Part shown: one piece after another, positions 1 to 64,000 of the stretch
Position numbering within the stretch: position 1 is the first letter of the stretch
Layout: each line of letters begins with the position of its first letter
From: a virus
DNA length: 64,000 bases
Virus record (IMG/VR): IMGVR_UViG_3300036834_000211
Coordinates: 50,542-114,541 of that record
Reading direction: 5' to 3' (one strand)
Made by a program: the position numbers and the translations under genes
Notes under the pieces: generated by a model
What the model saw: only the letters and a program-made list of their open reading frames with translations
What the model was told of the DNA's origin: nothing
Database searches by the model: none

Positions 1-631
1 GGCGTTCTCCATGGGCTGGGCCGCGGCGCTCGACTTCCCCAGGCTGAACGGCCGACAGACGGCGGCGTTCAAGTCCTACGTCGGGGGCCTGCCGGACGTC
101 ACCAACGGCACGATCGCGCAGGTCCTCGCGGGCTCGCCGCAGAGCGGAACTTTCGGATACGGCATCAACTTCTACGGAGACTACACGACTCGCAGTCAGG
201 GGTTCCCCGAGTACCAGCGCGGCCTGGTCTCGGGCCCGTTCGTCTGGGACGACAGCTACACCAACCAGATACAGCTGAACAACGCCCTGCAGAATGCGAT
301 AATGATCGGACTGTCGGCCGCCAACTCGGTCCCCTACGCCAATCCGGGCTACGCCCAGATCGAGTCCTGGTGCCTCGATCCGATCCTCGCGGCGCTGAAC
401 TTCGGATCCATCGTGCCGGGAGTGCAGCTCAGCCAGGCGCAGACGCAGTCGGTCAACCAGTCCGCCGGCATCGACATCGCGACCACACTGTTCCAACGGG
501 GCTGGTACTTACAGATCAGCCCGGCATCTGCCGCGACGCGCTCCATCCGAGCGAGCCCGCCGTGCACGCTGTGGTACGCGGACGGGGGGAGCGTCCAGGC
601 GATCACGCTGGCGTCGATCACCGTTCAATAG
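1..631 (+). CDS. Contractile tail sheath protein (DUF3383-like), C-terminal part; 5' truncated by window edge
   Basis: C-terminus RGWYLQISPASAATRSIRASPPCTLWYADGGSVQAITLAS is typical of DUF3383 sheaths; lies upstream of tube/chaperone/TMP genes. Confidence 0.85.
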   Translation, partial: AFSMGWAAALDFPRLNGRQTAAFKSYVGGLPDVTNGTIAQVLAGSPQSGTFGYGINFYGDYTTRSQGFPEYQRGLVSGPFVWDDSYTNQIQLNNALQNAIMIGLSAANSVPYANPGYAQIESWCLDPILAALNFGSIVPGVQLSQAQTQSVNQSAGIDIATTLFQRGWYLQISPASAATRSIRASPPCTLWYADGGSVQAITLASITVQ

Positions 632-845
632 GGATGGTGAAGATCTCCCAGCTGTCAACTGGGACGGCTTCTCCACTTAGAATCTTGAACCAAAACGCCA
701 TCCTCAGCTCGATGATTGCGGTCTGTCCAGTGCTCGGGTGTTGAAGCGTCATGCGCAGCTTGCCACCTTGCTGAAGTGCCTTGATCGATCCATTGTTCGC
801 ACTGATGACCTGCTTCTCGTCTACGTCCAGATCGGATATTTTCAC
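618..845 (-). CDS. Small hypothetical protein (~75 aa)
   Basis: GTG at 845 overlaps the TGA of the 842-1231 gene (GTGA coupling). Confidence 0.55.
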   Translation of the reverse strand: MKISDLDVDEKQVISANNGSIKALQQGGKLRMTLQHPSTGQTAIIELRMAFWFKILSGEAVPVDSWEIFTIPIER

Positions 846-1231
846 GTCTGATCTCCATTGGGGAACTCCGGCTCTGTGAGGTCGACCCAGCCGCGTGGTG
901 CGAGCGGGGTCTCGAACTCCGAGTGAGCCTCGAACCACCAGTCTGGAATGACTGTCCATGGACCCCAGCCCTCACCGCTCTCGTCCTCGTACACTCCGCC
1001 TCCCCAGACGGCTACGAAGTAGCCCTTGTCCTTCGTGTATCCCAGGCCCTCGCAGTGGGCACCGTAGATGGTCAGGATGGTTCTTTCTGGCGGGGATCTG
1101 AGATCCTCCGTCTCTATGTCCACATAGATACCGTCGTCGGGACGGGATTCGTAGTACGGGTCGCTGTCGTGGTCGTGCCAGACTAGGATCGGCCGGTCCG
1201 TCGGGGCATCCTTCATCGGTCTCAGCTTCAT
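842..1231 (-). CDS. Hypothetical phage protein (DUF551-like 'PMKDAPTDRPILVW...W' type)
   Basis: 129-aa ORF with GGAGA RBS; Trp/Tyr-rich pattern common in small phage proteins. Confidence 0.7.
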   Translation of the reverse strand: MKLRPMKDAPTDRPILVWHDHDSDPYYESRPDDGIYVDIETEDLRSPPERTILTIYGAHCEGLGYTKDKGYFVAVWGGGVYEDESGEGWGPWTVIPDWWFEAHSEFETPLAPRGWVDLTEPEFPNGDQT

Positions 1232-1266
1232 TCGGATCTCCCTATCAGGTCAGGAATAAATATACC

Positions 1267-1725
1267 ATGGCGTTCAACACGATCACGTCGGCCTCCGCGA
1301 CGTTCTACCTGACCATCGCCCAGGTCTACCCGCAGGGCGTCAACCTGATCGGATTCGGCGTGGACGACGCGTTCGTCGCCGAGACGGTAGACGCTGCGGA
1401 GACCCGGGTGGGCGTCGACGCGTACGGCGTGATGGGTTACAGACCGCGCGAGGTCCCGATGTCGATCCGCTTCCTCGCGGCGTCTCCGTCCATAGTTGTG
1501 TTCGAGAACTGGTTAGCGGCCGAGGATCAGCTCAACGACAAGTTGCCGGCAACCGCTATAATCACGCAGCCCGCGGTCAACCGCAAGTACGCGTGTGCCT
1601 TCGGCGCGCTGATGCGCGTCTCGACCCTGGCTGAGGCACGTCGCGTCTTGCAGGACCGGGAGTGGCGTATCACGTGGCTGCCCCAGGGGCCCGGCCGGCC
1701 GGCGGTCAGCGCGGCGCCGATGTAG
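1267..1725 (+). CDS. Tail tube protein
   Basis: 152 aa after the sheath; motifs TITSASA, LIGFGVDDAF, ETRVGVD typical of tubes paired with DUF3383 sheaths. Confidence 0.8.
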   Translation: MAFNTITSASATFYLTIAQVYPQGVNLIGFGVDDAFVAETVDAAETRVGVDAYGVMGYRPREVPMSIRFLAASPSIVVFENWLAAEDQLNDKLPATAIITQPAVNRKYACAFGALMRVSTLAEARRVLQDREWRITWLPQGPGRPAVSAAPM

Positions 1726-1728
1726 CGT

Positions 1729-1974
1729 CTAGCGAGCCAGGTTCCAGGCCGGGACACTTCTCGACATGCACGCGTAGTACGGCAAGGCCGCGCCGGGTTC
1801 GACTGTCCCACCATTCGCATCGTTCATCTCCATGGCCTTCGCCTTGCAGGTACTCGCGGAGGGATGATTGGAAGTCGTCTCGTCCCACGGTATGACGCCC
1901 GTGCACGGCTGGTTGATGCCGTACCAGCATAGGAAGATCGCGTAGATCGTATTCATTTTATCAGATCCTATCAC
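1729..1974 (-). CDS. Small Cys-containing, possibly exported protein
   Basis: Hydrophobic N-terminus (IYAIFLCWYG), four Cys, promoter-like sequence upstream. Confidence 0.55.
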   Translation of the reverse strand: MIGSDKMNTIYAIFLCWYGINQPCTGVIPWDETTSNHPSASTCKAKAMEMNDANGGTVEPGAALPYYACMSRSVPAWNLAR

Positions 1975-1998
1975 TTCTCATCCGTGATGTAAGCGCGC

Positions 1999-2014
1999 TT
2001 GCGAAAATTTGCAA
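1999..2014. promoter_or_regulatory. Palindromic operator TTGC-N8-GCAA overlapping the -35 of a leftward promoter
   Basis: TTGCGAAAATTTGCAA; on the minus strand TTGCAA-17nt-TACATC points into 1729-1974. Confidence 0.6.
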
Positions 2015-2037
2015 GACTCCACTGAGAGAAATGTTCA

Positions 2038-2253
2038 ATGCCACGTCGAATCTGTCCTACCTGCCACGGGCTGCGTTCCGTCCGCTACGGTGCGGGAATC
2101 TATAGGTGTCCCACGTGTCTCGGATCGGGAGGTGTTCCGCTCGGATTGGCTCCCCTAGACATCTCGCCAGTGGAGCGTCAGAGCGGTCTCAGTCGAGCCG
2201 ACACCCACGTCTCCAGGGGCCGCCCCCCGCCCATACCGGGACCTCCCAGGTAG
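2038..2253 (+). CDS. Small DnaJ-type zinc-finger protein
   Basis: CPTCHG...CPTCLGSG (CxxCxGxG) motifs. Confidence 0.5.
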   Translation: MPRRICPTCHGLRSVRYGAGIYRCPTCLGSGGVPLGLAPLDISPVERQSGLSRADTHVSRGRPPPIPGPPR

Positions 2254-2265
2254 TGGAGGAGCCTA

Positions 2266-2838
2266 GTGCTCAGTTCAGATTGGACCCGCCAGTATGGCAG
2301 TCGGAAGGTCAAGATCGTGACGATCCCCGGCGTCCGGTCCGAGCAGCCCGGACAGAGGGACAACGGCAAGAGCTTCCTGCTGGTGGAGATGGCCGCGCGT
2401 CCAGCGGAGAAGTGGGCGAACCGCGCCTTCCTCGCACTGGCCCACTCCCGGGCCGACATCCCACCCGGCATCGCCGAGAGGTACGCGAGGGTCCGAGGGG
2501 ACATGCGTCAGATCGAGGCCATCGCCGGCCTGCTGGGACACATGCACTTTCCCGAGATCGAGCCCCTCATGGACGAGTTGATGGGTTGCGTCAGCTTCGT
2601 CATCAATTCCGGACCCCCTCCCGTCACCAGATTGCTGAACGATTCCGGCAGCGTGGACGACGACGTCGAAGAGATCTCCACTCGCCAGCACCTGCGCGCG
2701 GAGGTCATCGATCTCCACGTGGGTTTTTCCGTGCCCGCCGCGGTCATCCTCTTGATCTCGGTGGGCTCGACGATGACGGAGATTTCGGAGCCGACCTCGT
2801 CGAGTACCCGAACGTCCCGCCGACGATCGCGGCGATAA
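2266..2838 (+). CDS. Tail assembly chaperone (gpG-like)
   Basis: Between tube and TMP; GGAGGA RBS; RDNGKSFLLVEM and VEEISTRQHLRAEVIDLHVGF motifs. Confidence 0.8.
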   Translation: MLSSDWTRQYGSRKVKIVTIPGVRSEQPGQRDNGKSFLLVEMAARPAEKWANRAFLALAHSRADIPPGIAERYARVRGDMRQIEAIAGLLGHMHFPEIEPLMDELMGCVSFVINSGPPPVTRLLNDSGSVDDDVEEISTRQHLRAEVIDLHVGFSVPAAVILLISVGSTMTEISEPTSSSTRTSRRRSRR

Positions 2839-2987
2839 TCTCGTCGTCCTCTGGCAGGGCAATGGCGACCTTGCACGAATTGGATACGGTATACGGGGTC
2901 GAGGATCTCTACGACATGCTGGAGGTCCTGGAGGTGGATGCTCACAATAAGCGCATCGCGCAGGCTGCTCTGAACAAGAGAGACTAG
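2721..2987 (+). CDS. -1 frameshift extension of the tail chaperone (gpGT-like); slippery heptamer G GGT TTT at 2721-2727
   Basis: Heptamer is in the correct phase; the -1 frame stays open to 2987 and encodes ATLHELDTVYGVEDLYDMLEV, ending 1 nt before the TMP start. Confidence 0.75.
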   Translation, partial: GFFRARRGHPLDLGGLDDDGDFGADLVEYPNVPPTIAAIISSSSGRAMATLHELDTVYGVEDLYDMLEVLEVDAHNKRIAQAALNKRD

Positions 2988-2988
2988 G

Positions 2989-4716
2989 GTGGCTACGGTT
3001 ATAGATGAACTCGTGGTCCGCCTAGGCCTCGACCCGACCGACTTCGACGAGGGCGAGGCCAGGCTCATCGCATCCCTGCGCAGGATGGAGGCCGCGGCCC
3101 AGCGCGGTGGTCGCCAGGTGACCGACACGGTCGGCAGGGACACGATCGCCTTCTTCCGCGCAGTCGAGAACCCGATCTCCGGGCTGCGACGGACCTTCGA
3201 GGGCATGGTACTCCAGACCGAGCGCACCCGCGAGAGCCTGCGGAAGACCGGCGAGGAGGGCGAGGCGTCCGGCGAACGCGTGGCCCGCGGTACGTCTGCC
3301 GCGACCGCGGCGATGCGCGGCCTCGGCGTCGCCGGCCTTGCCGCCTTCGCTGCGTACGAGGCGCTGAGCAAGACGCTCGGTGCAGTCACCGACGTCGCCG
3401 GGCGAGTGTTCGCCACCGGGATAGGTGCCGGTGCTGCCGGCATGGGTATCACCCAGTTCGGTGCGATCAGCCAGGCGCTGTTCGCTGGTGGCAACGTACC
3501 CCAGGCCGAGACTCAGAACTGGCTGGCCCAGTACTCCGAAATGCAAGGGCAGGCTGCCAGGGGTATCAGCCCCGGCATTGGCTTCATAACCAACCTGAAC
3601 AAGCTCCTCAACCAGGAGACCTTCACTGGCATCGACCCATTCCGAGACTCGCCCGAGCAGATAATAACCAAGCTGGCCGCCCAGCTCTCCGCCATGCCGG
3701 AGGCCCGGGCGTACAGCGCCGGCAATGCCCTCGGGCTGAGCCGGCAGATGGTCTCGGGCCTGCGCGCGGAGGGTGAGCGACTCCCGGCCGACATCGCGGA
3801 GCAGCGACGCAGGGCCCCGACCGGCGAGGATCTGAGGGCCGCGCAGCGCCTGATTCTGGCCGAGGACAAACTGGCCACGGCGTGGGAGAAGCTCGAGCGC
3901 GACCTACTACTCAGCGGTATTGCCGAGGGCCTGACCAGGTTGGCGTCGTGGCTCGATACGCTGATAGCCCCCGGATCCAACGACCCCCGCGGGTTCCTGG
4001 GGCGCTTCTTCGGCGGATCTCGCCCGGAGTACGGAGAGGGGGCAGTGGTCAGCGGAGGCTCCGGGGGACAACTGTCGCAGGTCGTCGCCGGCGGCCAGGC
4101 CGACCAGTTGGTCGACTACATCATCAAGCACGAGGGTCACTCCCCCACCGGCGTCGTGAACAACCCGGGCAACATCAAGTTCACCGGCGCCGAGGGGCAG
4201 ACCGACTCCGGCGTCCGCGCCACCGACGGCGGCACCTTCGCGTCCTACCCGACGCCGGAGGCTGGCCGCGCCGCCATCGCCGCTCAGATCAATAGGGCCG
4301 CGAGCGGACTGTCCACTGCGTACGGTCCCAATCCTACCGTCAGCAGTTTCTTGAGCAAGTACAGCGGCGGGGGATACAGCGGCTCGGATCTGGCCATCGC
4401 ACCACCGCCACCGACGACTCCTCCTCCCGCTGGCAAGCCCAGTACGGTGCACGTACCCGACCCGCTGGACTGGATACTGGGGCCGGTCGACCCGGTGGCG
4501 AAGGCTCCCATTCCCGCCAAGCAGGCTGCCCTTCGCTCCATCCAGATGGCAAACGCGACGAATAACACGTCGACGACGCACAACTACGGTGACCAGCACG
4601 TCGACATCACCGTCAACGCCCCGACGAGAGAGGCCACCGCAATTGCCAACTCGGTCAGCGACCAGGTGAGGCAGCTTCCGCCCATGGCCGGACCGGCCAA
4701 CACGGGTCTGGCGTGA
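2989..4716 (+). CDS. Tape measure protein with C-terminal lysozyme-like domain
   Basis: N-terminal ATVIDELVVRLGLD; Ala/Gly-rich helical body; HEG...NNPGNIK...FASYPTPEAG motif near the C-terminus. Confidence 0.85.
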   Translation: MATVIDELVVRLGLDPTDFDEGEARLIASLRRMEAAAQRGGRQVTDTVGRDTIAFFRAVENPISGLRRTFEGMVLQTERTRESLRKTGEEGEASGERVARGTSAATAAMRGLGVAGLAAFAAYEALSKTLGAVTDVAGRVFATGIGAGAAGMGITQFGAISQALFAGGNVPQAETQNWLAQYSEMQGQAARGISPGIGFITNLNKLLNQETFTGIDPFRDSPEQIITKLAAQLSAMPEARAYSAGNALGLSRQMVSGLRAEGERLPADIAEQRRRAPTGEDLRAAQRLILAEDKLATAWEKLERDLLLSGIAEGLTRLASWLDTLIAPGSNDPRGFLGRFFGGSRPEYGEGAVVSGGSGGQLSQVVAGGQADQLVDYIIKHEGHSPTGVVNNPGNIKFTGAEGQTDSGVRATDGGTFASYPTPEAGRAAIAAQINRAASGLSTAYGPNPTVSSFLSKYSGGGYSGSDLAIAPPPPTTPPPAGKPSTVHVPDPLDWILGPVDPVAKAPIPAKQAALRSIQMANATNNTSTTHNYGDQHVDITVNAPTREATAIANSVSDQVRQLPPMAGPANTGLA

Positions 4717-5393
4717 GCGGATTACCTCCCCTGCTCCTGCTGACCCAGGATGATCTCAGCATACTGTCGGAGTTCGGTCCACCGCAGTGGGGCATCTTCG
4801 ACGAGGGCGGGCAGCCCGTACTAATCTCGGAGTCTGTCGGAGAACTCGGGTACCACCGTGGGTACGACGTCTCAAACTATCCCCAGGAGATGGGGGCGTT
4901 CGCCAGCTACAACAAGGTTCAGATCCCCTACGACGCGAGGGTGACGCTGCTGTCCAGCCAGACGCGGGGACAGCTCCTCTCGATACTCGAGCCGGTTGCG
5001 GCGTCGCTCCAGTTGGTGGCGGTCGTGATGCCGGAGTACGGATACCCCAGCGCCAACGTGGTGGACTACGAATTCCGGCGCACGGTCAGGAGCGGCGTTA
5101 CACTAATTGCGGTGGAGGTGAGGCTCAAGGAGATCCGGACCCCGACTACCTCCACACTCTCCAGTTCTCAAGGTAACTCCACCTCGCCCGCCGGAGCCGG
5201 AGCCGGAACCTCGAGGCCCGTCGGACAGGTGAGCAACCAGGCGCTGGGAGGTGGACTCACCTCCAGCCTGTTCCCGTCGGCGACCAGCACCAGCTCGACG
5301 AATGCCGCTTTCCCGACTCAGAGCGGACCGGTCCAGCCGACGGATCGGTCGTCCCTCACGTCGCCCTGGGTCGCCATCCAACCCCCGACCTGA
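4713..5393 (+). CDS. Baseplate/tube-initiator protein
   Basis: Follows TMP; VSNYPQEMGAFASYNKVQIP motif; Ser/Thr-rich tail. Confidence 0.75.
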   Translation: MSGLPPLLLLTQDDLSILSEFGPPQWGIFDEGGQPVLISESVGELGYHRGYDVSNYPQEMGAFASYNKVQIPYDARVTLLSSQTRGQLLSILEPVAASLQLVAVVMPEYGYPSANVVDYEFRRTVRSGVTLIAVEVRLKEIRTPTTSTLSSSQGNSTSPAGAGAGTSRPVGQVSNQALGGGLTSSLFPSATSTSSTNAAFPTQSGPVQPTDRSSLTSPWVAIQPPT

Positions 5394-5404
5394 GTGTAAA
5401 GTCG

Positions 5405-6649
5405 ATGCGCAGCCGACTCGGTCTCCTCCTCACGATCCTCCTCGTGCTCTCGCCCGCCGCGGCGAGGGCCCAGACCGCGTGCACGGTTCTCCCCCAGTCG
5501 TCCCTGCTCAATCTGTTCTCCGACGCCGCGCCGGTGGCCTCGATCGTCCCTGCCTACGTGCGCAACGCGATCTGTAGCTCTCTCAATCCGACGAATAATC
5601 TCTCGGACGTGGCGTCGCAGCAAACGTCGATAAATAATCTATTCGGACCTAATACTTATTTGAAGATCCTGGGTAGTGGGGCATTATCCGTTCCGTCATA
5701 TACATCATTGTCCACGCAGGGGACTCTGTCGGGAACGCCTGCGGGATCTTCGATTGATGTCAATTATGGGTCTACGACGCCACTCTCGACCATAGCAGTA
5801 ATCAGCGATACTGCGACGAATCAGCTGTTGGGAGGAGTAATACCAGCTCTCAGCATAGCTCACACGTTTGGCGGTACTGGAGCCGGTCCAGGCGCTCGAC
5901 AGGGGATTTTTGTTGATCTTGTCCAAAATGGAAATGTCGGTTCCGGTACGGGAGCCTTTCAAACTGGGATCTTTTCGAATGTGTGGGCCAGGAGCGGAAC
6001 CGGCGGCGGCCAATTCTACGCCTATGCAGGACAAGTAATCGACGACCTAAACGTCTCTCACTATGGTACGGTCGGTGGCGAGATCGACTTGGCATTGCAC
6101 CAGCCTGGGGCTGGGATCAAAGAAGGATGGGCGGTTGCGTCCACCCCGTTGGGGAGCGGGAACGACACACAGCAAGGTACCAACTATTCGGCCGGCTATG
6201 GGCTGTGGGCCGGCGGCTCGTGCGGGAATGGTGCACTCGCCGGGGGGAGCGCCTGCGCCGGCTTCAACACAGGCATTTCGTTCGGCCGCTCCGATAGTTA
6301 CTGGCCCATTTCCAACGCCGGTACGGTGATCGCCGCAACGCAAGGGGTCGGCACGATTGGTAATATGAAGGCGGCGCAGGGCATCGACATGCACAACGTC
6401 ACCTTCAGCACTTACGCGCTGAATTTCCCTGGATTCCAAGTCACTGGCGACGGCAGCCTATTTGCCGGCGGCGCATCGGGTCTCGGCGTGGCTAAGCAGT
6501 CGAGTGGTCCGGGTGCTGGACCGGGCGCCGCGGTCGTCAGGATAATTGCATTGCCGGGCACAACGGGAGGCACCTGCAAACTGGTGGCCTATGCCGGCAC
6601 GAGCACCACGGGTGTGCTCTTGGCTGATAACATTGGTAGCGGGTGCTGA
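5405..6649 (+). CDS. Gly-rich fibre/appendage-like protein with N-terminal signal peptide
   Basis: MRSRLGLLLTILLVLSPAAARA|Q; NNLSDVA fibre motif; Gly/Ser/Thr-rich; paired Cys. Confidence 0.7.
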   Translation: MRSRLGLLLTILLVLSPAAARAQTACTVLPQSSLLNLFSDAAPVASIVPAYVRNAICSSLNPTNNLSDVASQQTSINNLFGPNTYLKILGSGALSVPSYTSLSTQGTLSGTPAGSSIDVNYGSTTPLSTIAVISDTATNQLLGGVIPALSIAHTFGGTGAGPGARQGIFVDLVQNGNVGSGTGAFQTGIFSNVWARSGTGGGQFYAYAGQVIDDLNVSHYGTVGGEIDLALHQPGAGIKEGWAVASTPLGSGNDTQQGTNYSAGYGLWAGGSCGNGALAGGSACAGFNTGISFGRSDSYWPISNAGTVIAATQGVGTIGNMKAAQGIDMHNVTFSTYALNFPGFQVTGDGSLFAGGASGLGVAKQSSGPGAGPGAAVVRIIALPGTTGGTCKLVAYAGTSTTGVLLADNIGSGC

Positions 6650-6653
6650 GTAG

Positions 6654-7304
6654 ATGAGCGGCAGCCCGTGGGGGAGTCAATTTGGTCCCCAGTTCGGGAT
6701 CGGCATCCGTCCCGGTCCCTCGACGCTGCCGGTGCCTGGTGGGATCCCATACATACCGCCGCCGGCCGCGCCAAACCTCTCGACCGCCTACTCGATCGTC
6801 CCGACGAGCGAGGCGCCGGCCCAGCAGATCACGATAACGCTCGCCGGGCAGGCGTGCCTGATCAGACTGTACACGAAGAGCACCAACGTGCCGACGATCG
6901 ACCCGGGGGAGATCCCGACCGACCCCGAGCCGCGCTACGAGAACATCAACCCATGCTTCGTCGACGTGTATACCGGCAGCGGGGCTAACTTGATCGTGGG
7001 CGGGGTCTACGTCCGGCAGGGGACGCTGATCGTGCGCGACGTCTACCTGGGATTCGTCGGCGACCTCGTGGTCGTCGACACGACAGGCGCGGCCGAGGAC
7101 CCGCGCGGGGTGCCGGCGAGGCTGCCGCCGACCTACCTGAGGAATCAGACCCAGCTCGCCGAGTACCCACTGGCCGACGGCGACATGGCCCCACCGGCGG
7201 TGGCCGGCCGCATCCCCGGTATGGGGACTCGTTGGATACTGACGTACTGGCCGGTTGGTTCGTACGTGCCCGGATACTCCTTGCCGCGCTCGGTGGCAGC
7301 GTGA
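6654..7304 (+). CDS. Baseplate protein (plug-type)
   Basis: PAQQITITLAGQACLIRLY...YLGFVGDLVVVDTTG...GMGTRWILTY pattern; located before the hub gene. Confidence 0.7.
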   Translation: MSGSPWGSQFGPQFGIGIRPGPSTLPVPGGIPYIPPPAAPNLSTAYSIVPTSEAPAQQITITLAGQACLIRLYTKSTNVPTIDPGEIPTDPEPRYENINPCFVDVYTGSGANLIVGGVYVRQGTLIVRDVYLGFVGDLVVVDTTGAAEDPRGVPARLPPTYLRNQTQLAEYPLADGDMAPPAVAGRIPGMGTRWILTYWPVGSYVPGYSLPRSVAA

Positions 7305-8251
7305 GCAACGGCACCACTACCCTGCCGGACGTCTCGGTCACCGCCCAGGCTCCCTCGCCGGTCGTCACGACGCTCCAGGCACCCTACGCGGTCCGGAAGA
7401 TCGACCTCACGTTCCAGATCGGCACGGGGGACTTCGGTGTGTCCGGAGCGGACCAGCTCACCCTCACCGGCCTGCGCGTTTATGCCCACCTAGAGGCCGT
7501 CGTGTCTCCCCACATGGCCTCGGTCGCGTTGTTGCGCGTTTATGGTATGTCTCTCGACCACATGAACGCCGTCTCGGTGGCTGGATTGCTGTACCAGAGT
7601 CGGAAGAACCTGGTCCAGGTCAGGGCAGGAGACGACGCGTCCGGCATGACGACCGTGTTCGACGGTCTTATCACCGAGGCCTACCCGAAACTCGACGGTG
7701 GCGCTGACGATCGTCACTTCTACGTCTACGCGACGCCGGCCACTGCCATCCAGCTCAAGCCGGTCTCGCCGTCGAGCTACCCCGGCTCGGTGCCAGCGTC
7801 CCAGGTCCTCAAGACCCTGGCTCAGTCCGTCGGCTACACCCTCCAGGACAACGGCGTCACCGCCGTGCTACAGACTCCCTACCTGCCCGGCACGGTGTGG
7901 CAACAGATCCAGGCCGTCGTCGCAGCGGCGGACTGCTTCGCGTTCCTCGACAGCGTCAACAAGGTGCTGATCACCTGGTCGAAGAATAGCAAGACGACAC
8001 CTCCAGTGACGGTGATTGTGGGACCTCAGACCGGCATGATCAATTATCCGATGTTCCAGAATAAGCAGATCATCGTTCGCACGCTGTTCAGCCCGTCCAT
8101 GGCCATCTCTCCGGGCACTACCGTGCTCGTGCAGAGTGAACTGAAGGCTGCCAACAATGCTAAGCTGACCCTCAACATGGTTACCCACGAGCTGGAGTCT
8201 CAAGAGCCAGGTGGTCCCTGGGAGACTATCCTGATTGGGTCGCCGCCGTGA
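7301..8251 (+). CDS. Baseplate hub protein
   Basis: GTG at 7301 overlaps the previous stop; RKIDLTF, VYGMSLDHMN, GMINYP, HELESQEPGGPWET motifs. Confidence 0.8.
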   Translation: MSNGTTTLPDVSVTAQAPSPVVTTLQAPYAVRKIDLTFQIGTGDFGVSGADQLTLTGLRVYAHLEAVVSPHMASVALLRVYGMSLDHMNAVSVAGLLYQSRKNLVQVRAGDDASGMTTVFDGLITEAYPKLDGGADDRHFYVYATPATAIQLKPVSPSSYPGSVPASQVLKTLAQSVGYTLQDNGVTAVLQTPYLPGTVWQQIQAVVAAADCFAFLDSVNKVLITWSKNSKTTPPVTVIVGPQTGMINYPMFQNKQIIVRTLFSPSMAISPGTTVLVQSELKAANNAKLTLNMVTHELESQEPGGPWETILIGSPP

Positions 8252-8991
8252 GCGACGCCGACACCTACGCCTATGTGGGGGCCCAGGATGCCGGCACCAC
8301 CGTACATCCATTCAATACTACGGACTTCCACATCGACCAGGCCATCGCCGACGTCCGTACGGCTCAGTACGCGAAGGTGATTCGGGGCGCCTACGACGCT
8401 AACGGAAACGACATCCCGCCAGGTACCATAGGACCGATAGGCTTCGTCGACGTCCAGCCGCTGGTCAACCAGGTGGACGGCAACAACGGGAACTCCACAC
8501 CACACGGGACGATCTATAAGATCCCATACTTCCGGTACCAGTCCGCGCTCGGCGCGATCATCTCGAACCCGAAGAAGGACGACATCGGGGAGATCATCAT
8601 GCACGATCGGGACACCAGCGTCGTTCGGGCTACGGGAGCCCAGGGAAACCCGGGGTCGAGAAGACGGCACGACTTTGCTGATGCCGTATTTCACGGCTCG
8701 CACATTGACACCGGGACACCAACCCAGGGAGTAGCCTTCTCAGATACTGGCGTAAAGATATTCGACAAGAACCACAATACGGTCACGCTGGCCAACAACC
8801 TGATCACGATCAAGGTCGGAAATGCAACCTACACGTTCGATCAGAACGGGCTCTTTACAGCTAGTGGGAATGTTATTGCGGGCCAGGGCGGGTCGGATCA
8901 AGTGACGTTACAAGGACATCAGCATACTCAACCTAATGATAGTCATGGAGATACAGAACAACCTACGAATGCTCCTACCGCAGGTACTTAG
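8248..8991 (+). CDS. Baseplate central spike (gp138/gpV-like)
   Basis: GFVDVQPLVNQVDG, NPGSRRRHDFADA; C-terminal HQH metal-binding tip motif. Confidence 0.85.
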   Translation: MSDADTYAYVGAQDAGTTVHPFNTTDFHIDQAIADVRTAQYAKVIRGAYDANGNDIPPGTIGPIGFVDVQPLVNQVDGNNGNSTPHGTIYKIPYFRYQSALGAIISNPKKDDIGEIIMHDRDTSVVRATGAQGNPGSRRRHDFADAVFHGSHIDTGTPTQGVAFSDTGVKIFDKNHNTVTLANNLITIKVGNATYTFDQNGLFTASGNVIAGQGGSDQVTLQGHQHTQPNDSHGDTEQPTNAPTAGT

Positions 8992-9008
8992 GCGTAGCCT
9001 GCCAGCGA

Positions 9009-9102
9009 CTGCGCGTGCACTCCAGCTTGAAGAAAAGGGCGGCCGCTATGCGAGTAGCGGTCAGTGGTACCATCAGGCTGGACGAGCCTTAGAGACGATT
9101 TC
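9009..9102 (+). repeat. Dispersed ~94-bp structured repeat, copy 1
   Basis: CTGCGCGTGCACTCCAGCTTGA...TCAGGCTGGACGAGCCTTAGAGACGATTTC; matches 32475-32568 and the reverse complement of 58142-58232. Confidence 0.8.
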
Positions 9103-9114
9103 TGAGACATACAC

Positions 9115-9684
9115 ATGAACACCCTCGCCCTTTCCACCCCCGACCAGGACGGCACCGGCTGGGACCTGGTCGTCGAGAACGGCACCCTCAAGGTGAACTC
9201 CGGTGGTATCGCACTCGCACAGGATGTGGCAAGCGCCGTCCGCACGTTCCGAGGTGAGTGCTGGTACGACTCGACGCTCGGCGTGCCGTACTTCCAGAAC
9301 ATCCTCGGCCTCCGCGTTAGCCTGCAGTTTCTGAAGCAGGCGCTTGTGACGGCTGGGCTGGTCGTCCCCGACGTGGCCTCGATCAAGTGCTTCCTGACCG
9401 GGCCGGGCTCGGGCCGAGAGATCGGTGGTCAGCTCCAGATCACCAGCTCGAGTGGGCAGGTCTCGGTGGTCGAGACCGGAAACCTGCTCGGCGTCGCGCC
9501 GTGGTGGGTGAGTGCGGTCTCGGGAGACATTGCCGCAACTCCTCCGATGGCCGGTGGAAGCGACTTCGGACCGCCGGACTTCGGACCGCCGGACTTCGTC
9601 CAAGGTGATGCTACTGCAACTCAGACTGTACTCACCGGAGGCGGGGTCCCACTTACGGGAGGGGGTAAGGTATTGACACAATGA
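9115..9684 (+). CDS. Baseplate wedge/sheath initiator (gp25-like) with C-terminal extension
   Basis: WDLVV...LAQDVASAVRTFRGECWYDSTLGVPYFQNILG; extension contains a 15-bp tandem repeat (9562-9597, DFGPPDFGPPDF). Confidence 0.8.
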   Translation: MNTLALSTPDQDGTGWDLVVENGTLKVNSGGIALAQDVASAVRTFRGECWYDSTLGVPYFQNILGLRVSLQFLKQALVTAGLVVPDVASIKCFLTGPGSGREIGGQLQITSSSGQVSVVETGNLLGVAPWWVSAVSGDIAATPPMAGGSDFGPPDFGPPDFVQGDATATQTVLTGGGVPLTGGGKVLTQ

Positions 9685-11396
9685 GGATCATCCTGCGCAT
9701 CCTCGCCGCGTTCCTGGGTGCCGTCGCGGCTAGTCACTTGGCCCACTCGCAGCAGCAGGAGATAGAGGCGTACGTGTACGGCCAGTCCCAGGCGACTCAG
9801 CCGTACTCATCGGGTCTACTCATCCCGGCAATCCCCAACCCCAATCGATTCTCCCTGCTCAGCATTCCGGCGAATGCCTTCCTGTACACCAGTGGCGTGC
9901 CCAACGCTCCCTTCCTGAGCGGATCTGGTGGCGGCTTCCAGGGATTAACGGGATCTGCGGCGACGGCCCTACTCTCCCCCTGTACCTCGACGGTCCAAGG
10001 GGTCGTCCCCACCCCGCCGAACGATGCCACCAAGTTCCTAAATGGGAAGTGCTCGTTCGCTTCCTCCGGCTCCGTAAGTCCGGACGTCATGGGCGCCCCG
10101 CACAACGGGACGTCCGACGACTCGTCAGGCTTCAGCGCAGCGCTGGCGACCGGTATTCCGGTTCAGATGGTGTGCAACGGTACTCCCTACAAGCTGACGA
10201 GTAACGTCATCATAGCCACCCCGGCGCACCTGATGGGCTGCGGGACGATCCTGGGGTCCCCGATCAATCTATCCGGTGCGTCCGCGGGAATAACCATAAC
10301 GTCGAGCGGAGTGATCGTCGAGAACGTCCACGAGGTCGGCGATCGCACTACTGGGCAAGTCGGCATAAAACTGACCGGCGGCAGCCGAGACCTCGTCCGC
10401 AATGTCCAAGTCGAGTTGGCCGACATCTGCTTCCAGCAGGGCGTGGGGGCCGGAGTAATCAACAACTGGGAGCACATCTATGGCAGGAACTGCAAGAGCA
10501 TCTTCGCGACCTTCCAGGACGGTATAGGACCGATCATCGACGAGGCACTTTACGACACCGACGTGGGCTCATACGCGGATCCCCAGGGTATAGTAGTCGA
10601 GACGGAGGGTGTATTCATGACCAGGGCCGACATCCTGGACACCACGTACCCGCTCATAATACAGTGCAACGGGGCTCACCACGCGAACGGTCCGATATGG
10701 GGGGAGTACGGGCTCAACTTCTTCGACATCTCACAGCAAGGGGTCTTGATCACCAACCAGTCCGGTGGGGGATGTTCCGTGAGGGGAGAGCACTTCCACG
10801 GGACGTGGTTTGCCACCTCCACGAACAATGGTCTGACTGTCACTACCGACTCGCTGAGCAGCATCCAGACCGTGCTGTGCGACGGGTGCCAGATTCACAA
10901 TAATGGGGCCCATGGCGTCAGTCTATCGGGTAACTCCAACGACATCATCTTCAACGGCTCCATAATCTCCGGGAACGGGAGCGCGAGCGGCAGCGCCTAC
11001 GACAACGTCAAGATAGCCACCACCGCCCCGCTGGACACCATCGTGTTCAACGGTGGTATAATTGGTAGGGCGGAGGGCGAGACCGCGCTTCCCAAGTACA
11101 ACTTGGAGATAACGACTCCGTCGTACGTCCGGATAACCGGGACGTACTTCGATGTGGGTGGGGTGACAACCGCGAACATCGTGAACCCCGGAGGTGCCAA
11201 CATACAGACGGACGGTCTCTCCGGATTCGAGACTACGGCATCGACGCTCGGTCCCTGCACAACTGGCAACGCCGGGAACAGGACGTCGATATCCGACGCG
11301 ACGTCGGGGACGTTCGGAGCCCCCGTGGGAAGTGGGGGCTCCCACCACGTACTGGCATACTGCGACGTATCGGTATCTGGTTGGGTAGTCCATTAG
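9681..11396 (+). CDS. Beta-helix tailspike/depolymerase-like protein with signal peptide
   Basis: MRIILRILAAFLGAVAASHLAHS|Q; GAPHNGTSDDSSGFSAAL pectate-lyase-like entry motif followed by beta-helix-like repeats. Confidence 0.75.
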   Translation: MRIILRILAAFLGAVAASHLAHSQQQEIEAYVYGQSQATQPYSSGLLIPAIPNPNRFSLLSIPANAFLYTSGVPNAPFLSGSGGGFQGLTGSAATALLSPCTSTVQGVVPTPPNDATKFLNGKCSFASSGSVSPDVMGAPHNGTSDDSSGFSAALATGIPVQMVCNGTPYKLTSNVIIATPAHLMGCGTILGSPINLSGASAGITITSSGVIVENVHEVGDRTTGQVGIKLTGGSRDLVRNVQVELADICFQQGVGAGVINNWEHIYGRNCKSIFATFQDGIGPIIDEALYDTDVGSYADPQGIVVETEGVFMTRADILDTTYPLIIQCNGAHHANGPIWGEYGLNFFDISQQGVLITNQSGGGCSVRGEHFHGTWFATSTNNGLTVTTDSLSSIQTVLCDGCQIHNNGAHGVSLSGNSNDIIFNGSIISGNGSASGSAYDNVKIATTAPLDTIVFNGGIIGRAEGETALPKYNLEITTPSYVRITGTYFDVGGVTTANIVNPGGANIQTDGLSGFETTASTLGPCTTGNAGNRTSISDATSGTFGAPVGSGGSHHVLAYCDVSVSGWVVH

Positions 11397-11407
11397 TCGT
11401 GGCTTTC

Positions 11408-12688
11408 ATGGTTAGACTCCTCAAGTACTTCTGCACCATTGTCGTACTCGCCACTGCCACACAGGTGCAGGCTCAGACTATTAAGACGCAGTCGGCGCTG
11501 ATAACCGAGTGGCAGCCCTGCTCTGTGCTCGGTCAGCCAAGCGCGTGCCACGGCAGCTCGACGCAGATTCAGGACATCATTCAGTCGGTGGCTCCCTGGG
11601 CGTGGACGCTCAGTCCGAGCGGGCCGATCCCGTCGGCTCTGCTCTCCCCCTGCACTACGACGGTCCAGGGGGCCGTACCAGCGCCGCCGAACGATGCCAC
11701 CAAGTACCTCAACGGACAGTGTCAGTGGTCGGGGTTGGCGATTGAAGCTCCTAACTACACGAATCCGTCTGGAGGATTGAATGGAGGATTTCGGGTTGAA
11801 AATATCGCTACTCTAGCACCGAGTAACCCTGGGGTAAACAATGCGATTAGCATCTCGGCGTTCATCGATAATCTGAATGGCCGTGGGTCGGGGGGTACAT
11901 TGGCAAACCCTCAGCTCATCGAAGCGATAAATCCGCTCTGCAATCAGTTCGCTGTCGCCCAAGGAGGGTCGGTATCGGACGTACAGTGCGTCGAGAGTGA
12001 TGTACTTCAGAGCTTCGCGCCAACTAATGTCGATGAGCCGTTCAATGCGAACTCTCCGACAGTTTTTGCCTACTCGGCGACCGCCGAACGCAATACTACA
12101 GGAGCGACGCCACAGCGGCCAAATGGCGCCTACATGGTGGTATCGGCCAACACTGCGAACACCAACGATTGGTTTGCTTATGGACTTGTCCTCAGCCGAG
12201 TACAATATGAAGGGATTAGGATCGAGGATTTCCCACTCGACACGCTCCACGGCTTCACTCATGCAGCCATCTCCGATTATAGCAACTCTGCGCGAGTGCT
12301 GAATATTAAGGGCACGCACGCGACTGCCATTGTCGACATGAGTGGGGAGGTTGGCATACCAAATTTCATCCTAGGACCCTCTAGCGTAAGTGCGAATTTC
12401 GTGGTGGCGAATAGCGCAAATTTTAACACCGAGTGGAGTGTGGACTCCGGTGGTACCGCCGCGGAGTTCTCAATAATGGGATGGCGCGACCGCGGCGCAG
12501 AAGAGTATCAAATACTGAAGAACGCGTCCAACAACTTGCAATTTGTCGACTTTGTCCACACTGTGACGTTTATGAATTATGTACAATCGACGCAAGTATT
12601 GGAGATATCCCACATCCCCACCTCGTGCTCCGGACACCCGTCTGGGACTGAGTGGAATAATGCTGGAGTGGTGAATATCTGTCCATGA
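11408..12688 (+). CDS. Fibre/appendage-like protein with signal peptide
   Basis: MVRLLKYFCTIVVLATATQVQA|Q; shares LLSPCT.TVQG.VP.PPNDATK.LNG.C with the 9681 protein; lower GC. Confidence 0.7.
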   Translation: MVRLLKYFCTIVVLATATQVQAQTIKTQSALITEWQPCSVLGQPSACHGSSTQIQDIIQSVAPWAWTLSPSGPIPSALLSPCTTTVQGAVPAPPNDATKYLNGQCQWSGLAIEAPNYTNPSGGLNGGFRVENIATLAPSNPGVNNAISISAFIDNLNGRGSGGTLANPQLIEAINPLCNQFAVAQGGSVSDVQCVESDVLQSFAPTNVDEPFNANSPTVFAYSATAERNTTGATPQRPNGAYMVVSANTANTNDWFAYGLVLSRVQYEGIRIEDFPLDTLHGFTHAAISDYSNSARVLNIKGTHATAIVDMSGEVGIPNFILGPSSVSANFVVANSANFNTEWSVDSGGTAAEFSIMGWRDRGAEEYQILKNASNNLQFVDFVHTVTFMNYVQSTQVLEISHIPTSCSGHPSGTEWNNAGVVNICP

Positions 12689-14121
12689 GCGACGGCTTCG
12701 TCACCGCCGTCCCCCAGCCGACCTTCGGTCCGAGGGGGGTCGTCCTCCCGACCGAAGACGCGGCGCTCGCCGGCGTCCAGGTCGACATCAATGCTGCACT
12801 CGGCGGGGGCATCAACCCGCAGCTGACGAATCCGACGGGACAGATTGCGGTCACCGAGACCGCGGTCATCGGCGACAGCTGGGCGCAGCTTGCGTGGTTC
12901 TTCTCTCAGATAGATCCGGCGCTCAACTCCGGTCGCGGTCAGGACGCGATCGGCCGCATCTACTTCCAGGACCGGATCTCGGCGCAGCCGACCGTCCAGC
13001 CGTGCACCTGCGTCGGCCTTAACACCACGCCGATCGGCGTCGGCTCCCAGGCGCGGGATCCCAACACGGGCCTGATCTGGCTCTGTACGCAGGCCGGCGA
13101 GATCGGGGTGTCCGGATCGGTCACGCTGGAGTTCTCCTGCGGGACGAGCGGCCCGATCGCCGCCCCGGCGAGCTTGAACATCTACCAGCAGATCTACGGG
13201 TGGGAGAGCGTCACACCGAGTGGACCGGCAGTGCTCGGGAACCTCGTCGAAACCCCCACCCAGTACGAGCTCAGGCGGCAGCTCTCGGTCGCAGCCAACG
13301 CCATTCAGATACTTGACGCGATTCAGGGGACGGTGCTCGCGCTCCCCGGCGTCCTCGACTGCTACTGCCTCGAGAACAATCTGCCCACGGTTGCGGTCGT
13401 CGGGGGTGTCACGATCGGACCAAACTCGATCTACGTCGCCGTCCTGGGTGGGAGTCAGACGGCCATCGCCGCCGCAATTTACTCGAAGAAGGGACCGGGC
13501 TGCGGCTACAACGGCAATACCTTCACGACGGTCCCGGACCCAAATCCCGCCTACAACGCGCCGCCACCGCAGTACAGCGTTGGGTACACGGTTCCGACGA
13601 TCGTTGCGTTCGTCGTACTCGTCACCCTGAGCAACAACCCGGGCGTACCGTCGAACGCGCTGGCGCTGATCCAGCAGTCAATCATCAACGCCTTCAACGG
13701 TCTTGACAACGGGCCTCGCGCTAAGATAGGCTCGCGCGTGCTCGCCAGTCGGTACTACGGTGGCGTGGCGTCCCTCGGGTCGTGGGCTCAGATCGTCGGC
13801 ATCGACCTCGGCGTGCTCGGCAACGGGGCCTCATTCACCGGGTCGATATCCGGCACCACCCTGACGGTGTCGACGGTCGCTGGCGGGACCCTGGCAGCCG
13901 GCCAGATCATCCAGGACGCTGGGGTCGTGTCGATGGGGACGTTGATCCAGTCTCAGTTGCCCGGTGGCACGCCGGGGGGCGTGGGGACGTACCAGGTTAG
14001 CATATCTCAGACCGTGACCCCCGAGTTGATGACGACGACCACCCTCGTGGACTCCACGACGATGAACATCAACCAGGTCCCGGCCGTGTCCGCTCTAAAC
14101 ATAAATTTAATATTGGTATAA
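12685..14121 (+). CDS. Baseplate J-like protein with C-terminal extra domain
   Basis: GRGQDAIGRIYF, ELRRQLSVAANA, SIYVAVLGG, KKGPGCGYNGNT motifs; added FTGSISGTTLTV...GGVGTYQVS domain. Confidence 0.85.
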   Translation: MSDGFVTAVPQPTFGPRGVVLPTEDAALAGVQVDINAALGGGINPQLTNPTGQIAVTETAVIGDSWAQLAWFFSQIDPALNSGRGQDAIGRIYFQDRISAQPTVQPCTCVGLNTTPIGVGSQARDPNTGLIWLCTQAGEIGVSGSVTLEFSCGTSGPIAAPASLNIYQQIYGWESVTPSGPAVLGNLVETPTQYELRRQLSVAANAIQILDAIQGTVLALPGVLDCYCLENNLPTVAVVGGVTIGPNSIYVAVLGGSQTAIAAAIYSKKGPGCGYNGNTFTTVPDPNPAYNAPPPQYSVGYTVPTIVAFVVLVTLSNNPGVPSNALALIQQSIINAFNGLDNGPRAKIGSRVLASRYYGGVASLGSWAQIVGIDLGVLGNGASFTGSISGTTLTVSTVAGGTLAAGQIIQDAGVVSMGTLIQSQLPGGTPGGVGTYQVSISQTVTPELMTTTTLVDSTTMNINQVPAVSALNINLILV

Positions 14122-14122
14122 T
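14114..14122 (+). promoter_or_regulatory. Extended -10 promoter element (TGgTATAAT) in an AT-rich patch
   Basis: Sequence tggtataat ~30 nt upstream of ORF 14153. Confidence 0.45.
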
Positions 14123-14152
14123 TATACGAAGAATGATAGATAGGAAAGTGGA

Positions 14153-14488
14153 ATGTCCAAGCTGTCAGAAGTAATATTGAAATCCGGTCAACTGCGCACC
14201 TACCTGAGTGAGGAAGAGCGAGCCATCCTGGGACTATACGGTGCGGCCTACAAGGTGGTATTCGAGCGATTGAATCCAGACGGCTGCGGTACGGCCGAGT
14301 GGCCCGCGCTCTGTTCGACGGCGGAGGTCCTCCGCAAGTGGGCCGAGACCCAGGAGCCGCAGCTCCGCGAGGTCTACGAGCGGGCGATCGACGACAACGT
14401 GGAGCGTGCCCTCGGGCGGGTAGAGAACATGCGCCGGGCATTCCGCATGAACGAGGTCTATCCAGACCTCCCAAAACCTCCAGTATGA
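14153..14488 (+). CDS. Hypothetical non-structural protein
   Basis: 111-aa charged helical ORF with purine-rich RBS. Confidence 0.65.
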   Translation: MSKLSEVILKSGQLRTYLSEEERAILGLYGAAYKVVFERLNPDGCGTAEWPALCSTAEVLRKWAETQEPQLREVYERAIDDNVERALGRVENMRRAFRMNEVYPDLPKPPV

Positions 14489-14492
14489 GGCG

Positions 14493-14657
14493 ATGAACGA
14501 ATCCACTTGGAATAGGACGATCGCGCAGCGCGCGCTGTCTATGGGTCGCAGTGCGAGCCGTCACATTAGTTGGCATGATGGCTTCGTAGTTGGCGTGTGG
14601 ACGGGAGCTCTAGGAGTAGCGATTTTTATCGTTATCGCCAAGTTGCTTCTTGGATGA
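14493..14657 (+). CDS. Small membrane protein (54 aa)
   Basis: Hand-translated: MNESTW...GFVVGVWTGALGVAIFIVIAKLLLG; GAGG RBS; TGA overlaps the next ATG (ATGA). Confidence 0.55.
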   Translation: MNESTWNRTIAQRALSMGRSASRHISWHDGFVVGVWTGALGVAIFIVIAKLLLG

Positions 14658-15337
14658 AGAACTGGCGGCAGACGGTCCAGTCGGAGTACGCCAGTAGCCC
14701 GCGCCTGATGTCGCTGCTGACCGCGATCGAGGCGTGGCTGTCGCCGGACGCCAACTACGAGAACTTCTACCAGCTAGTCTGGAACGTCGACCAGGCCGCC
14801 GCAAACGACTCCACCTACGGCCTCGACGTGTGGGGTAGGATCGTCAACATTCCCAGGACCGTGACGATCGCCGGCGGTGCCCCGACGTTCGGCTTCGGCG
14901 AGGCCGGCGACAGGGTCGGCTTTGGTCAGGGCCCGTTCTACGAGGCGTCCATCGGGGTCACCGAGAACTTCGTGCTCGCCAACTCGGTCTACTACCAGCT
15001 CATCCTGGCGAAGGCAGCGTACAACATTACGAACGGTTCGACGCAGGCGATAAACGCCCTATTGATGAACCTGTTCGTCGCCCGCGGTAACTGCTGGGTG
15101 ACCGACGGTCGCAACGTCCCTGGATCAACGTCGTTCGGCTTCGGCGAGGCTGGCGACCGGGTGGGCTTCGGCCAGGGGCCGTTCGGAGATCTGATCTACT
15201 CCACGCTGCCGGAAAACATGACGCTGACCTACGTGTTCACATTCCCGCTCGCGCCGTTCGAGAAGGCAATCGTCACATCTGGCGTTCTGCCCAAGCCAAC
15301 CGGCGTGCTGGCAACCTGGGCATTCCTCGGGGGTTAG
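14654..15337 (+). CDS. Baseplate wedge protein (DUF2612-like)
   Basis: SEYASSPRL, YGLDVWGRIVNI, LILAKAAYNI, LPKPTGV motifs; duplicated FGFGEAGDRVGFGQGPF. Confidence 0.85.
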   Translation: MKNWRQTVQSEYASSPRLMSLLTAIEAWLSPDANYENFYQLVWNVDQAAANDSTYGLDVWGRIVNIPRTVTIAGGAPTFGFGEAGDRVGFGQGPFYEASIGVTENFVLANSVYYQLILAKAAYNITNGSTQAINALLMNLFVARGNCWVTDGRNVPGSTSFGFGEAGDRVGFGQGPFGDLIYSTLPENMTLTYVFTFPLAPFEKAIVTSGVLPKPTGVLATWAFLGG

Positions 15338-15343
15338 ACAAAA

Positions 15344-16045
15344 GTGCAGCTCAGCCAAATCCCGACCAAGTTCCCGGCCGTCTGGGCACACGGCGCCGTC
15401 GCTCCGTACATCAACACGATCCCGGCGCCCTCCCAGCAGAGCGTCAGGAGCGGCGCGGCGAGTCTCTTCGACGGCTTCCCGCCGTTGTGCTTCGTGCCGA
15501 TCGCGACCGGTGGTGCCGGGCCGTTTGGTGGGGATACCAACGGCATCCTCAACCAGATAACCGGTGGCCTGCAGTGGCAGCAGGCCGGAGCCCCGTTCAC
15601 ATTCGACCCCGCGTGGGCCGCAGCTGTCGGTGGGTACCCGCTGGGCTCGCTGATCCCGTCGGACTCGACCCCTGGGCAGTTTTGGTACAGCACGGTCGAC
15701 AACAACTCGGCCGACCCGGACACGGGCGGTGCCAACTGGCTGTCGTTCGCGATGCTGCTGGGCGGTACGACGAACGCACAGATCATCCAGACGGGACGCT
15801 CCCCCGCGATCAACCTGTCGGGTGGGGTCGGGCAGGTCACGACTCCATTCCCGAACGCCTTTCCTCACGCCTGCCTCGGAGTGATCGGCTGGGCCGATGG
15901 TATTGACCCGTTCGTAGTGGGTTCCGCGGTGGTCTTCGCAGGCAACACCTACACAGCCTCCAACTTCAACCTACTGGCGGCTACCCCAGCACAGCCCACC
16001 AGTACTGCGACGGTGCACGCCATCTTCGTAGCGGTAGGATACTAA
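15344..16045 (+). CDS. Tail fibre protein (short)
   Basis: GAASLFDGFPP...GGYPLG...STVDNNSADPD N-terminal anchor; FPNAFPHAC...AVGY C-terminal gp53-like motif. Confidence 0.8.
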   Translation: MQLSQIPTKFPAVWAHGAVAPYINTIPAPSQQSVRSGAASLFDGFPPLCFVPIATGGAGPFGGDTNGILNQITGGLQWQQAGAPFTFDPAWAAAVGGYPLGSLIPSDSTPGQFWYSTVDNNSADPDTGGANWLSFAMLLGGTTNAQIIQTGRSPAINLSGGVGQVTTPFPNAFPHACLGVIGWADGIDPFVVGSAVVFAGNTYTASNFNLLAATPAQPTSTATVHAIFVAVGY

Positions 16046-16047
16046 CG

Positions 16048-16584
16048 ATGACCCAGTACGCGTACTTCGACCCGACCAAGCCCGACCCCAAGCCGGTACT
16101 CGGCTGGTACGACACGACGTGGGCACACTACCCGAACCTACCCGACGCGTCGAACCTCCTGGGGATGTCTCAGCAACAGTGGGCGGCGCGCCTGGGGGGC
16201 CTCTGGGCGGTGCAGGGTGGTACGCTCGTCCCCTACTCCCCACCGGTGCCGGCTCCATCACTCGCGCAGCAGGCGGCGACGATGCTGGCCGGTGGCCTGA
16301 TGGTATCTAGCTCGGGCGACGGTGCCCTCAACGCGACCTATCCCTGCGACTCACTCACTCAGCAGCACGTGTCCGCCGAGATCGTCAGCCTACTGCTGAA
16401 CGGAACGTTCACTGACGGTGCGACGACGATCTCCTGGCTCGACGCAGCGGGGAATGCCCACGCGCTCTCGATCGATCAGTACAAGTCCTTGGCGACCGCG
16501 CTTGCGGCGTTCGTGACGAGCTGCGTGAGGTGTATCAGCGGCCAGTCGACGACCCTCCCCTCGAACCAGGCGACGATCCAGTGA
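16048..16584 (+). CDS. Tail fibre assembly protein (DUF4376-like)
   Basis: Directly follows the fibre gene; PVLGWYDT, ATYPCD, WLDAAG motifs. Confidence 0.7.
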   Translation: MTQYAYFDPTKPDPKPVLGWYDTTWAHYPNLPDASNLLGMSQQQWAARLGGLWAVQGGTLVPYSPPVPAPSLAQQAATMLAGGLMVSSSGDGALNATYPCDSLTQQHVSAEIVSLLLNGTFTDGATTISWLDAAGNAHALSIDQYKSLATALAAFVTSCVRCISGQSTTLPSNQATIQ

Positions 16585-17492
16585 CGATCGTCCTGCGCGA
16601 TCCAGCCGGGGAGGACGCCAGCTTCGCGATCAACGCGGCGCTCCAGCAGGCTGCCGTGCTCGGCGGCAGCGAGGTCGTACTCTCGGCGGGGCGCTATCTG
16701 GTGCCGGCGACGTCCAGCATCAGGTGGCCGGCGAACGCCAACGGCGTTAGCCTGATCGGCGAGGGCCCTCTGGCCTCGGTGATCCAGGCCAAGGGAGGCA
16801 GGTACTCCGACCTGCTCGACCTGACCACCGGGAACCTGGCCCACGTCAGGATTGCGGGGGTCGGGATCTCGGCCCTCGGCGTCATCGGCTCCGGGGCGAT
16901 GATCCACGCGGCCAACTGCTACGACCTGCTGATCGACCGCGTGCGGCTGGACGGGCCGTTTAATGACGGCATCGTGATCGACGGCGGACAGAACCAGTAC
17001 CTCACTACGATCACTTGCGTCACGATGCCGGGGGACCCTCGCTCCTACCGCTGCCTGGTCATCGGAGAGAGCGGATACCCGCAGGATACGTACATCAACC
17101 TGTGCAAGTTCGCCGCGACTCAGTACGGGATATGGGTGCAGAACGCCGGAGGCGTCTACCCGTCCTCAACGGAGACTCTCGGCCACGTCCAGCACGGGTT
17201 CATCACCTACCCCGGCGGCGGGCAAAATGTCGACTGGGTCCAGGCGACCCAACTCCTCGCCGACTCGTGCGGGGGAACTGGGATCTACCTCGGATCGGGC
17301 GGGGGAGCCGTCCGCGGCGTCTCGCTCTCGAACTCGTGGTCGTCGTCCAACACCAACGGGGTCGAGATTGCACCGGAGTGCGACGACGTCTGCTTCGACG
17401 CCACGACCCGCTTCCTCGCTAACCGCAACCGGTCGGTGATCGACTACGGCGGGACCAACGTCAGGATCTCGGCCTGGATGGACAGGCCCTAG
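16581..17492 (+). CDS. Pectate-lyase-like beta-helix protein
   Basis: GTG at 16581; DASFAINAAL...EVVLSAGRYLV...VSLIGEG motif. Confidence 0.75.
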   Translation: MTIVLRDPAGEDASFAINAALQQAAVLGGSEVVLSAGRYLVPATSSIRWPANANGVSLIGEGPLASVIQAKGGRYSDLLDLTTGNLAHVRIAGVGISALGVIGSGAMIHAANCYDLLIDRVRLDGPFNDGIVIDGGQNQYLTTITCVTMPGDPRSYRCLVIGESGYPQDTYINLCKFAATQYGIWVQNAGGVYPSSTETLGHVQHGFITYPGGGQNVDWVQATQLLADSCGGTGIYLGSGGGAVRGVSLSNSWSSSNTNGVEIAPECDDVCFDATTRFLANRNRSVIDYGGTNVRISAWMDRP

Positions 17493-17815
17493 TGGACCGG
17501 ATTACCACCATTCGGTTGAGAAGGCTGGGATGGTGGTGGCTGAGACTGGCCGTTAGCTAGCTCGGCCTGCTGCTTGTTGATGCCATCGACGTATTCTTTA
17601 ATCCACTTGTCCTTCGCCGTGACTTGCTCCTGTAGCACCGCCAGTTGGCCCTCGGTCTGCCCCAGCTTGAACAGTAGCTGGGCGGTGCCTATGTGCTGCT
17701 GCGCCTCCGCTGAAAGCGTACTCTGCTGAAGCGTGACCTCCGGGGCGGTCTGGGCATTGGCCGACCACGCGATGAGCGTGCCGACGCCGGCTGCTAGGAT
17801 CCTGTCGCGCATCAT
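17489..17815 (-). CDS. Small exported coiled-coil protein
   Basis: Signal peptide ending WSANA|Q; strong GAGGAG RBS. Confidence 0.7.
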   Translation of the reverse strand: MMRDRILAAGVGTLIAWSANAQTAPEVTLQQSTLSAEAQQHIGTAQLLFKLGQTEGQLAVLQEQVTAKDKWIKEYVDGINKQQAELANGQSQPPPSQPSQPNGGNPVH

Positions 17816-17847
17816 TTCAAACTCCTCCTCACTTCCTGATGTAAAAT

Positions 17848-17874
17848 GAGCCCCTGCCTCGGGGCTCTTTTTTT
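17848..17874 (+). terminator. Rho-independent terminator (possibly bidirectional)
   Basis: GAGCCCC-TGCCTC-GGGGCTC followed by T7; the opposite strand has ATTTT after the stem. Confidence 0.75.
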
Positions 17875-17888
17875 GACATACCCAAGCA

Positions 17889-18380
17889 TTATACCGCCAT
17901 TGACATCAACATCTCGGTCACGGCTGAGAAGGCCACGTTGACTCTCCCTTGCGACAATCCCAATCTCTTCCGAAAGTAGGCTCGGGCCTTGTGGGCAGTC
18001 AGGTCCATCGCCGCCACGTCGTTGAGTACCAAATCCACCATCACGCGCGCGTCCTCAGGCAGGTCGCGGATCAGCTCGGTCAGGAGCAGATTTCGATCTG
18101 GTGCTGGCATCGACCGATCTGGCATCCCCTCGTCGAGTTCGTGTGTAATGGGATGTACGCGCTTGTGCCGGTCGGTTATCCCACACAGGTGACGATAGAC
18201 GCAGTATGTGGCAAACGTGTTGAATGACGACTTGCGCGGGTCGTACTCGACGTTACCGAGGACGCCCTGCTCGGCATTCCAGCGGGCTATCCGAGCCTCC
18301 TGCAGCAGGTCGTCGAGGTCCATACCGCTCGTGGTGGAAAACGAGTAGGCGTACTTGAGTACCGCCGGGTGGTCTTTCAT
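17889..18380 (-). CDS. Sigma-70 family (ECF-like) RNA polymerase sigma factor
   Basis: DLDDLLQEARIA..YDPRKSSFNTFATYCVYRHL (region 2) and LIRDLPEDAR (region 4 entry); ATG at 18380 coupled to the upstream stop. Confidence 0.75.
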   Translation of the reverse strand: MKDHPAVLKYAYSFSTTSGMDLDDLLQEARIARWNAEQGVLGNVEYDPRKSSFNTFATYCVYRHLCGITDRHKRVHPITHELDEGMPDRSMPAPDRNLLLTELIRDLPEDARVMVDLVLNDVAAMDLTAHKARAYFRKRLGLSQGRVNVAFSAVTEMLMSMAV

Positions 18381-18565
18381 TGAGATGCTCCAGAAGGCTC
18401 GGAGAATAACCATAGCGCCCACCCGCTGACGGCAATTATGCCACCGGCCTGGAATGTAGTGGGATCGTACTCGCACGCAGCTAGAGCAGCTAGGACAGCA
18501 CCTCCGCCCGACAATGCGAATAGGGCTGTCCACGCCCACCACGGACGCCTCTGTGGCTTTGTCAT
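18377..18565 (-). CDS. Small two-TM membrane protein
   Basis: Two hydrophobic segments; coupled overlaps on both sides. Confidence 0.6.
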   Translation of the reverse strand: MTKPQRRPWWAWTALFALSGGGAVLAALAACEYDPTTFQAGGIIAVSGWALWLFSEPSGASQ

Positions 18566-18741
18566 ATCTTTACACTCCTGATCTCAGCCTCTTTGGGGAT
18601 GTGCTCGAAGCGGACCGAGCGCTTGGCGACCGATAGGGCAATCTCCTCGGTCGTTGCCATCGTCTTGACGACCGTGGTGCGGGATAGGCTGGAGCCCGGC
18701 AGGCCCCACGTCACCTTGACGTCGAAGTTCTTGGAGGTCAT
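18562..18741 (-). CDS. Hypothetical protein
   Basis: ATGA-coupled small ORF (MTSKNFDVKV...). Confidence 0.55.
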   Translation of the reverse strand: MTSKNFDVKVTWGLPGSSLSRTTVVKTMATTEEIALSVAKRSVRFEHIPKEAEIRSVKI

Positions 18742-19037
18742 TGATTCAGCCTCACACGACGTCTGAGACGCTTGAACCGTGGCAGTTTGGCACACTCGTC
18801 GCAGAGGTGCCAGTTCTCAACACGTCCAACGGACCACATCGCCGGTCGAGCACATCCCCATCTCTGGTTCGTCGACTTCTGCTCAGTTGCGGGTTCGTCC
18901 CTGAGTGGATTCCACTCACAGTCTTCGATCCTCGTCTGCGTTCCCCTAATCGCAGCGGAGTCTCGTCTCCACTGTAAGGCAAGATCCTTTTCTGTCAATC
19001 TCGATGGTGGTGTGGATTTGTTTACAGTCTTCCTCAC
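18738..19037 (-). CDS. Hypothetical protein (Cys-containing)
   Basis: GGAGG RBS; C...C...CDEC; coupled overlaps. Confidence 0.6.
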   Translation of the reverse strand: MRKTVNKSTPPSRLTEKDLALQWRRDSAAIRGTQTRIEDCEWNPLRDEPATEQKSTNQRWGCARPAMWSVGRVENWHLCDECAKLPRFKRLRRRVRLNQ

Positions 19038-19213
19038 TGCTTTCCTCCCAGTCGATTGATTACTAAATCCATCGTCCGACGCAAGAAGTCAGCTGCTTCG
19101 ACGAATCCTATGCGTCTTGCGATCTGCTCCAGATCGGCCAGCTGATCGAAGGCAGATTCCTGCGTCCGCTCCCGTTGCGGAAAACTTAGAATCTCATCTT
19201 CTGATAGAATCAT
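19034..19213 (-). CDS. Hypothetical protein
   Basis: MILSEDEILSFPQR... with AAGGA RBS. Confidence 0.55.
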   Translation of the reverse strand: MILSEDEILSFPQRERTQESAFDQLADLEQIARRIGFVEAADFLRRTMDLVINRLGGKQ

Positions 19214-19514
19214 AGTTGTCCTTCCACCTAATGATCCACTCGTCCCACTTTTCCGGGTCGAGTAGGGTGAACCTGCCGCTTGGCGCGACCGCGTAGATGC
19301 AGATGCCGAAGGTCCAGTCTCGTTCTCTCGCATAGCGCACTGCCCAAGGGAAGATCTTGAACCGCGTCTCCTTGCGTCCGTTGCGCAATTCGAAGACCGC
19401 GAAGTACGAGGCCCGGTCGAACACGGCGGCCATCCAGTCATACTGGGACTGTCCGAAGTCGTGCTCCGACCTGCCCCTGGGGGCTGTCAGTGGCTGTTGG
19501 TGGCTGGTGGGCAT
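19194..19514 (-). CDS. Hypothetical early protein
   Basis: First ORF downstream of the leftward promoter; start approximate. Confidence 0.55.
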   Translation of the reverse strand: MPTSHQQPLTAPRGRSEHDFGQSQYDWMAAVFDRASYFAVFELRNGRKETRFKIFPWAVRYARERDWTFGICIYAVAPSGRFTLLDPEKWDEWIIRWKDNYDSIRR

Positions 19515-19519
19515 GTGCA

Positions 19520-19631
19520 TATAAAGGCCTGCCCTGCAGAAAATTGCAAGCGAAAATTGCACGTTTCCGCAAAAAAAAAATGCATCAAACCCCAAAATAG
19601 GGCTTGCAGTTTTCTGCAAACCTGCTACTAT
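19520..19631. promoter_or_regulatory. Divergent promoter region with three (T/C)TGC-N8-GCAA operators (19534-19549, 19557-19572, 19604-19619)
   Basis: Rightward TTGCAG-16-TACTAT; leftward TTGCAA-17-CTTTAT; A10 tract between them. Confidence 0.7.
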
Positions 19632-19656
19632 GCGGAGTCGGAAGGGAATTTGAAAG

Positions 19657-20745
19657 ATGCCAAGTCGGTCGGACGCATTATGGTATCGGAGGGAGTGGCA
19701 GCGGGAGGTGCAGCGGGCTCAGCATGTCGGCTATAGCTACTTCGGTCGTCCTCAATCACCCGTCATCCCGTGGTACCAGGCAGAGATCGCATTCCTGAGG
19801 CGCCGGATCGAGAGCCTGGCCGTCAACCGCATCGCTCAGCAGCAGACAAGACCCGCACTGGATCTGCTGGCACACCCGGTTGCGGAAACGGCTCCCGTAG
19901 CACTCAATGTCCCATCGGAGCCGAGGCCGACGACGGATGTTCCGACGTTCGGGATTGAGATCGAGTGCATCATGCCACAGTCGATGACCCACTCTCGATT
20001 GGCGGGCCTTCTAAGCCAAGTTGATGGGATCCAGGCCTCTGCAGAGATGTACAACCACCAATCCAGAGATTACTGGAAGATCGTAACTGACGGGTCACTG
20101 GGAGATTATAGCAGGGGTGCTGAGTTAGTCAGCCCGATCCTGCGGGGAGAAGAGGGCTTCGAGCAGGTCCGCAAGGTGTGCGGAATTCTCAATGCCAACA
20201 ATGTCAAGGTAAATCGCCGGTGTGGCTTCCACGTCCACGTGGGCGCTCGAGATCGAGGAGTGTCGTTCTTCCGTAGTCTATTGATGCTCTATGCCCACTA
20301 CGAGCCGGTGTTAGACACGTTGGTGTCCCCCAGTCGTCGGGCGAGTGGGAACACGTACTGCCGGTCGACAAAGGTCCTGGTTGACGGCCGCAGGCAGGAG
20401 ATCGAGAGCGCGGTGGACATCGATGGGCTGACGAATGCCTATTCGAGGAGCGGACGTAATGACCGCGGGGGTGACCACGGGAGACTTGTCAAACTTAATC
20501 TGGCCGCATACTGGCGTCACGGGACGGTCGAATTCAGACACCACCAAGGGACGGTGAATGCTGAGAAGGCAGAGACGTGGATTCGGTTGTGCATTGCACT
20601 GGTGGAGGCCGCTGGTGCTGGCGTCGAACCCGGTGAGGAGACAATTGACGCACTGGCCGAGAAGGTTGGTATGGTTGAGACGCTACCGTACTGGCGGCGC
20701 CGGCAGTTGGAGCTGAGTCACATCCAAGTGACGGAGCGGACGTGA
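19657..20745 (+). CDS. Putative amidoligase (COOH-NH2 ligase type 2)
   Basis: TFGIEIE, WKIVTDGSL, ELVSPIL, CGFHVHVG, GTVEFRHHQGT motifs. Confidence 0.9.
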   Translation: MPSRSDALWYRREWQREVQRAQHVGYSYFGRPQSPVIPWYQAEIAFLRRRIESLAVNRIAQQQTRPALDLLAHPVAETAPVALNVPSEPRPTTDVPTFGIEIECIMPQSMTHSRLAGLLSQVDGIQASAEMYNHQSRDYWKIVTDGSLGDYSRGAELVSPILRGEEGFEQVRKVCGILNANNVKVNRRCGFHVHVGARDRGVSFFRSLLMLYAHYEPVLDTLVSPSRRASGNTYCRSTKVLVDGRRQEIESAVDIDGLTNAYSRSGRNDRGGDHGRLVKLNLAAYWRHGTVEFRHHQGTVNAEKAETWIRLCIALVEAAGAGVEPGEETIDALAEKVGMVETLPYWRRRQLELSHIQVTERT

Positions 20746-20993
20746 AGGAGAGTGAGATGTACAGGACGAATGATGGTGCAGTGTTACGATCGACCGAGCA
20801 GGTGGACATCGTCCGCGAGCTCCGTGAGATGTCCAACACGCCGACCGAATCTGACTCGCAGTTCATGCGGGAGACGGCCGATCGGATTCGGGCCAAGCTG
20901 GATCGGCGCGTCCGGTACCACAACGAGGTGGTGTTCGTAGCCGACCTGTTGGAGGCCGGTCTACTAATCGACGACGACAAAGGAGAAGGTTGA
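20742..20993 (+). CDS. Small protein commonly associated with amidoligase genes
   Basis: IVRELRE...FMRETADR...FVADLLEAGLL; coupled between amidoligase and GGCT. Confidence 0.65.
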   Translation: MKESEMYRTNDGAVLRSTEQVDIVRELREMSNTPTESDSQFMRETADRIRAKLDRRVRYHNEVVFVADLLEAGLLIDDDKGEG

Positions 20994-21529
20994 TGTTGTA
21001 CTGGGCCTACGGATCGAATCTAAGCGTCGAGGCGATGAAGAGACGCTGCCCCCGAGCCAGGAAGATCAGCAGTCTGATCCTCCCTGACGCCCGCCTGGTG
21101 TTTAGGCACGTTGCCGATGTGGAGTACCACAAGGGGGCCTCCTGCCCGGGCGGCCTGTGGAGGATCACCGAGCAGTGCGAGGCGGTGTTGGATCGCTACG
21201 AGGGAGTGCGAGGCGATCACGGACTGTACAGTAAGATCTACATCAAGCTCCAGTACAATGGTAGGGAGCGGCGCTGTTTGATATACCAGATGAATGAAGA
21301 TGGCATTGCCCCGCCGGGCGAGGGATACTTGGGAGTGATCGCACAGGGTTACATGGACTTCGACCTGGATCTGGCGCAGCTCGACGAGGCGGTGATGAGA
21401 TCGTGGGGTGAGAAGAACAGGACGCCGGCAATCAACAGGCGCATTAGGAGGCGCAAGGACAGGCCACTGGCTCGAGACGTGTTCGAGGTGGTGCTGGGCG
21501 ACGGCTACGAGAGCCTAGGACGGGAATGA
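20990..21529 (+). CDS. Gamma-glutamylcyclotransferase (AIG2-like)
   Basis: YWAYGSNL...MKRRCP...LDRYEG...P..GYLGVIAQGY. Confidence 0.9.
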   Translation: MMLYWAYGSNLSVEAMKRRCPRARKISSLILPDARLVFRHVADVEYHKGASCPGGLWRITEQCEAVLDRYEGVRGDHGLYSKIYIKLQYNGRERRCLIYQMNEDGIAPPGEGYLGVIAQGYMDFDLDLAQLDEAVMRSWGEKNRTPAINRRIRRRKDRPLARDVFEVVLGDGYESLGRE

Positions 21530-21530
21530 G

Positions 21531-22250
21531 ATGTCCCAGGCAGAAGCGACCGGGAGACTTAGACTGCTCAGGGCTGTCGTTGCCTCCCGCGCCGAGCTCA
21601 CACACAAGATCCTGGATGCGCGCACACTCGATCGCGACGTCGAGTCCTTGGTCCGCCGGGGGTCTGAGCGTGGACGTCAGCGCGCCGCCGTTCGGCTCCG
21701 AGCCTTCCTCCCCGCGGTCTTCGAGTGGAGGCGGGTTACTAGTGGTCTGCTCGGGGCCTACCTGGAGGCCGCTAGATATCCGATCATCCAGACGCCGTCC
21801 GACCCAGGACAGACCCAGCCCTCAGTGGCCGTGGCGTATCTCGTGCTGGGTACCGAAGAGATGCTGACCGCGACCGGGCTGTGGACCCTGGAGGTGCCGG
21901 ACCACGCTCTCCGACGGGCGCTCGAGCGCGACCGCCCCGGCGACGTCGAGGGGAAGATCCGGGAGGCCCACGCGGCTCTCCTGAGGGCCTCGATCGACAG
22001 GAGGCCGCCAATCGGCGGCGAGTTCCTGATACCGACCTCCGGGCCTGGGGTGTTCGTGGCCGAGTGGATTCCAGGCAAGCTGAGGTCGAATGGCAAGCAC
22101 ATGGTGTACGCCCGCGCCCGAACTTGGCTGCACGACGACCAGCTCTCCTCGAGCCAGGCCCGCCAGGTGCTCTCATCCGCTGCGAGTGGGGAGGCGTCCC
22201 TGTACGACGCTGGACTGCTGACCCCGGTGGTACTTAGAAAGCAACTTTGA
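21531..22250 (+). CDS. Hypothetical protein
   Basis: 239-aa ORF in operon; DHALRRALER and ARTWL motifs. Confidence 0.65.
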   Translation: MSQAEATGRLRLLRAVVASRAELTHKILDARTLDRDVESLVRRGSERGRQRAAVRLRAFLPAVFEWRRVTSGLLGAYLEAARYPIIQTPSDPGQTQPSVAVAYLVLGTEEMLTATGLWTLEVPDHALRRALERDRPGDVEGKIREAHAALLRASIDRRPPIGGEFLIPTSGPGVFVAEWIPGKLRSNGKHMVYARARTWLHDDQLSSSQARQVLSSAASGEASLYDAGLLTPVVLRKQL

Positions 22251-22335
22251 GGCTCTCACATGCAGATTAGGGTCCCTGCGTATGCAAGGTAGCACTCGTC
22301 TTCTCAATCAAGCTGGACGGCACGCTCCGTCCAGC
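22237..22335 (-). repeat. Dispersed structured repeat, degenerate copy
   Basis: TCAAGCTGGACGGCACGC core with a degenerate GAAAgCaaCTTTgAGGCTC end at near-identical spacing; perfect hairpin GCTGGACGG-N6-CCGTCCAGC. Confidence 0.65.
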
Positions 22336-22363
22336 GCTGGCTCGATCGTCGAGGTATCCTAAA

Positions 22364-22777
22364 TTGGAACGTTACGTTATCTACGAAATTATCGGACGAA
22401 AAGTAGGATGCTGTAAGAATCTTAAAAAGCGTATTCGATGGTACGAGAGGATAGAAGGTAAGGCTCCTAAGACTATAGTTCTAGAAATCTTCTATGGAAA
22501 AACAGACCAAGAAGCAGGTGATCGAGAATGGTATTGGGCTGATAAACGAGGTTACTCACGCGGAAAACATTATTCAGTAAGAAATGGTCTTAATACCGGT
22601 ATAGTCGGTAGAATTGGCGCTCGCCGTCTTACGGAAATAACAACTTCCAAAGAACGATCTAAATGGGCTCGTAAAGGAGGGTTTCGACAGAAAATACAAT
22701 GTCCTAATTGCGGTAAGATAGGAGGATTAGCTCCTATGAAGCGCTGGCACTTTGACAACTGCCAGCATAAGTACTAA
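22364..22777 (+). CDS. Putative homing endonuclease (GIY-YIG-like)
   Basis: AT-rich; VIYEI..KVG...LKKR N-terminus, E.YW, C-terminal CPNCGKIG...KRWHFDNC module. Confidence 0.6.
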   Translation: MERYVIYEIIGRKVGCCKNLKKRIRWYERIEGKAPKTIVLEIFYGKTDQEAGDREWYWADKRGYSRGKHYSVRNGLNTGIVGRIGARRLTEITTSKERSKWARKGGFRQKIQCPNCGKIGGLAPMKRWHFDNCQHKY

Positions 22778-23691
22778 TGAGTATTACAGACATCTATATT
22801 CGCTACGGTGTACCACACCGAATCGACGCAGGTCGGGGCGGGTGGGTCTCGACCCACTGTCCCTTCTGCACCGGCAGTGCCGACTACCACCTGGGATTCA
22901 GTCTCGAGCACTCGTACTTCCGCTGTTGGCGGTGCGGATGGCACGACGCTATCTCGACGTTGTCGAGCCTATGTCACGTAGACCGCAGCGCGGCGTTCGA
23001 CATCTACCAATCAATCAGATCCGGTCCCAGCGGTCCCGTCCGCGGTGCCAAGGACAAGGAAGCGCAGGTCAGGGTCAACCTGTCCCTGTACAAGCGTCCC
23101 CCGGGCGTCGACTCGATGGCGACTAACCACCGACACTACCTCGAGGGTCGAGGATTCGACCCAGATCAGATCGAGCGCGAGTGGGGGGTGATGGGGACGG
23201 GGCCGATGTCGTACCTCGACTGGATCGACTACCGATTCAGGCTCTTCATCCCCGTGCGGTGGAACGACGAGGAGGTGTCCTTCCAGACCCGCGACGTGAC
23301 GGGCAAGTCCGATCGCAAGTACATCGCCTGCCCGACCGAGCGCGAGATCAAGCACCACAAGTACGTCCTCTACGGTCGGCAGGAGTGCTGGGGCGAGACC
23401 GGGATCGTCGTCGAGGGAGTCACCGACGTCTGGCGCTTGGGACCGAGGGCCTGCGCCACATTCGGCATCCAGTACACCGCCGAGCAGGTGGCCGTCATCG
23501 CCCGGGCGTTCCGGCGCGTCGCGATAGTGTTCGATTCGGAGCGTCAGGCGCAGGCGCAGGCGAGGAAGCTCGCAGCCCAGCTGCGCCTGTGGCTTGAGAC
23601 CCCACCGATCGTGGTGGACTTGGGAGCAGGCGTTGACCCAGGATCTATGAAGCAAGATGACGCGGATCACCTGGTGAGGGAATTGACATGA
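22777..23691 (+). CDS. DNA primase (Zn finger + TOPRIM)
   Basis: CPFC...CWRCG zinc finger; IVVEGVTDVW, FDSE, DPG TOPRIM motifs. Confidence 0.9.
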   Translation: MSITDIYIRYGVPHRIDAGRGGWVSTHCPFCTGSADYHLGFSLEHSYFRCWRCGWHDAISTLSSLCHVDRSAAFDIYQSIRSGPSGPVRGAKDKEAQVRVNLSLYKRPPGVDSMATNHRHYLEGRGFDPDQIEREWGVMGTGPMSYLDWIDYRFRLFIPVRWNDEEVSFQTRDVTGKSDRKYIACPTEREIKHHKYVLYGRQECWGETGIVVEGVTDVWRLGPRACATFGIQYTAEQVAVIARAFRRVAIVFDSERQAQAQARKLAAQLRLWLETPPIVVDLGAGVDPGSMKQDDADHLVRELT

Positions 23692-23873
23692 ATGAAGATG
23701 TCTTAAAGGAGCACTTAACCAGAACTAGAGATCTGCTGTGCGAGGCGAGGCAGTATGTCGAGATCGTCTACAACGAGACGTCTCATGGCCCAGTCGGTGG
23801 CAGTGCTCGGCGGGACATGGAAATCTTATTGAGAAATATCGACGAGGCACTAGATAACCGGTACGGAGTGTGA
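23688..23873 (+). CDS. Hypothetical protein
   Basis: ATGA-coupled 61-aa ORF. Confidence 0.55.
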   Translation: MNEDVLKEHLTRTRDLLCEARQYVEIVYNETSHGPVGGSARRDMEILLRNIDEALDNRYGV

Positions 23874-23874
23874 G

Positions 23875-24249
23875 ATGAATGTGGGTGGCATCGTCGGCCT
23901 CGGCACCGTCAGCCTGATCGTCGGCGGACTCTGTGCCGCCGTGCTATGGCCGGCGCTGCAGCAGCGGCACCGCGCGGAAACGCTACCTCCGTCGCCTCCG
24001 TACATCACGCAGTGGAGCAGTCGGCTGACCGATCCTGTAACCGCGAGCCTCATGGCTGAGTGGGAGTCTGCACACCAGCAGGATGTTGCGGACCATCCGG
24101 CGTCTACGTCTCGTGCTGACCCCTCGACGCTGAGGATGGTCTCGCGTCCGGGTCGCCACCGCCGACATCATCCTCAGCAGTACTTCCCCCATGCCGCCCC
24201 CGGTCAGGATGCCGAGACCCGGAGACTGAACCTGGAGCAGGCAAGATGA
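23875..24249 (+). CDS. Hypothetical membrane-anchored protein
   Basis: N-terminal TM helix; GGAG RBS. Confidence 0.55.
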   Translation: MNVGGIVGLGTVSLIVGGLCAAVLWPALQQRHRAETLPPSPPYITQWSSRLTDPVTASLMAEWESAHQQDVADHPASTSRADPSTLRMVSRPGRHRRHHPQQYFPHAAPGQDAETRRLNLEQAR

Positions 24250-25003
24250 AGAACTCTAGATGCGCTGGTGGGCTATTGCAACCCACTTCGTTTTATGCTT
24301 ATCCTATACATGCGAATGGCGCGAAGGTGTGAGCCTCCACGCCATTCTGGATCGATTTACCGGACCGAACGGCGAATGATCCTGGGCAAATATAGCTTCC
24401 CCCTCCGGAAGTTGCAAGCCCCAAGGACCCCATTCAAAGTTAGGCTCGGTAGGTGGCTCCAAATCGATAGCCACTCTGGCGTGTTCAGATACGATCGTGC
24501 GAACGAATCGTTGGGGGAACGTAACGCGTGGCACCAGGCACACAAATGATCGCTCTCCTCACCCGAGAGCGGGCCGGAAGTCGTTCTGCTCGCGACGACC
24601 GGGGGACAAGCGTCATGGCGTACGTCCGGGGATCACTGCGACAGGTCCAACCTGCCAAATCCTTGGAACAGCCAGGAGGGGGTGCATAAATGAGGTACAG
24701 CGTGACCGCCTCAACCGACCGGATTAAATTCGGCAACGGTGCACCTGGGAGCAGATTTGCTACTATTTTCAAATAGTTAGTAAAGACACCCTCTTCCGCC
24801 TTCGGGCGGAAGTGTGTGCTACTTTTCTTAGCTTTCTAAGTAAGCTAAGCCTAGGCTTTTGATTGTATCACGCGCACGCGCGCGTCCTCAGTTTGCGAAA
24901 TTCGACAATTTTTTCTTCGGTAGTCGGATTTTCTGGGCCGGCCACCGGTATATTCTACTGGGAAGTGGGCTGCGGTAGCCTGATTTTCGGGTGAGGTAGT
25001 GAG

Positions 25004-25225
25004 ATGATTAGGGACCAGTTCAATCGTCGACTCTGCAGGACGATCCAGGACTACTGGGCCCGTCGGGGATACGTCGTGAGGGTCGATCCAGTGAGTGGTC
25101 CCTACCGGTGCGCCGAGGGCTTCCCGATCGGGGAGATCGTTAGCGACCTGGGGCCGACGGGGTTCCCCAGCCGTCGGGTGCATCAGGCGGGTGGTGCCAC
25201 CCTCGCGTTGAGAGCGGGTGACTGA
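25004..25225 (+). CDS. Hypothetical protein
   Basis: IQDYWARRGY...IVSDL..GFP pattern; GAGG RBS. Confidence 0.55.
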   Translation: MIRDQFNRRLCRTIQDYWARRGYVVRVDPVSGPYRCAEGFPIGEIVSDLGPTGFPSRRVHQAGGATLALRAGD

Positions 25226-25880
25226 GATGGTACTGTCCGACATCGAGATACTGACCAGGCGCGCGGCCGGTGAGATCGTCATCGACCCGTTCGACCCGGC
25301 CGACCTCGGTAGCGCGAGCTACGATGTCAGGTTGGGAGAGCACTACTACGAGGCGTCAACAGACGTGAGTAGGATCTACAACATCTACAGCGAGTCCGAC
25401 GTTAGGCGCGTCTGGGTCGGTCCCAAGATGGCCTGCGCGGTTCGCGATCTTAAGGACCTGTGTCCGGGCGCCGACTGGTCCAACATCCGCGACGACGATC
25501 GGATCGTCATGCTCGGACCCAGGGCCAACCTGCTGTGTCACACCCGGGAGTTCATCGGCGCGCGCCGCGGCAGTACCACGATGATGAAGGCTCGTTCGTC
25601 GATCGGGCGCAGTCTGGTTAACGTCTGCCAGTGCGCCGGGATGGGCGACGTGGGCTACTTCAACCGCTGGACGATGGAGATCCACAACCGGAGTGACTAT
25701 TGGATCCCCCTAGTGGCCGGCCGGCGCGTCGCCCAGATCGTCTTCCTGGAGACCGGAGAGACCGAGAGGGTGTATATCAGCAAGTACCAAGGGACCGACG
25801 ACCTGGAATGCCTCGTTCGATCGTGGGCACCGGAGTCGATGCTGCCAGGATTGGACAAGGATCGGGACGTCAGGTCGTGA
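25218..25880 (+). CDS. dcd: dCTP deaminase
   Basis: LSDIEI, IDPFD, ASYDVRLG, ARSSIGRS, GDVGY...TMEI, AQIVF, KYQG. Confidence 0.9.
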   Translation: MTEMVLSDIEILTRRAAGEIVIDPFDPADLGSASYDVRLGEHYYEASTDVSRIYNIYSESDVRRVWVGPKMACAVRDLKDLCPGADWSNIRDDDRIVMLGPRANLLCHTREFIGARRGSTTMMKARSSIGRSLVNVCQCAGMGDVGYFNRWTMEIHNRSDYWIPLVAGRRVAQIVFLETGETERVYISKYQGTDDLECLVRSWAPESMLPGLDKDRDVRS

Positions 25881-25907
25881 CTAGACCAATTTAAGGGAGG
25901 AAAAGAA

Positions 25908-26246
25908 ATGAGGAGGAGGGCTGCGCCGGAGGAGTACTGGATCCAGCGCGACGGCACCAAGATTGCCGTCGGCGACATGGACATCGGTCACCTCCGTAAC
26001 ACGCTGCGCATGATCATTCGGAAGGCGCGCAAGCACCGCGAGAGACAGCAGACTGTGGACGAGATGTTCTGCTTCCCGGACCCCTCAATCTGGGACAGGC
26101 ATTGGGACTACAAGGACGCCAGCGACGCCCAGGCGTATCGGGACCTGGCCAATCCGAACGTCTTGTTCCCGCTGCTCGACGGTGGCGTTAGGGGTAGCCC
26201 TGCGCTACAGGCCAAGTACGGTAAGGGAGTGTTCGATCGCGACTGA
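25908..26246 (+). CDS. Hypothetical protein
   Basis: YWIQRDGTKIAVGDMDIGHLRNTLRMI motif common in phage proteins; strong RBS. Confidence 0.7.
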   Translation: MRRRAAPEEYWIQRDGTKIAVGDMDIGHLRNTLRMIIRKARKHRERQQTVDEMFCFPDPSIWDRHWDYKDASDAQAYRDLANPNVLFPLLDGGVRGSPALQAKYGKGVFDRD

Positions 26247-26258
26247 CTGGGGCTCCTC

Positions 26259-26978
26259 GTGCGCACGATCACGTCGTTTCCGAATCATCAGGTCCGCCGA
26301 CGCGAGGAATTCCCCCGCACTGCCGACTTCGTACGCGACCGCTCGAGGATACTGGCTGCCGTGTGCGAGTCCCTCGCTCAGGCTAGACTTGCTCGTTTCA
26401 ATCGATCCACTCCACCCGAGCACTCGGCTAGTTGCGTAAAGTACCTGGAGAAGCTGAGGAGCGAGTTGGGACCTCCCCACCCGCTCCTCCGGATTCTCGA
26501 CGTGGTTCGGTGGTACGAGGCTCACTGGCACGAGGGTCTCGTGCCATGGGTGGAGGGTGGCCCATCTCTCTACTCAAAGTTTAGTCGCCTGGAGGCGATC
26601 ATGCTCGACCGTACACGTCAGGAGCCTACGACTACGGTTGACGAAGTCCTGACCAATCTGTTCAACGGTAGTAAGATTGTATCCGAGGCGTTCAAGTCGG
26701 ACATATTGGTCCGCGCTAAGAGACTGAGCCTCGGGAGCGTGAGTGAAGTCGACTTGATGACCCGGTTGGGTGAGCTCTATGGTAGCATACGTGCCGCGCG
26801 CGTACCGGAGGCAGCCGGTCCGATAGATCTCCTGCGACGGTACATCAATTGGCTGAGCGAGAAGGATTGGCAGATGACGATGCGCGTGTTGAGCACTAGT
26901 AGTCCCGCCTTCCAGCAGTTCAGGCGCGAGGAGGCCTCATTGCATCCACTCGGCGCCGATCCGCTGACTGGAAGATGA
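26259..26978 (+). CDS. Hypothetical protein (possible helicase loader/initiator)
   Basis: 239 aa, coupled to the helicase; function inferred from position only. Confidence 0.55.
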   Translation: MRTITSFPNHQVRRREEFPRTADFVRDRSRILAAVCESLAQARLARFNRSTPPEHSASCVKYLEKLRSELGPPHPLLRILDVVRWYEAHWHEGLVPWVEGGPSLYSKFSRLEAIMLDRTRQEPTTTVDEVLTNLFNGSKIVSEAFKSDILVRAKRLSLGSVSEVDLMTRLGELYGSIRAARVPEAAGPIDLLRRYINWLSEKDWQMTMRVLSTSSPAFQQFRREEASLHPLGADPLTGR

Positions 26979-28555
26979 ACCTCGAGCGTCGAATCATCAC
27001 CGGCCTGATAGTCAGTGCCGACTTCCTCCAGCGCGTCTCGCCGTTCTGGTCCGACGAGCTGATAGAGGCTCCAGAGTTTCGTCGAATCGCGCGCTGGTGC
27101 CTGTCTCACTACGAGCGGTACCAGCGCGCTCCAGATCGCGACATCGAGCAGATCTACCTGTCGGCGATCCGAGATGAGTCCATTCCCAAGGCCGAGGCCG
27201 AGCTGATCGAGGGGATCCTGAGCGCGGTCTCAGACGACTACGAGCGCGGTGATCAGTTCAACTCGGCGTACCTGTACGATCAGACGGTGAAGTTCCTCCG
27301 CGAGCGCGAGCTGGCTCAGCACAACGAGCGCGTGGGAGATCTGATCGAGCGCGGGCAACTGGAGGAGGCCGAGGCACTGGCCTCCGAGTTCCGACCCCGC
27401 AGCTGGGCAACCACCCGCGGTCTCGACCTCGGCACCGAGGCTGGCTACGCGGCGGTCCGGGCCGCGTTCGAGCAGGCTAGTGCGCCGATACTGAGGTACC
27501 CCGGTGCGCTGGGGGAGATGCTCAATCGCCACCTGATCAGGGGAGGTTTCGTCTCGCTTGAGGGGCCCGAGAAGCGCGGTAAGACGTTCTGGCTGACCGA
27601 CATGGCGTTCCGGGGACTGCGTCAGAAGTGCAACGTCGCCTTCTTCCAGGCGGGGGATCTGACCGAGAGTCAGTACCTGCGCCGCATGGCGGTGCACTTG
27701 GCCAGGTGCTCCGACGACCCCGAGTACTGCGAGGCCCACTGGCGTCCAGTGGGCGACTGCGCTCACAATCAGTTCGACCTGTGTCGCCGGTCGGACCGCA
27801 ACTGCGACTGCGGCATCTACGACGAGTCACGCTACGAGGAGTTCAAGGAGAATCCGAACGAGTTGCAGCAGTTGTCCAAGCTGGTCAAGTTGGCCCAGTT
27901 GAATCCGAGCTACTCGCCGTGCGACAGCGCGTCGTGCGACGAGCGCTGGCCCGTCGTGTGGCTCGAGTCCGTACCGTCGAGGGAGCCACTGACCGGCGAC
28001 CGCGCGGCCCGCATCGTCCGGGCGTTCTTCGAGCGGTATAGACGCCGCTTCCGGCTGGCGACGTACCCGAACGGGACGCTGACGACCGACGAGATGCGCT
28101 CGTGCTTGGACGAGTGGGAGCGGGAGGACTTCGTCCCGGACATAATTGCAGCAGACTACGCCGACATCATGTCCGCGCCCGACCGGGAGTACCGGCATCG
28201 GCAGAACGCAATCTGGATGGGGCTCCGCGGGATTAGCCAGGAGCGGCACGCGCTGGTGGTTACCGGGACCCAGACCGATGCCGCCAGCTACCGGTCGGAG
28301 CTGCTCGGGATGGGCAATTTTACCGAGGATAAGAGGAAGCGCGGACACGTTACTGCGTCGTTCGGATTGAACCAGGATCCTCAGGGCCGCGAGAAGACCT
28401 TGGGTATCATGCGGATCAACACGATCGTGGCCCGTGAGGGTGATTTCAACCCGACGCGCGTGGTCACCGTGCTGCAGCACCTAGCTGCAGGCCGTCCCTT
28501 CGTGGAGAGCTTTCGCGAGAGCAATTCGCGACTTCGCGCTGTATCTGGAAATTAG
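26975..28555 (+). CDS. DnaB-like replicative helicase with Cys-rich insertion
   Basis: Walker A GPEKRGKT; IIAADYADIM; VVTGTQ; FTEDKRK. Confidence 0.85.
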   Translation: MNLERRIITGLIVSADFLQRVSPFWSDELIEAPEFRRIARWCLSHYERYQRAPDRDIEQIYLSAIRDESIPKAEAELIEGILSAVSDDYERGDQFNSAYLYDQTVKFLRERELAQHNERVGDLIERGQLEEAEALASEFRPRSWATTRGLDLGTEAGYAAVRAAFEQASAPILRYPGALGEMLNRHLIRGGFVSLEGPEKRGKTFWLTDMAFRGLRQKCNVAFFQAGDLTESQYLRRMAVHLARCSDDPEYCEAHWRPVGDCAHNQFDLCRRSDRNCDCGIYDESRYEEFKENPNELQQLSKLVKLAQLNPSYSPCDSASCDERWPVVWLESVPSREPLTGDRAARIVRAFFERYRRRFRLATYPNGTLTTDEMRSCLDEWEREDFVPDIIAADYADIMSAPDREYRHRQNAIWMGLRGISQERHALVVTGTQTDAASYRSELLGMGNFTEDKRKRGHVTASFGLNQDPQGREKTLGIMRINTIVAREGDFNPTRVVTVLQHLAAGRPFVESFRESNSRLRAVSGN

Positions 28556-28558
28556 ATG

Positions 28559-28587
28559 TTGACTTTGAGCGGCAGATGTTGTATAAT
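28559..28587 (+). promoter_or_regulatory. Near-consensus sigma70 promoter
   Basis: TTGACT-17nt-TATAAT upstream of the 28627 gene and the modification cluster. Confidence 0.75.
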
Positions 28588-28626
28588 GTTCACGTTCGAG
28601 ATTTTTCTCATTGGAAGGAGGTAGAG

Positions 28627-29094
28627 GTGTTGAAGGTCACCAGGGGCACACTCGTTGACGCGGCCAAGGATCTCAACAAGATATTGGATCCCGACCCACC
28701 GATCGACGTCAAACTTGGGGTACCCGAGCTGCAGGAGCAAGTCCTTGCGGCAGCGAACTTGTTGAAGGAGGGGGATGCCGTGAAGGGTTCCACTCGAGAG
28801 GTGGTGGATCTGCTACGCAGTGGTGGTGAAGACGGAGGTGAGGATAAGGGCGAGGCAGCCCCGACCACGGCCCGGCGTTCCGGCTCGTCGCTCCCAAATC
28901 GATACGAAGGCTCGTCTGCGCAGAGGCTCGACAACGCCCTTCTAAAGGGTGGGAAGATCGAGAAGATTGCGGATGATCTGGGTATGAACAAGGGTCAGGT
29001 CAAAGCGCACGCCAAGTTCCGCGCTAGGTCGGGCAAGTTCTCCCTGAGAGAGGACGAGGACGGTACCCTGAAGTTGACCAAGGTCGCTGCATAG
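28627..29094 (+). CDS. Hypothetical protein with possible C-terminal HTH
   Basis: GGAGG RBS + GTG; IEKIADDLGMNKGQVKAH. Confidence 0.65.
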   Translation: MLKVTRGTLVDAAKDLNKILDPDPPIDVKLGVPELQEQVLAAANLLKEGDAVKGSTREVVDLLRSGGEDGGEDKGEAAPTTARRSGSSLPNRYEGSSAQRLDNALLKGGKIEKIADDLGMNKGQVKAHAKFRARSGKFSLREDEDGTLKLTKVAA

Positions 29095-29134
29095 AATCGT
29101 AGGGATGACGGCTTCATTTCCTAGGAGCCGTCTT

Positions 29135-29232
29135 TCCCCTTATTCCAGCCTTGATTTCGTCTGATCCGGTACCGAGCGGAGTCACCAACCACGAGGCCGG
29201 GAGGTTGCGAGGTCAAGGCTGGAATAAGGGGA
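29135..29232 (+). ncRNA. Candidate structured RNA / long stem-loop in the folE leader
   Basis: 20-bp perfect inverted repeat TCCCCTTATTCCAGCCTTGA / TCAAGGCTGGAATAAGGGGA, extended by G-U pairs, ending next to the GGAGG RBS. Confidence 0.5.
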
Positions 29233-29242
29233 GGGAGGTTGA

Positions 29243-29812
29243 ATGGATTGGGATCGAGTTCGCACCGGCGTAGTCGACATCCTGGTGGGTCTAGGCTGCG
29301 ACTTGAGTGATCCGAACTTCCTTGGCACCCCCGATCGGGTCGTCGAGTCTTACAAGGAGATCTTCGGCGGCCTCGACGAGGTGTCTCAGAAGATTGAGGA
29401 CATCCTGAGCAGTTCGTTCCCGTGTAGTCACGATCAGCTCGTCGTCGCACGAGGTATGGAGGTGTACGGGGTCTGTCCTCATCACCTACTACCGGTTCGG
29501 TACTCGGTCGTCGCGGCCTATCTCCCCGGGTCCGCACCCGGTGGACGCGTTGTTGGGTTGAGTAAGATCTATCGGCTCGTCAAGCTGCTGGCTGGTAGGC
29601 CCGTTCTACAGGAGCAGATGGTCAACGACGTTGCCGAGGCGTTGATGCACATCCCTGGTTGTCAAGGATCGGGGGTCGTCGCCCACGGCGAGCACTTGTG
29701 TGTTCGGATGCGCGGGGTACAGCAGGTCGACAGTGTCGTGACGACGAGCAGCCTGCGCGGTGTCTTCCTCAGTGATGGTGACGTCCGAGCCGAGTTCATG
29801 TCCCTGCGTTAA
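29243..29812 (+). CDS. folE: GTP cyclohydrolase I
   Basis: TPDRV, CPHHLLP, GLSKI, LQEQM, HLCVRMRGV, TTSSLRGVF. Confidence 0.95.
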   Translation: MDWDRVRTGVVDILVGLGCDLSDPNFLGTPDRVVESYKEIFGGLDEVSQKIEDILSSSFPCSHDQLVVARGMEVYGVCPHHLLPVRYSVVAAYLPGSAPGGRVVGLSKIYRLVKLLAGRPVLQEQMVNDVAEALMHIPGCQGSGVVAHGEHLCVRMRGVQQVDSVVTTSSLRGVFLSDGDVRAEFMSLR

Positions 29813-29825
29813 TGGGGGTTTCCTG

Positions 29826-30020
29826 ATGATAGTGACCTTGATTGTTTTCGTCTGCAGCCTATATTCTGCAGGTGAGTGCAAGAACGTTGAACATTCCGAG
29901 TCGTTCCCAAGTTTTGAGGCGTGTCAGTCCAGGATTGACGAGCTTCAGGAGCAGGACTCTCCGATGCCAGACGTGAAGGTAATTGGTTACACCTGTCGGG
30001 ATGTGACTGATGAAGACTGA
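29826..30020 (+). CDS. Small Cys-containing exported protein
   Basis: MIVTLIVFVCSL...C...FPSFEAC...YTC. Confidence 0.55.
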   Translation: MIVTLIVFVCSLYSAGECKNVEHSESFPSFEACQSRIDELQEQDSPMPDVKVIGYTCRDVTDED

Positions 30021-30696
30021 CGAGCGTTTCGTTGTGACGGGGGCGTCTTCTGGTCTTGGCAGGGAGATCTATCAGTACCTCACCTGTCGATATCAGACTT
30101 CTCAAGTCATTGGGGTGTCCCACCACGGGCCCGACATCGTGACCGACTTGTCCAATCAGATGGGCCTCCTGTCGGTAGTTGCGGAGCTGGTGTCGTGCTC
30201 ACCGCCACATCTGTCGAGACCCATCCGCTGCCTGGTGAACTGCGCTGGTGTGCTGCACCTCGGAGATGGCGACGATGCGAATGCGGATCAGATCTTCAAC
30301 GTTAACTTCTGGGCGCCGTATCACTTGTCGATGAATCTCAGGGAGTGCTTTGTGTCCGGTGAGAGCAGCGTCATAAACGTGGCCTCGGTCTCCGGTATGA
30401 TCGCCGATCCTGACACACCCGTCTATGGATCAAGTAAGGCTGCTCTCATCTCGCTGACTAAGAGCCTGGCGATTAAGTGGGCTCCCCACGTCCGAGTGAA
30501 TTGCATCTCTCCTGGATTCTTCGATACGAATCTAGTCCCCGAGCCCACCCCGCAGCATCTGATCGATCGAGTGCCGCTGGGCTTCGAGGCCTCGACTGGG
30601 ATGATAATCTCTGCGGTCGAGATGCTATTGAGCTGTCCGTACGTGACTGGTTCGAATGTCGTGGTTGATGGAGGACTGTCGTGCAGGGCAGTGTGA
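30010..30696 (+). CDS. Short-chain dehydrogenase/reductase
   Basis: TGASSGLG, NCAG, YGSSK catalytic YxxxK, VNCISPG, VDGG. Confidence 0.9.
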   Translation: MKTDERFVVTGASSGLGREIYQYLTCRYQTSQVIGVSHHGPDIVTDLSNQMGLLSVVAELVSCSPPHLSRPIRCLVNCAGVLHLGDGDDANADQIFNVNFWAPYHLSMNLRECFVSGESSVINVASVSGMIADPDTPVYGSSKAALISLTKSLAIKWAPHVRVNCISPGFFDTNLVPEPTPQHLIDRVPLGFEASTGMIISAVEMLLSCPYVTGSNVVVDGGLSCRAV

Positions 30697-31739
30697 CACC
30701 TCGGTACAGTTGCATCTTCATCTCGCGTGCCTGTCCGCGTGCCTGTTCGTACTGTCTCAGCAAGGACGTCCGCGGTGCAGGATCACTGCTCACACCGAAG
30801 GGGTGGGCCGATGCCTTGCGCATACTCGAGTCCCACGGCATCGTCTTCCACCTGATACTCGGGAACGAGCTGTTCACCTACCCGGATCCGGTGGGATTAG
30901 TCGAGGCGCTGAGGCCGTTCTGGGGCCGCTACGCAATCTACTCGACCTTCCCACCCGGCTATGCGAAGCGGTACCTGGACCCTTGCATCGAGGCGGGTCT
31001 GTACAACATCTCCGGTGGAGTGGACGTCCCGGCGGGTATGAAGACTGGCGATCGTCACGTTGATCGGAAGAGCAGTGAGGTGCTGTACTGGCTCGACTAC
31101 TGTCACACCCACGGTGTGCCAGACGTCCAGGCGACCGTGACGATCCACCGGCACAACTACGATAAGCTGGAGCCACTCCTGGACTACTGCACGGAGCGAG
31201 ACATCTGGGTCGGATGCAGTCTGGTTGAGGCGAGTCCCGATGGGAAGCACGACTTCTACGGTTCGGTCGACTCGATGCGCGACTGGTTGATTCCAGAGAA
31301 CGAGCGCGGCAGGTTTAGGAGTGCGATGTCCCGACTCGCCAGCCAGGTTTCGTCGGGTCGGTGGAAGATGCAGGTTCCACCGTCGTACTTCGAGGAGATG
31401 GGAGAGCGCGAGGTCGATCGAGATCCGTGGCACTGCAGCCTCCCTTTGCTGATCCACGTGGAGGAGGACGGTGTCCTCCGCGCGTGCTCCTACCGGGGTG
31501 GACTGGACGAGCGCTACACCGTGTTCGACCTGCGCGAGGGCGGCTCCTTGTCGATGTCGCGGTATATTGAGATGCAGCAGAGGAAGACGAGACAGTGCCC
31601 GGGCTGCGGGGTCGGCGGGGGAGCGTGGAGCTACTGGTACATGGCAGAAGAATGGCAGAAGGGCCTCGTCGAGCTGGGCGACCAGGTGTTCCAGCGGCAC
31701 GTTCCCGGTTACGAATTTGAGAGGACGAGGCAGAAATGA
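30693..31739 (+). CDS. Radical SAM enzyme with C-terminal Cys (SPASM/twitch-like) domain
   Basis: CPRACSYC (CxxxCxxC); C...DG.LRAC...CPGC. Confidence 0.85.
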   Translation: MTPRYSCIFISRACPRACSYCLSKDVRGAGSLLTPKGWADALRILESHGIVFHLILGNELFTYPDPVGLVEALRPFWGRYAIYSTFPPGYAKRYLDPCIEAGLYNISGGVDVPAGMKTGDRHVDRKSSEVLYWLDYCHTHGVPDVQATVTIHRHNYDKLEPLLDYCTERDIWVGCSLVEASPDGKHDFYGSVDSMRDWLIPENERGRFRSAMSRLASQVSSGRWKMQVPPSYFEEMGEREVDRDPWHCSLPLLIHVEEDGVLRACSYRGGLDERYTVFDLREGGSLSMSRYIEMQQRKTRQCPGCGVGGGAWSYWYMAEEWQKGLVELGDQVFQRHVPGYEFERTRQK

Positions 31740-32470
31740 GTGATCCTATCATCTACGTGTTGCTGAGCGGAGGGATCGACAGTGCCACCGCACTGGGCCT
31801 CGCCGTTGAGAAGGTGGACGAGGTGCGATGCGTTACGATCGACTACGGACAGCGTCACCGCCGCGAGATCGAGGCTGCCGCTGCCCTGGCTGAGATATAC
31901 GACTGCGAGTACGATCTCATCTCGATGCCGATGGGACGGACGATGCTGACCGATCCGACGATTGAGGTGCCCGACGTCGACTATAGCGAGATCATCGGCG
32001 TATCACCCACCTACGTCCCATTTCGCAATGGTCTCATGCTGTCGACGGTGGCTTCTTACATTGCGGGTCGGCATCACGACCTATCTCAAAGGTTTATCGA
32101 CCCTGGTGATGGCGGCATTGGAAAGCCACTCAATCCTGATTACGACCGAGACTGTTTGATCTACTGGGGGGCCCACGCTGAGGATGCAGCCGGCGGGGCG
32201 TATCCGGACTGCACTGCCGAGTTCGTGGGTGCGATGTCGTGCGCGATTGCCATCGCAACGTCGCATAAGGTTAGATTGGTGGCACCCTTCGTCGCGATGT
32301 CGAAGGCCGAGGTTGTCGAGCGAGGGTCCCTACTGGGCGTGTCGTATCGGTGGACGTGGAGTTGCTACAAAGGGGGTGAGAAGCACTGTGGGGTCTGTCC
32401 TACGTGTCGAGCTCGCAAGAGGGCCTTCCTCGATGCGGAGGTTGCGGATCCGACTGAGTACGCCGAGTAG
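31736..32470 (+). CDS. queC: 7-cyano-7-deazaguanine synthase
   Basis: LLSGGIDS, DYGQRH, TYVPFRN, YPDC, WSCY...CGVCPTC. Confidence 0.95.
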   Translation: MSDPIIYVLLSGGIDSATALGLAVEKVDEVRCVTIDYGQRHRREIEAAAALAEIYDCEYDLISMPMGRTMLTDPTIEVPDVDYSEIIGVSPTYVPFRNGLMLSTVASYIAGRHHDLSQRFIDPGDGGIGKPLNPDYDRDCLIYWGAHAEDAAGGAYPDCTAEFVGAMSCAIAIATSHKVRLVAPFVAMSKAEVVERGSLLGVSYRWTWSCYKGGEKHCGVCPTCRARKRAFLDAEVADPTEYAE

Positions 32471-32474
32471 CCGC

Positions 32475-32568
32475 CTGCGCGTGCCGTCCAGCTTGACAAA
32501 AGTATTTTGGGCTATCGCTATAGCCTCCAGGCTCCTCGCTGGGATGGACGAGCCTTAAAGACGATTTC
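32475..32568 (+). repeat. Dispersed ~94-bp structured repeat, copy 3
   Basis: CTGCGCGTGCCGTCCAGCTTGAC...TGGACGAGCCTTAAAGACGATTTC. Confidence 0.8.
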
Positions 32569-32581
32569 CTAGGAGAGCAGT

Positions 32582-32953
32582 ATGACTGAGACTTTTACTC
32601 GTTTGGTGGACAAGCATCATTCTCCATTGATTTTAAGGAAATATACGAAATGGGGCTTTCCTGTTTATGTGTCGATCATTGCCGATAACGATTTGAGTGA
32701 CTTTGATGAAGTGGTAGTTGGGTATGTTGAGGAACATAAGGTTGAGGGGTGGGTTAATGATATTCAGAGATTGCGTAATCTTGCTGGTGAATTAACTGAG
32801 TATTTGTGTCGAAAATATGATAAAACTGAGGGGGTAGGTGTGATGCTCTACGTCGACAAACTGTTTGTGGTCTCTCTATTCGGGGATCATATGAATCATG
32901 GTTCGTGCAAACAAGAATTCTATGATTTAGTAAAGATATCTGCCCATATTTGA
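32582..32953 (+). CDS. Hypothetical protein (AT-rich; possibly T-fold)
   Basis: 123 aa, GGAG RBS; fold guess is weak. Confidence 0.6.
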   Translation: MTETFTRLVDKHHSPLILRKYTKWGFPVYVSIIADNDLSDFDEVVVGYVEEHKVEGWVNDIQRLRNLAGELTEYLCRKYDKTEGVGVMLYVDKLFVVSLFGDHMNHGSCKQEFYDLVKISAHI

Positions 32954-32963
32954 GGTCACCAGG

Positions 32964-33623
32964 ATGAGAAAAGGGTACAAGCAGACATTAGCACATCGAA
33001 TTTCTCGATTGGCTTGGTTGAAAGATAGTGAGAAACTTAGACAAGCGATTGAGAAGTCGTCGACATCGCAGCGAGGTATTCGACGCCCTTGTATATCCGG
33101 AAGCAGACATCCAAATTATGGTAATATTGGTCATTTGTCTGATCGCAAGTGGGTGACTAATGGGATTGAGAATAAACGGATTTATATTAATGAAGAGATT
33201 CCATTGGGTTGGCGGTCTGGGATGTTATTAAAGAAGAAGAGTAGTAAAGTACACCGTTGTTTAGTTGGTTCATTTACGAATATTGAATGGGAGGGATTAA
33301 AGCGATACTACGATTTTAGATGTCATTGCTGTCGAAAACAAGAACCGGAGGTTAAACTTGAGAAGGATCATATAGTTCCGGTCAGTCTCGGGGGATTGAA
33401 TATTATTGAGAACATTCAGCCTCTTTGTGTTCGATGTAATCGGATTAAGAAAGCCCGTATTATTGCTTATAGAGTTAATAGGTTTCATAGTCTAGTTCGT
33501 ATGCGAGAACGACTAGAGTCTATTCTAAGGAAAAGAGCTGCGTTAGGTTTGCTTGATATTGAGTTTACTAGAATGCTGGCCTTCGAATTGGGGGTGCAGC
33601 TTCCGACGTCGATTGGTATTTGA
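32964..33623 (+). CDS. HNH homing endonuclease
   Basis: CHCC...DHIVPVSLGGLNIIENIQPLCVRCNRIK; SGSRHPNYG and KWVTNG DNA-binding motifs; AT-rich. Confidence 0.9.
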   Translation: MRKGYKQTLAHRISRLAWLKDSEKLRQAIEKSSTSQRGIRRPCISGSRHPNYGNIGHLSDRKWVTNGIENKRIYINEEIPLGWRSGMLLKKKSSKVHRCLVGSFTNIEWEGLKRYYDFRCHCCRKQEPEVKLEKDHIVPVSLGGLNIIENIQPLCVRCNRIKKARIIAYRVNRFHSLVRMRERLESILRKRAALGLLDIEFTRMLAFELGVQLPTSIGI

Positions 33624-34108
33624 TGTCTTCCATCTCCATCTGGGCACCCCACCCCGACGATGAGATAATCGGATGCTGGTCCGCCCTGCATCTAAAGCAC
33701 CGAGTTGATGACATATCGGTGATCTACTTGTCGGGTGTTGGTGATCCCGGTATAGAGAGATCACAGGCGAGGTTTGGTTTTCGATATCTGTACGCAGGAT
33801 ACGCGAATATGGAGGCGGCTGGGCCATATAGTACCGTCTTGGCACCCGATCCTGCGTCGGATTGGCACCCGCTGCATCAGCGGGTCGGTCAGGTGGCCCA
33901 GCATATGTTCCGCGACGGTAAGATCAGGCGTTTGATCATGTACACGACGAGGATGTTGGCTCCGTACGTATTCGAGGTGGCGAACCCAGCGGCGAAGCGA
34001 GCGGCGTTGAACGATTGCTATCCCGAGAAGAGCAGCCTTTGGGAGTCCGATCACAGGTTCTTCCTGTTCGAGGGCTACTGCTCCTGGTTGCGCCCCGGTG
34101 AAATATGA
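33620..34108 (+). CDS. PIG-L/LmbE-family deacetylase (compact)
   Basis: APHPDDEIIG metal-binding motif; DWHPLH. Confidence 0.85.
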   Translation: MMSSISIWAPHPDDEIIGCWSALHLKHRVDDISVIYLSGVGDPGIERSQARFGFRYLYAGYANMEAAGPYSTVLAPDPASDWHPLHQRVGQVAQHMFRDGKIRRLIMYTTRMLAPYVFEVANPAAKRAALNDCYPEKSSLWESDHRFFLFEGYCSWLRPGEI

Positions 34109-34145
34109 TTACGTAAGAAACGGCCAATGATCAGGAGAACATAAA

Positions 34146-35081
34146 ATGGGAAGACTAATAGTCGTACCTCAGTATCCCGCCAGACTTAGGTATCAAGAGT
34201 GGTATCCGCAGCGGATGCGAGAGTATGCCAATCACTTTGACGAGGTCATCTTCCTCAAGCCCGACACTGAAGCCCTGCTTCCACCATTGGGTGGATTCTC
34301 TCCCGTCGACTTGGCATTAGACTACGAGCTCTGTCAGATCAGGACGTACCTCGATCTGACACTCGAAGATGAAAACGTGCTGTTGCTGTGCGACCTCAGC
34401 TTCCCCGGGCTGTTCGCCTCCGTCCTGTACCACAAGCGCCCCAGTCGTTGCTTTACCATCTGCCACGGGACGTCGAGGAACAAGCACGACTACTTTGCCG
34501 ACTGTCGATCCAGTAAGTGGAGCGTCGAGGGCGGGCACAGTGAGCTGTTCGAAGGGGTATTCGTCGCGACTGAGTACCACCGCCGGAAGTTGGGTTGGTC
34601 CAACTGCCACGTCGTCTCCTTCCCACTCCCTCGAATTAGCGAACTGGGGGATCTTCACCCTTCCATCGTACGTGCGTACCGACCGAGTCGTATCGTCAGC
34701 GTTGCCCGACCCGGCCTGCAGAAGGTGAATCTGGAGGTCGAGCAGGAGATCGAGGAGATGACGGGCAGTCGGATCGTCAGGTTCCACGAGACGGGTGGAC
34801 GGACTTGGTCCGACTATTACTCGTTCCTGCGGGACGCTGACTTCCTGCTGGTCTCGTCGAGGGAGGAGACCTACGGCTACCAGGTAATTGACGCGCTATC
34901 GGTGGGTACGGTTCCCATTGCCCCCCGCGCGTTGTCGTACCCCGAGTTGCTGCCAGCTCGCTGTCTGTACGAACCCGGCAGTGCAGTGGATGCGGTCGCT
35001 GTGATGGAGCGGTATCCCACTTGTCCGGCCTTGTGGGAAGATACATTCATCAGGGACACTGCTCGTATAATGCAAGCATGA
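34146..35081 (+). CDS. GT-B glycosyltransferase (GT4-like)
   Basis: SREETYGYQVIDAL..GTVPIAPRALSYPELL nucleotide-sugar-binding motif. Confidence 0.85.
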   Translation: MGRLIVVPQYPARLRYQEWYPQRMREYANHFDEVIFLKPDTEALLPPLGGFSPVDLALDYELCQIRTYLDLTLEDENVLLLCDLSFPGLFASVLYHKRPSRCFTICHGTSRNKHDYFADCRSSKWSVEGGHSELFEGVFVATEYHRRKLGWSNCHVVSFPLPRISELGDLHPSIVRAYRPSRIVSVARPGLQKVNLEVEQEIEEMTGSRIVRFHETGGRTWSDYYSFLRDADFLLVSSREETYGYQVIDALSVGTVPIAPRALSYPELLPARCLYEPGSAVDAVAVMERYPTCPALWEDTFIRDTARIMQA

Positions 35082-36409
35082 CGAAGAGATTCATCTTCAT
35101 GCTCGACAGTGGTGCCTACTCGGTGTGGGCTCGATCCAATTCGAACCCGCATCGATTGGAACTGCGTCGTCGAGTGCTCGAGGCGTTGAAGGTCCACGGG
35201 AGCAAGAAGAGAGCGGCTGAAGAATTGGGTATCCCTCTAGGTCTGGTCCAGACCGTATCCAGTGACGAGGTCGAGCGCAGAGTGACGCTTGAGAACTATG
35301 CCGAATTCGTGAGTGGACACAGACACCTGTTCCGCGGTGGTGTGTGGAATTTTGACGTCATCGGGTCCGACAAGGGCAGTTATGAGAACTGGCTCGAGTT
35401 GCGGCGTCTCGGTGTGGACACCATCCCCGTGCACCACGTCGGCGATGACGTATCGTACTTGACGAAGTATCTCGACGAGTGCGAATTCGTCGGGATTGGT
35501 GCCATTGCCAAGATGGATACGAACAGTAGGATACACGGTCTCGATGACGTGTGGAAGTCTCACTTGTTGACGGGCGACGGATCCCCCCGCTGTCGAGTCC
35601 ACGGACTCGGCTTGACTGACACTTCGATCGTCTTGAGGTACCCTTGGTACTCCGTCGACAGTACGAAGACCATTGCTGCGGCTGCGTACGGTTCGGTCCT
35701 GATCCCAAACTTGAGTAGATCCGAGATCTCATACGACGACCTCATCCCCGTCTCGATAAGTAATCAGTCGAGGAGGGTCGAGTTGCCGAAGGGCAGGTCA
35801 TCGTCGAGTTCAAATTTCTACTTCCTTCCCCAGCGTACTCAAGAGGTACTGTACAAACTGACTGCGGATCTTGGATTTGGGATTAGTCGGACTCTAGAGG
35901 GTCGGGTCCTGCGATCGAAGATGACTTCTCGTAAGAGGCAAGATTCGGTATGGGTCAATGGATTGGGTATCGAAGCTGCTGTCGAAGTGCAGGAATCTGA
36001 GGTTTCGAACAACTTGTCGTCGAGTTGGCGGGCTAGGTATGCTTTTAATCTGCTGATGGTTGATCGGTTTGTCGAGCATTGGCGTCAACTCGGTCGAGCA
36101 ATTCGGATCTACAACGTGGCGGGCGGATCTCACGTGCTCGACGTCTTTACTTCTGTGTCGGACAGTCACCCGGCAAACAGGTCACTCGTCAGTTTCGCTA
36201 AGATGTCCGACAACCTGGTAACCAGATTGGAATGTGCGATCAATGGAGATACAGAGAGAAGTACTATTGTCGGCAATCAAGCTCGTACTGCCGGCGATGG
36301 CTCAGAAGGAACTCTTCGACCAGTCAAACAAGATCGCGTTCGCCGGCGGGAAGGTGGTGGCGTTCAACGACGCCGTCGCAATACTGCATCCCCTTCCTGG
36401 CGGCCTTGA
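35078..36409 (+). CDS. TGT-fold transglycosylase (DpdA-like) with an inserted HTH
   Basis: MLDSGAYS, FDVIG, IPVHH, RVHGLG, YPWYSVDS motifs; ATG at 35078 coupled to the GT stop; 3' end overlaps the clamp gene. Confidence 0.75.
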   Translation: MTKRFIFMLDSGAYSVWARSNSNPHRLELRRRVLEALKVHGSKKRAAEELGIPLGLVQTVSSDEVERRVTLENYAEFVSGHRHLFRGGVWNFDVIGSDKGSYENWLELRRLGVDTIPVHHVGDDVSYLTKYLDECEFVGIGAIAKMDTNSRIHGLDDVWKSHLLTGDGSPRCRVHGLGLTDTSIVLRYPWYSVDSTKTIAAAAYGSVLIPNLSRSEISYDDLIPVSISNQSRRVELPKGRSSSSSNFYFLPQRTQEVLYKLTADLGFGISRTLEGRVLRSKMTSRKRQDSVWVNGLGIEAAVEVQESEVSNNLSSSWRARYAFNLLMVDRFVEHWRQLGRAIRIYNVAGGSHVLDVFTSVSDSHPANRSLVSFAKMSDNLVTRLECAINGDTERSTIVGNQARTAGDGSEGTLRPVKQDRVRRREGGGVQRRRRNTASPSWRP

Positions 36410-37271
36410 CCTCGAGGGGGCAGTTGATGGTCAGCATCTGTATCGTCTCCTCAACAAGCTGTCTGCCGAAGTTGTCAATCTGACTGTTGACAACGACAAG
36501 ATCCACCTGCGCGCCGGTCGGAGTACGGCATCGTTCAACATACTGCCAGTGACACTACCCATCGACTCGGTCGACATGACGGGGCAGATGGTCGAGTTAC
36601 CCAAGACCTTCGTCGATCAATTGAAATGGGTCAGTTCGAGTTGTGCCCGCGACATGAGCCGACCTGCACTGACCTGCGTCCTGGTCGAGGGTGGATGGAT
36701 GCAGGCCAGCGATTCGTACCGAATCAGTCGAGTCCACCACGGTGACAGCACCACCGGTGCTTGGGACCTCCCTCGATTGATGCTTCCAATTACGCAGATC
36801 GAAGTGCTGGTGGACTATCCGGTCAAGCGCGTGGCACTGTCAGACGGAGGTGAATGGGCTCGATTTGAGACCGAGTCTGGGACCACGTTGTGCGCCAGGT
36901 CGCGGTCCGGTGAATTTCCGAACTTGGCGTCGATGTACGACGTTGAGGGGCATGAGATCCAGTTGACCACCGCACTGGCTCAGGTGATCGAGCGGGCTCA
37001 GATCTTCTCTCGGCGCGAACACTCGATCGACGAGGAGATTCGGATCTCCATGAGGCCCAACCAGATTACGATATCGGCGCAGTACGATGGTGGCAAGTTC
37101 TCCGAGGTGGCTAGATGCGAGGGAGCGGTCGACGGGATCGAGTTCGTGATCCACCCAAAATTCTTATCCGCCGCCCTCGAGTCCGGGACACGATGCGTAT
37201 TGGGTGAGAATAGAGTGAAGTTCAGTGGGACGGATTGGGACCACGTCGTCGCGTTGAAGGTAATGAAATGA
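36243..37271 (+). CDS. dnaN: DNA polymerase III beta-like sliding clamp
   Basis: ~342 aa; DMSRPALTCV, ASDSYRIS, GEFPN, IERAQIFS, HPKFL. Confidence 0.8.
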   Translation: MEIQREVLLSAIKLVLPAMAQKELFDQSNKIAFAGGKVVAFNDAVAILHPLPGGLDLEGAVDGQHLYRLLNKLSAEVVNLTVDNDKIHLRAGRSTASFNILPVTLPIDSVDMTGQMVELPKTFVDQLKWVSSSCARDMSRPALTCVLVEGGWMQASDSYRISRVHHGDSTTGAWDLPRLMLPITQIEVLVDYPVKRVALSDGGEWARFETESGTTLCARSRSGEFPNLASMYDVEGHEIQLTTALAQVIERAQIFSRREHSIDEEIRISMRPNQITISAQYDGGKFSEVARCEGAVDGIEFVIHPKFLSAALESGTRCVLGENRVKFSGTDWDHVVALKVMK

Positions 37272-37484
37272 AATCGGATCGGAGGTAGGATGAATGTACT
37301 TCCATTGCGTAGGTCCAGTACACTGCGCGGAGCAGGGTTTGGTGCAGTGCGAATACTGTGAGTGGAGTGATCGAGAGAAGGGTGATCTGCTTCGTCTGTC
37401 GTCTTTAATTCCGACACTGATTAGTCTGGGTATCTTTGCTTGTCTTTGTGGCGCTCGTCTGGTTAACCCGCTGATTTAGTATCG

Positions 37485-38882
37485 ATGTCCGTTCGACCAC
37501 TCTTCGACCTGACTCCGGTTCTCGACGTGCCCGAGCGCGGGCGCACGCTGTCGTGCGTCAGCTGTGGCCTCTACCGGGATGTATTGACGCCGAGGATGCC
37601 GCCCCACGGCGAGAACCGTCGCTCCGTCATGGTCGTTGGCGAGGGACCCGGTGAGACTGAGGACGAGAGGGGCAGGCCCTGGGTCGGCCGCGCTGGTCGA
37701 CTACTGCGGATGGCGCTCGACGACTTCGGACTCGACCTGGATCGCGATTGCGTCTCGCTCAACAGCGTGAATTGCCGACCACCGTCCAACCGCGCGCCGA
37801 CCGGCCACGAGGTTGCCTGCTGCCGATCGAAGGTGGTGTCCCCCGCCGTCGAGCGGTACACTCCCCGAGTCATCCTGTTGATGGGTGGATCGGCCGTCAC
37901 CAGCGTGCTGGGGCCGCTGTGCCCCGAGGCGCTCGGGGCGTCCTCCGGCAAGAAGAAGGCGCCCTCCATTGGCAAGTGGCGCGGGATGACCATCCCCGTC
38001 CCGGAGTGGGGGGCCTGGGTGTGCCCCACGCACCACCCGTCCTACGTCCTGCGAGAGGAGAAGCGCCCCGAGGTCGACACCGTGTGGCGCCAGGATGTCC
38101 GCCGAGCGCTCAAGCTCCTCGATACTCCCGTCCCTCCTCCGGAGGACCTCAGGAGTGAGGTCGAGGTGCTTCGCGTCGAGGTCGACATCCTGCGTGCGAT
38201 CTACCACGCCCACGATGCTCAGTTACTGTCGTACGACTATGAGACGACCGGGCTGCGAGCCTCCCTCCACAAGATCGTGTGCGTCTCGTTTGCGACCTCG
38301 GCCGACAAGGCTTATGCGTTCATGATGCCCGAGTCGGGGCCGATCCGAGGAGCCTGGTCGAAGCTGATGGTCAGGCACCGGGTGGGCAAGATCTCGCACC
38401 ACATGAAGTTTGAGAACGAGTGGACGATCGAGCACTTCGAGGTCGAGGAGATCAACTGGGCGTGGGACTCGATGCTCGCGGCGCACGTCGTCGACAACCG
38501 GGTTGGGATCTGCGGTCTTAAGCACCAGGCATTCTTGAACTTTGGGATCCGGAGCTGGGACGGTCTGATCGCCCCGTACCTGGAATCCGTCGACGAGAAG
38601 GACCCGACCGCGCCCAATCGAATCTGGGAGTTCATTGAGCGCTATGGCGAGGAGGAGTGCCTGATCTACTGTGGGATCGACTCGCTCGTGGCCTTCCGAC
38701 TGGCGATGAGGCAGAGGGAGATTATCGGTGTTGAAGCTCACCATGAAGGGGCTGATCAATCTGCTCAATCTAGGTTATCACATCGAGGTGGAGAAGCCAT
38801 CGGAGGAGGACAAGGTGGAGCGTCGCTCCCCTCGGATGACCATGTGGTATCTAGACGGGGAGACGGGGCTCGGCTCGATTAG
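37485..38882 (+). CDS. Family-4 UDG domain fused to 3'-5' exonuclease (N-terminal part of a split PolA)
   Basis: CVSCGL, VGEGPGETED, CRPPSNRAP, HPSY; then YDYETTGL, DSMLAAH, YCGIDS exonuclease motifs. Confidence 0.85.
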   Translation: MSVRPLFDLTPVLDVPERGRTLSCVSCGLYRDVLTPRMPPHGENRRSVMVVGEGPGETEDERGRPWVGRAGRLLRMALDDFGLDLDRDCVSLNSVNCRPPSNRAPTGHEVACCRSKVVSPAVERYTPRVILLMGGSAVTSVLGPLCPEALGASSGKKKAPSIGKWRGMTIPVPEWGAWVCPTHHPSYVLREEKRPEVDTVWRQDVRRALKLLDTPVPPPEDLRSEVEVLRVEVDILRAIYHAHDAQLLSYDYETTGLRASLHKIVCVSFATSADKAYAFMMPESGPIRGAWSKLMVRHRVGKISHHMKFENEWTIEHFEVEEINWAWDSMLAAHVVDNRVGICGLKHQAFLNFGIRSWDGLIAPYLESVDEKDPTAPNRIWEFIERYGEEECLIYCGIDSLVAFRLAMRQREIIGVEAHHEGADQSAQSRLSHRGGEAIGGGQGGASLPSDDHVVSRRGDGARLD

Positions 38883-38922
38883 TATCAAATCGATCGACGT
38901 GACGCCTGAGAAGGATGGATAG
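38743..38922 (+). CDS. Small ORF between the two polymerase halves
   Basis: 59 aa, in an alternative frame to the 3' tail of the exo gene; stop overlaps the start region of the pol gene. Confidence 0.4.
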   Translation: MKGLINLLNLGYHIEVEKPSEEDKVERRSPRMTMWYLDGETGLGSISIKSIDVTPEKDG

Positions 38923-40300
38923 CCTCCTCGACGCCTACCAACTGTTTCACGACGGTGCGCTGGCACTCGCCGAGGTCGAGCGTGCTGGTATTAGAATTGA
39001 TACTGAATATTGTCGTGAGAAGCTCGCCTGGTTGGACGAGCAGAGCAGCCGGTATGAACGACGCCTGAGATTGAGCGAGCTGGGCCGGGCCTGGTTGGCT
39101 CGCTTTGGCAGCGCCGCGAGCTTCGGCAGTGGGCCCCAGCTCCAGGCCGTCCTCTACGCCGACCTGGGGGTCAAGCCGTTCAAGCAGACTGCGAGCGGCC
39201 AGGACAGCGTGGATGAGGAGTCTCTCAGGCAGACCGGGGTGGACGGGATCAACCACCTGCTCCGGTTGCGTAGCCTCAAGAAGATGAGTGACGTCCTCGG
39301 GGGGTTTCTCAGGTATCAGATCGCCGGGTATCTCTACCCCACGTTCTGCCTGCACACGGTGGTGACCTACCGGTCGTCCAGCCTCAAGCCAAACCTTCAG
39401 AACGTTCCAGTACGCGACAAGGAGCAGATGGACATCTGCCGGCGTGCGATCGTGCCGTCGCCCGGCAACGTGATACTGGAGATCGACAAGAGCGGCATCG
39501 AGGTATGCGTGGCGGCTTGCTACCACAAGGACCCGACGATGCTGGAATATCTCCATGATCCTGCGTCGGATATGCACTCTGATGCAGCCAAGAAGTTGTT
39601 CTTTCTCGACGGTGCGGTCAGCGACCTGAAGAAGCTGGATGGGTTCTCGCCCGTGCTGCGTCAGGCCGGTAAGAATGCGTTCATATTCCCGGAGTTCTAC
39701 GGTGACTACTACGAGTCGTGCGCCCCCGGCATCGCCTGCGGTTGGTGCAAGCTGCCCCGCATCGGCGACTGGACGGACTACGACGGAGCCTTGCTCGATG
39801 GGGTACCGATAGCTCGGCACCTGCGTCGGCACGACGTCTCCGGCTTGGTGGACTTCACCGAACACGTGAGGAAGGTCGAGGACTGGCTGTGGAACGAGCG
39901 CTTCCCCGTATATTCTAGGTGGCGGAAGGATTGGTACGCCAGGTATCAACGGAGGGGTAGCTTTCGGATGAAGACCGGGTTCGAGTGCAGCGGCGTCATG
40001 GGGAGGAACGAGGCGGTGAACTATCCCGTCCAAGGGCCCGCGTTCCACCTGCTGCTGAAGACATTGATCCTGGTCGTGCAACGCATCCGGAGTTGGCCGT
40101 CCAAGGTAGTCAGTCAGGTACACGACTCGTTGCTCATCGACACACCGCTCGACCGGGTTCCGGCGCTGGTGGAGATGGTCAGGCGCATCGATGCGGAGGA
40201 GCTGCCGCGGATCTGGCCGTGGATCATCGTGCCGCTGCGTGATGAGGCGAAGGTGAGCGAGGTGGACGGGAGCTGGGCAAATATGAGGGTGGTGGAATGA
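38915..40300 (+). CDS. Family A DNA polymerase, polymerase domain
   Basis: TYRSSSLKPNLQNVP, EIDKSGIE (motif A), RQAGKNAFIFPEFYG (motif B), NYPVQG, QVHDSL (motif C). Confidence 0.9.
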   Translation: MDSLLDAYQLFHDGALALAEVERAGIRIDTEYCREKLAWLDEQSSRYERRLRLSELGRAWLARFGSAASFGSGPQLQAVLYADLGVKPFKQTASGQDSVDEESLRQTGVDGINHLLRLRSLKKMSDVLGGFLRYQIAGYLYPTFCLHTVVTYRSSSLKPNLQNVPVRDKEQMDICRRAIVPSPGNVILEIDKSGIEVCVAACYHKDPTMLEYLHDPASDMHSDAAKKLFFLDGAVSDLKKLDGFSPVLRQAGKNAFIFPEFYGDYYESCAPGIACGWCKLPRIGDWTDYDGALLDGVPIARHLRRHDVSGLVDFTEHVRKVEDWLWNERFPVYSRWRKDWYARYQRRGSFRMKTGFECSGVMGRNEAVNYPVQGPAFHLLLKTLILVVQRIRSWPSKVVSQVHDSLLIDTPLDRVPALVEMVRRIDAEELPRIWPWIIVPLRDEAKVSEVDGSWANMRVVE

Positions 40301-40506
40301 AAGAGCTGCGAACTGTCTTGACGTTCGAGTGCGAGGATTCCGTGTCGGCTATCGAGCTGAGGAGGTTCATCAAGGATGCGCTGGAGTCCTGGGGAGGCCA
40401 GCGACATCCCGACGATCACCTATTTGGATCGTTAGACAAGGTCCGGGTCGGTAAGTTCGAGCGCGCGGAGGTAGCTCGTACCGGTAATTACGTGCCCGTC
40501 GAATGA
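40297..40506 (+). CDS. Hypothetical protein
   Basis: Coupled 69-aa ORF; WGGQRHPDDHLF. Confidence 0.6.
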   Translation: MKELRTVLTFECEDSVSAIELRRFIKDALESWGGQRHPDDHLFGSLDKVRVGKFERAEVARTGNYVPVE

Positions 40507-40675
40507 TCGGTCCTTACAAGACCGAGAGAGAGTTCGTTACTGCGGTGTCCGATATGGCCAGGCGCGTGTGGAAGTCCACGGAGGAATTTGGATCGAGTGT
40601 CGTCATTCGGGAGTCTTACGCGATAGATGATAGATGCGTGCAGATTGTTTGTGGCGTTGAGGAGATTGAAGAGCA

Positions 40676-41605
40676 ATGAACCTCTACGAGCGCGTCCGAC
40701 CAGCTAGTTTCGACGAGGTCGCTGGCAACGACGACGTTGTCAAGGTACTGACGGTCCTGACGGCCAAGGAGCAGCCTCCCCACGCGTTCCTGCTGACCGG
40801 CCCGCCGGGCTGTGGCAAGACGACCTTGGGTCGGATCGTCGCGCAGGCCATCGGCATCCGCCGTGAGGACGTCCTGACGCAGACTGGTGACTACCGAGAG
40901 TTGAATAATGCCAGCTTCCGGGGCATCGACACGATCCGGGAGATCATGGACGGTGCCGGCTACGTCGGTCTTCACGGGGCCAGGAGGGTCTGGCTGCTCG
41001 ACGAGGTCCACGGCCTCCCCAAACTGTCCCAGGAGGCCCTGCTCAAGTTACTGGAGGATCCGCCGCCCCACGCTTACTTCGTTCTGTGTACGACCGCTCC
41101 CGAGGTCCTACTGGAGACGATCAGGAGTCGGTGCTCGACTCACAAGGTGACCCCGCTCTCCGAGCAGCACATGGTTGCCTTACTCAACCGGGTCGCCAGG
41201 GGAGAGGGCGAGCGCCTGTCCCGTCCGCTTCTCGCGATGGTCTACGAGAAGACCGAGGGCAAGCCGCGCGCTGCCATAAACCTGCTTGAGAAGGTCCTTG
41301 CCGCCGCTCCTGATGATAGGGATGCGATCGTCAAGTCTGCCGAGGCAGTTAAGGAGAAGGTGGATGGTCTCGCACGAGAGCTGATGCGCAGGACCGGCTG
41401 GAGGGCCATTGCGCAGATCCTGGCCCAGGTCGAGGAGGAAGACGTGGAGTCGATACGACGGGGCGTGGTAGGGTACTGCTCGGCAGCTCTGCTGCGCGAG
41501 GAGAACGACCACGCGATGGTCATCCTGGACCAGATGATCGAGCCGTTCTTCAGCTCGGGAAGGGCCGGACTGGTCCACGCGTGCTACACGATCTTGAGGT
41601 CTTAA
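40676..41605 (+). CDS. Clamp loader (DnaX gamma/tau-like AAA+)
   Basis: RPASFDEVAG, GPPGCGKTT, LDEVH, ALLKLLEDPP, TIRSRC. Confidence 0.9.
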   Translation: MNLYERVRPASFDEVAGNDDVVKVLTVLTAKEQPPHAFLLTGPPGCGKTTLGRIVAQAIGIRREDVLTQTGDYRELNNASFRGIDTIREIMDGAGYVGLHGARRVWLLDEVHGLPKLSQEALLKLLEDPPPHAYFVLCTTAPEVLLETIRSRCSTHKVTPLSEQHMVALLNRVARGEGERLSRPLLAMVYEKTEGKPRAAINLLEKVLAAAPDDRDAIVKSAEAVKEKVDGLARELMRRTGWRAIAQILAQVEEEDVESIRRGVVGYCSAALLREENDHAMVILDQMIEPFFSSGRAGLVHACYTILRS

Positions 41606-41606
41606 C

Positions 41607-41840
41607 GTGAGCGATCGTATGACGAGTATTGACCTTCCTGGGGTCCAGGGATCGGCGATCGCCGATTGGGGCCAAAAGCCCATCTCCGCGATGATTAAGC
41701 TGATCCGTGCCAAGGCTCGGCACGACAAGGAGATCGCCGATGCCGTGCTCGCGGCGCCCGACCGCGCGTTTAGAGTAGAGACCCACCGCGGGATCCACGT
41801 CCGTCGCGGCCTCGTCGTTCTTCAGCAAGGCTTCGACTGA
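41607..41840 (+). CDS. Hypothetical protein
   Basis: 77-aa ORF in operon. Confidence 0.5.
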   Translation: MSDRMTSIDLPGVQGSAIADWGQKPISAMIKLIRAKARHDKEIADAVLAAPDRAFRVETHRGIHVRRGLVVLQQGFD

Positions 41841-42103
41841 TGCCTCGTCCCAGCATCCTCGACGATCCCGATGCGATCCGCTCTCGCCAAGCCGAGATCG
41901 CCATTGAAGAGAGACGCGGGTGTGAGCGCTGTGGATCTGCGGCTGGCGTGTCGCGCGGCCCCCGCGGATGTGCTTACCACTACGAGGGTACAGAGGGCGA
42001 CGCGAACGATCCGAACTACGCCAATCTGTGCCCGCCGTGCTGGGTAGAAGAGCGCGAATACTGGGACGAGATGTGGAAAGAATACTACAGTGGAAGGCTA
42101 TGA
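41840..42103 (+). CDS. Hypothetical Zn-binding protein
   Basis: CERC...LCPPC; YWDEMWKEYYSG. Confidence 0.6.
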   Translation: MPRPSILDDPDAIRSRQAEIAIEERRGCERCGSAAGVSRGPRGCAYHYEGTEGDANDPNYANLCPPCWVEEREYWDEMWKEYYSGRL

Positions 42104-42106
42104 GAG

Positions 42107-42475
42107 ATGGGCACGAAGAACAATCCCGGGAAGTACGACTGCTACGCCAAGGCCGACCCCGACGAGGAGATATTCACGCTGAGGGCCAAGGACAGGCACG
42201 CGCCGACCTTAGTGTGGTTATGGTCGGCCCTTCGCGAGCTGGACGGCGAGGATGCGGAGTGCGTCGCGGAGGCACGAGCCTCCGTGGTCAAGATGCTTCA
42301 GTGGCAGGCGGATCACGAGCGGAAGGCGGTCGGCCTCGGGCAGGCCACCCTGGCCGGCGTCCTGGAGCTCATTCGCGCCGTTAACGGTCTGATGAAGTTG
42401 GAGGACTCTCTTACTCAGGCTACGGATCTGGAGGTCGTGAGGCGCTTCCTGGCTCAGACGGAATTTGAGAAGTGA
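42107..42475 (+). CDS. Conserved phage hypothetical protein
   Basis: MGTKNNPGKYDCYAKADPDEEIFTLRAKD motif. Confidence 0.7.
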   Translation: MGTKNNPGKYDCYAKADPDEEIFTLRAKDRHAPTLVWLWSALRELDGEDAECVAEARASVVKMLQWQADHERKAVGLGQATLAGVLELIRAVNGLMKLEDSLTQATDLEVVRRFLAQTEFEK

Positions 42476-43053
42476 ACTACGAGGACGATATTGAGATTGA
42501 TGAGCAGGCGTTGGATTGTGAGTGGCTCGACCAGCCGAAGCGGATGCGCGAGTACTGTAAGGTCGCTGCCGAGGCACACAGGCAGATGGACCTGGCGAAG
42601 GAGAACGTCGACTTCGTCAGGGCGACCGTCGAGAGGGCGGTCCGGTCTCGCCCCGCCGAGTACGGCGTCGCCCCGGGCGTCCGCGGTGCTGTCACGGAGG
42701 ACTCGGTGAAGGCCGCCGTCCAGGTGCACGAGCAGTATCAGCTCGCCGTCCGGGAGTATATCGATGCGAAGTATGAGAACGACGTTGCCAATGGTACCAT
42801 CCGTGCTTTTGATCACCGCAAGAGTTCTCTGGAAAGGTTGGTGCAGCTCCACGGTCAGTCGTACTTTGCCGGCCCCGCCGTGCCGAGGGATCTCGCCGCC
42901 GAGCGCTCTCGTCGAGACCAAGCAGTGCAGGCTCGTGTTAGGATAGGGTCTGTTGGGGCCATTGGAAGATCATTCAACGTGCCGGTTGGTCCGGAGCACG
43001 TGGACTTGGACGAGCAACGCCGACGAGAGCCGATGGTGAGACGCAGGAGTTGA
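42472..43053 (+). CDS. Recombination mediator (UvsY-like)
   Basis: DIEIDEQALDCEWLDQP...AFDHRKSSLERLVQL; precedes SSB and RecA. Confidence 0.65.
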   Translation: MNYEDDIEIDEQALDCEWLDQPKRMREYCKVAAEAHRQMDLAKENVDFVRATVERAVRSRPAEYGVAPGVRGAVTEDSVKAAVQVHEQYQLAVREYIDAKYENDVANGTIRAFDHRKSSLERLVQLHGQSYFAGPAVPRDLAAERSRRDQAVQARVRIGSVGAIGRSFNVPVGPEHVDLDEQRRREPMVRRRS

Positions 43054-43184
43054 GTGTGCACTGGTTGTGGATCATTGTACCTGTGGTGGGTCCACTCTAC
43101 GTGTACTACGTCTGCAAGCTCGCAGGAGCAGGGTGGATTGCTGGAGTTCAATTGTATATTAAACGGCAGAAGGAGAGAAGGTAA

Positions 43185-44336
43185 ATGAATAAGTCTCGTC
43201 GGGGCAGCTTCCGAGGTAAGGTGTCCTACAACTCTACGCAACAGCGGTCCAAGGCCGCCAACTATGGGCACTTGTTGCTACCTCGAGGCATCAACATGTT
43301 TAAGGAGGAACCTGGTGGTCGAATTGCACTCGACTTCTTGCCGTACTTCGTAACCGATGCTCACCATCCCGATCGGGACGTCGAGCGCGAGATCGCGATC
43401 CAGGGATCGCTGTGGTATCGGCGTCCCTACAAGCTCCACCGATCAATCGGTGTGCAGAATGCCTCTGTCATTTGTCCGAGCAGTGTTGGTAAGAAGTGTC
43501 CGATCTGTGAGTATCGTGCCAAGCAGTTAAGTGAGGGTGCGAAGTGGCAGGACGAGCAAATTAAGGCAATGCGGCCGTCGGACCGCAACTTGTACTACGT
43601 GGTGCCCAAGGGGGACAGTAAGAAGTACGACGAGAAGCCGTACTTCTGGGACATTGCTCAGTTCCTCTTCCAGGAGGCCCTAAATAACGAGCTCGAGGAG
43701 AACGAAGATTTCGGTGAGTTTCCCGATCTCGAGGCCGGGTTGACACTGCGGATCAGGTTTAGTGAGGAGAAGTTTGAGAGGACTTCGTTCGCCAAGACCA
43801 GCCGCATCGACTTCGAGGAGCGCGACTACGCCTACGACGAGGCAGTGGTGCGAGAGCTTACCTCTCTCGACGAGGTGCTTGACATTAAGGATTACCGAGA
43901 GGTAGAGCGCTTGTTCTTTGAGACCGACGGTGGGGATGAGGAGGGTGCGGATCAGCCTACCGATCAACCAAAGACCGGAAGTGGTGGTTCTAGTGTATCA
44001 CTAACTCGGCCAAAATCTGAAACGACCACCACCTCACCGCGTCAATCAAGTACTATTGAATCCACTACTAGATCGACCATCACGCGCCCTCGCCAAGCTG
44101 CGGAACCTAGCCCAGGTGAGAGTCCTGGTGAGGCAACCCCCTCCACTGTCATCCGGCGGCGCTCCCTATCCTCGCCGACGCAGTCGGTGGAATCGAATAA
44201 GAACCAGAATGGCGAGGCTGACAAGTGCCCCTCGGGTTATCGGTTTGGGGTGGACACCGATGCGAAGGACGAGTGCGAGAGGTGCCAGGTGTGGAATGAG
44301 TGCATGGACGCTCGCGAAGCCGCTGCTGCGCGGTAG
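43185..44336 (+). CDS. Single-stranded DNA-binding protein (gp32-like)
   Basis: H..IG...ICP...CPICE; FPDLEAGLTL; low-complexity linker and C-terminal Cys module. Confidence 0.75.
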   Translation: MNKSRRGSFRGKVSYNSTQQRSKAANYGHLLLPRGINMFKEEPGGRIALDFLPYFVTDAHHPDRDVEREIAIQGSLWYRRPYKLHRSIGVQNASVICPSSVGKKCPICEYRAKQLSEGAKWQDEQIKAMRPSDRNLYYVVPKGDSKKYDEKPYFWDIAQFLFQEALNNELEENEDFGEFPDLEAGLTLRIRFSEEKFERTSFAKTSRIDFEERDYAYDEAVVRELTSLDEVLDIKDYREVERLFFETDGGDEEGADQPTDQPKTGSGGSSVSLTRPKSETTTTSPRQSSTIESTTRSTITRPRQAAEPSPGESPGEATPSTVIRRRSLSSPTQSVESNKNQNGEADKCPSGYRFGVDTDAKDECERCQVWNECMDAREAAAAR

Positions 44337-44351
44337 TAAGCGAATTCGGGT

Positions 44352-44400
44352 TATGCAAGGTATCACCCGACCTCTCAATCAAGCTGGACGGCACGCGCAG
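44352..44400 (-). repeat. Dispersed structured repeat, partial copy
   Basis: TATGCAAGGTAtCACcCGaCcTCTCAATCAAGCTGGACGGCACGC nearly identical to 22281-22325. Confidence 0.75.
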
Positions 44401-44417
44401 ACTGACGCAGGCTTGAT

Positions 44418-45497
44418 ATGATGGTGCGGCGCTCCTCCGCTCCTGCCGAGACCCTGTCCGATCAGGTGGCAACTAGGCTGTCCAGGGGACGGACTCGAGA
44501 GGCCATCGAGGCCGATCCCAGAGACAAGCTCGGGTATTCCACTGGGAAGGTGATCACCACCGGCTCCACGCTCCTCGACCTGGCCATCTCTGGTGGCATC
44601 TACCCCGAGGGCGGGATCCCGCCCGGAATCATGGTTGAGATCTTCGGTCCGAGTGGATGTGGCAAGACAGTCTTGCTGTGCGAGATCGCTGGCGGTGTGG
44701 AGCGCCAGCACGGCGAGATCATGTTCCGCGATCCCGAGGGACGACTGAACAATCAGTTTGCCGCGCTGTTTGGATTTCACGTTGAGAACGCTGACTACAG
44801 TCGACCCGACACAGTTCCCGAGCTGTTCGAGCCGATCCGGAATTGGAATCCCAGAGCCAACGGCATCAACGGAGTCTTCGCCGACAGCCTCGCTGCCTTG
44901 TCCACAAAGATGGAGATGGAGGGGGACGACAAGTATGGGACAAGGAGGGCGAAGGAGTTCTCCGAGGAGTGTCGGAAGACCTGTCGTGTACTGGCGAACC
45001 GTGGATTCCTCATGGTTTGTTCGAATCAAGTGCGGCAGAACATCGACGCTGGTCCGTTCGAGGAGAAGTACAAATCGCCCGGTGGCGAGGCAGTTGGCTT
45101 CTACGCGTCGCTGCGTCTGCGCTGTCACTCCCCGGTGAAGACCCCACGCGAGATCTCGGTGGGTGGGAAGAAGCACAAGAGGACCGTCGGGGTCCACACC
45201 AAGATCGAGGTGTACAAGAGCTCCATCTGGGAGCCATACCACACGGCTCCAGTCCACATCCTCTACGATTACGGAATAGACGACATCCGGGCCAACTTGG
45301 AGTTTGTGAAGTCGGTGGTTGGAGGTACATTCTACATGCTCGACGAGACCTCTCGTCTCGATGCCGGGCTCGAGCGCAGTATAAAGATGGTCGAGGAGGG
45401 GGATTTGGATCTCAGGGTGAAGCGCTACACGATCCAGTTGTGGCACGAATTGGAGGAGAAGTTCAAGGTGTCGCGCCTCGTCAAGAGGCGCGAGTGA
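44418..45497 (+). CDS. RecA/UvsX-like recombinase
   Basis: TGSTLLDLAISGG, EIFGPSGCGKT, DSLAAL, NQVR, PGGEAVGFYASLR. Confidence 0.9.
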   Translation: MMVRRSSAPAETLSDQVATRLSRGRTREAIEADPRDKLGYSTGKVITTGSTLLDLAISGGIYPEGGIPPGIMVEIFGPSGCGKTVLLCEIAGGVERQHGEIMFRDPEGRLNNQFAALFGFHVENADYSRPDTVPELFEPIRNWNPRANGINGVFADSLAALSTKMEMEGDDKYGTRRAKEFSEECRKTCRVLANRGFLMVCSNQVRQNIDAGPFEEKYKSPGGEAVGFYASLRLRCHSPVKTPREISVGGKKHKRTVGVHTKIEVYKSSIWEPYHTAPVHILYDYGIDDIRANLEFVKSVVGGTFYMLDETSRLDAGLERSIKMVEEGDLDLRVKRYTIQLWHELEEKFKVSRLVKRRE

Positions 45498-45820
45498 CCG
45501 ACTGGCACCGCGAGTACCTCGACCTGGTCAAGTATCTCTGGAGGGGATACTCGGTTTACGTGTCGAATGGGGCGACGAACGCGACCTTCGAGCGACACAT
45601 CTGGCCAGTCATCAGGGATGCTAGGAAGAGGCTCAGGGACAATCCGCAGACCAAAGTCCTCTCCACGAATCGTGACAAGTTGGCGAGATCTTTGTACGAA
45701 ATGTTCGAGATGCGCACCAGCCAGGATTGGCAGAACGTTGGGGACGAGGGTAACTATCCCGACATGCACAAGGAGTGGTTGGAAGCGGCGGACGAACTTG
45801 TTGAGAAACTCTCGAAATGA
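45494..45820 (+). CDS. Hypothetical protein
   Basis: GTGA-coupled start after recA (VTDWHREYLDLVKY...). Confidence 0.55.
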   Translation: MTDWHREYLDLVKYLWRGYSVYVSNGATNATFERHIWPVIRDARKRLRDNPQTKVLSTNRDKLARSLYEMFEMRTSQDWQNVGDEGNYPDMHKEWLEAADELVEKLSK

Positions 45821-46335
45821 AGGCCGGCGGAGGAAGCCCGAAGGGCGGGGAGCGCGAGCGAGGGGTGTGCAAGCGCCTGTCCCTGTGGGTGTCAAATGGT
45901 GCGAGCACCGACTTGTTCTGGCGCAGTGCGATGAGCGGCGGTCGAGCGACCGTCCAGCTGAAGTCCGGCAGGGTGAACGTCAGGCAATCAGGCGACATTT
46001 GCGCGATCGATCCGCTGGGCTACCCGTTCGTGGAGGCCAACTTCACAGAGGTAAAGCACTACAAGGACCTCAACATTGCCCGTGGGTTCGTGTGCCAGAC
46101 CGGTGTTCTGATCAGCTTCTGGCGCCACGCCCGCCGCGAGGCTGCGAAGTACGGCAAGCGACCGCTGCTGGTGGCTCAACAAAATCGATATCCGACCTTG
46201 GCGATTACCGATTGGGGCGCCGGTATATTCGAGGGTGATCCGGTGATCGAGCTGTACCGATGGGAGGCCTGGGTCTACCTGTTCGACGAGGTTACTAGGG
46301 TGAGGACGAGATTGATGAGGAGGAGGGCGAGTTGA
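45817..46335 (+). CDS. Holliday junction resolvase (PD-(D/E)xK)
   Basis: KGGERERGVCKRLSLW, WRSAMSGGRAT, GDI, EVKHY. Confidence 0.8.
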   Translation: MKAGGGSPKGGERERGVCKRLSLWVSNGASTDLFWRSAMSGGRATVQLKSGRVNVRQSGDICAIDPLGYPFVEANFTEVKHYKDLNIARGFVCQTGVLISFWRHARREAAKYGKRPLLVAQQNRYPTLAITDWGAGIFEGDPVIELYRWEAWVYLFDEVTRVRTRLMRRRAS

Positions 46336-46724
46336 TGTCGAATAATCCGCTTGAGGATCTTCTGGGCAGCAGGTCGAGACGCAAGCCTCGACCGTACATC
46401 GACCCGGACGTCGAGGAGACACGCCTCCGCGACGCCTGCGCCGTGTTCCTCCGTGAGTACGGTTTCGTGGTGGGTGACCTCGTGGTTCTCAAGCGGGGCA
46501 TCCGGATCGAGAGCGCCCTCGAAGGGAGAGGGAGCGAGCCCGTCTACGTCGTGTTGGACTTAATCGACGACGCCGAGATGGTACTCGACGTGACTCATTT
46601 GGAGCACTATGGCATCCGCTACGACGTCATCATCGGACACTACGACGAGGACGGGGATTTCATCACGAGCCCGATGGATTCGCGCCGTCTTCAGCCGTGG
46701 GTGCGCCAGGGAACCGAGATGTGA
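46332..46724 (+). CDS. Hypothetical protein
   Basis: VGDLV.LK.G...DSRRLQPW pattern. Confidence 0.6.
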   Translation: MMSNNPLEDLLGSRSRRKPRPYIDPDVEETRLRDACAVFLREYGFVVGDLVVLKRGIRIESALEGRGSEPVYVVLDLIDDAEMVLDVTHLEHYGIRYDVIIGHYDEDGDFITSPMDSRRLQPWVRQGTEM

Positions 46725-47161
46725 GCAAGCCGATCCTCTGCGTCGACTTCGACGGCGTGATTCATTCGTACTCCAGTGGATGGCAGGGAGCGACCGCGAT
46801 CCCCGATCCGCCTGTACCCGGTGCGCTGCGCTGGCTCCTCAGGGCGTCGGAGTGGTGGGACGTTCAGGTCTACTCCAGCCGGACCAAGGAACCCGGTGCC
46901 GTCCCGGCCATGCGCGAATGGATGCGGATGTGGGCCGTCGCCGAGTTCTGTACTGGGGTTTATGACGAGAAGCTCCGCGGATACCCGACTGTAGCTTGGG
47001 TTGATACAGAGTTTATGCCGTTGATCAAATTCCCCGAGCAGAAGCCGGCGGCTAACCTGACTATCGACGACCGAGCGATCTGCTTCGACGGCGTGTGGGA
47101 TACGCTCGACCCTCAGGCCTTGCTTGGCTTTAAGCCCTGGAACAAGCGATGCAGTGGCTGA
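46721..47161 (+). CDS. HAD-family hydrolase
   Basis: CVDFDGVIHSY, KPAA...IDDRA. Confidence 0.85.
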   Translation: MSKPILCVDFDGVIHSYSSGWQGATAIPDPPVPGALRWLLRASEWWDVQVYSSRTKEPGAVPAMREWMRMWAVAEFCTGVYDEKLRGYPTVAWVDTEFMPLIKFPEQKPAANLTIDDRAICFDGVWDTLDPQALLGFKPWNKRCSG

Positions 47162-47167
47162 CAATTT

Positions 47168-48154
47168 ATGTACCTCCTCTGCACCGACCTCCATCTGGAC
47201 GATCAGAAAGCCAACGAGTACCGCTGGCAGGTATTCGACGAGATCACTCACACTTGCCGGCGTCGCCCCATCTCACGCGTGTACTGCCTGGGGGACATGA
47301 CCGACAAGCGCGACCGGTTCTCGGCCGAGATGCTCAATCGACTCGTGCGATGCTGGTTGGAGATTATGCAGTATGCGAATAGACCGGATCGGATCAGTAT
47401 CATCCGCGGGAATCACGACACGACGGTGGCCGGCCCGGCGTTCTGGGAATTCCTGTCTCAGATTCCGGGCATCGAGTACGTGACGAGACCGACTACCCAC
47501 GGTGATCTGATCTTGCTTCCGTTCTCGCCCAACCCGAGGGTCGAATGGGCCGACATAGTGTGGCGGGACTACGCGGCCGCATTCCTCCACGCCACGCCGC
47601 GGGGCGCCCTCGCCGAGAATGGCTTCGAGCTGTCTGGAACGGACCTGCCCGTACTGCCCGGCTCGCTCAAGATCTACAGCGGCGACGTCCACACTCAGCA
47701 GCGGGTGCGCAACTGGACGATGGTGGGTGCGCCCCACCCGGTCAAGTTCGGTGACCACTATCCGTGTCGATTCCTGCTCCTCGACGAGGACACGTACGAC
47801 GTGGTCGAGGAGATTCCACTAAATCCTATCGGCAAGCGTGTGGTCGAGATCAATTCGATGGACGACTTGTGGCTCGCCGAGACCAGGCCGGGCGACCAGG
47901 TGAAGTTCCGTGCCGTGCTGCCCCCGGGCGAGGTCGACTGGGGCTCGCTGGAAGCCGCGGTCGAGGAGTTCGCCCGCGAGCGCCGCGTCGAGGTCGCGTC
48001 GATCGAGGGGTCGTACGACCTGCCGGCCCAGTCAGGTCAGCCTAGCGAGGAGATGGAGCCCGAGGAGCTCCTCCGCGCATTCGCGAGAGAGGAGGAGGTG
48101 TCCGGCGAGCTGCTGGACGTGGGTATGGGATTGTTGAGGGAGGTGAGGGGATGA
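47168..48154 (+). CDS. SbcD/Mre11-like metallophosphoesterase nuclease
   Basis: TDLH, LGD, GNHD, SGDVH. Confidence 0.9.
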   Translation: MYLLCTDLHLDDQKANEYRWQVFDEITHTCRRRPISRVYCLGDMTDKRDRFSAEMLNRLVRCWLEIMQYANRPDRISIIRGNHDTTVAGPAFWEFLSQIPGIEYVTRPTTHGDLILLPFSPNPRVEWADIVWRDYAAAFLHATPRGALAENGFELSGTDLPVLPGSLKIYSGDVHTQQRVRNWTMVGAPHPVKFGDHYPCRFLLLDEDTYDVVEEIPLNPIGKRVVEINSMDDLWLAETRPGDQVKFRAVLPPGEVDWGSLEAAVEEFARERRVEVASIEGSYDLPAQSGQPSEEMEPEELLRAFAREEEVSGELLDVGMGLLREVRG

Positions 48155-48765
48155 GTATGAAACTCTATCAGATCGAGCTGACCCACCTGAAGACCACACC
48201 ACATCCCAACGTCGATCCTGGGTCGTGGGCCAGGCTGTCAGAGTCCTTCAAGGACGACCCGGCCACCGCCTGGAGAGTGGTTGAGCGCGGATACCAGTCT
48301 CGCGAGGCCGCTGCCGAGCGCCTGCGCCGACTGACCCACCGCGAGGAGTTCTATCCCACCAGGAGGTCGATCGAGACCGGCGACTACGCCGGTGCCATTT
48401 CCGAGTACGAGCCCCCCGAAGGTCTGCCCTTCATCATTCGGAACGAGAGACTTGAGATTGTCCGCAACGTCGACCCACCGAGGTATCTGATGGCGACTGC
48501 GGCCGCTCACCTGATGGGTGACCTCTCCGAGGATGCCCCGCACCCGTGCGTCATCTACGCCGAGGATTGGGACGTGTACTACGGAACGTGGGTGCTCGGA
48601 GCTGGCTTCGTCGACGTCAGGTTCCCCAAGGAGACGACCAGGCTGCCGACCCCCGGTGAGAAGGAATACTGGGAGAGCAGGACGATTGGTGGCATCGGCC
48701 TGCCGTATCGCATCAGTTTCGACGAGAACAAGCGGATCGTGGATCCGCGCATCCTGGGCGGGTGA
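48151..48765 (+). CDS. Hypothetical protein inserted between the sbcD- and sbcC-like genes
   Basis: 204-aa coupled ORF. Confidence 0.65.
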   Translation: MSMKLYQIELTHLKTTPHPNVDPGSWARLSESFKDDPATAWRVVERGYQSREAAAERLRRLTHREEFYPTRRSIETGDYAGAISEYEPPEGLPFIIRNERLEIVRNVDPPRYLMATAAAHLMGDLSEDAPHPCVIYAEDWDVYYGTWVLGAGFVDVRFPKETTRLPTPGEKEYWESRTIGGIGLPYRISFDENKRIVDPRILGG

Positions 48766-49007
48766 TGTCGAAGCTCGAGATAGACGGCGTGGAGATCGCC
48801 CAGATCGAAGACGGTTGTGCGAGAGCACTCATTCAGATGGCTGAGCGCACGGGGAAGGGACTCGTGGCCAGTGTCGAGCCCTTTCAGGTTCGACGAGATG
48901 ACTTTGACGTCAAGGCGTTAGAATTGGGATTGAGTGGGCACCACGCAGTTTACAGGCATCATCAAGAATGGGAAACTAACTTGAAGATCTGGTTTCGCGA
49001 CAGGTGA
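48762..49007 (+). CDS. Hypothetical protein
   Basis: 81-aa coupled ORF. Confidence 0.5.
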   Translation: MMSKLEIDGVEIAQIEDGCARALIQMAERTGKGLVASVEPFQVRRDDFDVKALELGLSGHHAVYRHHQEWETNLKIWFRDR

Positions 49008-49017
49008 GAATCGGACC

Positions 49018-50862
49018 GTGAGACACATCTCCCTCCAGTCTGTTAGCATGACTAACTTCAAGTCGTTCGCCTCGGCCAGCGTAGACCTGAGGCGGGGACC
49101 CGGCCTGCGGATGATCTTCGGCGAGAACCGGAAGAAGCCGCGCCTCGGCGCGAACGGTGCTGGTAAGTCAACAATCTGGGATGCGGTCGAGTTCAGTCTG
49201 AGTGGGCGGTCCGTGCGCGGCAAGCGCGCGTCCGAGTTGGTGACTACCGGTTGTAAGAAGACCATCGTGGAGACGACCTGGCTGATTGACGGCGAAGTCC
49301 GGACCGTCGTGCGCTCATATCCACCTGAGCGCGTATACGTCGACGGCGAGCAGTCCGATCAGCGCGCTGTGGACGAGCTGATGGGCATGACCCGCGACCG
49401 CCGTCTGGCGTCGGTGATCTTCGGTCAAGCTAAGCCACTGTTCATCGATCTCCCCGTCCCCGAGCGCGGTGACCTGCTCGACGAGGTGCTGGGCCTCGGG
49501 TTCTGGATGCGCGCGGCGGACTTAGCGACGTCGAGGTGGAATGCCGCCGGCGTCGAGATGCAGAAGTTGCAGCGCGAACTGGCCAGGCTGGACGGTGCCC
49601 TGGCCGAGCTACCAAGCGAGGAGAGTCTATCGGCATCCGTCTCGGCCTACGAGGAGGACCGCGATCGGCAGCTCGTCGAACTCCGAGAGCGACGTCGTTC
49701 GCTCGACGCCGAGTACCGGAAGCTGCGTCGCGAGCTGGTAGCTACCCAGGTTGACGTCGATAGGGAGGAGGAAGTTAGTAGGTTGCGCGACGATCTGCGC
49801 GACCTGGCGTCGAAGCAGTCGGCAGAGGTTGCGGTGCTCCAGTCAGAGATCGCCGGCCTGGACGGAGACATCAAGTTCTTCGGCGATACGGGGGAGTGCC
49901 CCACCTGCGGCCAGGAGATATCCGAGAGGCATGCCGAGACGTGTATTAATGAGATGACTGGTGAGCGGGGTGAGAAGTTCGATCTTCTGTGTACGATCCA
50001 GTCTTCCCTGGCTGCGACGCACGAGCGCCTGGACGTCCAGGCGAACGACCTGCGCGCCCTCGTCGACAAGAACCGCGACCGGCACCGGCTGGTACTGGCC
50101 GTGGCTAACAAGAAGTCTGATGTAAGTATCGTCGACAACAGGATCCAGCTGATACTCGACCAGGTCAATCCCCACGAGGAGCAGCTTCGGACGATTGCGG
50201 ATCGTCGCATCGTTCTCGACGGTCAGCTCAAATCCAAGCGAGCGGACGAGGCAGCGCTGTCCATGCGGATCGACCGCCTGGACTTCTGGAGGCAGGGCTT
50301 CCGTCGCGTCCGCGTGTTCTGCCTGGCGCGGGTGCTGGCCGAGCTGGAGGTCGCGACGATGAGTGAGGCGCGCAGCCTGGGCCTGGTGGGCTGGCGTATT
50401 AGGTTTAGCGGTGAGACCGAGACCAAGTCCGGCACCGTCCGGCTGGGCGTCCAGGCCGTCGTCGAGGAGGACGGTGTCCGCCGCGACTTCGACGCCTGGA
50501 GTCCTGGCGAAGGTCAGCGCATACGGTGCGCCTGCGCGCTCGGCCTGGGATCCCTCGTGCAGCGACACTCGGGGGTCTGGTACGACCTGGAGGCGTGGGA
50601 CGAGCCCACCGCCTGGCTGGCGGCCGAGGGCATCGATGATCTGTTCGAGAGCCTGAGGGAGCGCGCCTACTCCCGCAGCAAGTCCATCTGGGTCGTCGAC
50701 CCGCGGGCCGGGCTGTCACACGGCGGTTTCGACGAGGTGTGGAACGTCGTGAAGTATGCCAGCGGATCCCGGATTGACGTCGCGCGGTCGGATCAGGCGA
50801 TGCGCGCCGGGATTGCTCACGCGAAGTCGCAAGGTCGTATAATTAGGCATGGCTCTTGCTAG
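49018..50862 (+). CDS. SbcC/Rad50-like ATPase
   Basis: NFKSF, GANGAGKST, coiled coil with CPTCGQ hook, WSPGEGQR signature, WDEP. Confidence 0.9.
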   Translation: MRHISLQSVSMTNFKSFASASVDLRRGPGLRMIFGENRKKPRLGANGAGKSTIWDAVEFSLSGRSVRGKRASELVTTGCKKTIVETTWLIDGEVRTVVRSYPPERVYVDGEQSDQRAVDELMGMTRDRRLASVIFGQAKPLFIDLPVPERGDLLDEVLGLGFWMRAADLATSRWNAAGVEMQKLQRELARLDGALAELPSEESLSASVSAYEEDRDRQLVELRERRRSLDAEYRKLRRELVATQVDVDREEEVSRLRDDLRDLASKQSAEVAVLQSEIAGLDGDIKFFGDTGECPTCGQEISERHAETCINEMTGERGEKFDLLCTIQSSLAATHERLDVQANDLRALVDKNRDRHRLVLAVANKKSDVSIVDNRIQLILDQVNPHEEQLRTIADRRIVLDGQLKSKRADEAALSMRIDRLDFWRQGFRRVRVFCLARVLAELEVATMSEARSLGLVGWRIRFSGETETKSGTVRLGVQAVVEEDGVRRDFDAWSPGEGQRIRCACALGLGSLVQRHSGVWYDLEAWDEPTAWLAAEGIDDLFESLRERAYSRSKSIWVVDPRAGLSHGGFDEVWNVVKYASGSRIDVARSDQAMRAGIAHAKSQGRIIRHGSC

Positions 50863-51055
50863 GTACTACCCGCGCCAAAAGGCGGAGATACTCGAGAAGA
50901 TTGCTGCTGTCGAGGAGCAGGGTGATCTTGAGGCTCGCATTCGAATTATGACTGAGCACGAACTGAGCGAGGATGAGCTCCTCGAGTGGCGACGTCGGTT
51001 TGCGATTCGTGGTGTGTCGGCCCTCCGTACGACCAGGACTCAGAATTTTAGGTGA
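50849..51055 (+). CDS. SciP/DUF1153-like protein (CtrA-inhibitor family)
   Basis: R...RQKAEI...LSEDELLEWRRR...GVSALRTTRTQNFR closely follows the DUF1153 pattern. Confidence 0.65.
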   Translation: MALARYYPRQKAEILEKIAAVEEQGDLEARIRIMTEHELSEDELLEWRRRFAIRGVSALRTTRTQNFR

Positions 51056-51061
51056 CCCCTA

Positions 51062-51496
51062 ATGATTGTCGTGACCGCCAGTCGTTTCCACGATTTTTCT
51101 TATGGACATCGGGTATTTGGGCACGAGAACAAGTGTGCTCACCCCCACGGCCACAATGCCAGGGCCCACTTCAGCTGCTCTGCTCCAGAGCAGGACAGCA
51201 TCGGTCGAATCATTGACTTTGGTGTGATGAAGAGCCTCCTGTGCCAGTGGCTCGAGGACAACTGGGACCACAAGTTCTTGATTTGGGTGAGTGATCCCTC
51301 GTCCTGGGATCTGATCAAGTTGTATCCCGGAGGGGTGGTGAGCGTCCCTTTCAATCCCACCGCTGAGAACATGGCTCGGCACCTGTTGGAAGTCGTTGGT
51401 CCGCGGTGCCTGGTCGGTACGGGTGTCGAGTTGATTGAGGTCGAGGTCGAAGAGACTAGGAAGTGCAGTGCATCTGCCAGGATAGAGAAGGAGTAG
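51062..51496 (+). CDS. queD: 6-carboxy-5,6,7,8-tetrahydropterin synthase
   Basis: FSYGHR, CAHPHGHN, IDFG, WDHKFL, NPTAENMA, EET. Confidence 0.95.
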   Translation: MIVVTASRFHDFSYGHRVFGHENKCAHPHGHNARAHFSCSAPEQDSIGRIIDFGVMKSLLCQWLEDNWDHKFLIWVSDPSSWDLIKLYPGGVVSVPFNPTAENMARHLLEVVGPRCLVGTGVELIEVEVEETRKCSASARIEKE

Positions 51497-51497
51497 A

Positions 51498-52478
51498 TTG
51501 ATGAGCCATCGTACGTCTGCCAAGGTCGTCCTCGACTCGATCACCCCTCACGGTTCCGAGACGCGCCTGATGTCGATGTATGTCATCTTCCCCAAGATGA
51601 TCATTGGGGAACGCAACCGACATCGGGCGTTTAGCCTCTCCGATCGCTCCTCGCGCGCCGTACCACCCGAGAAGCTGATCGACGAGGTAGTTCTCGATCC
51701 GGCGATGCCGGCGAAGTTTCGCCGCCGATCTAAGGGGATGGGTGGTGGGGAGGAGTTGGTCGGTGACGAACTGGTCGAGGCTCAGGAGCGCTGGAGGAGG
51801 GCTGCCTTCACGGCGGCGGGATGGGCGGGCATTGCGGCGAAGGCTGGTGAGGCCAAGGAGACTGCGAACCGACCGATAGATCCGTACATTCGAATGCACT
51901 CGCTGATGACTGCGACTCGCGACTGCTGGCTGAACTTCTTCGGCCTGCGCCTCGACGAGGGAGCCGACCCGACGATCCAGGTACTGGCTCAGCGGTGCTT
52001 CGAGGTGTACAAAGACTCGACGCCAAAACTCCTGGAGCCGGGCGAGTGGCACCTGCCGTTCGTGGATGACGATGAGGTGTTTCAGAACTCGATGGGACCG
52101 GATGTCTGGACTATCGACGATAGACCTGGGAAGGGGCTGACCGTGATCGAGGTCGCGAAGCGTCTATCCGCCGCACGCTGCGCCCATCTGTCTTACAACG
52201 ATCTGGAGACCGGTAAGCGGATGACGGTCGATCGTGCTCTCTTGATCTACGATAAGCTGGTCACATCTCGTCCGCTTCACGCTAGTCCGTGCGAGCACCA
52301 GGCCACACCGGACGAATGGCGATCTTATGCTATGAAGCGCGAAGAGGTTGATGCGGGAACGCAGTATGGTGAGTGGGTACATCGGTCGGAGCACGGTAAT
52401 CTCCTCGGCTGGCGCCAGGCTCGCAAGATGTTGCCTGGCGAGGCCGTCGCCCCGCTCCCGGAGGGGTATGAATTGTGA
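51498..52478 (+). CDS. thyX: FAD-dependent thymidylate synthase (phage ThyX-like)
   Basis: RHRAFS..RSSRAVP, KETANR, NFFGLR, SAARCA, HASPCEHQATP. Confidence 0.8.
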   Translation: MMSHRTSAKVVLDSITPHGSETRLMSMYVIFPKMIIGERNRHRAFSLSDRSSRAVPPEKLIDEVVLDPAMPAKFRRRSKGMGGGEELVGDELVEAQERWRRAAFTAAGWAGIAAKAGEAKETANRPIDPYIRMHSLMTATRDCWLNFFGLRLDEGADPTIQVLAQRCFEVYKDSTPKLLEPGEWHLPFVDDDEVFQNSMGPDVWTIDDRPGKGLTVIEVAKRLSAARCAHLSYNDLETGKRMTVDRALLIYDKLVTSRPLHASPCEHQATPDEWRSYAMKREEVDAGTQYGEWVHRSEHGNLLGWRQARKMLPGEAVAPLPEGYEL

Positions 52479-52491
52479 TGGAGGAGATTCG

Positions 52492-53313
52492 ATGTTTGGT
52501 CTAAATCAAATTACTACGGCTAAGGATTTTGTGGGTCAGACTCCCTACACGTTGAAGGTTACTTCGATCTTCTATACATTGCAGGGTGAGGGCCCCTTTT
52601 CGGGACATCCTTGCGTATTCGTGCGCTTGTCCCACTGTCACCTCCAGTGCAAGTTCTGCGACACGTGGTTCGACAGTGGTGATGTGATGTCCTTCCCTGG
52701 TATCGTCGGAGCGGCTCGAGGATCCGTGCGACGATTTAATGAGATGCACGGTGGGTCAATTGACGAACTACCGGACTTGTTCGTCATTACGGGCGGTGAA
52801 CCGCTGCTCCAGCCCAATCTAGTGCGGTTTATTGATTACTTATCATTGAGTGGTATCCGAGTGCAGATTGAGACGACTGGGACGATCGATGTTGATGTCC
52901 CGCGCGATGTGGGTGCGTACGTGGTGTGCAGTCCGAAGCTCAATGCTCGTGGATTGCCGTTGCACATCTCACTGTCGATGCTCGAACGTGTTGACTGCAT
53001 GAAGTGCGTCGTGTCCAAGACTGATCTACTTTACAATGACATCCCATTCTTGGTACTGTATTGGCGAGATCAGCATCCCGATCGGCCAGTCTACGTGTCA
53101 CCAATGAACACCTACCTCAAGCCACCAGTCAAGCTGGGGGTTGATGGGTCGCTCGAGGGTCGAAGTGAGACGGACGAGCGCATTTCATTCTGGACGCCCG
53201 GACTGCTTGATCTTGAGGCAAATCGGGTGAACCACGAGTACGCAGCCGAATTGGCACTGCGCCATCGAGTGCGACTGACCCTGCAGACGCACCTGTACGC
53301 GAGTCTGCCGTGA
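52492..53313 (+). CDS. queE: 7-carboxy-7-deazaguanine synthase (radical SAM)
   Basis: IFYTLQGEG, FVRLSHCHLQCKFCDT, TGGEPLLQ, IETTG, SPK, LQTH. Confidence 0.95.
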   Translation: MFGLNQITTAKDFVGQTPYTLKVTSIFYTLQGEGPFSGHPCVFVRLSHCHLQCKFCDTWFDSGDVMSFPGIVGAARGSVRRFNEMHGGSIDELPDLFVITGGEPLLQPNLVRFIDYLSLSGIRVQIETTGTIDVDVPRDVGAYVVCSPKLNARGLPLHISLSMLERVDCMKCVVSKTDLLYNDIPFLVLYWRDQHPDRPVYVSPMNTYLKPPVKLGVDGSLEGRSETDERISFWTPGLLDLEANRVNHEYAAELALRHRVRLTLQTHLYASLP

Positions 53314-53720
53314 ACCGGATCGTATTGACTTGGGAGCAGATCGACGATGCGTGTGGTAGATTGGCGCGCCTGCTGAGGAATCCGAAGCCATCGGCCATCG
53401 TCGCGGTCCTGCGTGGGGGACTGGTGCCGGCTACGATACTGTCGTATGCCCTCGGTGCCCCGATCGTCGACGTCGTCGATCCCAGGCGATCCTCGACCTA
53501 TCGTCCCGGTCGCGACCTTCTCGTTGTTGATGACGTGTGCGATACGGGTGCTACACTCGAGCATCTGCGTTCGTACTTCCCCAATGCGCGATTTGCAGCG
53601 TTGTACACAAAGCCAATTGGCGAGGCTTTGTGCAGTTTTGTCGTCCATCCCTTCATCATCCCCGTGCCTCAGGATACGTGGATCACGTTCCCGTGGAGCC
53701 CGAATGACCATCTCGAGTGA
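53310..53720 (+). CDS. Purine phosphoribosyltransferase (Gpt-like)
   Basis: RGGLVPA, LVVDDVCDTGAT PRPP loop, WITFPW. Confidence 0.9.
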   Translation: MNRIVLTWEQIDDACGRLARLLRNPKPSAIVAVLRGGLVPATILSYALGAPIVDVVDPRRSSTYRPGRDLLVVDDVCDTGATLEHLRSYFPNARFAALYTKPIGEALCSFVVHPFIIPVPQDTWITFPWSPNDHLE

Positions 53721-53727
53721 GGAGCCC

Positions 53728-53743
53728 TTGCAATTTCTCGCAA
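53728..53743. promoter_or_regulatory. TTGC-N8-GCAA operator upstream of the XRE HTH gene
   Basis: TTGCAATTTCTCGCAA. Confidence 0.6.
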
Positions 53744-53791
53744 GAACTGCAATATTTTATGCGAACGATTTGTAGGACTTACTGAGGTAAT

Positions 53792-54097
53792 TTGGGAATG
53801 AGAATTCACTCGAGTAACTCCATTGGCAGAGTTCTCAGAGAAGCTCGAGAGGGTCTGAGACTTAGTCAGGGAGATCTAGCGGCACTGCTTGGTATCTCAC
53901 CTTCGTGCCTGAATCGGGTTGAGCATGGTAAGCGAGCATTCGACACGGATTGGATGGTGCGGATGCCTTCCATCATGTGCTCCGCTGTGAGGAGTGCACT
54001 CCTCTTGGAGTTCGAGGATGTTCGGGGACCCCGCGTCGTCCCTCGATTCCGCAGGAGATCGTGTCCTCTTGGTGAGGGCGTACAGATTAGTGAGTGA
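53792..54097 (+). CDS. XRE-family HTH transcriptional regulator
   Basis: LREAREGLRLSQGDLAALLGISPSCLNRVEHGKR. Confidence 0.85.
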   Translation: MGMRIHSSNSIGRVLREAREGLRLSQGDLAALLGISPSCLNRVEHGKRAFDTDWMVRMPSIMCSAVRSALLLEFEDVRGPRVVPRFRRRSCPLGEGVQISE

Positions 54098-54620
54098 TCC
54101 GAGGCCTCTCATCGTCGGGATGAACAATCCGCTGTCGCTGGACCCCTGGTACGCCTTGTACCCGCTTCCCGAGGGGTGCGCCGGTCACCGGCTGTACTCG
54201 ATGCTTGCCGAGGTGCTTCCTACCGTTACAATGCGCGACTACGTCCGTCGCTTCGAGCGCGTTAATCTGGTCTCCGGTCCGTGGGACGCGACGGCCGCTC
54301 GATCCCGCGCTGAGGAGCTCAGGCCGTCTCTCGCTGGCCGCCACGTGATCCTGCTCGGCCAGGAGGTTGCCAAGGCGTTCGGCATCGACCCCCATTATTC
54401 TTGGGTGTGCGACGAGGAGGATGATGCGACCTTCTACTTGCTGCCTCACCCCAGCGGACGCAACCTGCTCTACAACGATCCGGGACGCCGCGCCCACGCT
54501 GGTAAGATCCTAGCGAATCTGTACGAGGGAAGAGATGGCCTCAGTTCTGCAGGACTGGACACACGACCTGTCGTGGAAGAAGCAGACGGTGATGCTCGGG
54601 GCGATAAGATCCCCGGATAG
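54090..54620 (+). CDS. Uracil-DNA-glycosylase-superfamily protein
   Basis: IVGMNNP, AGHRL, VILLG..VAKAFG, LPHPSGRN. Confidence 0.7.
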   Translation: MSDPRPLIVGMNNPLSLDPWYALYPLPEGCAGHRLYSMLAEVLPTVTMRDYVRRFERVNLVSGPWDATAARSRAEELRPSLAGRHVILLGQEVAKAFGIDPHYSWVCDEEDDATFYLLPHPSGRNLLYNDPGRRAHAGKILANLYEGRDGLSSAGLDTRPVVEEADGDARGDKIPG

Positions 54621-54963
54621 CCTGACTACCCTGAAGATAAAGGCCATCACGACCTGGATCAGGACTAAGGTCCTGAACAATGCCGACCCCATGACGGGGT
54701 TCATGCACAGCAACTTGACGACGCTCCCGCTGTTCGAGCACATCGATCGGGAGTACGAGAGGCTGCCCCTCCACACGGCTCACCACGTGATGCTGGCCAT
54801 GGAGGTGATCGGATTCGAGCACCCGGATAAGGACATCCGGGAGACCGCCTGGAAGTTCTACAGCGACAGCGTGGATGCCCAGCATCTCAATCCGGAGACT
54901 AGGGATCAGTACGAGTCTCGCTATCAGGACAACGTCGCGCGCCTCGAGACCGGAACATCTTGA
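54535..54963 (+). CDS. Conserved phage hypothetical protein
   Basis: SVLQDW...QTVMLGAIRSPD...LPLH...EVIGFEHPD...HLNPET. Confidence 0.7.
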   Translation: MASVLQDWTHDLSWKKQTVMLGAIRSPDSLTTLKIKAITTWIRTKVLNNADPMTGFMHSNLTTLPLFEHIDREYERLPLHTAHHVMLAMEVIGFEHPDKDIRETAWKFYSDSVDAQHLNPETRDQYESRYQDNVARLETGTS

Positions 54964-54979
54964 AGGGGAGTAGAAACAT

Positions 54980-57900
54980 ATGAAGTTCACTCGGGTGTTG
55001 ACTGCCGACCAGCCGTTCGACTTCGGCGTTACAGCGTGGATCAGGTGGAAGACCGTCGACACCGTGATCGCCGCTACCGACGGGAGTGTGATTTTCGAAC
55101 AGCGCGGTGTCGAGGTGCCCGAGCAGTGGTCGCAGAACGCGGCGAACATCCTAGCCCAGAAATACTTCCGCAAGGCTGGCGTGCCGGCAGACGGCGAGGC
55201 GATGGCCAGGCATCGGGAGAATGGGATGCCAGACTGGCTCTGGGCGTCCACTCCGCTTCGCGCGTCGGCTGCGATGACTGGTCCGGAGACCTCGGCGAGA
55301 CAGGTGTTCCACCGCATGGCCGGGTGCTGGACCTACTGGGGCTGGCGCGAGGGGATGATCACGGTCGAGGAGGACGCCCGCGTCTTCTACGACGAGGTCT
55401 ACGCTAGCCTGGCCTTTCAGTACGCGGCTCCCAACTCACCGCAGTGGTTCAACACCGGCTTGCACTGGGCCTACGGCATCGAGGGGCCGGACTCCGGTCA
55501 GTGGTACGTCGACGACGTTGACGCCCGTCTTGGTCACTTTCCCGTGCGCCGAATCCACAATAGCTACGAGCGTCCCCAGCCCCACGCCTGCTTCATCCAG
55601 ACCGTCGAGGACGACCTGGTCAACCCGGGAGGCATGATGGATCTGTGGACGAGAGAGGCGCGGCTGTTCAAGCACGGCTCCGGCACTGGGTCTAACTTCA
55701 GCAAGATCAGGGGGAAGGGTGAGCTGCTGTCGGGAGGTGGAGTCAGCAGCGGTCTGATGTCGTTCCTGCGCGTCGGCGACCGCTCAGCTGGCTCGATCAA
55801 GAGCGGTGGCACGACCCGACGCGCCGCCAAGATGGTCGTGCTCGATGCGGACCACCCCGAGATCGAGGACTTCATAGATTGGAAGGCTTCCGAGGAGTAC
55901 AAGGCCGCGTGCATCGCAGTCGGGAGTCGAGTCATTCACGATCGGCTGGTAGGCGTGCCGAGGTTACAAGCTCGGCGTGTTCCTAGATACGATGATGTAC
56001 TGGGTGATGAATTTGGTTGCATACCCCAGTCGCTGATCGAACGAGCGAGGGTTGGCGAGGATAACTGGCCCGTTTATGAGGCGAACTCGTTCGAGGGTGA
56101 GGCCATCGAGACCGTATCGGGTCAGAACTCTAACAACTCGGTGCGCGTTTCGAATGAGTTCCTCCGACGTGTCGATGCAGATGAGAGTCATTGGCTTACG
56201 GCTCGTACTACAGGAGACGTAGTAAGGAGTATTATGGCTCGCGACCTGTGGCTTCGACTGTGCCACGCCGCGTGGGCTAGCGGGGACCCGGGCGTCCAGT
56301 TCGATGATACGATCAACGAGTGGCATACGTGTCCCACCGACGGTCGCATCAATGCGAGCAACCCATGCGCGGAATATCTCTTCCTCGACGACACCGCGTG
56401 TAATCTAGCCTCCCTCCGCCTGACGAGGTTCCTGCCTCTCGATGACGACGCCCTGACAAAGTTCGAGCACGTCGTCCGCTTGTGGACCGTCGTGTTGGAG
56501 ATCTCGGTCCACATGGCGTCGTTCCCATCCGAGGCCATCGCCCGCAACTCCCACTTGTACCGCACATTGGGGCTCGGCTATGCCGACCTCGGTGGCCTGC
56601 TGATGCGGTTGGCCATTCCCTACGCCTCCGACGAGGGCCGCGCCCTGGCCGCGGGTCTGACCGCTCTGATGACGGGCGTCGCCTACCGGACCAGCGCAGA
56701 GATGGCTCAGGAGGTTGGTACATTCCCGCGGTGGGAGGCGAACGAGGAGTGCATGAGGCGGGTGCTGTGCAAGCACGCGAATGGTCTCCGATCCGACGGT
56801 ACTCAGAATATCCGGGATAGGTGCATGTCGGCCTGGGTTAGTGTGATTCATGCCCCGTCCTTCCGCAACGCCCAGGTGACCAACCTCGCACCGACCGGCA
56901 CCATCTCGTTCGTGATGGACTGCGACACCACCGGGGTCGAGCCGGACTTCGCGCTGGTCAAGGAGAAGAAGCTGGCTGGTGGCGGTTCTATGCGGATCGT
57001 CAACCAGGCGGTACCCGAGGCACTCGGCAGGCTTGGCTATACCGACGGGATAAGCAAAGTTATTGTGGATAATATCGAGAAGGGACTGGGTTGGGGTCCG
57101 CCGTTCGGTGTTTCTAAACCTCATATGTCGGTCTTCGCCTGCGCCGGCGACATCAGCGCGGATGACCACGTCAGGATGGTCGCCACGGTGCAGCCCTTCC
57201 TATCCGGCGCGGCGAGTAAGACGGTCAACCTGCCCCGCGACGCGACCATCGACGATGTAGATCGGGTGTTCCGCCTCGCCGCGAGCCTGGGCGTCAAGAC
57301 GATCTCGATCTACCGGGACGGCAGCAAGCTGTCCCAGCCGCTCAGTGCTGGCAATGTATTGCAAGCGATTCGACCGGAATTAGACGTACTTGCGGATTTG
57401 GATCCGGATGAATTCGAAGAAGAGCGTGAGGAGAAACAGGCGGGGGCAAGACCGGACCCGCCTGGGGGCAGGATTGCCGGTCCCTCCCCCGAGCGTGTGG
57501 CCCCGAGCGACGGAGTGTCGGGGCACTCCCTGCACCGCGGCGCCCGCGAGTACCTCCCGTGGAGACGCGAGCACGGCTGGACCCAGAAGATCAAGATAGG
57601 ACAGGACAGGCAGAGCGTGTTCCTGCGCGTATCCGAGTATCCCGACGGCCGTCCCGGCGAGGTATTCCTGGAGATAGCGGGCGAGGGAAGTACGCTCCGC
57701 GCCCTGGCCAACTGCCTCGCCATCTCGATATCGGTGGGGCTCCAGCGCGGCGTCCCAGTGTCCGAGTATGTGGACCAGCTCGTCGGGCTCAAGTTCGAAC
57801 CGGCCGGCTACGTCGAGGGCCATGATCGCATCAGGTTCGCCAGCTCGATCGCCGACTACATCGGGCGCGAACTGGGGATATCCTATCTGGCCCGCGACGA

Positions 57901-58138
57901 TCTGGCCAACGCACCAGCTTCGATCGAGGAGTCCATCGAGCGCATAGCTGAGGCGTCCGAGATGGCGGACCGGGAGTGGCAGGCAGTTCGTCCCGATGAT
58001 CTACTGGTGGCCTATTCCGAGGCTAAGGTCTGGCAACCGACCGGGGATCCGTGCCCTCGGTGCGGCTCGCTACTGCGACGGAGCGGGACCTGCCGCTCGT
58101 GCTCGAACTGCTCGTACGACGAGGGGTGCAGTGGCTAG
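54980..58138 (+). CDS. nrdJ: Class II (B12-dependent) ribonucleotide reductase
   Basis: PNSPQWFNTG, QPHACFI, SGGTTRRAAKM, NPCAE, APTGTI, SKTVN, YRDGSK, C-terminal Zn ribbon. Confidence 0.95.
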   Translation: MKFTRVLTADQPFDFGVTAWIRWKTVDTVIAATDGSVIFEQRGVEVPEQWSQNAANILAQKYFRKAGVPADGEAMARHRENGMPDWLWASTPLRASAAMTGPETSARQVFHRMAGCWTYWGWREGMITVEEDARVFYDEVYASLAFQYAAPNSPQWFNTGLHWAYGIEGPDSGQWYVDDVDARLGHFPVRRIHNSYERPQPHACFIQTVEDDLVNPGGMMDLWTREARLFKHGSGTGSNFSKIRGKGELLSGGGVSSGLMSFLRVGDRSAGSIKSGGTTRRAAKMVVLDADHPEIEDFIDWKASEEYKAACIAVGSRVIHDRLVGVPRLQARRVPRYDDVLGDEFGCIPQSLIERARVGEDNWPVYEANSFEGEAIETVSGQNSNNSVRVSNEFLRRVDADESHWLTARTTGDVVRSIMARDLWLRLCHAAWASGDPGVQFDDTINEWHTCPTDGRINASNPCAEYLFLDDTACNLASLRLTRFLPLDDDALTKFEHVVRLWTVVLEISVHMASFPSEAIARNSHLYRTLGLGYADLGGLLMRLAIPYASDEGRALAAGLTALMTGVAYRTSAEMAQEVGTFPRWEANEECMRRVLCKHANGLRSDGTQNIRDRCMSAWVSVIHAPSFRNAQVTNLAPTGTISFVMDCDTTGVEPDFALVKEKKLAGGGSMRIVNQAVPEALGRLGYTDGISKVIVDNIEKGLGWGPPFGVSKPHMSVFACAGDISADDHVRMVATVQPFLSGAASKTVNLPRDATIDDVDRVFRLAASLGVKTISIYRDGSKLSQPLSAGNVLQAIRPELDVLADLDPDEFEEEREEKQAGARPDPPGGRIAGPSPERVAPSDGVSGHSLHRGAREYLPWRREHGWTQKIKIGQDRQSVFLRVSEYPDGRPGEVFLEIAGEGSTLRALANCLAISISVGLQRGVPVSEYVDQLVGLKFEPAGYVEGHDRIRFASSIADYIGRELGISYLARDDLANAPASIEESIERIAEASEMADREWQAVRPDDLLVAYSEAKVWQPTGDPCPRCGSLLRRSGTCRSCSNCSYDEGCSG

Positions 58139-58141
58139 ATG

Positions 58142-58232
58142 GAAATCGTCTACAAGGCTCGTCCAGCCCGATGAGAGCAGGGGCCGCCATATGGGTAGCT
58201 CCCAAGCCTTTTGTCAAGCTGGATGGCACGCA
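58142..58232 (-). repeat. Dispersed structured repeat, copy 5 (inverted)
   Basis: GAAATCGTCTACAAGGCTCGTCCAGCCCGA...TCAAGCTGGATGGCACGC; same 72-nt spacing of conserved ends as copies 1 and 3. Confidence 0.8.
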
Positions 58233-58266
58233 TCTTCCAGCGCTGGGCTGATTGAGGGGGTCTAGT

Positions 58267-58617
58267 ATGTCCCACCGAGTGGGTCGCATGTCTCGCGGGA
58301 AGAATTGGGGCCCGACTCGCTTGATCTCGCCCCCACCGCTGGACCCCAAGATCGCTCGCCTGCGCGCGGCACGATTGGCTCGCGACGCCGACCGACCGAA
58401 GGTCTACCTAAACGAGCACCACCGCGTGTTCGGTCTGGAGGATGAGATCCCGTTCGGCAAGCACAAGGGGATGAAGATCGCTGACATCCTCGACGTCGAG
58501 TACAGTTACGTGACTTGGTTGTTGGAGAACACCGACTTTGAGATGAGCCCCGATGCCGAGGCCGAGTATCAGTCCCGGCTGGATCCGAGGAGGCCGGGAG
58601 GCGTGTGGGTCGATTAG
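58267..58617 (+). CDS. DUF3820/ExoX-C-terminal-like domain protein
   Basis: IPFGKHKGMKIADI...YVTWLLEN. Confidence 0.75.
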   Translation: MSHRVGRMSRGKNWGPTRLISPPPLDPKIARLRAARLARDADRPKVYLNEHHRVFGLEDEIPFGKHKGMKIADILDVEYSYVTWLLENTDFEMSPDAEAEYQSRLDPRRPGGVWVD

Positions 58618-58762
58618 AGTTTTCGTCCTCTAGTACCTCGGAGGACGTTATCGAGTGGGAATCAGTTAGCGCCTAGTGCCTTCAGTGTCAATTCCACCGT
58701 AACTGCCAGTCCCAAGGCTATGAAGACGTACAGCGCGGTGATGAAGACTTCGCGCAGTTGGT

Positions 58763-58945
58763 TCATTCCGTCTCCTCTTCCTCATCTGAAAGATGATGTT
58801 CGTCATAGTGCATGTAGTTCCAGTGCCTCGCGACGTCTTGCTTCTTGGTCTTCCACTTCCTGTACGGAGTGATGTAGTTGCAGTCGCGGCAGCCGTGCTT
58901 TCCGTCCCCCTTGTAGACGATCAGATGTGCGGGCGAGTTGTTCAT
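58763..58945 (-). CDS. Small Zn-finger-like protein
   Basis: CRDC...HW..MH; TAATG-coupled to the helicase stop. Confidence 0.5.
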   Translation of the reverse strand: MNNSPAHLIVYKGDGKHGCRDCNYITPYRKWKTKKQDVARHWNYMHYDEHHLSDEEEETE

Positions 58946-60759
58946 TAGAATGGTACCTCGTCCTCGACTAGATCGTTGATCTGCTCGACGACCTCCTTCC
59001 TCCTCTCCTCCAGCGCCCGAAGCGCCTCCGACGTCGCGTCGATCGCTGCTAGTAGCGGATCGGGTTGTGGTGCCTCGATCGTCGGCGTCCTCGCGTCCAT
59101 TGCCGTCGTGATCGTCTCCTGCTTGTCGATGGTCATGTTGGCCATCCAGGAGTCTACGCTGTTGACGAACACCAAGTGCTGGACTAGGACACTGCCGACC
59201 TGACCAATCCGGTGGAGTCGGTCCTCGCACTGGCTCATGTTGCCCGGGACCAGGTCCTCCTCGGCGAAGATCGCGAGCTGTGATGCCGTCAGTGTCAATC
59301 CCACACCCGCCGCTCGGATCGACCCGATGAATAGACGGCAGAACGGGTCGTGCTGGAACCGGTCGACCTCGTCCGTCCTCGCCGCCGCCGGGGTCTCGCC
59401 GGTGACCACGGCTGCGGTCGGGAACGCTTCGCGCAGCGCGTGGGCCACGTCGTGATGATAGATGAAGACGACCACCTTGTCGACGTTTTCTAGGCACTCC
59501 GTCACGTGGCTGATGACGTGCGGTATCTTGGCAACGGCGGTGGCGTGCCTGAGGGCTGCTATCTCCGCGAAGCCCACCTTCAGGTGTCCGTGCAGCTCGC
59601 GCATCGCCGCGACGTAGGCCTCTCGGTCGCCGACCCTCTTCGCCTCCTTGGCGGCCTCCTCGGCCCGATCGATCATCTGCTTGTGACGCTGGAAGGCGGA
59701 CCACTCGCGCTGGACTGTGCTCGAGGCCCCGTTGGTCGGAATGACGATGATCTGGCGTTGCTTGGGCGGCAGCTCGGTCAGGACGTCGGCCTTCAGGCGC
59801 CGGATCATGAACTTGGAGCGCAACTTGGTCTGCAGCTCCTCCAGGTTGGAGGCACCCGAGAAGTCCCAGCCGTAGCCGTTGTGCGTCGCGCCGCAGTAGC
59901 GCATGGCGAATTTGAAGAACGACTTCCCCAGATCGCCCGGGTCGACCTCGTGAACCAGCGTCCACAGTTCCTTTGGTCGGTTGACGATCGGAGTGCCGGT
60001 CATGTACACTCGGCGCCGTGCCTTGACGGGGGTCTCCATCGGTGGGCGGATGCCCCGCTCCACCTCAGCCTTGGTTGGCTTGCGCCGGCCGCCGTATAGT
60101 GCCCGGACGCGCCGGACCACCGCCGGCTCACCCTTGGCGAGGTGGCACTCGTCGACCGCTAGCAGGTCCCAATTGACTTGATCGATCGCCTCGCGATGTC
60201 GGTGGAGGATGTCGTAGTTGATGATGACGATGTCATCATCTGGGAACTGGTCGCCCTCGACGATACCGATCGTCATCGGGACGACGAGCCACTTCGTCAG
60301 CTCGCGTGCCCAGTTGATCTTGAGCGATGCGGGGCAGATGACCAGAACGCGACGGATCGTCCGATCGGCGTTGATTAATCCGCCGACCTCTATTGTTTTT
60401 CCTAATCCCATCTCGTCTCCGAGCAAGGCGTCGTTGTGATCGACGATCCACTCGATCCCGGCGAGCTGGAATGGTTTGTACGCAAGCCCCTCGGGCGCCG
60501 GCACCCGGATGGCTGCGCTCGTCGCCCTGCTGGCTTCGATGCTCGCGTTGACCCTCGCCACCTGCTCCTGAGCCTGCTGCATGGCGCTGGGGTCCAGCCG
60601 AGCGGCGGCGACTGGATCCCGCGTGTACCACAGTTTCTCGGTTGGTGAGAAGAACCAGCCGGCCTTCTTCACGACCTCCTTGGTCTCGTGGGACCACTTG
60701 AATCGAGCGAGCCAGCGCTCGCCCTCCTTGGTTATCGCGATGTGGTTGATCTGGCTCAT
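58945..60759 (-). CDS. SNF2-family helicase (SMARCAL1/HARP-like)
   Basis: DEMGLGKT, CPASLKINW, DECH, TGTP, RRLK, GLTLT, EDRLHRIGQ. Confidence 0.92.
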   Translation of the reverse strand: MSQINHIAITKEGERWLARFKWSHETKEVVKKAGWFFSPTEKLWYTRDPVAAARLDPSAMQQAQEQVARVNASIEASRATSAAIRVPAPEGLAYKPFQLAGIEWIVDHNDALLGDEMGLGKTIEVGGLINADRTIRRVLVICPASLKINWARELTKWLVVPMTIGIVEGDQFPDDDIVIINYDILHRHREAIDQVNWDLLAVDECHLAKGEPAVVRRVRALYGGRRKPTKAEVERGIRPPMETPVKARRRVYMTGTPIVNRPKELWTLVHEVDPGDLGKSFFKFAMRYCGATHNGYGWDFSGASNLEELQTKLRSKFMIRRLKADVLTELPPKQRQIIVIPTNGASSTVQREWSAFQRHKQMIDRAEEAAKEAKRVGDREAYVAAMRELHGHLKVGFAEIAALRHATAVAKIPHVISHVTECLENVDKVVVFIYHHDVAHALREAFPTAAVVTGETPAAARTDEVDRFQHDPFCRLFIGSIRAAGVGLTLTASQLAIFAEEDLVPGNMSQCEDRLHRIGQVGSVLVQHLVFVNSVDSWMANMTIDKQETITTAMDARTPTIEAPQPDPLLAAIDATSEALRALEERRKEVVEQINDLVEDEVPF

Positions 60760-60771
60760 GGTCCTCTCCCT

Positions 60772-60921
60772 CTAGGCGAATTTTTGAGCAAAGGTACGTG
60801 CGTCGTCTAACGATCGGAAATACCAGAAGCTCGCACGATATTGGACTGCATATGGTCGTCGGTTGCGCCTGGTTGCGCCGATGAAGATTTTGGTGGGGCC
60901 GATGCTGTCAATTTGGATCAT
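60772..60921 (-). CDS. Small hypothetical protein (49 aa)
   Basis: Hand-translated MIQIDSIGPTK...; AGGAGG RBS; promoter TTGCGA-17-CATATT upstream. Confidence 0.5.
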   Translation of the reverse strand: MIQIDSIGPTKIFIGATRRNRRPYAVQYRASFWYFRSLDDARTFAQKFA

Positions 60922-60983
60922 TGGAACCTCCTGTTATCTCGCTTTACAATATGCGCTTCTGAGCAGGCGTTCGCAAGCCCTTT

Positions 60984-60999
60984 TTGCAGAAAATCGCAA
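60984..60999. promoter_or_regulatory. TTGC-N8-GCAA operator
   Basis: TTGCAGAAAATCGCAA just upstream of a leftward promoter. Confidence 0.6.
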
Positions 61000-61075
61000 A
61001 AATCTACTTAGCTGACTGCCCAGCAGAGGATCGCCGCGAGCAGGATTGCCCACGGCGCGAGCGCGCCGAGCCAGG

Positions 61076-61546
61076 TCACGGCACCCTCCGCAGTTCGAGA
61101 CCTACATTGTCGAGGACCTCGACGACCTCGCGGAGCGAGCGCCGGCCGAAGTGCCTCAGTGAGAGCAGCTCCTCCCTCGACTTGGACGCGAGGTCTCCAA
61201 TCGTGGTGATGCCGGCAATGCGCAGGCAGTTGATGGATCGTACCGACAGCTCTAGATCGTCGATGCTCCGGTCTGATACCCTGGCGATCCGTATTGCTTC
61301 GGTACCGCCGAACAGGGCCTCCTCCATCGAGGTGAGGTTCCCGAGTTCCCTGATTAGCTCACCGCGCCGCCGCAGGATCTCCGGGTAGGCCTGTCCCTGG
61401 TAGATCTTGCGCTCCCGCTCGGGGTCCACCTTCCGATCGGTGAAGATGCCGGCCGTAGATATGCGATCGGTGTAGCCTGCTGCCTTGGGGCGGAACCACG
61501 CCTGGTGGTAGTTGGACCAGATGAGGTATGGTAGGTCGGCCATCAC
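61076..61546 (-). CDS. Protein with RNA polymerase alpha C-terminal domain
   Basis: SIDDLELSVRSINCLRIAGITTIGDL..KSREELLSLRHFGRRSLREV..VL...GLEL follows the RpoA CTD consensus. Confidence 0.85.
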   Translation of the reverse strand: MMADLPYLIWSNYHQAWFRPKAAGYTDRISTAGIFTDRKVDPERERKIYQGQAYPEILRRRGELIRELGNLTSMEEALFGGTEAIRIARVSDRSIDDLELSVRSINCLRIAGITTIGDLASKSREELLSLRHFGRRSLREVVEVLDNVGLELRRVP

Positions 61547-61782
61547 TCGTGCTCCTCGTATGGATGTAGAACCTTGTCGATGAAATCGCCGAGCGTCAGC
61601 TCCACGCGCACGTCGGCGACTACGACTCCGGTGACTAGGACGTGCTCGTTCTCGCCGAGGTTCTTCCTGGCGAGGCGGAGGGTCTTCAGGAGTCGCAGTG
61701 CGTCCTCTGCGTTCAGGTCACCATTGAAGTTCATTTGGATTCTCCTGTCCCAGTGTGTCCCTACCTTGTCGGACATTTTCAT
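61543..61782 (-). CDS. Hypothetical protein
   Basis: ATGA-coupled on both sides. Confidence 0.55.
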   Translation of the reverse strand: MKMSDKVGTHWDRRIQMNFNGDLNAEDALRLLKTLRLARKNLGENEHVLVTGVVVADVRVELTLGDFIDKVLHPYEEHE

Positions 61783-62207
61783 ATTCCCATCTTGCCGATG
61801 CACTCGGGGCCGAAGCCCCGGTCGATCGACTCGTCGACGGTCAGCTTGCGACCGCACCGCCCGCAGGTGCCGGCGTGCCTGACCTCGACCTCGGGGGGCA
61901 TTCGCCCCGCGTCGACGTGCTGCCAGAAGTAGCGGAACGCCCGGACCGGCACCGAGTCTTCCTTGTAGCGGGACTTGCCGGTGAGTTTGAACGTCCCGTT
62001 GATCACTCCCACGTAGCTGTAGTCCGATTCGTTGTCCGGGCCGGTCAGGAGCCCGACGAACCACAGATCCTTGTACTGCTCTCGCGGTCCGTCCTTGGCT
62101 CGGCTGACCTTGTAGGTGTACCGCGCGCCGGTGCGCTGGCTCGTGAGTGTCAGGGTCGCGTGCCCGGCCAGAGTGTAGGTCTTGACGTCTGCTGCGTTGT
62201 CGAACAT
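61779..62207 (-). CDS. DUF6011-like Zn-finger protein
   Basis: CGRCGRKLTVDESIDRGFGPEC; LLTGPDNESDY. Confidence 0.8.
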   Translation of the reverse strand: MFDNAADVKTYTLAGHATLTLTSQRTGARYTYKVSRAKDGPREQYKDLWFVGLLTGPDNESDYSYVGVINGTFKLTGKSRYKEDSVPVRAFRYFWQHVDAGRMPPEVEVRHAGTCGRCGRKLTVDESIDRGFGPECIGKMGI

Positions 62208-62220
62208 CTCAAACCCCCTT

Positions 62221-62493
62221 TTATAGCGTCACGTCGGTGCGGCGGATGCAACTCGGATGCTTCTTCGAGTAAACCCGCTTGAGTGTGAATCCGAGGGCTT
62301 CGAAGCAGGATTCGGCGTCGACCATCATGGTCGGAAAGCGCAGCCTCGTGTCCATCCTGATGCAGCTTACTAGGTATGAGACAGACTGGCTCCCGTCCGG
62401 GCACTTTGCCAGGTGCTCCAGGATGTAGGTTTGAAGGGTCTCGACCTGCTTTGGGCTGAATCGGATCGTCGAGTTCCAGAGATCTATGTCCAT
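62221..62493 (-). CDS. Hypothetical early protein
   Basis: 90 aa; GAGGAAG RBS; downstream of the promoter/operator at 62530. Confidence 0.6.
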   Translation of the reverse strand: MDIDLWNSTIRFSPKQVETLQTYILEHLAKCPDGSQSVSYLVSCIRMDTRLRFPTMMVDAESCFEALGFTLKRVYSKKHPSCIRRTDVTL

Positions 62494-62521
62494 TTCATCT
62501 TCCTCTTCAACGCTACGAATT

Positions 62522-62547
62522 TAGCAGGTTTGCAGAAAACTGCAAGC
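62522..62547 (-). promoter_or_regulatory. Leftward promoter/operator; 26-bp inverted copy of 19602-19627
   Basis: TAGCAGGTTTGCAGAAAACTGCAAGC; contains TTGC-N8-GCAA at 62530-62545. Confidence 0.7.
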
Positions 62548-62674
62548 GAAAAATGCATCAACCTGGAAAAAAAAAATGCCTCTTGCAGGAGTGGAGCCTC
62601 TGCTTTATACTGCCCGGTAGCGTTCTGCGGGGATCCCAGGGTTTTGAGCCACATGGGAAAGCGGTAGCTACCAG

Positions 62675-63166
62675 ATGGGTTGGTCGGTCGTATTGACTTA
62701 TGGTACCTGCGAGCGCAAGGCCGTTGAGAACCTCAAACGTCAAGATTACGAATCTTTCTGTCCGCTCTTCGAGCGTCCCAGTAAGTCCAATCTGACGCAG
62801 ACGGTTGAGACCCCACTGTTCCCGTGCTACATATTCGTGAGTATCGAACCGGAACAGCCGTGGCATAGTATTAACAGCACGCCCGGTGTCGTTCGATTGC
62901 TGACCGATCGGAATCGATTAAATCCGAAGCCACTCTTCGTACGCGACGAGAAGGTCGATGAGATCCTAGCCTGGTCCAGGACCGCCGAGGATCCGCTCCC
63001 CGCCGGCACCTTGGTGCGAGTGCGCGGTCGGACTAATCCATTCTACGACATGACTGGCACTGTCGTGGGAATGGACAAGCTGATGCGCGTCTCGGTGTTG
63101 ATGAGCGTGTTCAATCGCGACGTGATAGTCGAGTTTGTGCATCCCGCCGAGCTCGAGAAGCTGTAG
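62675..63166 (+). CDS. NusG/RfaH-family transcription antiterminator
   Basis: W.VV.T...E..A...L..Q, PLFPCYIFV, INSTPGVVRLL NGN domain; KOW-like C-terminus. Confidence 0.9.
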   Translation: MGWSVVLTYGTCERKAVENLKRQDYESFCPLFERPSKSNLTQTVETPLFPCYIFVSIEPEQPWHSINSTPGVVRLLTDRNRLNPKPLFVRDEKVDEILAWSRTAEDPLPAGTLVRVRGRTNPFYDMTGTVVGMDKLMRVSVLMSVFNRDVIVEFVHPAELEKL

Positions 63167-63180
63167 GACTTCCTACCCAA

Positions 63181-64000
63181 ATGAACAGGTTGTTGCGACT
63201 CTCGATCGCCGCGGCTGTCCTCGCGCTCGGGTGGATCCCCATGGCCCACTCTGATCCAGTCTCCCAGCAACTCAGCGTCGCCGGGTACAAGTCCGTCAGT
63301 CTCCCCTGCGCGACGGACGTCCTCATCCCGGTCGTCCCGAGCGGGTCAGCCCTGACGTCGCAGTACCTCTCGTGCGCCAATCTCTTGACGTTCGGTCTCA
63401 TCGGCTCCACACTGCCGGGAACGCCCACGCGGTACCTCGGCCTCGACGCCGGTAACAATCTAGTGACCGGGATACCAGCCGGCGGAGGTGGCGGGGGAAG
63501 TGGCAACGTGTCGGGACCAGGCTTCTCCTCCAACCTGTTCGTCCCGCAGTGGGTTGGGACGACCGGATCGCTCCTCGGTACCGGGCTTCCGGTGAGCCAG
63601 GCCGGCGGCTCCGGTAATGCGATCGTCGAGTCCACGGCGGGCGGTACCATCGCCAACTCGTGGATCTCGGGCCTGCCCAACTCGAACCTGGCCAACTCGA
63701 CGATCGGGGTATCGGTCCCGTCTTGGCTCGTCGCACCCTCGTCGGTTGCACTTGGTGGAACCTTGACGATCGCTGGTGCCTCGCTCCCCTCCAACCAGTT
63801 CCTCGCCACTCCGAACGGTACCTCCGGGGCTCTGGCACCGAGGGCGATCGTATCGGCCGACCTGCCGCTCGGGTCCAGTTCCCAGTCCGGAGTCCTGGAG
63901 TGCGGGACCGGTACGGCCTGCAGTGCCGGCGTGATAACCGCGTACGTCAACCCGACGCTCAATAACGCCCAGTTCCTGGGTTACGGCGCCGGGTCGGGGT
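63181..64000 (+). CDS. Gly/Ser-rich fibre-like protein with signal peptide; 3' truncated by window edge
   Basis: Hand-translated MNRLLRLSIAAAVLALGWIPMAHS|D...GGGGGSGNVSGP...RAIVSADLP; open to the window end. Confidence 0.7.
   Translation, partial: MNRLLRLSIAAAVLALGWIPMAHSDPVSQQLSVAGYKSVSLPCATDVLIPVVPSGSALTSQYLSCANLLTFGLIGSTLPGTPTRYLGLDAGNNLVTGIPAGGGGGGSGNVSGPGFSSNLFVPQWVGTTGSLLGTGLPVSQAGGSGNAIVESTAGGTIANSWISGLPNSNLANSTIGVSVPSWLVAPSSVALGGTLTIAGASLPSNQFLATPNGTSGALAPRAIVSADLPLGSSSQSGVLECGTGTACSAGVITAYVNPTLNNAQFLGYGAGSG

Follow-up and report, generated by a model that had tools for sequence, protein, structure and literature searches.

Phage tailspikes with a right-handed beta-helix are described in CBA120 (TSP3), Sf6 and HK620. 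Proteins of a similar build that are exported have also been described, indeed the bacterium Bdellovibrio bacteriovorus encodes mosaic adhesive trimer (MAT) fibres, shown on its own surface, in which a signal peptide is followed directly by a conserved N-terminal domain and then a variable body, often ending in an S74 chaperone-protease (PMC10769870). Similarly, WceF of Pantoea stewartii, a host gene in an EPS cluster, is an exported trimeric beta-helix with a tailspike fold that lacks a capsid-binding domain, uses a Tat signal and acts on exopolysaccharide (PMC7949094). Phage genes with export signals, some lying among tail genes, include lambda Lom and Bor, Llp and Cor, and the signal-peptide and SAR endolysins, for which Sec-dependence is established (PMC6116005). 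Classical morons are small and have their own promoter and terminator. Finally, in the cultured Cellulophaga phage phi18:3 (NC_021794), a podovirus of Bacteroidota, the large consecutive late proteins gp085-gp087 have short leaders with A↓Q or S↓Q sites (the arrow marks the predicted cleavage site) and are annotated in the GenBank record as structural or tail proteins from MS/MS.

Here we describe an uncultured phage with a contractile tail that carries three large fibre- or spike-like genes with predicted bacterial secretion signals inside its baseplate operon, and about twenty such genes genome-wide, amounting to 19% of the record. The stretch analysed (the window) is the 64,000 nucleotides at bases 50542-114541 of the 114,541-bp IMG/VR record IMGVR_UViG_3300036834_000211, which is rated 94% complete. 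No paper describing this pattern was found.

The baseplate operon and its inserted genes

The features of the window are as follows, with P0001, P0002 and P0003 denoting the products of the three inserted genes.

4713..5393 (+), backbone gene (phrog_1830) upstream of P0001, no leader
5405..6649 (+), P0001, 414 aa, leader residues 1-22 (5405-5470, ARA↓Q), 6 Cys in the mature part including 391 and 414, inserted between the phrog_1830 gene and the baseplate plug
6654..7304 (+), baseplate plug (Pam3 gp18-like), no leader
7232..8251 (+), baseplate hub (E217 gp41-like), start uncertain (7232 or 7301)
9115..9684 (+), gp25-like baseplate wedge subunit (phrog_120), no leader
9681..11396 (+), P0002, 571 aa, leader residues 1-23 (9681-9749, AHS↓Q), conserved post-leader module at about 25-75, Cys-flanked fibre motif at about 101-126, predicted right-handed beta-helix at 130-515 and a short unmodelled C-terminal part, 12 Cys in the mature part including 526 and 561
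11408..12688 (+), P0003, 426 aa, leader residues 1-22 (11408-11473, VQA↓Q), Cys-flanked fibre motif shared with P0002, 8 Cys in the mature part including 407 and 425
12685..14121 (+), baseplate J (gp6-like) wedge protein, no leader
14597..15337 (+), DUF2612 baseplate protein
15344..16045 (+), ordinary leaderless tail fibre
16048..16584 (+), leaderless DUF4376 tail-fibre chaperone, whose paralogue with a leader lies outside the window at genome 3623-4162
16581..17492 (+), leaderless beta-helix protein with 7 Cys, an odd number
17489..17815 (-), small protein of 108 aa with a leader (ANA↓Q) and no Cys, possibly a lysis or spanin-type protein
17848..17867 (no strand), strong two-way terminator-like hairpin that closes the operon
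63181..64000 (+), N-terminal 273 aa of a long fibre-like protein with a leader (AHS↓D), cut by the end of the record; first gene after a NusG-like gene (62675-63166)

The backbone is a canonical baseplate operon, running from a TMP-like gene through phrog_1830, the plug, the hub, the gp25-like wedge and baseplate J to DUF2612, and it is followed by its own leaderless fibre, chaperone and beta-helix at the canonical place. The order wedge J, DUF2612, fibre and DUF4376 chaperone is that of the host-recognition module of Alteromonas phage V22, from which the chaperone role of DUF4376 proteins is also known (PMC7289586, PMC10579305), although the V22 module as tabulated lists no gene between gp21 and gp22. 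The three genes are insertions into this operon, as Burkholderia phage PE067, which has the same baseplate type, has nothing at either insertion site. All three inserted genes carry a leader against 0 of 15 backbone genes (Fisher p=0.0012), and in PE067 only the two spanins and two small early genes have clear leaders, none of which lies in the baseplate or tail genes.

The inserted genes are tightly packed, with gaps to their neighbours of -4 to 11 nt. The ATG of P0002 overlaps the stop codon of the gp25-like gene and the stop codon of P0003 overlaps the ATG of baseplate J, and no terminator comparable to that at the end of the operon flanks them. They are extra genes between conserved neighbours, as morons are, yet no promoter or terminator of their own was found. 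GC3 is 0.65 for P0001 and 0.62 for P0003, whilst P0002 at 0.77 lies at the lower edge of the range of the core genes (0.76-0.89). The record start (genome 2-2584) encodes 860 aa that share a 159-aa stretch at 67% identity with the fibre-like protein at 63181.

Leaders, cysteines and predicted folds

The initial annotation had reported that these three genes and that at 63181 begin with signal peptides, that their bodies resemble fibres or beta-helix spikes with paired Cys, including C-terminal pairs, and that the fibre at 15344 and the beta-helix gene at 16581 have no such leader; this observation is confirmed and reaches further than was reported. Each of the four proteins starts with 1-3 basic residues, an uncharged hydrophobic run of 11-16 residues, too short for a stable membrane anchor, and a small-x-small site, in keeping with a Sec/signal peptidase I signal peptide. 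Leaders were scored by our own -3/-1 and hydrophobicity rules rather than by a trained predictor. As a loose scan of all possible starts gives many false positives in high-GC DNA, the count of about 20 rests on first-start, operon-consistent ORFs only. The leaders of P0001, P0002 and P0003 lack a twin-arginine motif (S/T-R-R-x-F-L-K), and with Gln at +1 in all three there is no lipobox. Neither P0001 nor P0002 hit any Pfam family at E up to 0.01, P0001 has no PHROG hit, and P0003 has only one sub-threshold, unrelated hit (ivWA-helical_N, 17.2 bits against a cut-off of 27), thus the C-terminal sorting domain expected of T9SS cargo was not found.

The starts are fixed by the operon packing, by the presence of only 4 codons between the upstream stop and the ATG of P0002, and by the conservation of P0002 residues about 25-75, directly after the leader, in four metagenomic proteins that also carry leaders. 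The start of P0003 is the least certain, as its ORF opens at a TTG at 11381 and IMG called a short form of 317 aa (P0009); however, a motif 56% identical to P0002 over 46 aa lies upstream of that start. Shine-Dalgarno signals are weak throughout.

Homologues keep the leader whilst its sequence changes. In the P0001 family it is kept at 37-47% global identity, with hydrophobic leaders in all of the homologues P0004-P0007 and that on the podovirus fragment L008, and it is also kept in the closest P0002 relatives (P0010, P0011, P0012 and P0021) and in the relatives of its N-terminal module (P0041, P0044, P0047 and P0059). Two of the conditions that would have refuted the initial proposal, leaders that are not conserved and true starts lying downstream, were thus examined and do not apply. 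Furthermore, 15 of the 17 Cys-containing mature parts have an even number of Cys (binomial p=0.0012) against 30 of 67 other proteins of the phage (Fisher p=0.002), although cleavage sites were picked by rule and leader Cys were removed on that basis. A widespread tail-fibre motif is flanked by two Cys in 8 of 9 leader-bearing proteins and in 0 of 16 leaderless ones (Fisher p=8e-6; p=7e-5 without the two from this phage). Gln is found at +1 in 11 of 20 leaders, against a Gln frequency of 3.6%.

A structure model of P0002 is a confident right-handed beta-helix over residues 130-515 (pLDDT above 90), matching CBA120 TSP3, the Sf6 tailspike, AlgE epimerases and GH87, whilst residues 21-130 are unmodelled. 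It differs from the tailspikes in its predicted Sec leader, in a different N-terminal region in place of the virion-binding domain, and in its 12 Cys. Distant P0002 relatives without a leader have long leaderless N-terminal extensions ahead of the beta-helix, whereas P0012 and P0021 go from the leader straight into the beta-helix. No particle-binding N-terminal domain was recognised, with no Pfam or PHROG hit; the post-leader module of P0002 shows no likeness to the N-domain of the leaderless fibre (hhalign probability 0.4%), and that fibre is the only protein in our set with the canonical N-domain motifs tested, which no leader-bearing protein has. A model of P0001 built from 7 sequences reached a pLDDT of only 31 and was not used.

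The wider set of about 20 leader-bearing proteins also includes a GH5-like enzyme, a pectate-lyase-like beta-helix, a CVNH lectin and the second DUF4376 chaperone, which follows the leader-bearing fibre cluster and is 45% identical to the leaderless copy that follows the ordinary fibre. The leader-bearing copy scores above the Pfam cut-off of 25 bits (25.7) and the window copy just below it (22.8).

Possible roles of the leader-bearing proteins

The interpretation in the initial annotation, that these proteins are exported, disulfide-folded and attached to virions during or after lysis, or alternatively act as released depolymerases or receptor decoys, is partly supported. Conserved leaders, fixed starts, even Cys counts, the covariation of leader and Cys pair, the excess of Gln at +1 and the insertion into a complete operon are what the analysis itself shows, whereas translocation, cleavage, disulfide bonding, trimerisation, action on glycans and any docking to particles are inferred from sequence and prediction. 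Export and disulfide folding can be held with high confidence on these computational grounds, whilst attachment is neither shown nor excluded, and the alternative of released depolymerases or decoys is at least as likely.

In the explanation we favour the proteins are products of real late genes, taken across the inner membrane by Sec, cut by signal peptidase I, mostly exposing an N-terminal Gln, and stabilised by disulfide bonds outside the cytoplasm. Their mature parts would be fibre-like or tailspike-like proteins that bind or cut glycans, made together with the wedge proteins but not core baseplate parts. They would accumulate in the envelope of the infected cell and work there, and after lysis, as accessory factors that are free or envelope-bound, recognising and stripping surface or matrix glycans of the host, and so may destroy receptors, clear matrix or block other phages. 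Taken as a whole we regard this as about as likely as not, and the role as free accessory factors remains tentative. It draws on the predicted beta-helix, the enzymes and lectin in the set, the leader in place of an anchor, and the complete operon with its own fibre; furthermore the P0001 family also sits in T7-like podovirus modules and so moves between tail types. It would seem less easily reconciled with the ATGA overlaps with wedge genes, the absence of an own promoter or terminator, the fibre-like build, the leader-bearing chaperone and the lack of an enzyme signature in P0001 and P0003. In addition, in the podovirus fragments L007-L009 the P0001 homologue is the only fibre-like gene seen next to the tail-tube genes.

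A less likely but possible alternative is that the proteins are virion appendages matured in the periplasm. In this view they are exported, trimmed to pyroglutamyl N-termini, trimerised and disulfide-bonded, some with the exported DUF4376 chaperone, and dock onto finished cytoplasm-built particles once the holin opens the inner membrane, or in the lysate. The phage would then have two sets of host-recognition parts, one built in the cytoplasm and one in the periplasm, and the covariation of leader and Cys pair would mark a whole uncultured lineage of such fibres. The translational coupling to wedge genes fits this, as do the fibre motif shared with true leaderless tail fibres, the leader on a fibre of more than 1100 aa, the leader-bearing chaperone, the share of the genome invested, and a post-leader module that is shared by proteins with different bodies, as anchor domains are. 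Phage phi18:3 provides a proteomic precedent, although MS/MS of virion preparations can include co-purifying proteins, and gp085-gp087 have few Cys, show no sequence similarity to the proteins described here and appear to be the main appendages of that phage rather than insertions into a complete baseplate operon. Against it, no docking domain was recognised, the genes are absent from related baseplates, some close P0002 homologues have no room for an N-terminal anchor, and no route or precedent for such assembly is described in the papers searched.

It would seem unlikely that the proteins serve mainly as decoys or exclusion factors, masking or removing the receptor on the infected cell and so stopping superinfection and the sticking of progeny to debris. 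They are built from receptor-binding-type modules, and the exclusion proteins Llp and Cor, encoded next to tail genes, are exported. However, those are small lipoproteins whereas the proteins here are 414-571 aa without a lipobox, late expression leaves little time for exclusion, and twenty genes is a large outlay for this role. That the proteins are not exported at all, the hydrophobic N-termini being miscalled starts or helices used in cytoplasmic assembly, is very unlikely despite the IMG short form of P0003 and the weak Shine-Dalgarno signals, given the operon packing, the conservation right up to the leader in P0002, the leaders kept in homologues, and Cys and Gln patterns that are hard to explain without export.

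Textbook assembly of tailed phages takes place wholly in the reducing cytoplasm, yet here a fifth of one genome is committed to proteins that carry every sequence mark of export and oxidative folding. If they are free factors, this phage has an unusually large secreted toolkit for glycan recognition and depolymerisation, made together with the tail, which would matter for how phages escape capsule, biofilm and cell debris. If they join the particle it would be a new assembly route, and would also explain why such genes are missed or mis-started by annotation pipelines. The covariation of leader and Cys pair gives a simple sequence rule for finding and sorting such proteins in metagenomes, and as cultured phages share the trait the question is open to work at the bench.

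Distribution of relatives and affinities of the phage

The P0001 family has no relative in 185,579 species genomes or in cultured phages, P0002 has no match in cultured phages and a word-indexed search found only P0002 itself, and no relatives of P0003 were found. Scans for the P0002 clade found nothing in the viral, metagenome or genome contigs searched, and protein-atlas comparisons gave only weak leads, to unnamed clusters and to HylP-like fibres at 0.82-0.83. The MAT fibres are compared here by their build rather than by homology, and an S74 chaperone-protease is not seen here. A paper on a Tunturi phage mentions neither signal peptides nor fibres.

With regard to the host, no tRNA genes were found. 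The Gln at +1 recalls the rule described for Bacteroidota, yet the GC content is 60%. The tail genes are nearest to phages of Pseudomonadota, at about 44% identity. The ribonucleotide reductase is matched by that of Bradyrhizobium phage BDU-MI-1 at 43% identity.

Leader-bearing genes in the baseplate operon and across the record

The IMG/VR virus record is 114,541 bp in length and rated 94% complete, with the window taking up bases 50542-114541. The record belongs to a contractile-tailed phage with a DUF3383 sheath, an E217/Pam3-type baseplate, a 7-deazaguanine gene cluster and a class II ribonucleotide reductase (window 54980-58138), for which the best match in a cultured phage is in Bradyrhizobium phage BDU-MI-1 (43% identity over the full length). 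The initial annotation had drawn attention to three large genes in the baseplate operon, and a fourth following a NusG-like gene, that begin with a signal peptide-like leader. This observation holds, with the four ORFs existing as had been described:

Window 5405-6649: P0001, 414 aa
Window 9681-11396: P0002, 571 aa
Window 11408-12688: P0003, 426 aa
Window 63181 to the end of the record (64000): fibre gene, cut by the record end

Each begins with a basic n-region, an uncharged hydrophobic run of 11-16 residues and a small-x-small site that is followed by Gln, or by Asp in the fourth. The fibre gene at 15344 and the beta-helix gene at 16581 are leaderless, again as the initial annotation had stated. 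The gene at the 3' end of the record and the open frame at its 5' end (genome 2-2584) share a 159-aa stretch at 67% identity; the assembly probably broke inside a repeat-bearing fibre gene of a circular or permuted genome, or between two paralogous fibre genes.

The starts of these genes are well constrained, as the gaps to the neighbouring genes are -4 to 11 nt, with ATGA overlaps between the gp25-like gene and P0002 and between P0003 and baseplate J. Furthermore the sequence directly after the leader of P0002 is conserved in four leader-bearing metagenomic proteins. The gene call of IMG for P0003 is a 317-aa short form (P0009), however this drops the leader and cuts off a motif shared with P0002 at 56% identity and we therefore take it to be wrong; it may be that annotation pipelines routinely mis-start such genes.

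The pattern is not confined to the baseplate operon. When the same rule-based scan was applied to the whole record about 20 leader-bearing genes were found, which together make up 7,328 codons or 19% of the record, and include a cluster after the NusG-like gene, five consecutive genes upstream of the neck and sheath genes and two next to the head-morphogenesis genes. In the control phage PE067, a Burkholderia phage with the same baseplate type, only the two spanins and two small early genes have clear leaders, none of which lies in the baseplate or tail genes. Within the operon studied here, 3 of 3 inserted genes carry a leader against 0 of 15 backbone genes (p=0.0012).

Evidence bearing on the use of the leaders

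Four lines of evidence indicate that the leaders are used. The first is conservation, with all homologues of P0001 that could be retrieved (P0004-P0007 and a protein on the podovirus contig L008, at 37-47% global identity and 45-57% over the best local segment) beginning with a hydrophobic leader of different sequence. Of these P0006, P0007 and the L008 protein pass our leader rules, whilst P0004 and P0005 have the hydrophobic stretch but fail them. An exhaustive phmmer search with P0002 gave 64 hits, of which the closest (P0010, P0011, P0012 and P0021) and those matching its N-terminal module (P0041, P0044, P0047 and P0059) all carry leaders.

The second line is Cys parity. Once the leader is removed, 15 of the 17 Cys-containing proteins in the set have an even number of Cys (p=0.0012), compared to 30 of 67 of the other proteins of the phage (Fisher p=0.002). 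The third is covariation, in that a widespread tail-fibre motif (G-x-V-P-x-P-P ... F-L-x-G) is bracketed by two Cys in 8 of 9 leader-bearing cluster representatives and in 0 of 16 leaderless ones (Fisher p=8e-6, or 7e-5 without the two proteins of this phage). In P0002 a disulfide is predicted across this motif, for example between residues 101 and 124. The representatives are related and the p-values therefore overstate independence, nevertheless the split is nearly perfect.

The fourth line is that Gln follows the predicted cleavage site in 11 of 20 leaders, against a Gln frequency of 3.6%, and does so in most homologues. This has been described as a rule for signal peptidase I substrates of Bacteroidetes and has been seen on Porphyromonas phage genes (PMC5837995, PMC10367356), yet this phage has a GC content of 60% and its tail genes are nearest to those of phages of Pseudomonadota. 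In addition, a leader-bearing protein of 102 aa (L005:7942-8250, where L004 and L005 denote further stretches of the record) has a CVNH (cyanovirin-like) lectin domain and four Cys.

The proteins and their place in the operon

The model of P0002 comprises a leader helix, an unmodelled stretch (21-130), a beta-helix with pLDDT above 90 (130-515) and an unmodelled tail. Foldseek places the predicted helix with CBA120 TSP3 and the Sf6 and HK620 tailspikes, but also with secreted bacterial beta-helix enzymes such as AlgE epimerases, GH87 glucanases and RbmB. More distant sequence relatives of P0002 have no leader and have long N-terminal extensions ahead of the beta-helix, whereas P0012 and P0021 go from the leader straight into the helix. 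P0001 and P0003 hit no curated family above threshold and no usable model of P0001 was obtained; their neighbours in a protein atlas are unnamed clusters, with fibre-like HylP families further down. Other members of the predicted exported set are GH5-like, pectate-lyase-like and DUF4376 proteins, as follows:

L004:4640-6052 and L004:6057-7553: leader-bearing paralogues with 12 and 14 Cys, the first with a GH5 cellulase-like hit just above the Pfam cut-off (24.0 against 23.5 bits)
L005:1424-3898: leader-bearing protein of 824 aa with a pectate-lyase-like domain and a head-decoration PHROG hit, next to the head-morphogenesis genes
L004:3623-4162: leader-bearing DUF4376 protein

PE067 has nothing between the phrog_1830-like gene and the plug, nor between the gp25-like gene and J, and the published module of Alteromonas phage V22 has the same order of J, DUF2612, fibre and DUF4376 chaperone (PMC7289586, PMC10579305). 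The three genes are therefore insertions. The GC3 of P0001 and P0003 is 0.65 and 0.62 respectively, against 0.76-0.89 for the core genes, whilst that of P0002 is 0.77. A gene in a backbone position (window 8248-8991) also has a low GC3 (0.67) and no family hit; PE067 has a gene of similar size at this place. There is no room for the inserted genes to have their own promoter or terminator, and the operon ends at a strong hairpin at 17848-17867.

Homologues of P0001 sit in podovirus modules, T7-like in the contigs L008 and L009, just upstream of the gp11-like tail-tube or adaptor gene; in the podovirus fragment L007 this places the homologue between the capsid gene and the adaptor gene. The cassette therefore moves between tail types and keeps its leader. 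In both T7-like contigs (L008:3267-6370 and L009:1109-4212) four to five tandem paralogues of the gp11-like tail-tube protein (phrog_394) directly follow the leader-bearing homologue.

DUF4376 proteins are experimentally defined tail-fibre chaperones that are encoded just after the fibre gene (PMC7289586, PMC10579305). The leaderless copy (window 16048-16584) follows the leaderless fibre, whilst a paralogue that is 45% identical over 95 aa (genome 3623-4162) carries a leader and follows the leader-bearing fibre genes, each thus lying after fibre genes of the matching kind. This suggests that at least the long fibre is folded where it is exported.

Interpretation and neighbouring genes

The leaders, the late operon context, the status of the three genes as insertions, the predicted beta-helix fold and the Cys signatures can all be read from the sequence, whereas Sec export, cleavage and disulfide folding are inferred from it, albeit with high confidence. 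The interpretation in the initial annotation, that these proteins could be exported, disulfide-folded and attached to virions, or else act as released depolymerases or decoys, is partly supported: export and disulfide folding are strongly supported by the sequence evidence, whilst attachment to virions is neither shown nor excluded.

Beyond export, two readings compete. We lean, tentatively, towards the proteins being accessory factors, free or envelope-bound, that would bind or cut host surface glycans, as the baseplate is complete without them, they lack the fibre N-domain, a leader replaces the anchor in close relatives and the set contains plain enzymes and a lectin. It would seem less likely that they are virion appendages, however this reading is kept alive by the translational coupling to wedge genes, the fibre-like build, the predicted exported chaperone and a conserved post-leader module. 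Furthermore there is a precedent that we examined directly, as gp085-087 of the cultured Cellulophaga phage phi18:3 have leaders with Gln at +1 and are annotated as virion proteins from MS/MS. A role as decoys or in exclusion is unlikely, and that there is no export at all is very unlikely.

Export signals on phage endolysins are established (PMC6116005), and exported tailspike-like or fibre-like proteins are known from bacteria, namely WceF, which uses Tat (PMC7949094), and the MAT fibres of Bdellovibrio, which have a signal peptide followed by a conserved N-domain (PMC10769870). We found no paper that describes Sec leaders on fibre or tailspike homologues inside the tail operons of tailed phages. 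Exported phage proteins and tailspike-like glycan enzymes are already known, and the genes described here differ as a variant of these; they would be categorically new only if the appendage reading proves true.

Just downstream of the leader-bearing fibre cluster lie genes for a glycosyltransferase-sulfotransferase fusion (L004:8906-10306) and a subtilase of family S8 (L004:10332-11390), neither of which has a leader, and which may modify or process fibres or host glycans. The phage also encodes a protein with a sigma-70 region 2 (window 17889-18542, minus strand) and the NusG-like protein (window 62675-63166, plus strand), the gene for the latter directly preceding the leader-bearing fibre cluster.

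Follow-up and report, generated by a model that had tools for sequence, protein, structure and literature searches.

An eight-copy intergenic cassette in the genome of an uncultured tailed phage, a candidate promoter-type element

Several phages redirect transcription with sigma factors of their own. The promoter classes recognised in this way, namely those of SPO1 gp28 and gp33/34, T4 gp55, phiEco32 gp36 and Salmonella phage 7-11, are motifs of just 8-35 nt that almost always lie in sense orientation. A different type of intergenic repeat, SAS and extended SAS, was reportedly described by Pope et al. in 2011 in cluster K mycobacteriophages; SAS is said to be 13 bp long, with the ribosome-binding site included. 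Larger cassettes, called promoter-early stem-loops (PeSLs), are found in the T4-type phages RB49 and phi1. Their sigma-70 promoter conforms to the consensus and has AT-rich DNA upstream; with ~50 copies per genome, they are clustered in hyperplastic regions beside ORFans (Arbiol et al. 2010, PMC2839356). Here we analyze a cassette that resembles these systems in part.

The 114.5-kb genome of an uncultured tailed phage (114,541 bp) contains eight copies of a non-coding cassette of ~100 bases. Five of these fall within the window, that is, the whole stretch of 64,000 nucleotides that was analysed, position 1 of which is genome position 50,542 (Table 1). A search of the genome returned the eight copies at E values of 1e-13 to 1e-19, with the next match at 0.09, and a covariance model run on the genome recovers the same eight. 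All five window copies listed in the earlier note were found where it placed them. GCGTGCnnTCCAGCTTGA has exactly five occurrences in the window, against a mean of 0.68 at up to 3 mismatches in the shuffled window; GGACGAGCCTTnnAGACGATTTC occurs three times in the window and never in the shuffles.

Table 1. Copies of the element and features of the transcription apparatus. Positions are those of the window unless marked as genome positions.
Feature	Position	Strand	Parts and neighbours	Covariance model (bits)
E1	genome 18226	+	outside the window	
E2	genome 29696	+	outside the window	
E3	genome 40141	+	outside the window	
E4, full copy	8989..9102	+	upstream TAG 8989-8991; 5' box (GCGTGCnnTCCAGCTTGA) 9013-9030; inner hairpin GGCCGCTA/TAGCGGTC; 3' box (GGACGAGCCTTnnAGACGATTTC) 9080-9102; baseplate-wedge gene downstream starts at 9115	106.8
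E5	22232..22347	-	5' module intact, GCGTGCnnTCCAGCTTGA at 22308; 3' box degenerate (~60% identity); E5-specific upstream hairpin GCTGGACGG/CCGTCCAGC; between a 239-aa gene (21531-22250) and an AT-rich insert ahead of the primase gene; antisense	90.2
E6, full copy	32468..32568	+	TAG of QueC-like gene within the copy (32468-32470); 5' box (GCGTGCnnTCCAGCTTGA) 32479-32496; inner hairpin GGCTAT/ATAGCC; 3' box (GGACGAGCCTTnnAGACGATTTC) 32546-32568; downstream, AT-rich 123-aa gene from 32582, then HNH endonuclease gene	100.3
E7, 5' module only	44337..44417	-	5' box (GCGTGCnnTCCAGCTTGA) 44379-44396; entire 81-nt gap between gp32-like gene (end 44336) and RecA/UvsX-like gene (start 44418); antisense to both	75.7
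E8, full copy	58142..58253	-	3' box (GGACGAGCCTTnnAGACGATTTC) 58142-58164; 5' box (GCGTGCnnTCCAGCTTGA) 58214-58231; additional upstream half-site giving GCTGGA-N12-TCCAGC; between class II ribonucleotide reductase gene (stop 58136-58138) and 121-aa gene (58252-58617); antisense	110.6
ECF-like sigma factor gene	17889..18380	-	163 aa; Sigma70_r2, 26.3 bits (cut-off 24)	
Host-type early promoters, divergent pair	19534..19619		A/T tract, GCTTGCAGTTTTCTGCAA, TAnnnT	
Further early-promoter copy	62530-62547	-		
Further early-promoter copy	genome 19297	-		
NusG paralog gene	62675..63166	+	closest to RfaH and UpxY	
Promoter of NusG paralog gene	62583-62611		TTGCAG-N17-TATACT	
9-nt ops core	62615-62623		CGGTAGCGT, in the leader of the NusG paralog gene	

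All eight copies share a 5' module composed of GCGTGCnnTCCAGCTTGA, a 14-nt gap and GCTACC. Written as CCAGCT-N17-GCTACC, the module is present in 8/8 copies, its last block being GCTCCC in E2, GCTATG in E4, GCTATC in E6 and GATACC in E7. The 23-nt 3' box, GGACGAGCCTTnnAGACGATTTC, is found in five copies, while E3, E5 and E7 are half copies with the 5' module only. The first G of GGACGAGCC follows the T of TCCAGC at a distance of exactly 59 nt in every full copy; the spacing is therefore fixed, as had been proposed, but the figure of 71-72 nt given for it was not reproduced. Sequence blocks lie at fixed distances in all copies and the bases between them vary. The conserved stretch is ~70-115 nt long, and its 5' limit is ~25 nt further out than first reported, reaching the upstream stop codon, which lies inside the 5' end of E1, E2, E4 and E6. 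Every copy has an inner hairpin (6-12 bp), whose register is constant in six of them. The 3' box precedes the next start codon by 5-13 nt in E2, E4 and E6; it lacks a Shine-Dalgarno core and is also present where no gene follows (E1, E8).

Every copy occupies an intergenic gap between gene blocks, at a distance of at least 10.2 kb from the next copy (P ~1.5e-4, also when limited to gene junctions). In the virion region, E1-E4 are co-directional with the genes and stand at the heads of the portal, protease/major head protein, neck/tail and baseplate-wedge modules, respectively. Of the four replication-region copies, three (E5, E7 and E8, at 22.3, 44.4 and 58.2 kb) are antisense to the flanking genes, in agreement with the earlier note. 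E6 has the same 18-nt box, letter for letter, as E5 and E7 despite the antisense orientation of the latter two; the 5' half is thus selected independently of local sense transcription. Variable DNA borders only E5 and E6. The AT-rich inserts with endonucleases reported beside these two copies were recovered, the ORF adjoining E5 having a weak homing-endonuclease match (phrog_655, E 1e-3). The ends of both copies are sharp where the inserts abut.

No convincing copy was found elsewhere in the collections searched. Searches of 50,697 phage records by megablast and tblastn returned none, and the exact two-box pattern had no match in IMG/VR. The same pattern matched seven times in 185,579 genomes, the matches falling in unrelated phyla, which is about the number estimated by chance, and none of these matches scores with the covariance model. 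The 3' box alone was found in two contigs of the JGI metagenomes, in both cases within coding sequence and with the rest of the element missing. Through the sigma factor we located a relative, IMGVR_UViG_3300036834_000217 (57.4 kb), which is syntenic with positions 58.8-114.5 kb of the phage genome at a protein identity of 45-91%. This relative contains no copy of the element, including at the syntenic junctions, nor do 80 loci, 414 kb of sequence, that surround RecA-like genes of 25-62% identity. The AT-rich ORF abutting E5 is not present at the syntenic site of the relative.

The genes and promoters around the element give it a context. The ECF-like sigma factor, which matches TIGR02937 at E 1e-6 (below the cut-off of that model), has closest homologues with 62% and 48% identity, and its gene lies within an early operon; the early-type promoter at 19534-19551 is 1.2 kb upstream of it. 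The NusG paralog is the first gene of a long plus-strand run extending past the end of the window, and the best ops-like 9-mer is located in its own leader. The phage also encodes an alpha-CTD protein and, next to E1, an HTH protein. The early-promoter repeat is a second family, unlike the element, and its motif is kept in the relative. In two early promoters, TCCAG(G/A)TTGA is found 12 nt upstream of the -35 hexamer (~-57 to -48). All five host-type (sigma-70-like) promoters detected are of the early type. A promoter scan of the 49-kb virion block found none for late genes, and nothing clear came out of a crude search for dyads that might mark another late-promoter motif. The portal gene starts (genome 19346) directly against a divergent minus-strand promoter, which leaves no space for a promoter belonging to the gene itself; therefore, plus-strand transcription must pass through E1 or start from it, which argues against E1 as a forward terminator. 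GGTAGC occurs 58 times in the genome versus 76 expected, so it is not enriched.

The most likely reading, which the earlier note did not raise, is that of a promoter for the phage's own sigma factor. More generally, we assign a probability of roughly 40% to the element being a DNA-level transcription control cassette of this phage lineage, in which a promoter for phage-modified RNA polymerase is combined with a conserved leader. The 5' module would be the promoter, used by host RNA polymerase after reprogramming by the phage, most plausibly by its ECF-like sigma factor. It would comprise the GCGTGC box, TCCAGCTTGA, the fixed 14-nt gap, GCTACC and a pyrimidine-A step ~6 nt on, giving the geometry CCAGCT-N17-GCTACC-N5/6-purine, with putative assignment of the two blocks to -35 and -10. 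The 3' box would correspond to a conserved transcribed leader and possibly to a loading or pause site of the RfaH/UpxY-like NusG paralog. Each of the four sense copies in the virion region would stand at the start of one block (portal, protease/capsid, neck/tail or baseplate), late antisense transcripts would arise from the three antisense copies of the replication region, and segments may be exchanged among copies via recombination.

The discreteness of the family and the fixed distances between blocks with variable bases in between are consistent with such a promoter cassette. A sigma gene of cognate type is encoded and the two blocks keep a fixed spacing, as in alternative-sigma promoters. 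In the half copies, conservation stops at the would-be transcription start. The sigma-70-family gene is in the early operon and the host-type promoters found are all early-type; E1-E4 share the orientation of the virion genes and are placed where modules begin, one of these modules starting with the promoterless portal gene, and the spacing of at least 10.2 kb resembles that of operon heads. The order of stop codon, promoter box, stem-loop and next start codon is also PeSL-like. On the other hand, a canonical -10 is missing, and the conserved blocks are unlike the known ECF consensus, AAC at -35 and CGT at -10. More sequence is conserved than a promoter requires, and the antisense orientation of three out of four replication-region copies is not readily accommodated. 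Furthermore, the relative has a sigma factor of the same family (48% identity) and neither the cassette nor an analogous repeat at the syntenic junctions; thus, the cassette is not required by the phage group.

Two other readings appear unlikely, to a similar degree. One is a transcribed RNA signal in polycistronic messages, either an RNase III/E processing or stabilising site or a loading signal for the NusG paralog (on RNA or the non-template strand), folded as an imperfect hairpin with a 10-bp outer stem, a 10x10 internal loop and an 8-bp inner stem, plus the 3' box. In the eight-copy alignment, 72% of cells are paired in the outer and inner stems, versus 26-45% for slid partners, the inner hairpin keeps one register in six copies, and a different closing pair takes the place of the outer stem in E3 (GCCTGCGCGTG/CACGCGCAGGC, 11 bp) and in E7 (CTGCGCG/CGCGCAG). 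Five of the eight copies are in sense, exactly between cistrons, and a specialised NusG paralog requires a cis site. However, the covariation claimed for the stems amounts to a single fully compensatory pair (C-G versus G-C, columns 55/70) and is not significant, its score being reached by 110 of 500 shuffles, with little statistical power in eight paralogous copies. Similarly, the claim that G-U pairs hold the stem in one orientation only did not stand: G.T wobbles are indeed commoner on the forward strand, yet the reverse complement folds as stably or more so in six of eight copies, and folding z-scores are mostly ordinary (between +1.0 and -1.8). Rfam yielded zero matches at the gathering score over the whole window; at E up to 10, E4 had none and E8 matched a plant microRNA family (13 bits, E 7.7), which we take as chance. 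Two antisense half copies retain a perfect 5' half without the 3' strand of the proposed outer stem, and the element is missing from the syntenic relative. Because Rfam, covariation and strand-folding results are all null and the antisense half copies keep the 5' half, a non-coding RNA is the least supported of the options put forward earlier. Antitermination loading, another of those options, may still apply and gains context because the phage encodes an RfaH/UpxY-like NusG paralog, but there is no ops consensus in the element, and the 9-nt core sits in the leader of the NusG gene.

The other unlikely reading, a duplex-DNA binding or recombination site without promoter activity, would have TCCAGC...GCTGGA and GCTA...TAGC half-sites bound by a phage protein, with the HTH protein beside E1 or the alpha-CTD protein as candidates and repression, genome organisation or module-shuffling recombination hot spots as proposed roles. 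It draws on the symmetric layout TCCAGCTTGA-N10-GGCCGCTA-N6-TAGCGGCC-N10-TCAGGCTGGA, on GCTGGA-N12-TCCAGC in E5 and E8, on the TCCAG(G/A)TTGA motif of the two early promoters and on a related palindrome, GGTAGCTACC, present at four sites where a fraction of one is expected. The even spacing and the gene indels bordered by two copies fit as well, and the copies are patchworks of each other's sequence, which lends support to the recombination idea already raised. Half copies nevertheless lack the symmetric partner, the best-conserved part is the asymmetric 3' box with no inverted mate, and an orientation-free site does not need the uniform orientation seen in the virion region. It is quite improbable that the copies are terminators or insulators that stop antisense or early transcripts, such as that of the minus-strand gene pair ending at E1, by means of the reverse-strand inner hairpin and a following T-rich run, CTTTTGTC (complement of GACAAAAG). 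On the reverse strand of E1, an 8-bp G+C stem followed by TCTCCTTTTGTC does lie ~40 nt past the stop codon of this pair, and E5, E7 and E8 in this orientation face plus-strand transcription. Still, the terminator scan calls none of the eight copies on either strand, whereas a textbook bidirectional terminator (7 T) is called at 17848-17867; stem and T run are 4-8 nt apart in most copies, and the run is weakest (TCTCAATC) in E5 and E7, the copies positioned to stop plus-strand transcription. A MITE-like miniature mobile element spread through the genome is very improbable. Dispersal in both orientations, restriction to the lineage, absence from relatives and sharp ends at the AT-rich inserts would suit it, but even spacing is unexpected under random insertion and no transposase was noticed among the annotated genes. 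The classical mobile element proposed previously is unlikely because no terminal inverted repeats are seen beyond AATCG/CGATT in some copies, there are no target-site duplications, and element-bearing spacers are taken to be no longer than the element-free ones of the relative (81 versus 79 nt for E7; 123 versus 84 nt for E4).

Several further candidates were rejected. A host sigma-70 promoter has no -10 here and a G+C-rich upstream box, and TTGACA and TATAGC are 20 nt apart, so the sigma-70 scan calls no copy. No conserved GG-N10-GC of a sigma-54 promoter (TGGCAC-N5-TTGC) was seen on either strand, the boxes being read by eye. A T7-type promoter was dropped since the genome has no match to the single-subunit RNA polymerase family, which is weak evidence given that the control genomes of this search were equally silent. 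Distances to start codons do not fit a promoter within the 3' box; a small ORF within the element and pairing of the boxes with another genome site were also considered and dropped. Overall, the earlier observation is partly confirmed, with eight copies in place of five, and its interpretation partly supported.

Phages with their own sigma and elongation factors are good models of host polymerase reprogramming. In this one phage an ECF-like sigma factor is accompanied by an RfaH-like NusG paralog and by a free alpha-CTD domain, three parts of this kind, and the eight-copy cis element offers a short, testable list of sites for them. A doubtful extension of the promoter cassette is a composite operon head, in which a promoter for the phage's ECF-like sigma is fused to a leader loading the RfaH/UpxY-type NusG paralog. 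If so, late transcription would be started and made termination-proof at ~10-13-kb intervals, reversed copies would drive termination-proof polymerases against early genes, and this would be the first described cis-acting site for a virus-encoded NusG paralog. If the element is only a recombining promoter unit, it would carry the PeSL concept beyond T4-type coliphages, into a G+C-rich myovirus group unrelated to them, with value for annotation and no surprise.

Compared with known systems, the element has neither the terminal inverted repeats, target-site duplications and empty junctions in relatives of MITE/Correia-like elements, nor the G+C-rich hairpin directly followed by a U tract of intrinsic terminators. 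Like SAS, it has a conserved box that lies just upstream of start codons, a few bases away, and an inverted-repeat pair ahead of the box at variable distance, and 10-20 intergenic repeats are stated for both; the 3' box differs in lying 5-13 nt from the start codon, in lacking a Shine-Dalgarno core and in sometimes having no gene downstream. As in RfaH/ops and UpxY systems, the NusG paralog heads a long gene run and a conserved leader just past the putative start is where such a factor would load, but the consensus GGCGGTAGnnTG of the loading site is not in the element and only the TAGC core is common. With phage-sigma promoter classes it shares an early-expressed sigma factor and a small, near-identical non-host set ahead of later blocks; it differs in its length of ~70-115 nt, its internal hairpin and its three antisense copies, and both the sigma-promoter link and the start site are putative. 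Unlike PeSLs, it lacks a sigma-70 promoter with canonical -10, its upstream box is G+C-rich, it adds the conserved 23-nt leader, and its only eight copies, three of them antisense, are evenly spaced at core-module borders instead of forming hyperplastic clusters. What it has in common with PeSLs is a short intergenic cassette running from the upstream stop codon to the next gene start, a promoter box, here putative, with a stable stem-loop between or over the promoter elements and G-T pairs in the stems, and genome-wide repeats that are tied to gene indels and can recombine with each other.

The element is a non-coding intergenic cassette of about 100 bases, made up of a 5' module and, in five copies, a 3' box. 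The window represents the last 64 kb of one 114,541-bp virus record, which has a G+C content of 61.5% and is classified as "linear" in IMG/VR and estimated by CheckV to be 94% complete. Both boxes that the earlier note had picked out from the sequence alone are indeed present where it had placed them: GCGTGCnnTCCAGCTTGA occurs exactly five times in the window (shuffle mean 0.68 at ≤3 mismatches) and GGACGAGCCTTnnAGACGATTTC exactly three times, versus none in shuffles. A whole-genome scan revealed three more copies 5' of the window, and the copies were numbered E1–E8 by genome order, E4–E8 being those of the window. The profile of the 5' half matches eight copies with E-values of 1e-13 to 1e-19, the next match having an E-value of 0.09, and that of the 3' box matches five copies and none beyond. 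A covariance model recovers the same eight copies (76–117 bits). Since the 5'-half profile and the covariance model stop at eight copies and the 3'-box profile at five, the family is discrete rather than the top of a graded motif.

In the eight-copy alignment, all members carry an upstream box that is loosely conserved, (A)ATCGAGCCTGC or GTAGCCTGCC; this box contains the stop codon of the preceding gene in E1, E2, E4 and E6. It is followed in every copy by GCGTGCCG, TCCAGCTTGA, 14 variable bases and GCTACC, in this order, the last block being replaced by GCTCCC in E2, GCTATG in E4, GCTATC in E6 and GATACC in E7. (C/T)ATAGC-like bases are found 3' of this block in six of the eight copies. GGCTGGA and the 23-nt 3' box are present in E1, E2, E4, E6 and E8, and in all five the distance from the TCCAGC T to the first G of the 3' box is 59 nt. 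E3 and E7 have no 3' box, and that of E5 is degenerate (~60% identity). The next gene starts 5, 12 and 13 nt past the 3' box in E2, E4 and E6, respectively; no gene follows E1 and E8 in the direction of the element. Copies share segments in a patchwork fashion, which suggests that they have recombined or undergone gene conversion: the upstream box of E3 is closest to that of E7, its next 10 nt are identical to E8 and the right arm of its hairpin to E6, while 25 upstream bases are identical between E1 and E4. The GCTACC block is also the half-site of a palindrome, GGTAGCTACC, whose four occurrences compare with an expected number below one.

In the full copies, pairing of TCCAGCTTGA with TC(A/G)GGCTGGA can give an outer stem of 10 bp, set apart by a symmetric 10x10 internal loop from an inner hairpin of 6–12 bp; one register of the inner hairpin is kept in six copies. 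In E3 and E7, the core is closed by a different inverted repeat (11 perfect base pairs in E3), and in E5 and E8 the TCCAGC box pairs with an upstream GCTGGA. Of the stem positions counted across the copies, 72% are paired, versus 26–45% with slid partners. The stems had been described as covarying, a claim that did not hold up: the observed covariation score was reached by 110 of 500 shuffles, and only one pair is fully compensatory (C-G in three copies, G-C in E6). The reverse complement folds equally well or better in six of the eight copies, only E2 and E3 fold clearly below their own shuffles, and Rfam yielded no credible match. Such inverted repeats recur around the core of the element, a recurrence that does not tell which strand or molecule would be relevant.

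Nearly all genes of the studied genome, G000, are on the plus strand. The four copies of the virion region, E1–E4, are all oriented with the genes and located at module borders (Table). Copies lie no closer to each other than 10.2 kb; the chance of this is ~1.5e-4, whether eight points are placed at random or eight gene junctions are drawn.

Table. Element copies and other features (window coordinates unless marked genome or L037)
Feature	Position	Strand or orientation	Context
E1	genome 18226	+	between terminase genes and portal + head-morphogenesis genes
E2	genome 29696	+	ahead of protease and major head protein genes
E3	genome 40141	+	ahead of neck and tail genes
E4		sense	virion region; ahead of baseplate genes
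E5		antisense	replication/nucleotide-metabolism region; ahead of primase gene
E6		sense	replication/nucleotide-metabolism region
E7		antisense	replication/nucleotide-metabolism region; between gp32-like and RecA-like genes
E8		antisense	replication/nucleotide-metabolism region; after ribonucleotide reductase gene
Early-type promoter	genome 19297-19314	-	
Divergent early-type promoter pair	19534-19619 (genome 70075, 70143)	- and +	GC-skew turn
Early-type promoter	62530-62547 (genome 113071)	-	
Host-type promoter TTGCAG-N17-TATACT	62583-62611		in front of NusG-like gene
Textbook bidirectional intrinsic terminator	17848-17867		GAGCCCC..GGGGCTC then 7 T; inside minus-strand sigma-factor operon
HTH protein gene	genome 17831-18202		next to E1
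ECF-like sigma factor gene	17889-18380	-	163 aa
Alpha-CTD protein gene	61076-61546	-	156 aa
NusG paralog gene	62675-63166	+	
NusG paralog leader	62612-62674		CGGTAGCGT at 62615-62623; GCGGTAGC at 62661
Palindrome GGTAGCTACC	genome 27120, 40161 (inside E3), 100278 (window 49737), 113204 (window 62663)		
Two small genes	58662-58945	-	after SNF2 gene; 60-aa Cys-rich protein, 34-aa hydrophobic protein
GTCCTC/GAGGAC hairpin	58623-58644		convergent junction
36-nt-period arrays of G001	L037 2860-2960, 6240-6400, 6985-7190, 8270-8440		4 intergenic gaps

No copy of the element was found in the phage records, IMG/VR contigs, metagenome contigs or prokaryote genomes searched, nor at 80 further loci around RecA-like genes. 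A relative, G001 (IMGVR_UViG_3300036834_000217, also L037; 57.4 kb), was reached via its sigma factor homologue. It is collinear with G000 at 58.8–114.5 kb, with proteins 45–91% identical, and contains zero element copies. At the G001 junctions that correspond by synteny to E4, E5, E7 and E8, the sequence is unrelated. Spacer lengths are similar at E4 (84 nt, versus 123 nt in G000) and E7 (79 versus 81 nt), whereas at E8 the G001 spacer is the longer one. The homing-endonuclease-like insert beside E5 is absent in G001. The 7-deazaguanine (QueC-like) cluster around E6 is probably a lineage-specific insertion, judging from the gene calls at 29243-36200, which have no counterpart in G001 20653-23693. 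G001 has its own distinct non-coding repeat, CGGTACTCTC-N8-CGGCTCGCTC-N8 in arrays with a 36-nt period; three of the four gaps containing them belong to its sigma-factor operon, and the syntenic gaps of G000 are without such arrays.

A second repeat family of G000, unrelated to the element, consists of five strong host-type promoters of the early type. Their motif comprises an A/T tract, the inverted repeat GCTTGCAGTTTTCTGCAA, six bases and a TAnnnT -10, and is also conserved in G001, as TCTTGCGGTTTTTCGCAA. The inverted repeat spans the -35 region and resembles an operator. The stretches downstream of these promoters contain, among others, the genes for the ECF-like sigma factor, the alpha-CTD protein, the SNF2 helicase and the NusG paralog. 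Homologues of the sigma factor are metagenomic (41–62% identity) and mostly labelled by JGI as sigma-24 family; the longest ORF for the factor, of 217 aa, probably has its start set too far upstream. The alpha-CTD protein combines an unknown N-terminal half with an RNA polymerase alpha C-terminal domain (Pfam E 4e-22); its gene adjoins the SNF2 helicase gene, downstream of the early-type promoter 62530-62547. A free alpha-CTD could act as a competitor for UP elements or activators. Our crude, composition-based gene calls missed the two small genes after the SNF2 gene, of which the one for the hydrophobic protein overlaps the other by ATGA. The NusG paralog has its best family matches to RfaH (E 8e-16) and UpxY (E 5e-15), with housekeeping NusG far behind (E 1e-9). 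CGGTAGCGT in its leader corresponds exactly to 9 bases of the 12-base Escherichia coli ops site and is a candidate loading site, yet the match may be due to chance because the 6-mer GGTAGC shows no enrichment across the genome.

We tentatively consider the element to be a DNA-level control cassette in which the 5' module would serve as a promoter for the phage-modified polymerase, with a probability of about 0.4. This reading is favoured because the 5' module alone is common to all copies, with exact block distances, because conservation ends where the start site would lie, and because a sigma factor is encoded by the phage itself. The CCAGCT-N17-GCTACC-N5/6-purine geometry would fit a sigma-70-family promoter, an assignment that we infer. 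Further support comes from the virion genes, for which no other promoter was recognisable, and from the portal gene, which has no space for a promoter of its own, so that plus-strand transcription must start at or pass through E1. The 3' box would then represent a conserved leader. That E1 and E8 carry it with no gene behind them speaks against a role in translation; it may act in the control of elongation by the NusG paralog. Several facts hold the probability down: the blocks are unlike known ECF promoters, conservation extends over an unusually long stretch, three of the copies lie antisense and G001 manages without the cassette.

One rival explanation is a signal in transcribed RNA. The 5' module is perfect, however, in antisense copies that lost the remainder; this would not be expected of an RNA signal acting in sense transcripts and favours the promoter. 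The element might also be a terminator for the reverse strand; the phage uses ordinary terminators where needed, as evidenced by the one inside the sigma-factor operon. A protein-binding or recombination site and a MITE are further rivals.

Of the systems described so far, the PeSL (promoter-early stem-loop) cassette of T4-type phages RB49 and phi1 (PMC2839356) comes closest. PeSL cassettes extend from stop codon to start codon, contain a promoter and a stem-loop, recombine and are linked to indels (PMC2839356). The element resembles them in all these respects, its promoter being putative. Unlike PeSL, it lacks a consensus sigma-70 promoter, and its copies are not clustered in hyperplastic regions. 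Beyond the features of PeSL, it displays a putative conserved leader and an even spacing of its copies.

Follow-up and report, generated by a model that had tools for sequence, protein, structure and literature searches.

The window examined here, a stretch of 64,000 nucleotides from the ~115-kb (114.5-kb) genome of an uncultured phage, carries on its plus strand a run of genes in the order folE, SDR, radical SAM, queC, a 123-aa ORF, HNH, PIG-L-like hydrolase, GT-B glycosyltransferase (GT) and DpdA1-like transglycosylase (Table 1). Most neighbours in this run are joined by stop/start overlaps, including 16 nt between the SDR and radical SAM genes, a common ATGA at both the radical SAM/queC and GT/dpdA junctions, and a common TGATG at the HNH/PIG-L junction. 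Three outlying genes, queD, queE and a phosphoribosyltransferase gene, lie at 51-53.7 kb. The gene run, its largely coupled arrangement, and the distant queD and queE had been described in the initial annotation, and all were borne out by the overlaps and family matches.

Table 1. Coordinates and supporting matches of the genes discussed.
Feature	Coordinates	Strand	Support
folE, GTP cyclohydrolase I	29243..29812	+	Pfam PF01227 GTP_cyclohydroI 1.3e-45
Classical short-chain dehydrogenase/reductase (SDR)	30010..30696	+	adh_short 5e-26
Second radical SAM, one twitch-like auxiliary Cys cluster	30681..31739	+	Radical_SAM 1.2e-9
queC, canonical 7-cyano-7-deazaguanine (preQ0) synthase	31736..32470	+	Pfam QueC 1.7e-50
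Predicted T-fold protein (123-aa ORF), GTP cyclohydrolase I/QueF-like fold, conserved core member	32582..32953	+	Predicted structure
HNH homing endonuclease	32964..33623	+	HNH_5 1.5e-13
Small PIG-L/LmbE-like zinc hydrolase, putative N-acetyl-sugar deacetylase	33620..34108	+	Pfam PIG-L 1.1e-4
GT-B glycosyltransferase, GT4-like	34146..35081	+	AlphaFold model + Foldseek
DpdA1-like DNA guanine transglycosylase	35078..36409 (alternative start 35021)	+	phrog_887 2.2e-32
queD, 6-carboxytetrahydropterin synthase	51062..51496	+	PTPS 6.2e-24; phrog_2389 2.6e-46
queE, 7-carboxy-7-deazaguanine synthase	52348..53313	+	phrog_2076 1e-43
Purine-type phosphoribosyltransferase	53310..53720	+	Pribosyltran 6.4e-14; phrog_8995 2.5e-24

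The five known pathway genes (FolE, QueD, QueE, QueC, DpdA) were all present with their family motifs. GTP cyclohydrolase I catalyzes the first step toward 7-deazaguanine, and the folE product passed the cut-off of NCBIfam NF006826 (165.9 bits against 162). The queC product, checked against the signature from PMC13329287, retained the SGGxDS, YGQxHxxE, VPxRN and YPDC motifs and the zinc motif C-x7-C-x2-C-x2-C. All relatives possess instead a zinc-less QueC-like protein, and the window's end product may consequently not be the same as theirs. The CxxxHGH motif of the queD product (CAHPHGH) carries a Cys, which identifies it as QueD, and a DpdL identity was rejected on this basis. For queE, the top NCBIfam families were QueE models (1.5e-21, under their cut-offs); the family match starts at residue 67, and the true start is probably near 52540. 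The phosphoribosyltransferase probably salvages released guanine; in the relative locus L018 such a domain is fused to FolE, and in phage BUCT-ZZ01 an XGPRT adjoins QueE. A Pfam search of the whole 114.5-kb genome returned no QueF match, in agreement with its reported absence from the window.

While a Pfam search for TGT gave no match to the dpdA-like gene, tblastn matched it at 28-39% identity to genes annotated as DpdA or TGT in phage 9g, in Vid5 and in phages of the Seuratvirus type. The protein has the conserved motifs LDSGAYS, HGLG and YPWYSVDS, a 55-aa Arg-rich tail, and a pI of 9.6. Its most likely start is the ATG at 35078, which overlaps the GT stop and was preferred to the TTG at 35021.

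The 123-aa ORF had been listed correctly as a reading frame, but its nature was overlooked. Searches of sequence families (Pfam, PHROG, NCBIfam) gave no match. Its AlphaFold model (pLDDT 85) has a beta-beta-alpha-alpha-beta-beta topology with GTP cyclohydrolase I on top in Foldseek, and VIA-align Z scores were 12.1 for GCH-I, 9.4 for the QueF-like protein 5jyx and 8.6 for QueF 4f8b. The product is thus predicted to be a T-fold protein, the T-fold being the purine/pterin-binding fold of FolE, QueF and QueF-like enzymes. It was noted that a Cys at the QueF/QueF-like thioimide position is absent, and that the sole near-invariant Cys of the family is missing in L009. It has 429 unnamed metagenomic homologues, PIG-L and GT adjoin its gene in relatives, and no other part of the module is conserved as well. 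The adjacent HNH gene lies within the run as annotated, but its character as an insert had been missed: its GC content is 0.40 compared to 0.60 for the window, the examined relatives have no HNH gene separating the T-fold gene from PIG-L, and in relative L002 an unrelated pyrophosphatase-like ORF occupies that gap. Its composition and distribution indicate a mobile low-GC homing insert outside the pathway.

The PIG-L-like protein belongs to a family of 150-165 aa and as a single sequence scored 23.1 bits, not reaching the Pfam cut-off of 28.2. A profile of 13 homologues matched diacetylchitobiose deacetylases (E 2e-3) across both metal motifs, PHxDDE and HPxH, which are invariant in the family; the Asp of the usual HPDH motif varies. 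The retention of these motifs upheld the original PIG-L assignment, and a homologue was detected in phage BUDD (hhalign 98.7%). The single-sequence Pfam match of the GT was similarly weak (Glycos_transf_1 2e-3, under cut-off). Its AlphaFold model has a GT-B fold (pLDDT 84, pTM 0.84), and the top Foldseek matches were GlgM, MshA, BshA, PglA, PimA, and a tetrahydrobiopterin glucosyltransferase (E 1e-8 to 1e-6). The modeled fold is thus closest to GT4 enzymes, among them the GlcNAc transferases MshA and BshA, consistent with the parallel drawn initially. The family alignment contains 50 invariant columns with conservation along its full length, and the E-x7-E motif here reads E-x7-D. Only two matches were found in 185,579 prokaryotic genomes, and by this search the family appears to be nearly phage-only.

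Co-conservation of the GT and PIG-L genes with dpdA and que genes had been named beforehand as a test, and the result was positive across unrelated phage backbones. Clustering at 90% identity gave 30 metagenomic GT lineages. PIG-L lies within 10 kb of the GT in 28 of them, and QueE does so in 27; contig ends cut the loci of the two that have no PIG-L. The order folE, radical SAM, queC-like, T-fold, PIG-L, GT, dpdA was kept, with 25-60% amino-acid identity, in 18 loci, which make up 13 separate GT lineages when grouped at 90% identity. In another phage type, whose polymerase has 1080 aa, all examined loci contained PIG-L, GT and QueE; some also contained QueC-like and T-fold genes, and 4 of the 5 records searched included a DSGG transglycosylase of 455-477 aa.

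The SDR and second radical SAM enzyme had been proposed to create the handle for glycosylation, and this was not supported. The SDR motifs TGASSGLG (TGxxxGxG) and YGSSK (YxxxK) are intact, with generic top NCBIfam matches that include pteridine reductases, and the radical SAM protein conserves CPRxCxYC and four C-terminal Cys in HC, RxCGY and CPGC. Its profile matched SkfB in the PDB (1.3e-6), and its atlas neighbours were unnamed viral radical SAM clusters. Of the 30 lineages, the radical SAM gene was encountered in 17 and the SDR gene in 8, every one of them belonging to the same phage type as the window, while a large-phage lineage and Xanthomonas phage BUDD keep PIG-L and GT without either. 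Judged from this distribution, the two enzymes are optional, lineage-specific extras that would be unneeded for making the sugar acceptor.

Among GenBank phages, the GT family was found in 18 records forming six groups (BUDD/X1, BCSR5, ACP17, Phosso, BUCT-ZZ01, and PA5oct), and one representative was inspected per group. The GT sits among FolE/QueD/QueE in all six representatives. A DSGG-motif transglycosylase is next to or near it in five (BUDD/X1, BCSR5, ACP17, BUCT-ZZ01, PA5oct-like), and none was recognised near the GT of Phosso; these transglycosylases represent at least three subfamilies. BUDD has a PIG-L homologue, but a recognisable PIG-L was absent from the other five groups, and the amino-sugar part of the proposal may therefore not hold for them. 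The BUDD-type DpdA was found in 71 phage records, with the GT only in BUDD, X1, ACP17 and BUCT-ZZ01, so that the GT is nested within DpdA-positive phages, as expected of a tailoring step. Taken by gene content, the T-fold/GT/PIG-L trio appears to be phage-only and to travel with deazaguanine genes in many unrelated phages.

The window shares FolE, QueD, QueE, QueC, DpdA, and their replication-region position with the DpdA1 systems of phages 9g, CAjan, Vid5 and iggy, as given in the available text of Hutinet 2019 (PMC6884629) and in Cui 2023 (PMC10516641); its transglycosylase is nearest to the DpdA1 type (about 30% identity). Unlike those systems, it adds the T-fold protein, PIG-L-like hydrolase, GT4-like GT, twitch radical SAM and SDR, and its DpdA has a 46-aa insert following the DSG motif. 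The added enzymes are not among the described tailoring enzymes QueF, Gat-QueC/ArcS, DpdL, DpdM, and DpdN, and the eight described phage deazaguanine bases are all sugar-free, in contrast to the sugar proposed here. In mycothiol and bacillithiol synthesis, MshA/MshB and BshA/BshB each pair a GT4 GlcNAc transferase with a PIG-L-family deacetylase. The window resembles these pairs in its GT model, in the metal motifs of its hydrolase, and in the adjacency of the two genes. However, the GT shares only 11-15% sequence identity with MshA and BshA, the hydrolase is ~160 aa compared to 230-300 for MshB/BshB, no thiol-pathway ligase is present, and an inositol phosphate or malate acceptor is impossible in this context.

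T4-type DNA glucosyltransferases place sugar on 5-hydroxymethylcytosine and evade restriction. The available text of PMC13216743 likewise describes a phage GT-B-fold enzyme decorating a non-canonical DNA base against restriction, the kind of activity proposed for the window. The T4-type enzymes belong to different GT families and act on a pyrimidine whose hydroxymethyl handle is made at the nucleotide level, whereas no ThyA-type pyrimidine hydroxymethylase was found in the window's genome. Huimycin, which carries GlcNAc at N2 of a preQ0-derived base, offers a chemical precedent, and the huimycin and dapiramicin pathways combine preQ0 genes with a methyltransferase and a glycosyltransferase (PMC7439116). 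The window similarly joins preQ0 genes to a GT, and several of its relatives also encode a class I methyltransferase. Those actinomycete clusters make free metabolites and have no DpdA or deacetylase.

The best reading is a DpdA-type 7-deazaguanine DNA-modification system to which a sugar-tailoring module has been added. By homology, FolE, QueD and QueE convert GTP to 7-carboxy-7-deazaguanine, canonical QueC turns this into preQ0, and the DpdA1-like enzyme would swap guanine in phage DNA for deazaguanine, the released guanine being recycled through the phosphoribosyltransferase. The GT4-like enzyme would attach a hexose to the deazaguanine, N-acetylhexosamine donated by a UDP-sugar being the likeliest, and the PIG-L-like hydrolase would take off the acetyl group, exposing a free amine with a positive charge. 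The T-fold protein may bind the deazaguanine and prepare or present the C7 acceptor group, and the radical SAM and SDR may further tailor sugar or base in their lineage. Virion DNA would in the end contain a 7-deazaguanine bearing an amino sugar. The probability we give to DNA with a 7-deazaguanine that bears a sugar, probably an amino sugar, is roughly 0.55; which sugar it is, the atom that carries it and the sequence of steps are inferred. The three tailoring proteins have a neutral-to-acidic pI compared to the basic DpdA, which weakly suggests tailoring on the free base ahead of insertion. Against the proposal, preQ0 offers no obvious C7 hydroxyl or amine as acceptor and QueF was not found, the single-sequence Pfam matches of the hydrolase and the GT lie under cut-off, and the hydrolase is small with a variable HPDH Asp.

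It is unlikely that the GT and PIG-L-like proteins act on a non-deazaguanine target, such as a host envelope sugar, a protein, or another DNA base, and merely share an early replication module. A DNA polymerase lies near the GT in every lineage, so part of the adjacency does reflect the replication module, and the whole replication region is syntenic within the window's phage type, making adjacency there weak evidence. Against this, at least eight unrelated backbones have the GT next to Que genes, in differing gene orders and with three or more DpdA subfamilies, and Menderavirus, the backbone closest to BUDD, has the polymerase, FolE, QueC-like, DpdA and QueE but no GT. The GT stop also overlaps the dpdA start, and the genome offers no ThyA-type enzyme to supply another DNA acceptor.

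An improbable reading is that neither the PIG-L-like nor the T-fold protein handles sugar and that both instead work on the group at C7 (nitrile, amide or carboxylate), giving a known DNA base such as dADG, dCDG or dG+, with the GT-B protein being non-catalytic or unrelated. PIG-L-family enzymes hydrolyze amides, the T-fold includes QueF and QueF-like enzymes that act on the preQ0 nitrile, the hydrolase is unusually small with a variable HPDH Asp, and the GT has E-x7-D for E-x7-E. To our knowledge, however, every characterised PIG-L member hydrolyzes N-acyl-glucosamine amides, the invariant GT columns look like those of an active enzyme, and the T-fold protein does not have the thioimide Cys. 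In addition, several phages have the GT without PIG-L, but never without Que genes. That the tailored deazaguanine stays out of DNA, as a free huimycin-like glycosylated metabolite or through insertion into tRNA, is very unlikely, even though the huimycin GT glycosylates a free preQ0-derived base, the pI of the tailoring proteins resembles that of small-molecule enzymes, and DNA as the target of this DpdA is a prediction from sequence. The basic DpdA-family gene is translationally coupled to the GT within a phage replication operon, and its nearest relatives are the DpdA1 of phages with demonstrated DNA deazaguanines, according to the available text of PMC6884629. Described metabolite clusters also come without insertion enzymes and with regulators and transporters, and neither of the latter two was seen here.

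The preferred reading, a sugar-tailored deazaguanine in phage DNA, agrees with the initial view, in which an amino-sugar-bearing base was not recognised among the described phage derivatives, and our literature search found no paper on a sugar-bearing 7-deazaguanine in DNA. New here are the T-fold identity, the HNH gene as an insert, the linkage of the nearly phage-only GT to PIG-L and que genes, and the dispensability of the radical SAM and SDR. The prediction is testable in the cultured phages. Published hints point the same way: PA5oct DNA resists cleavage at G-containing restriction sites, and its authors did not identify the responsible modification (PMC12191111); dpdL and dpdA of ACP17 yielded no dDG in E. 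coli, and those authors noted that other enzymes may be needed (PMC10516641). If the proposal is true, the virion DNA of the window's phage would carry a base that shields it from restriction enzymes and other nucleases.

The window covers 64 kb at the right-hand end of a 114.5-kb IMG/VR record with a completeness rating of 94%. The gene set that the initial annotation had read in a nine-gene cluster, together with queD and queE at 51-53 kb, was confirmed by family matches and motifs, and stop/start overlaps were found at four of the cluster's junctions (SDR/rSAM, rSAM/queC, HNH/PIG-L and GT/dpdA, where SDR denotes a classical short-chain dehydrogenase/reductase, rSAM a twitch-type radical SAM protein and GT a GT4-like glycosyltransferase). 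FolE (Pfam match 1.3e-45), QueD and QueE were all found through Pfam, NCBIfam and PHROG matches, and QueD retains CxxxHGH with its Cys. The queC product (Pfam 1.7e-50) keeps the whole canonical signature as defined in PMC13329287, including SGGxDS, YxQxHxxE, VPxRN, YPDC and the Cys zinc motif, with a first Cys spacing of x7 compared to x8 in the signature. The rSAM protein possesses CxxxCxxC and four conserved C-terminal Cys, and a phosphoribosyltransferase was encountered repeatedly next to Que genes, in other loci as well as this one. It had also been stated that no QueF (nitrile reductase) is recognisable, and PF14489 indeed gave no match anywhere in the 114.5-kb genome at E <= 1.

Coordinates of features in the window and in comparison loci (L-numbers) from relatives and other phage records
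Feature	Record	Position	Strand
Hairpin before folE	window	29125-29241	
Nine-gene cluster: folE, SDR, rSAM, queC, 123-aa ORF, HNH, PIG-L-like, GT, DpdA-like	window	29243-36409	+
123-aa (T-fold) ORF	window	32582-32953	
T-fold and HNH genes, low GC	window	32582-33623	
PIG-L-like	window	33620-34108	
GT	window	34146-35081	
DpdA-like	window	35078-36409	
Sliding-clamp gene	window	36234-37271	
Family A DNA polymerase, two ORFs	window	37485-38882; 38915-40300	
queD, ThyX-type thymidylate synthase, queE, phosphoribosyltransferase	window	51062-53720	
QueC-like, ~180 aa	L008	6519-7067	
Class I SAM methyltransferase	L008; L009; L002	5843-6517; 4470-5162; 6498-7175	
Inorganic-pyrophosphatase-like ORF	L002	9091-9543	
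phrog_17812 ORF (PA5oct, Phosso, BUCT-ZZ01)	L068; L069; L070	8141-8518; 7642-8025; 7635-7997	
Inositol-3-phosphate synthase	L073 (Stenotrophomonas phage Moby, MN095772)	2454-3704	

We assessed whether the tailoring genes travel with the deazaguanine genes. No phage closely matching the 8-kb region was found by megablast among 50,697 phage records, and a scan with the rSAM protein found no close relatives; relatives were collected through the GT protein. When viral contigs were scanned with GT, 59 loci were recovered, which fall into 30 lineages by GT clustering at 90% identity. PIG-L was present in 28 of these lineages, the remaining two being loci cut by contig ends, and QueE was present in 27, a QueC-family gene in 20, the T-fold gene in 19, rSAM in 17, SDR in eight and a methyltransferase in six. 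The entire replication region is syntenic within the window's phage type, and co-conservation there is thus weak evidence alone. PIG-L, GT and QueE were kept throughout in a second phage type, whose contigs reach 223 kb and whose polymerase has 1080 aa. Some of its loci also carry QueC-like and T-fold genes, and four of the five records searched possess a 455-477-aa transglycosylase with a DSGG motif. The T-fold, PIG-L and GT genes were also consecutive in a 211-kb contig from a Woesearchaeota MAG bin (BPGB01000002.1), which carries a polymerase and a DSGG transglycosylase as well and is probably a large virus contig misplaced in an archaeal bin.

Among GenBank phages, the GT family was found in 18 records forming six groups: Xanthomonas BUDD/X1, Burkholderia BCSR5, Acidovorax ACP17, Sinorhizobium Phosso, Synechococcus BUCT-ZZ01 and Pseudomonas PA5oct-like phages. 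With one representative inspected per group, GT lay among FolE, QueD and QueE in all six, and a DSGG-motif transglycosylase stood beside or near it in five, none being recognised in Phosso. These cultured groups, together with the PIG-L and QueE counts, bear out the co-conservation with dpdA and que genes that the initial annotation had named as a test. A PIG-L homologue was found in BUDD. The BUDD-type DpdA belongs to phrog_10773, the family of KVP40-like Vibrio phages, and just four of its 71 records carry GT; Menderavirus Moby, the backbone nearest BUDD, has FolE, QueC-like, DpdA and QueE without GT. The GT family is nearly missing from 185,579 prokaryote genomes. GT is thus nested within DpdA-positive phages and joined to at least three DpdA subfamilies, a distribution that fits a tailoring step which is optional and does not fit adjacency by chance.

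Several further differences among the loci were noted. Where GT and PIG-L would be, Moby has an inositol-3-phosphate synthase gene, between FolE and QueC-like/DpdA/QueE, which hints at another, cyclitol-type, tailoring of deazaguanine. A conserved 120-127-aa ORF adjoins GT in three of the cultured groups, and a conserved 172-aa ORF directly follows GT in Lineage-B contigs. In several relatives a methyltransferase lies between rSAM and QueC-like, taking the place of rSAM in L009, and an inorganic-pyrophosphatase-like ORF precedes PIG-L in L002. The polymerase split into two ORFs is kept in relatives of the window's phage type, compared to a single gene in the second type.

GT (311 aa) scored 18.1 bits against Pfam Glycos_transf_1, below the cut-off of 26.4, and some homologues in its family, which numbers at least 328 clusters, have a precomputed PF00534 match. 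Its AlphaFold model (pLDDT 84) comprises two Rossmann-like domains in a GT-B fold and matched 337 PDB entries at E <= 1e-3 with GT4 enzymes on top, the best being GlgM, MshA, BshA, PglA, PimA and tetrahydrobiopterin glucosyltransferase. The donor-site motif of GT4/GT-B glycosyltransferases is E-x7-E, and the invariant family stretch EETYGYQVxDA reads as E-x7-D. The PIG-L-like protein (162 aa) scored 23.1 bits against Pfam PIG-L (cut-off 28.2), the match being confined to residues 9-49. Tested against the PIG-L/LmbE metal-binding pattern (A/P)H(P/A)DDE plus HxxH, it possesses PHxDDE and HPxH, and P10, H11, D13, D14, E15, H83, P84 and H86 are invariant across 13 sequences; the Asp of HPDH is not conserved. 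A 13-homologue profile aligned both motifs to diacetylchitobiose deacetylase (E 2e-3). The proteins of this family, with 150-165 aa, are shorter than the solved PIG-L/LmbE members of 267-272 aa.

The 123-aa ORF had no sequence-family match, and its model (pLDDT 85) showed the beta-beta-alpha-alpha-beta-beta core of the T-fold, the fold of purine- and pterin-binding enzymes. The closest structures were GTP cyclohydrolase I (Z 12.1), QueF-like (9.4) and QueF (8.6). Because it falls outside the QueF sequence family and lacks the conserved thioimide Cys, the protein is not QueF; its sole near-invariant Cys, C109 in the last helix, is missing in L009. Within the module the protein is the best-conserved member, with a mean column identity of 70%, and 429 unnamed homologues were found in metagenomes. 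Its profile matched no PDB sequence and none of the BUDD ORFs, and tblastn found no match in cultured phages. In GC content the T-fold gene (0.39) and the HNH gene (0.40) stand apart from the window (0.60), with GC3 values of 0.39 and 0.35, respectively. In relatives, no HNH gene stands between the T-fold gene and PIG-L. The HNH gene is an insert, and the neighbouring T-fold gene looks like a foreign copy brought in with the endonuclease by a homing event. That the T-fold gene is itself part of an HNH mobile element was rejected, since relatives carry it without HNH.

The DpdA-like protein matched phrog_887 (2.2e-32), showed approximately 30% identity by tblastn to annotated DpdA1 genes of 9g, Vid5 and Seuratvirus-type phages, and has conserved DSG and SVDS motifs. 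It had no match to the Pfam TGT model, and its profile had none in the PDB. It was noted that a 46-aa helix-turn-helix-like insert directly after LDSGAYS is missing in all 12 relatives, and that an arginine-rich C-terminal tail of 55 aa lies in a frame overlapping the sliding-clamp gene by 176 nt. At the other end of the cluster, a perfect-looking hairpin of ~30 bp lies directly before folE, its 3' arm reaching into the GGAGG ribosome-binding site (MFE -80 kcal/mol, z-score -5.65; none of 200 shuffles equally stable). A preQ1-type riboswitch was considered here and rejected, because the Rfam search of the region gave no significant family. The 172-aa ORF preceding folE gave only weak winged-helix leads in an Atlas search.

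We consider that the product of the locus is a sugar-decorated deazaguanine in DNA, with a probability of roughly 0.55. Homology shows the first steps, in which GTP would pass through CDG to preQ0 and DpdA would exchange preQ0 into DNA; the phosphoribosyltransferase would salvage the guanine released. The GT would add a hexose, probably an N-acetylhexosamine, the PIG-L-like hydrolase would expose the sugar amine, and the T-fold protein would bind the deazaguanine and prepare or present the acceptor. DpdA is basic (pI 9.6), and in the window the values for GT, PIG-L-like and T-fold lie at 5.6-6.4 (family medians 5.8-7.1); this difference is weak support for a base that is tailored while still free and only then inserted.

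This reading retains one part of the first interpretation, the co-conserved GT and PIG-L with deazaguanine genes, and drops another. PreQ0 has neither a hydroxyl nor an amine at C7, and the SDR and second rSAM had been proposed as makers of a C7 handle. Both are found only in phages of the window's type and do not occur elsewhere where PIG-L and GT persist, which argues against that role; in our reading they tailor the product further. In a mycothiol-like scheme, CDG would be joined to the freed sugar amine by a zinc-less QueC-like ligase; this suits the relatives and fails for the window, whose QueC is canonical. The relatives L002-L018 all carry a QueC-like protein that keeps SGGxDS, YGQxHxxE, VPSRN and FPDC, entirely lacks the zinc-binding Cys motif and does not agree with the PMC13329287 descriptions of canonical QueC, QatC and Cap9; at this position canonical QueC is seen in the window phage alone. 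Glycosylation of a hydroxymethyl-pyrimidine is unsupported: there is no ThyA-type enzyme, and the ThyX-like protein is an ordinary member of the thymidylate synthase family.

We found no literature report of a sugar-bearing 7-deazaguanine in DNA. The eight described 7-deazaguanine DNA derivatives carry small groups only, and the sugar-bearing phage DNA bases in the literature we found are pyrimidines. Huimycin offers a chemical precedent, as a free metabolite with GlcNAc on a preQ0-derived base (PMC7439116). DNA of the jumbo phage PA5oct resists restriction at G-containing sites, with a G modification unidentified in PMC12191111, and expression of ACP17 dpdL with dpdA in E. coli yielded no dDG (PMC10516641). 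A wider proposal, which we advance tentatively and at slightly under even odds, is that phages make a sugar-carrying purine in DNA, an amino-sugar 7-deazaguanine, built by three phage-only proteins (T-fold protein, mini-LmbE deacetylase and GT4-like enzyme) that have joined at least three DpdA subfamilies; the system would be widespread in soil and water phages. If true, related GT-only versions would account for both the PA5oct modification and the failed ACP17 reconstitution. Because the GT family is present in growable phages (together with PIG-L in Xanthomonas BUDD and X1, and with no recognisable PIG-L in Burkholderia BCSR5, Acidovorax ACP17 and Pseudomonas PA5oct), the prediction can be tested by routine nucleoside mass spectrometry. 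A deazapurine that bears a sugar or an amino sugar would be a DNA base of a new chemical class, would provide new enzymes for DNA labelling, and would be relevant to how these phages meet restriction, CRISPR and glycosylase-based defence.
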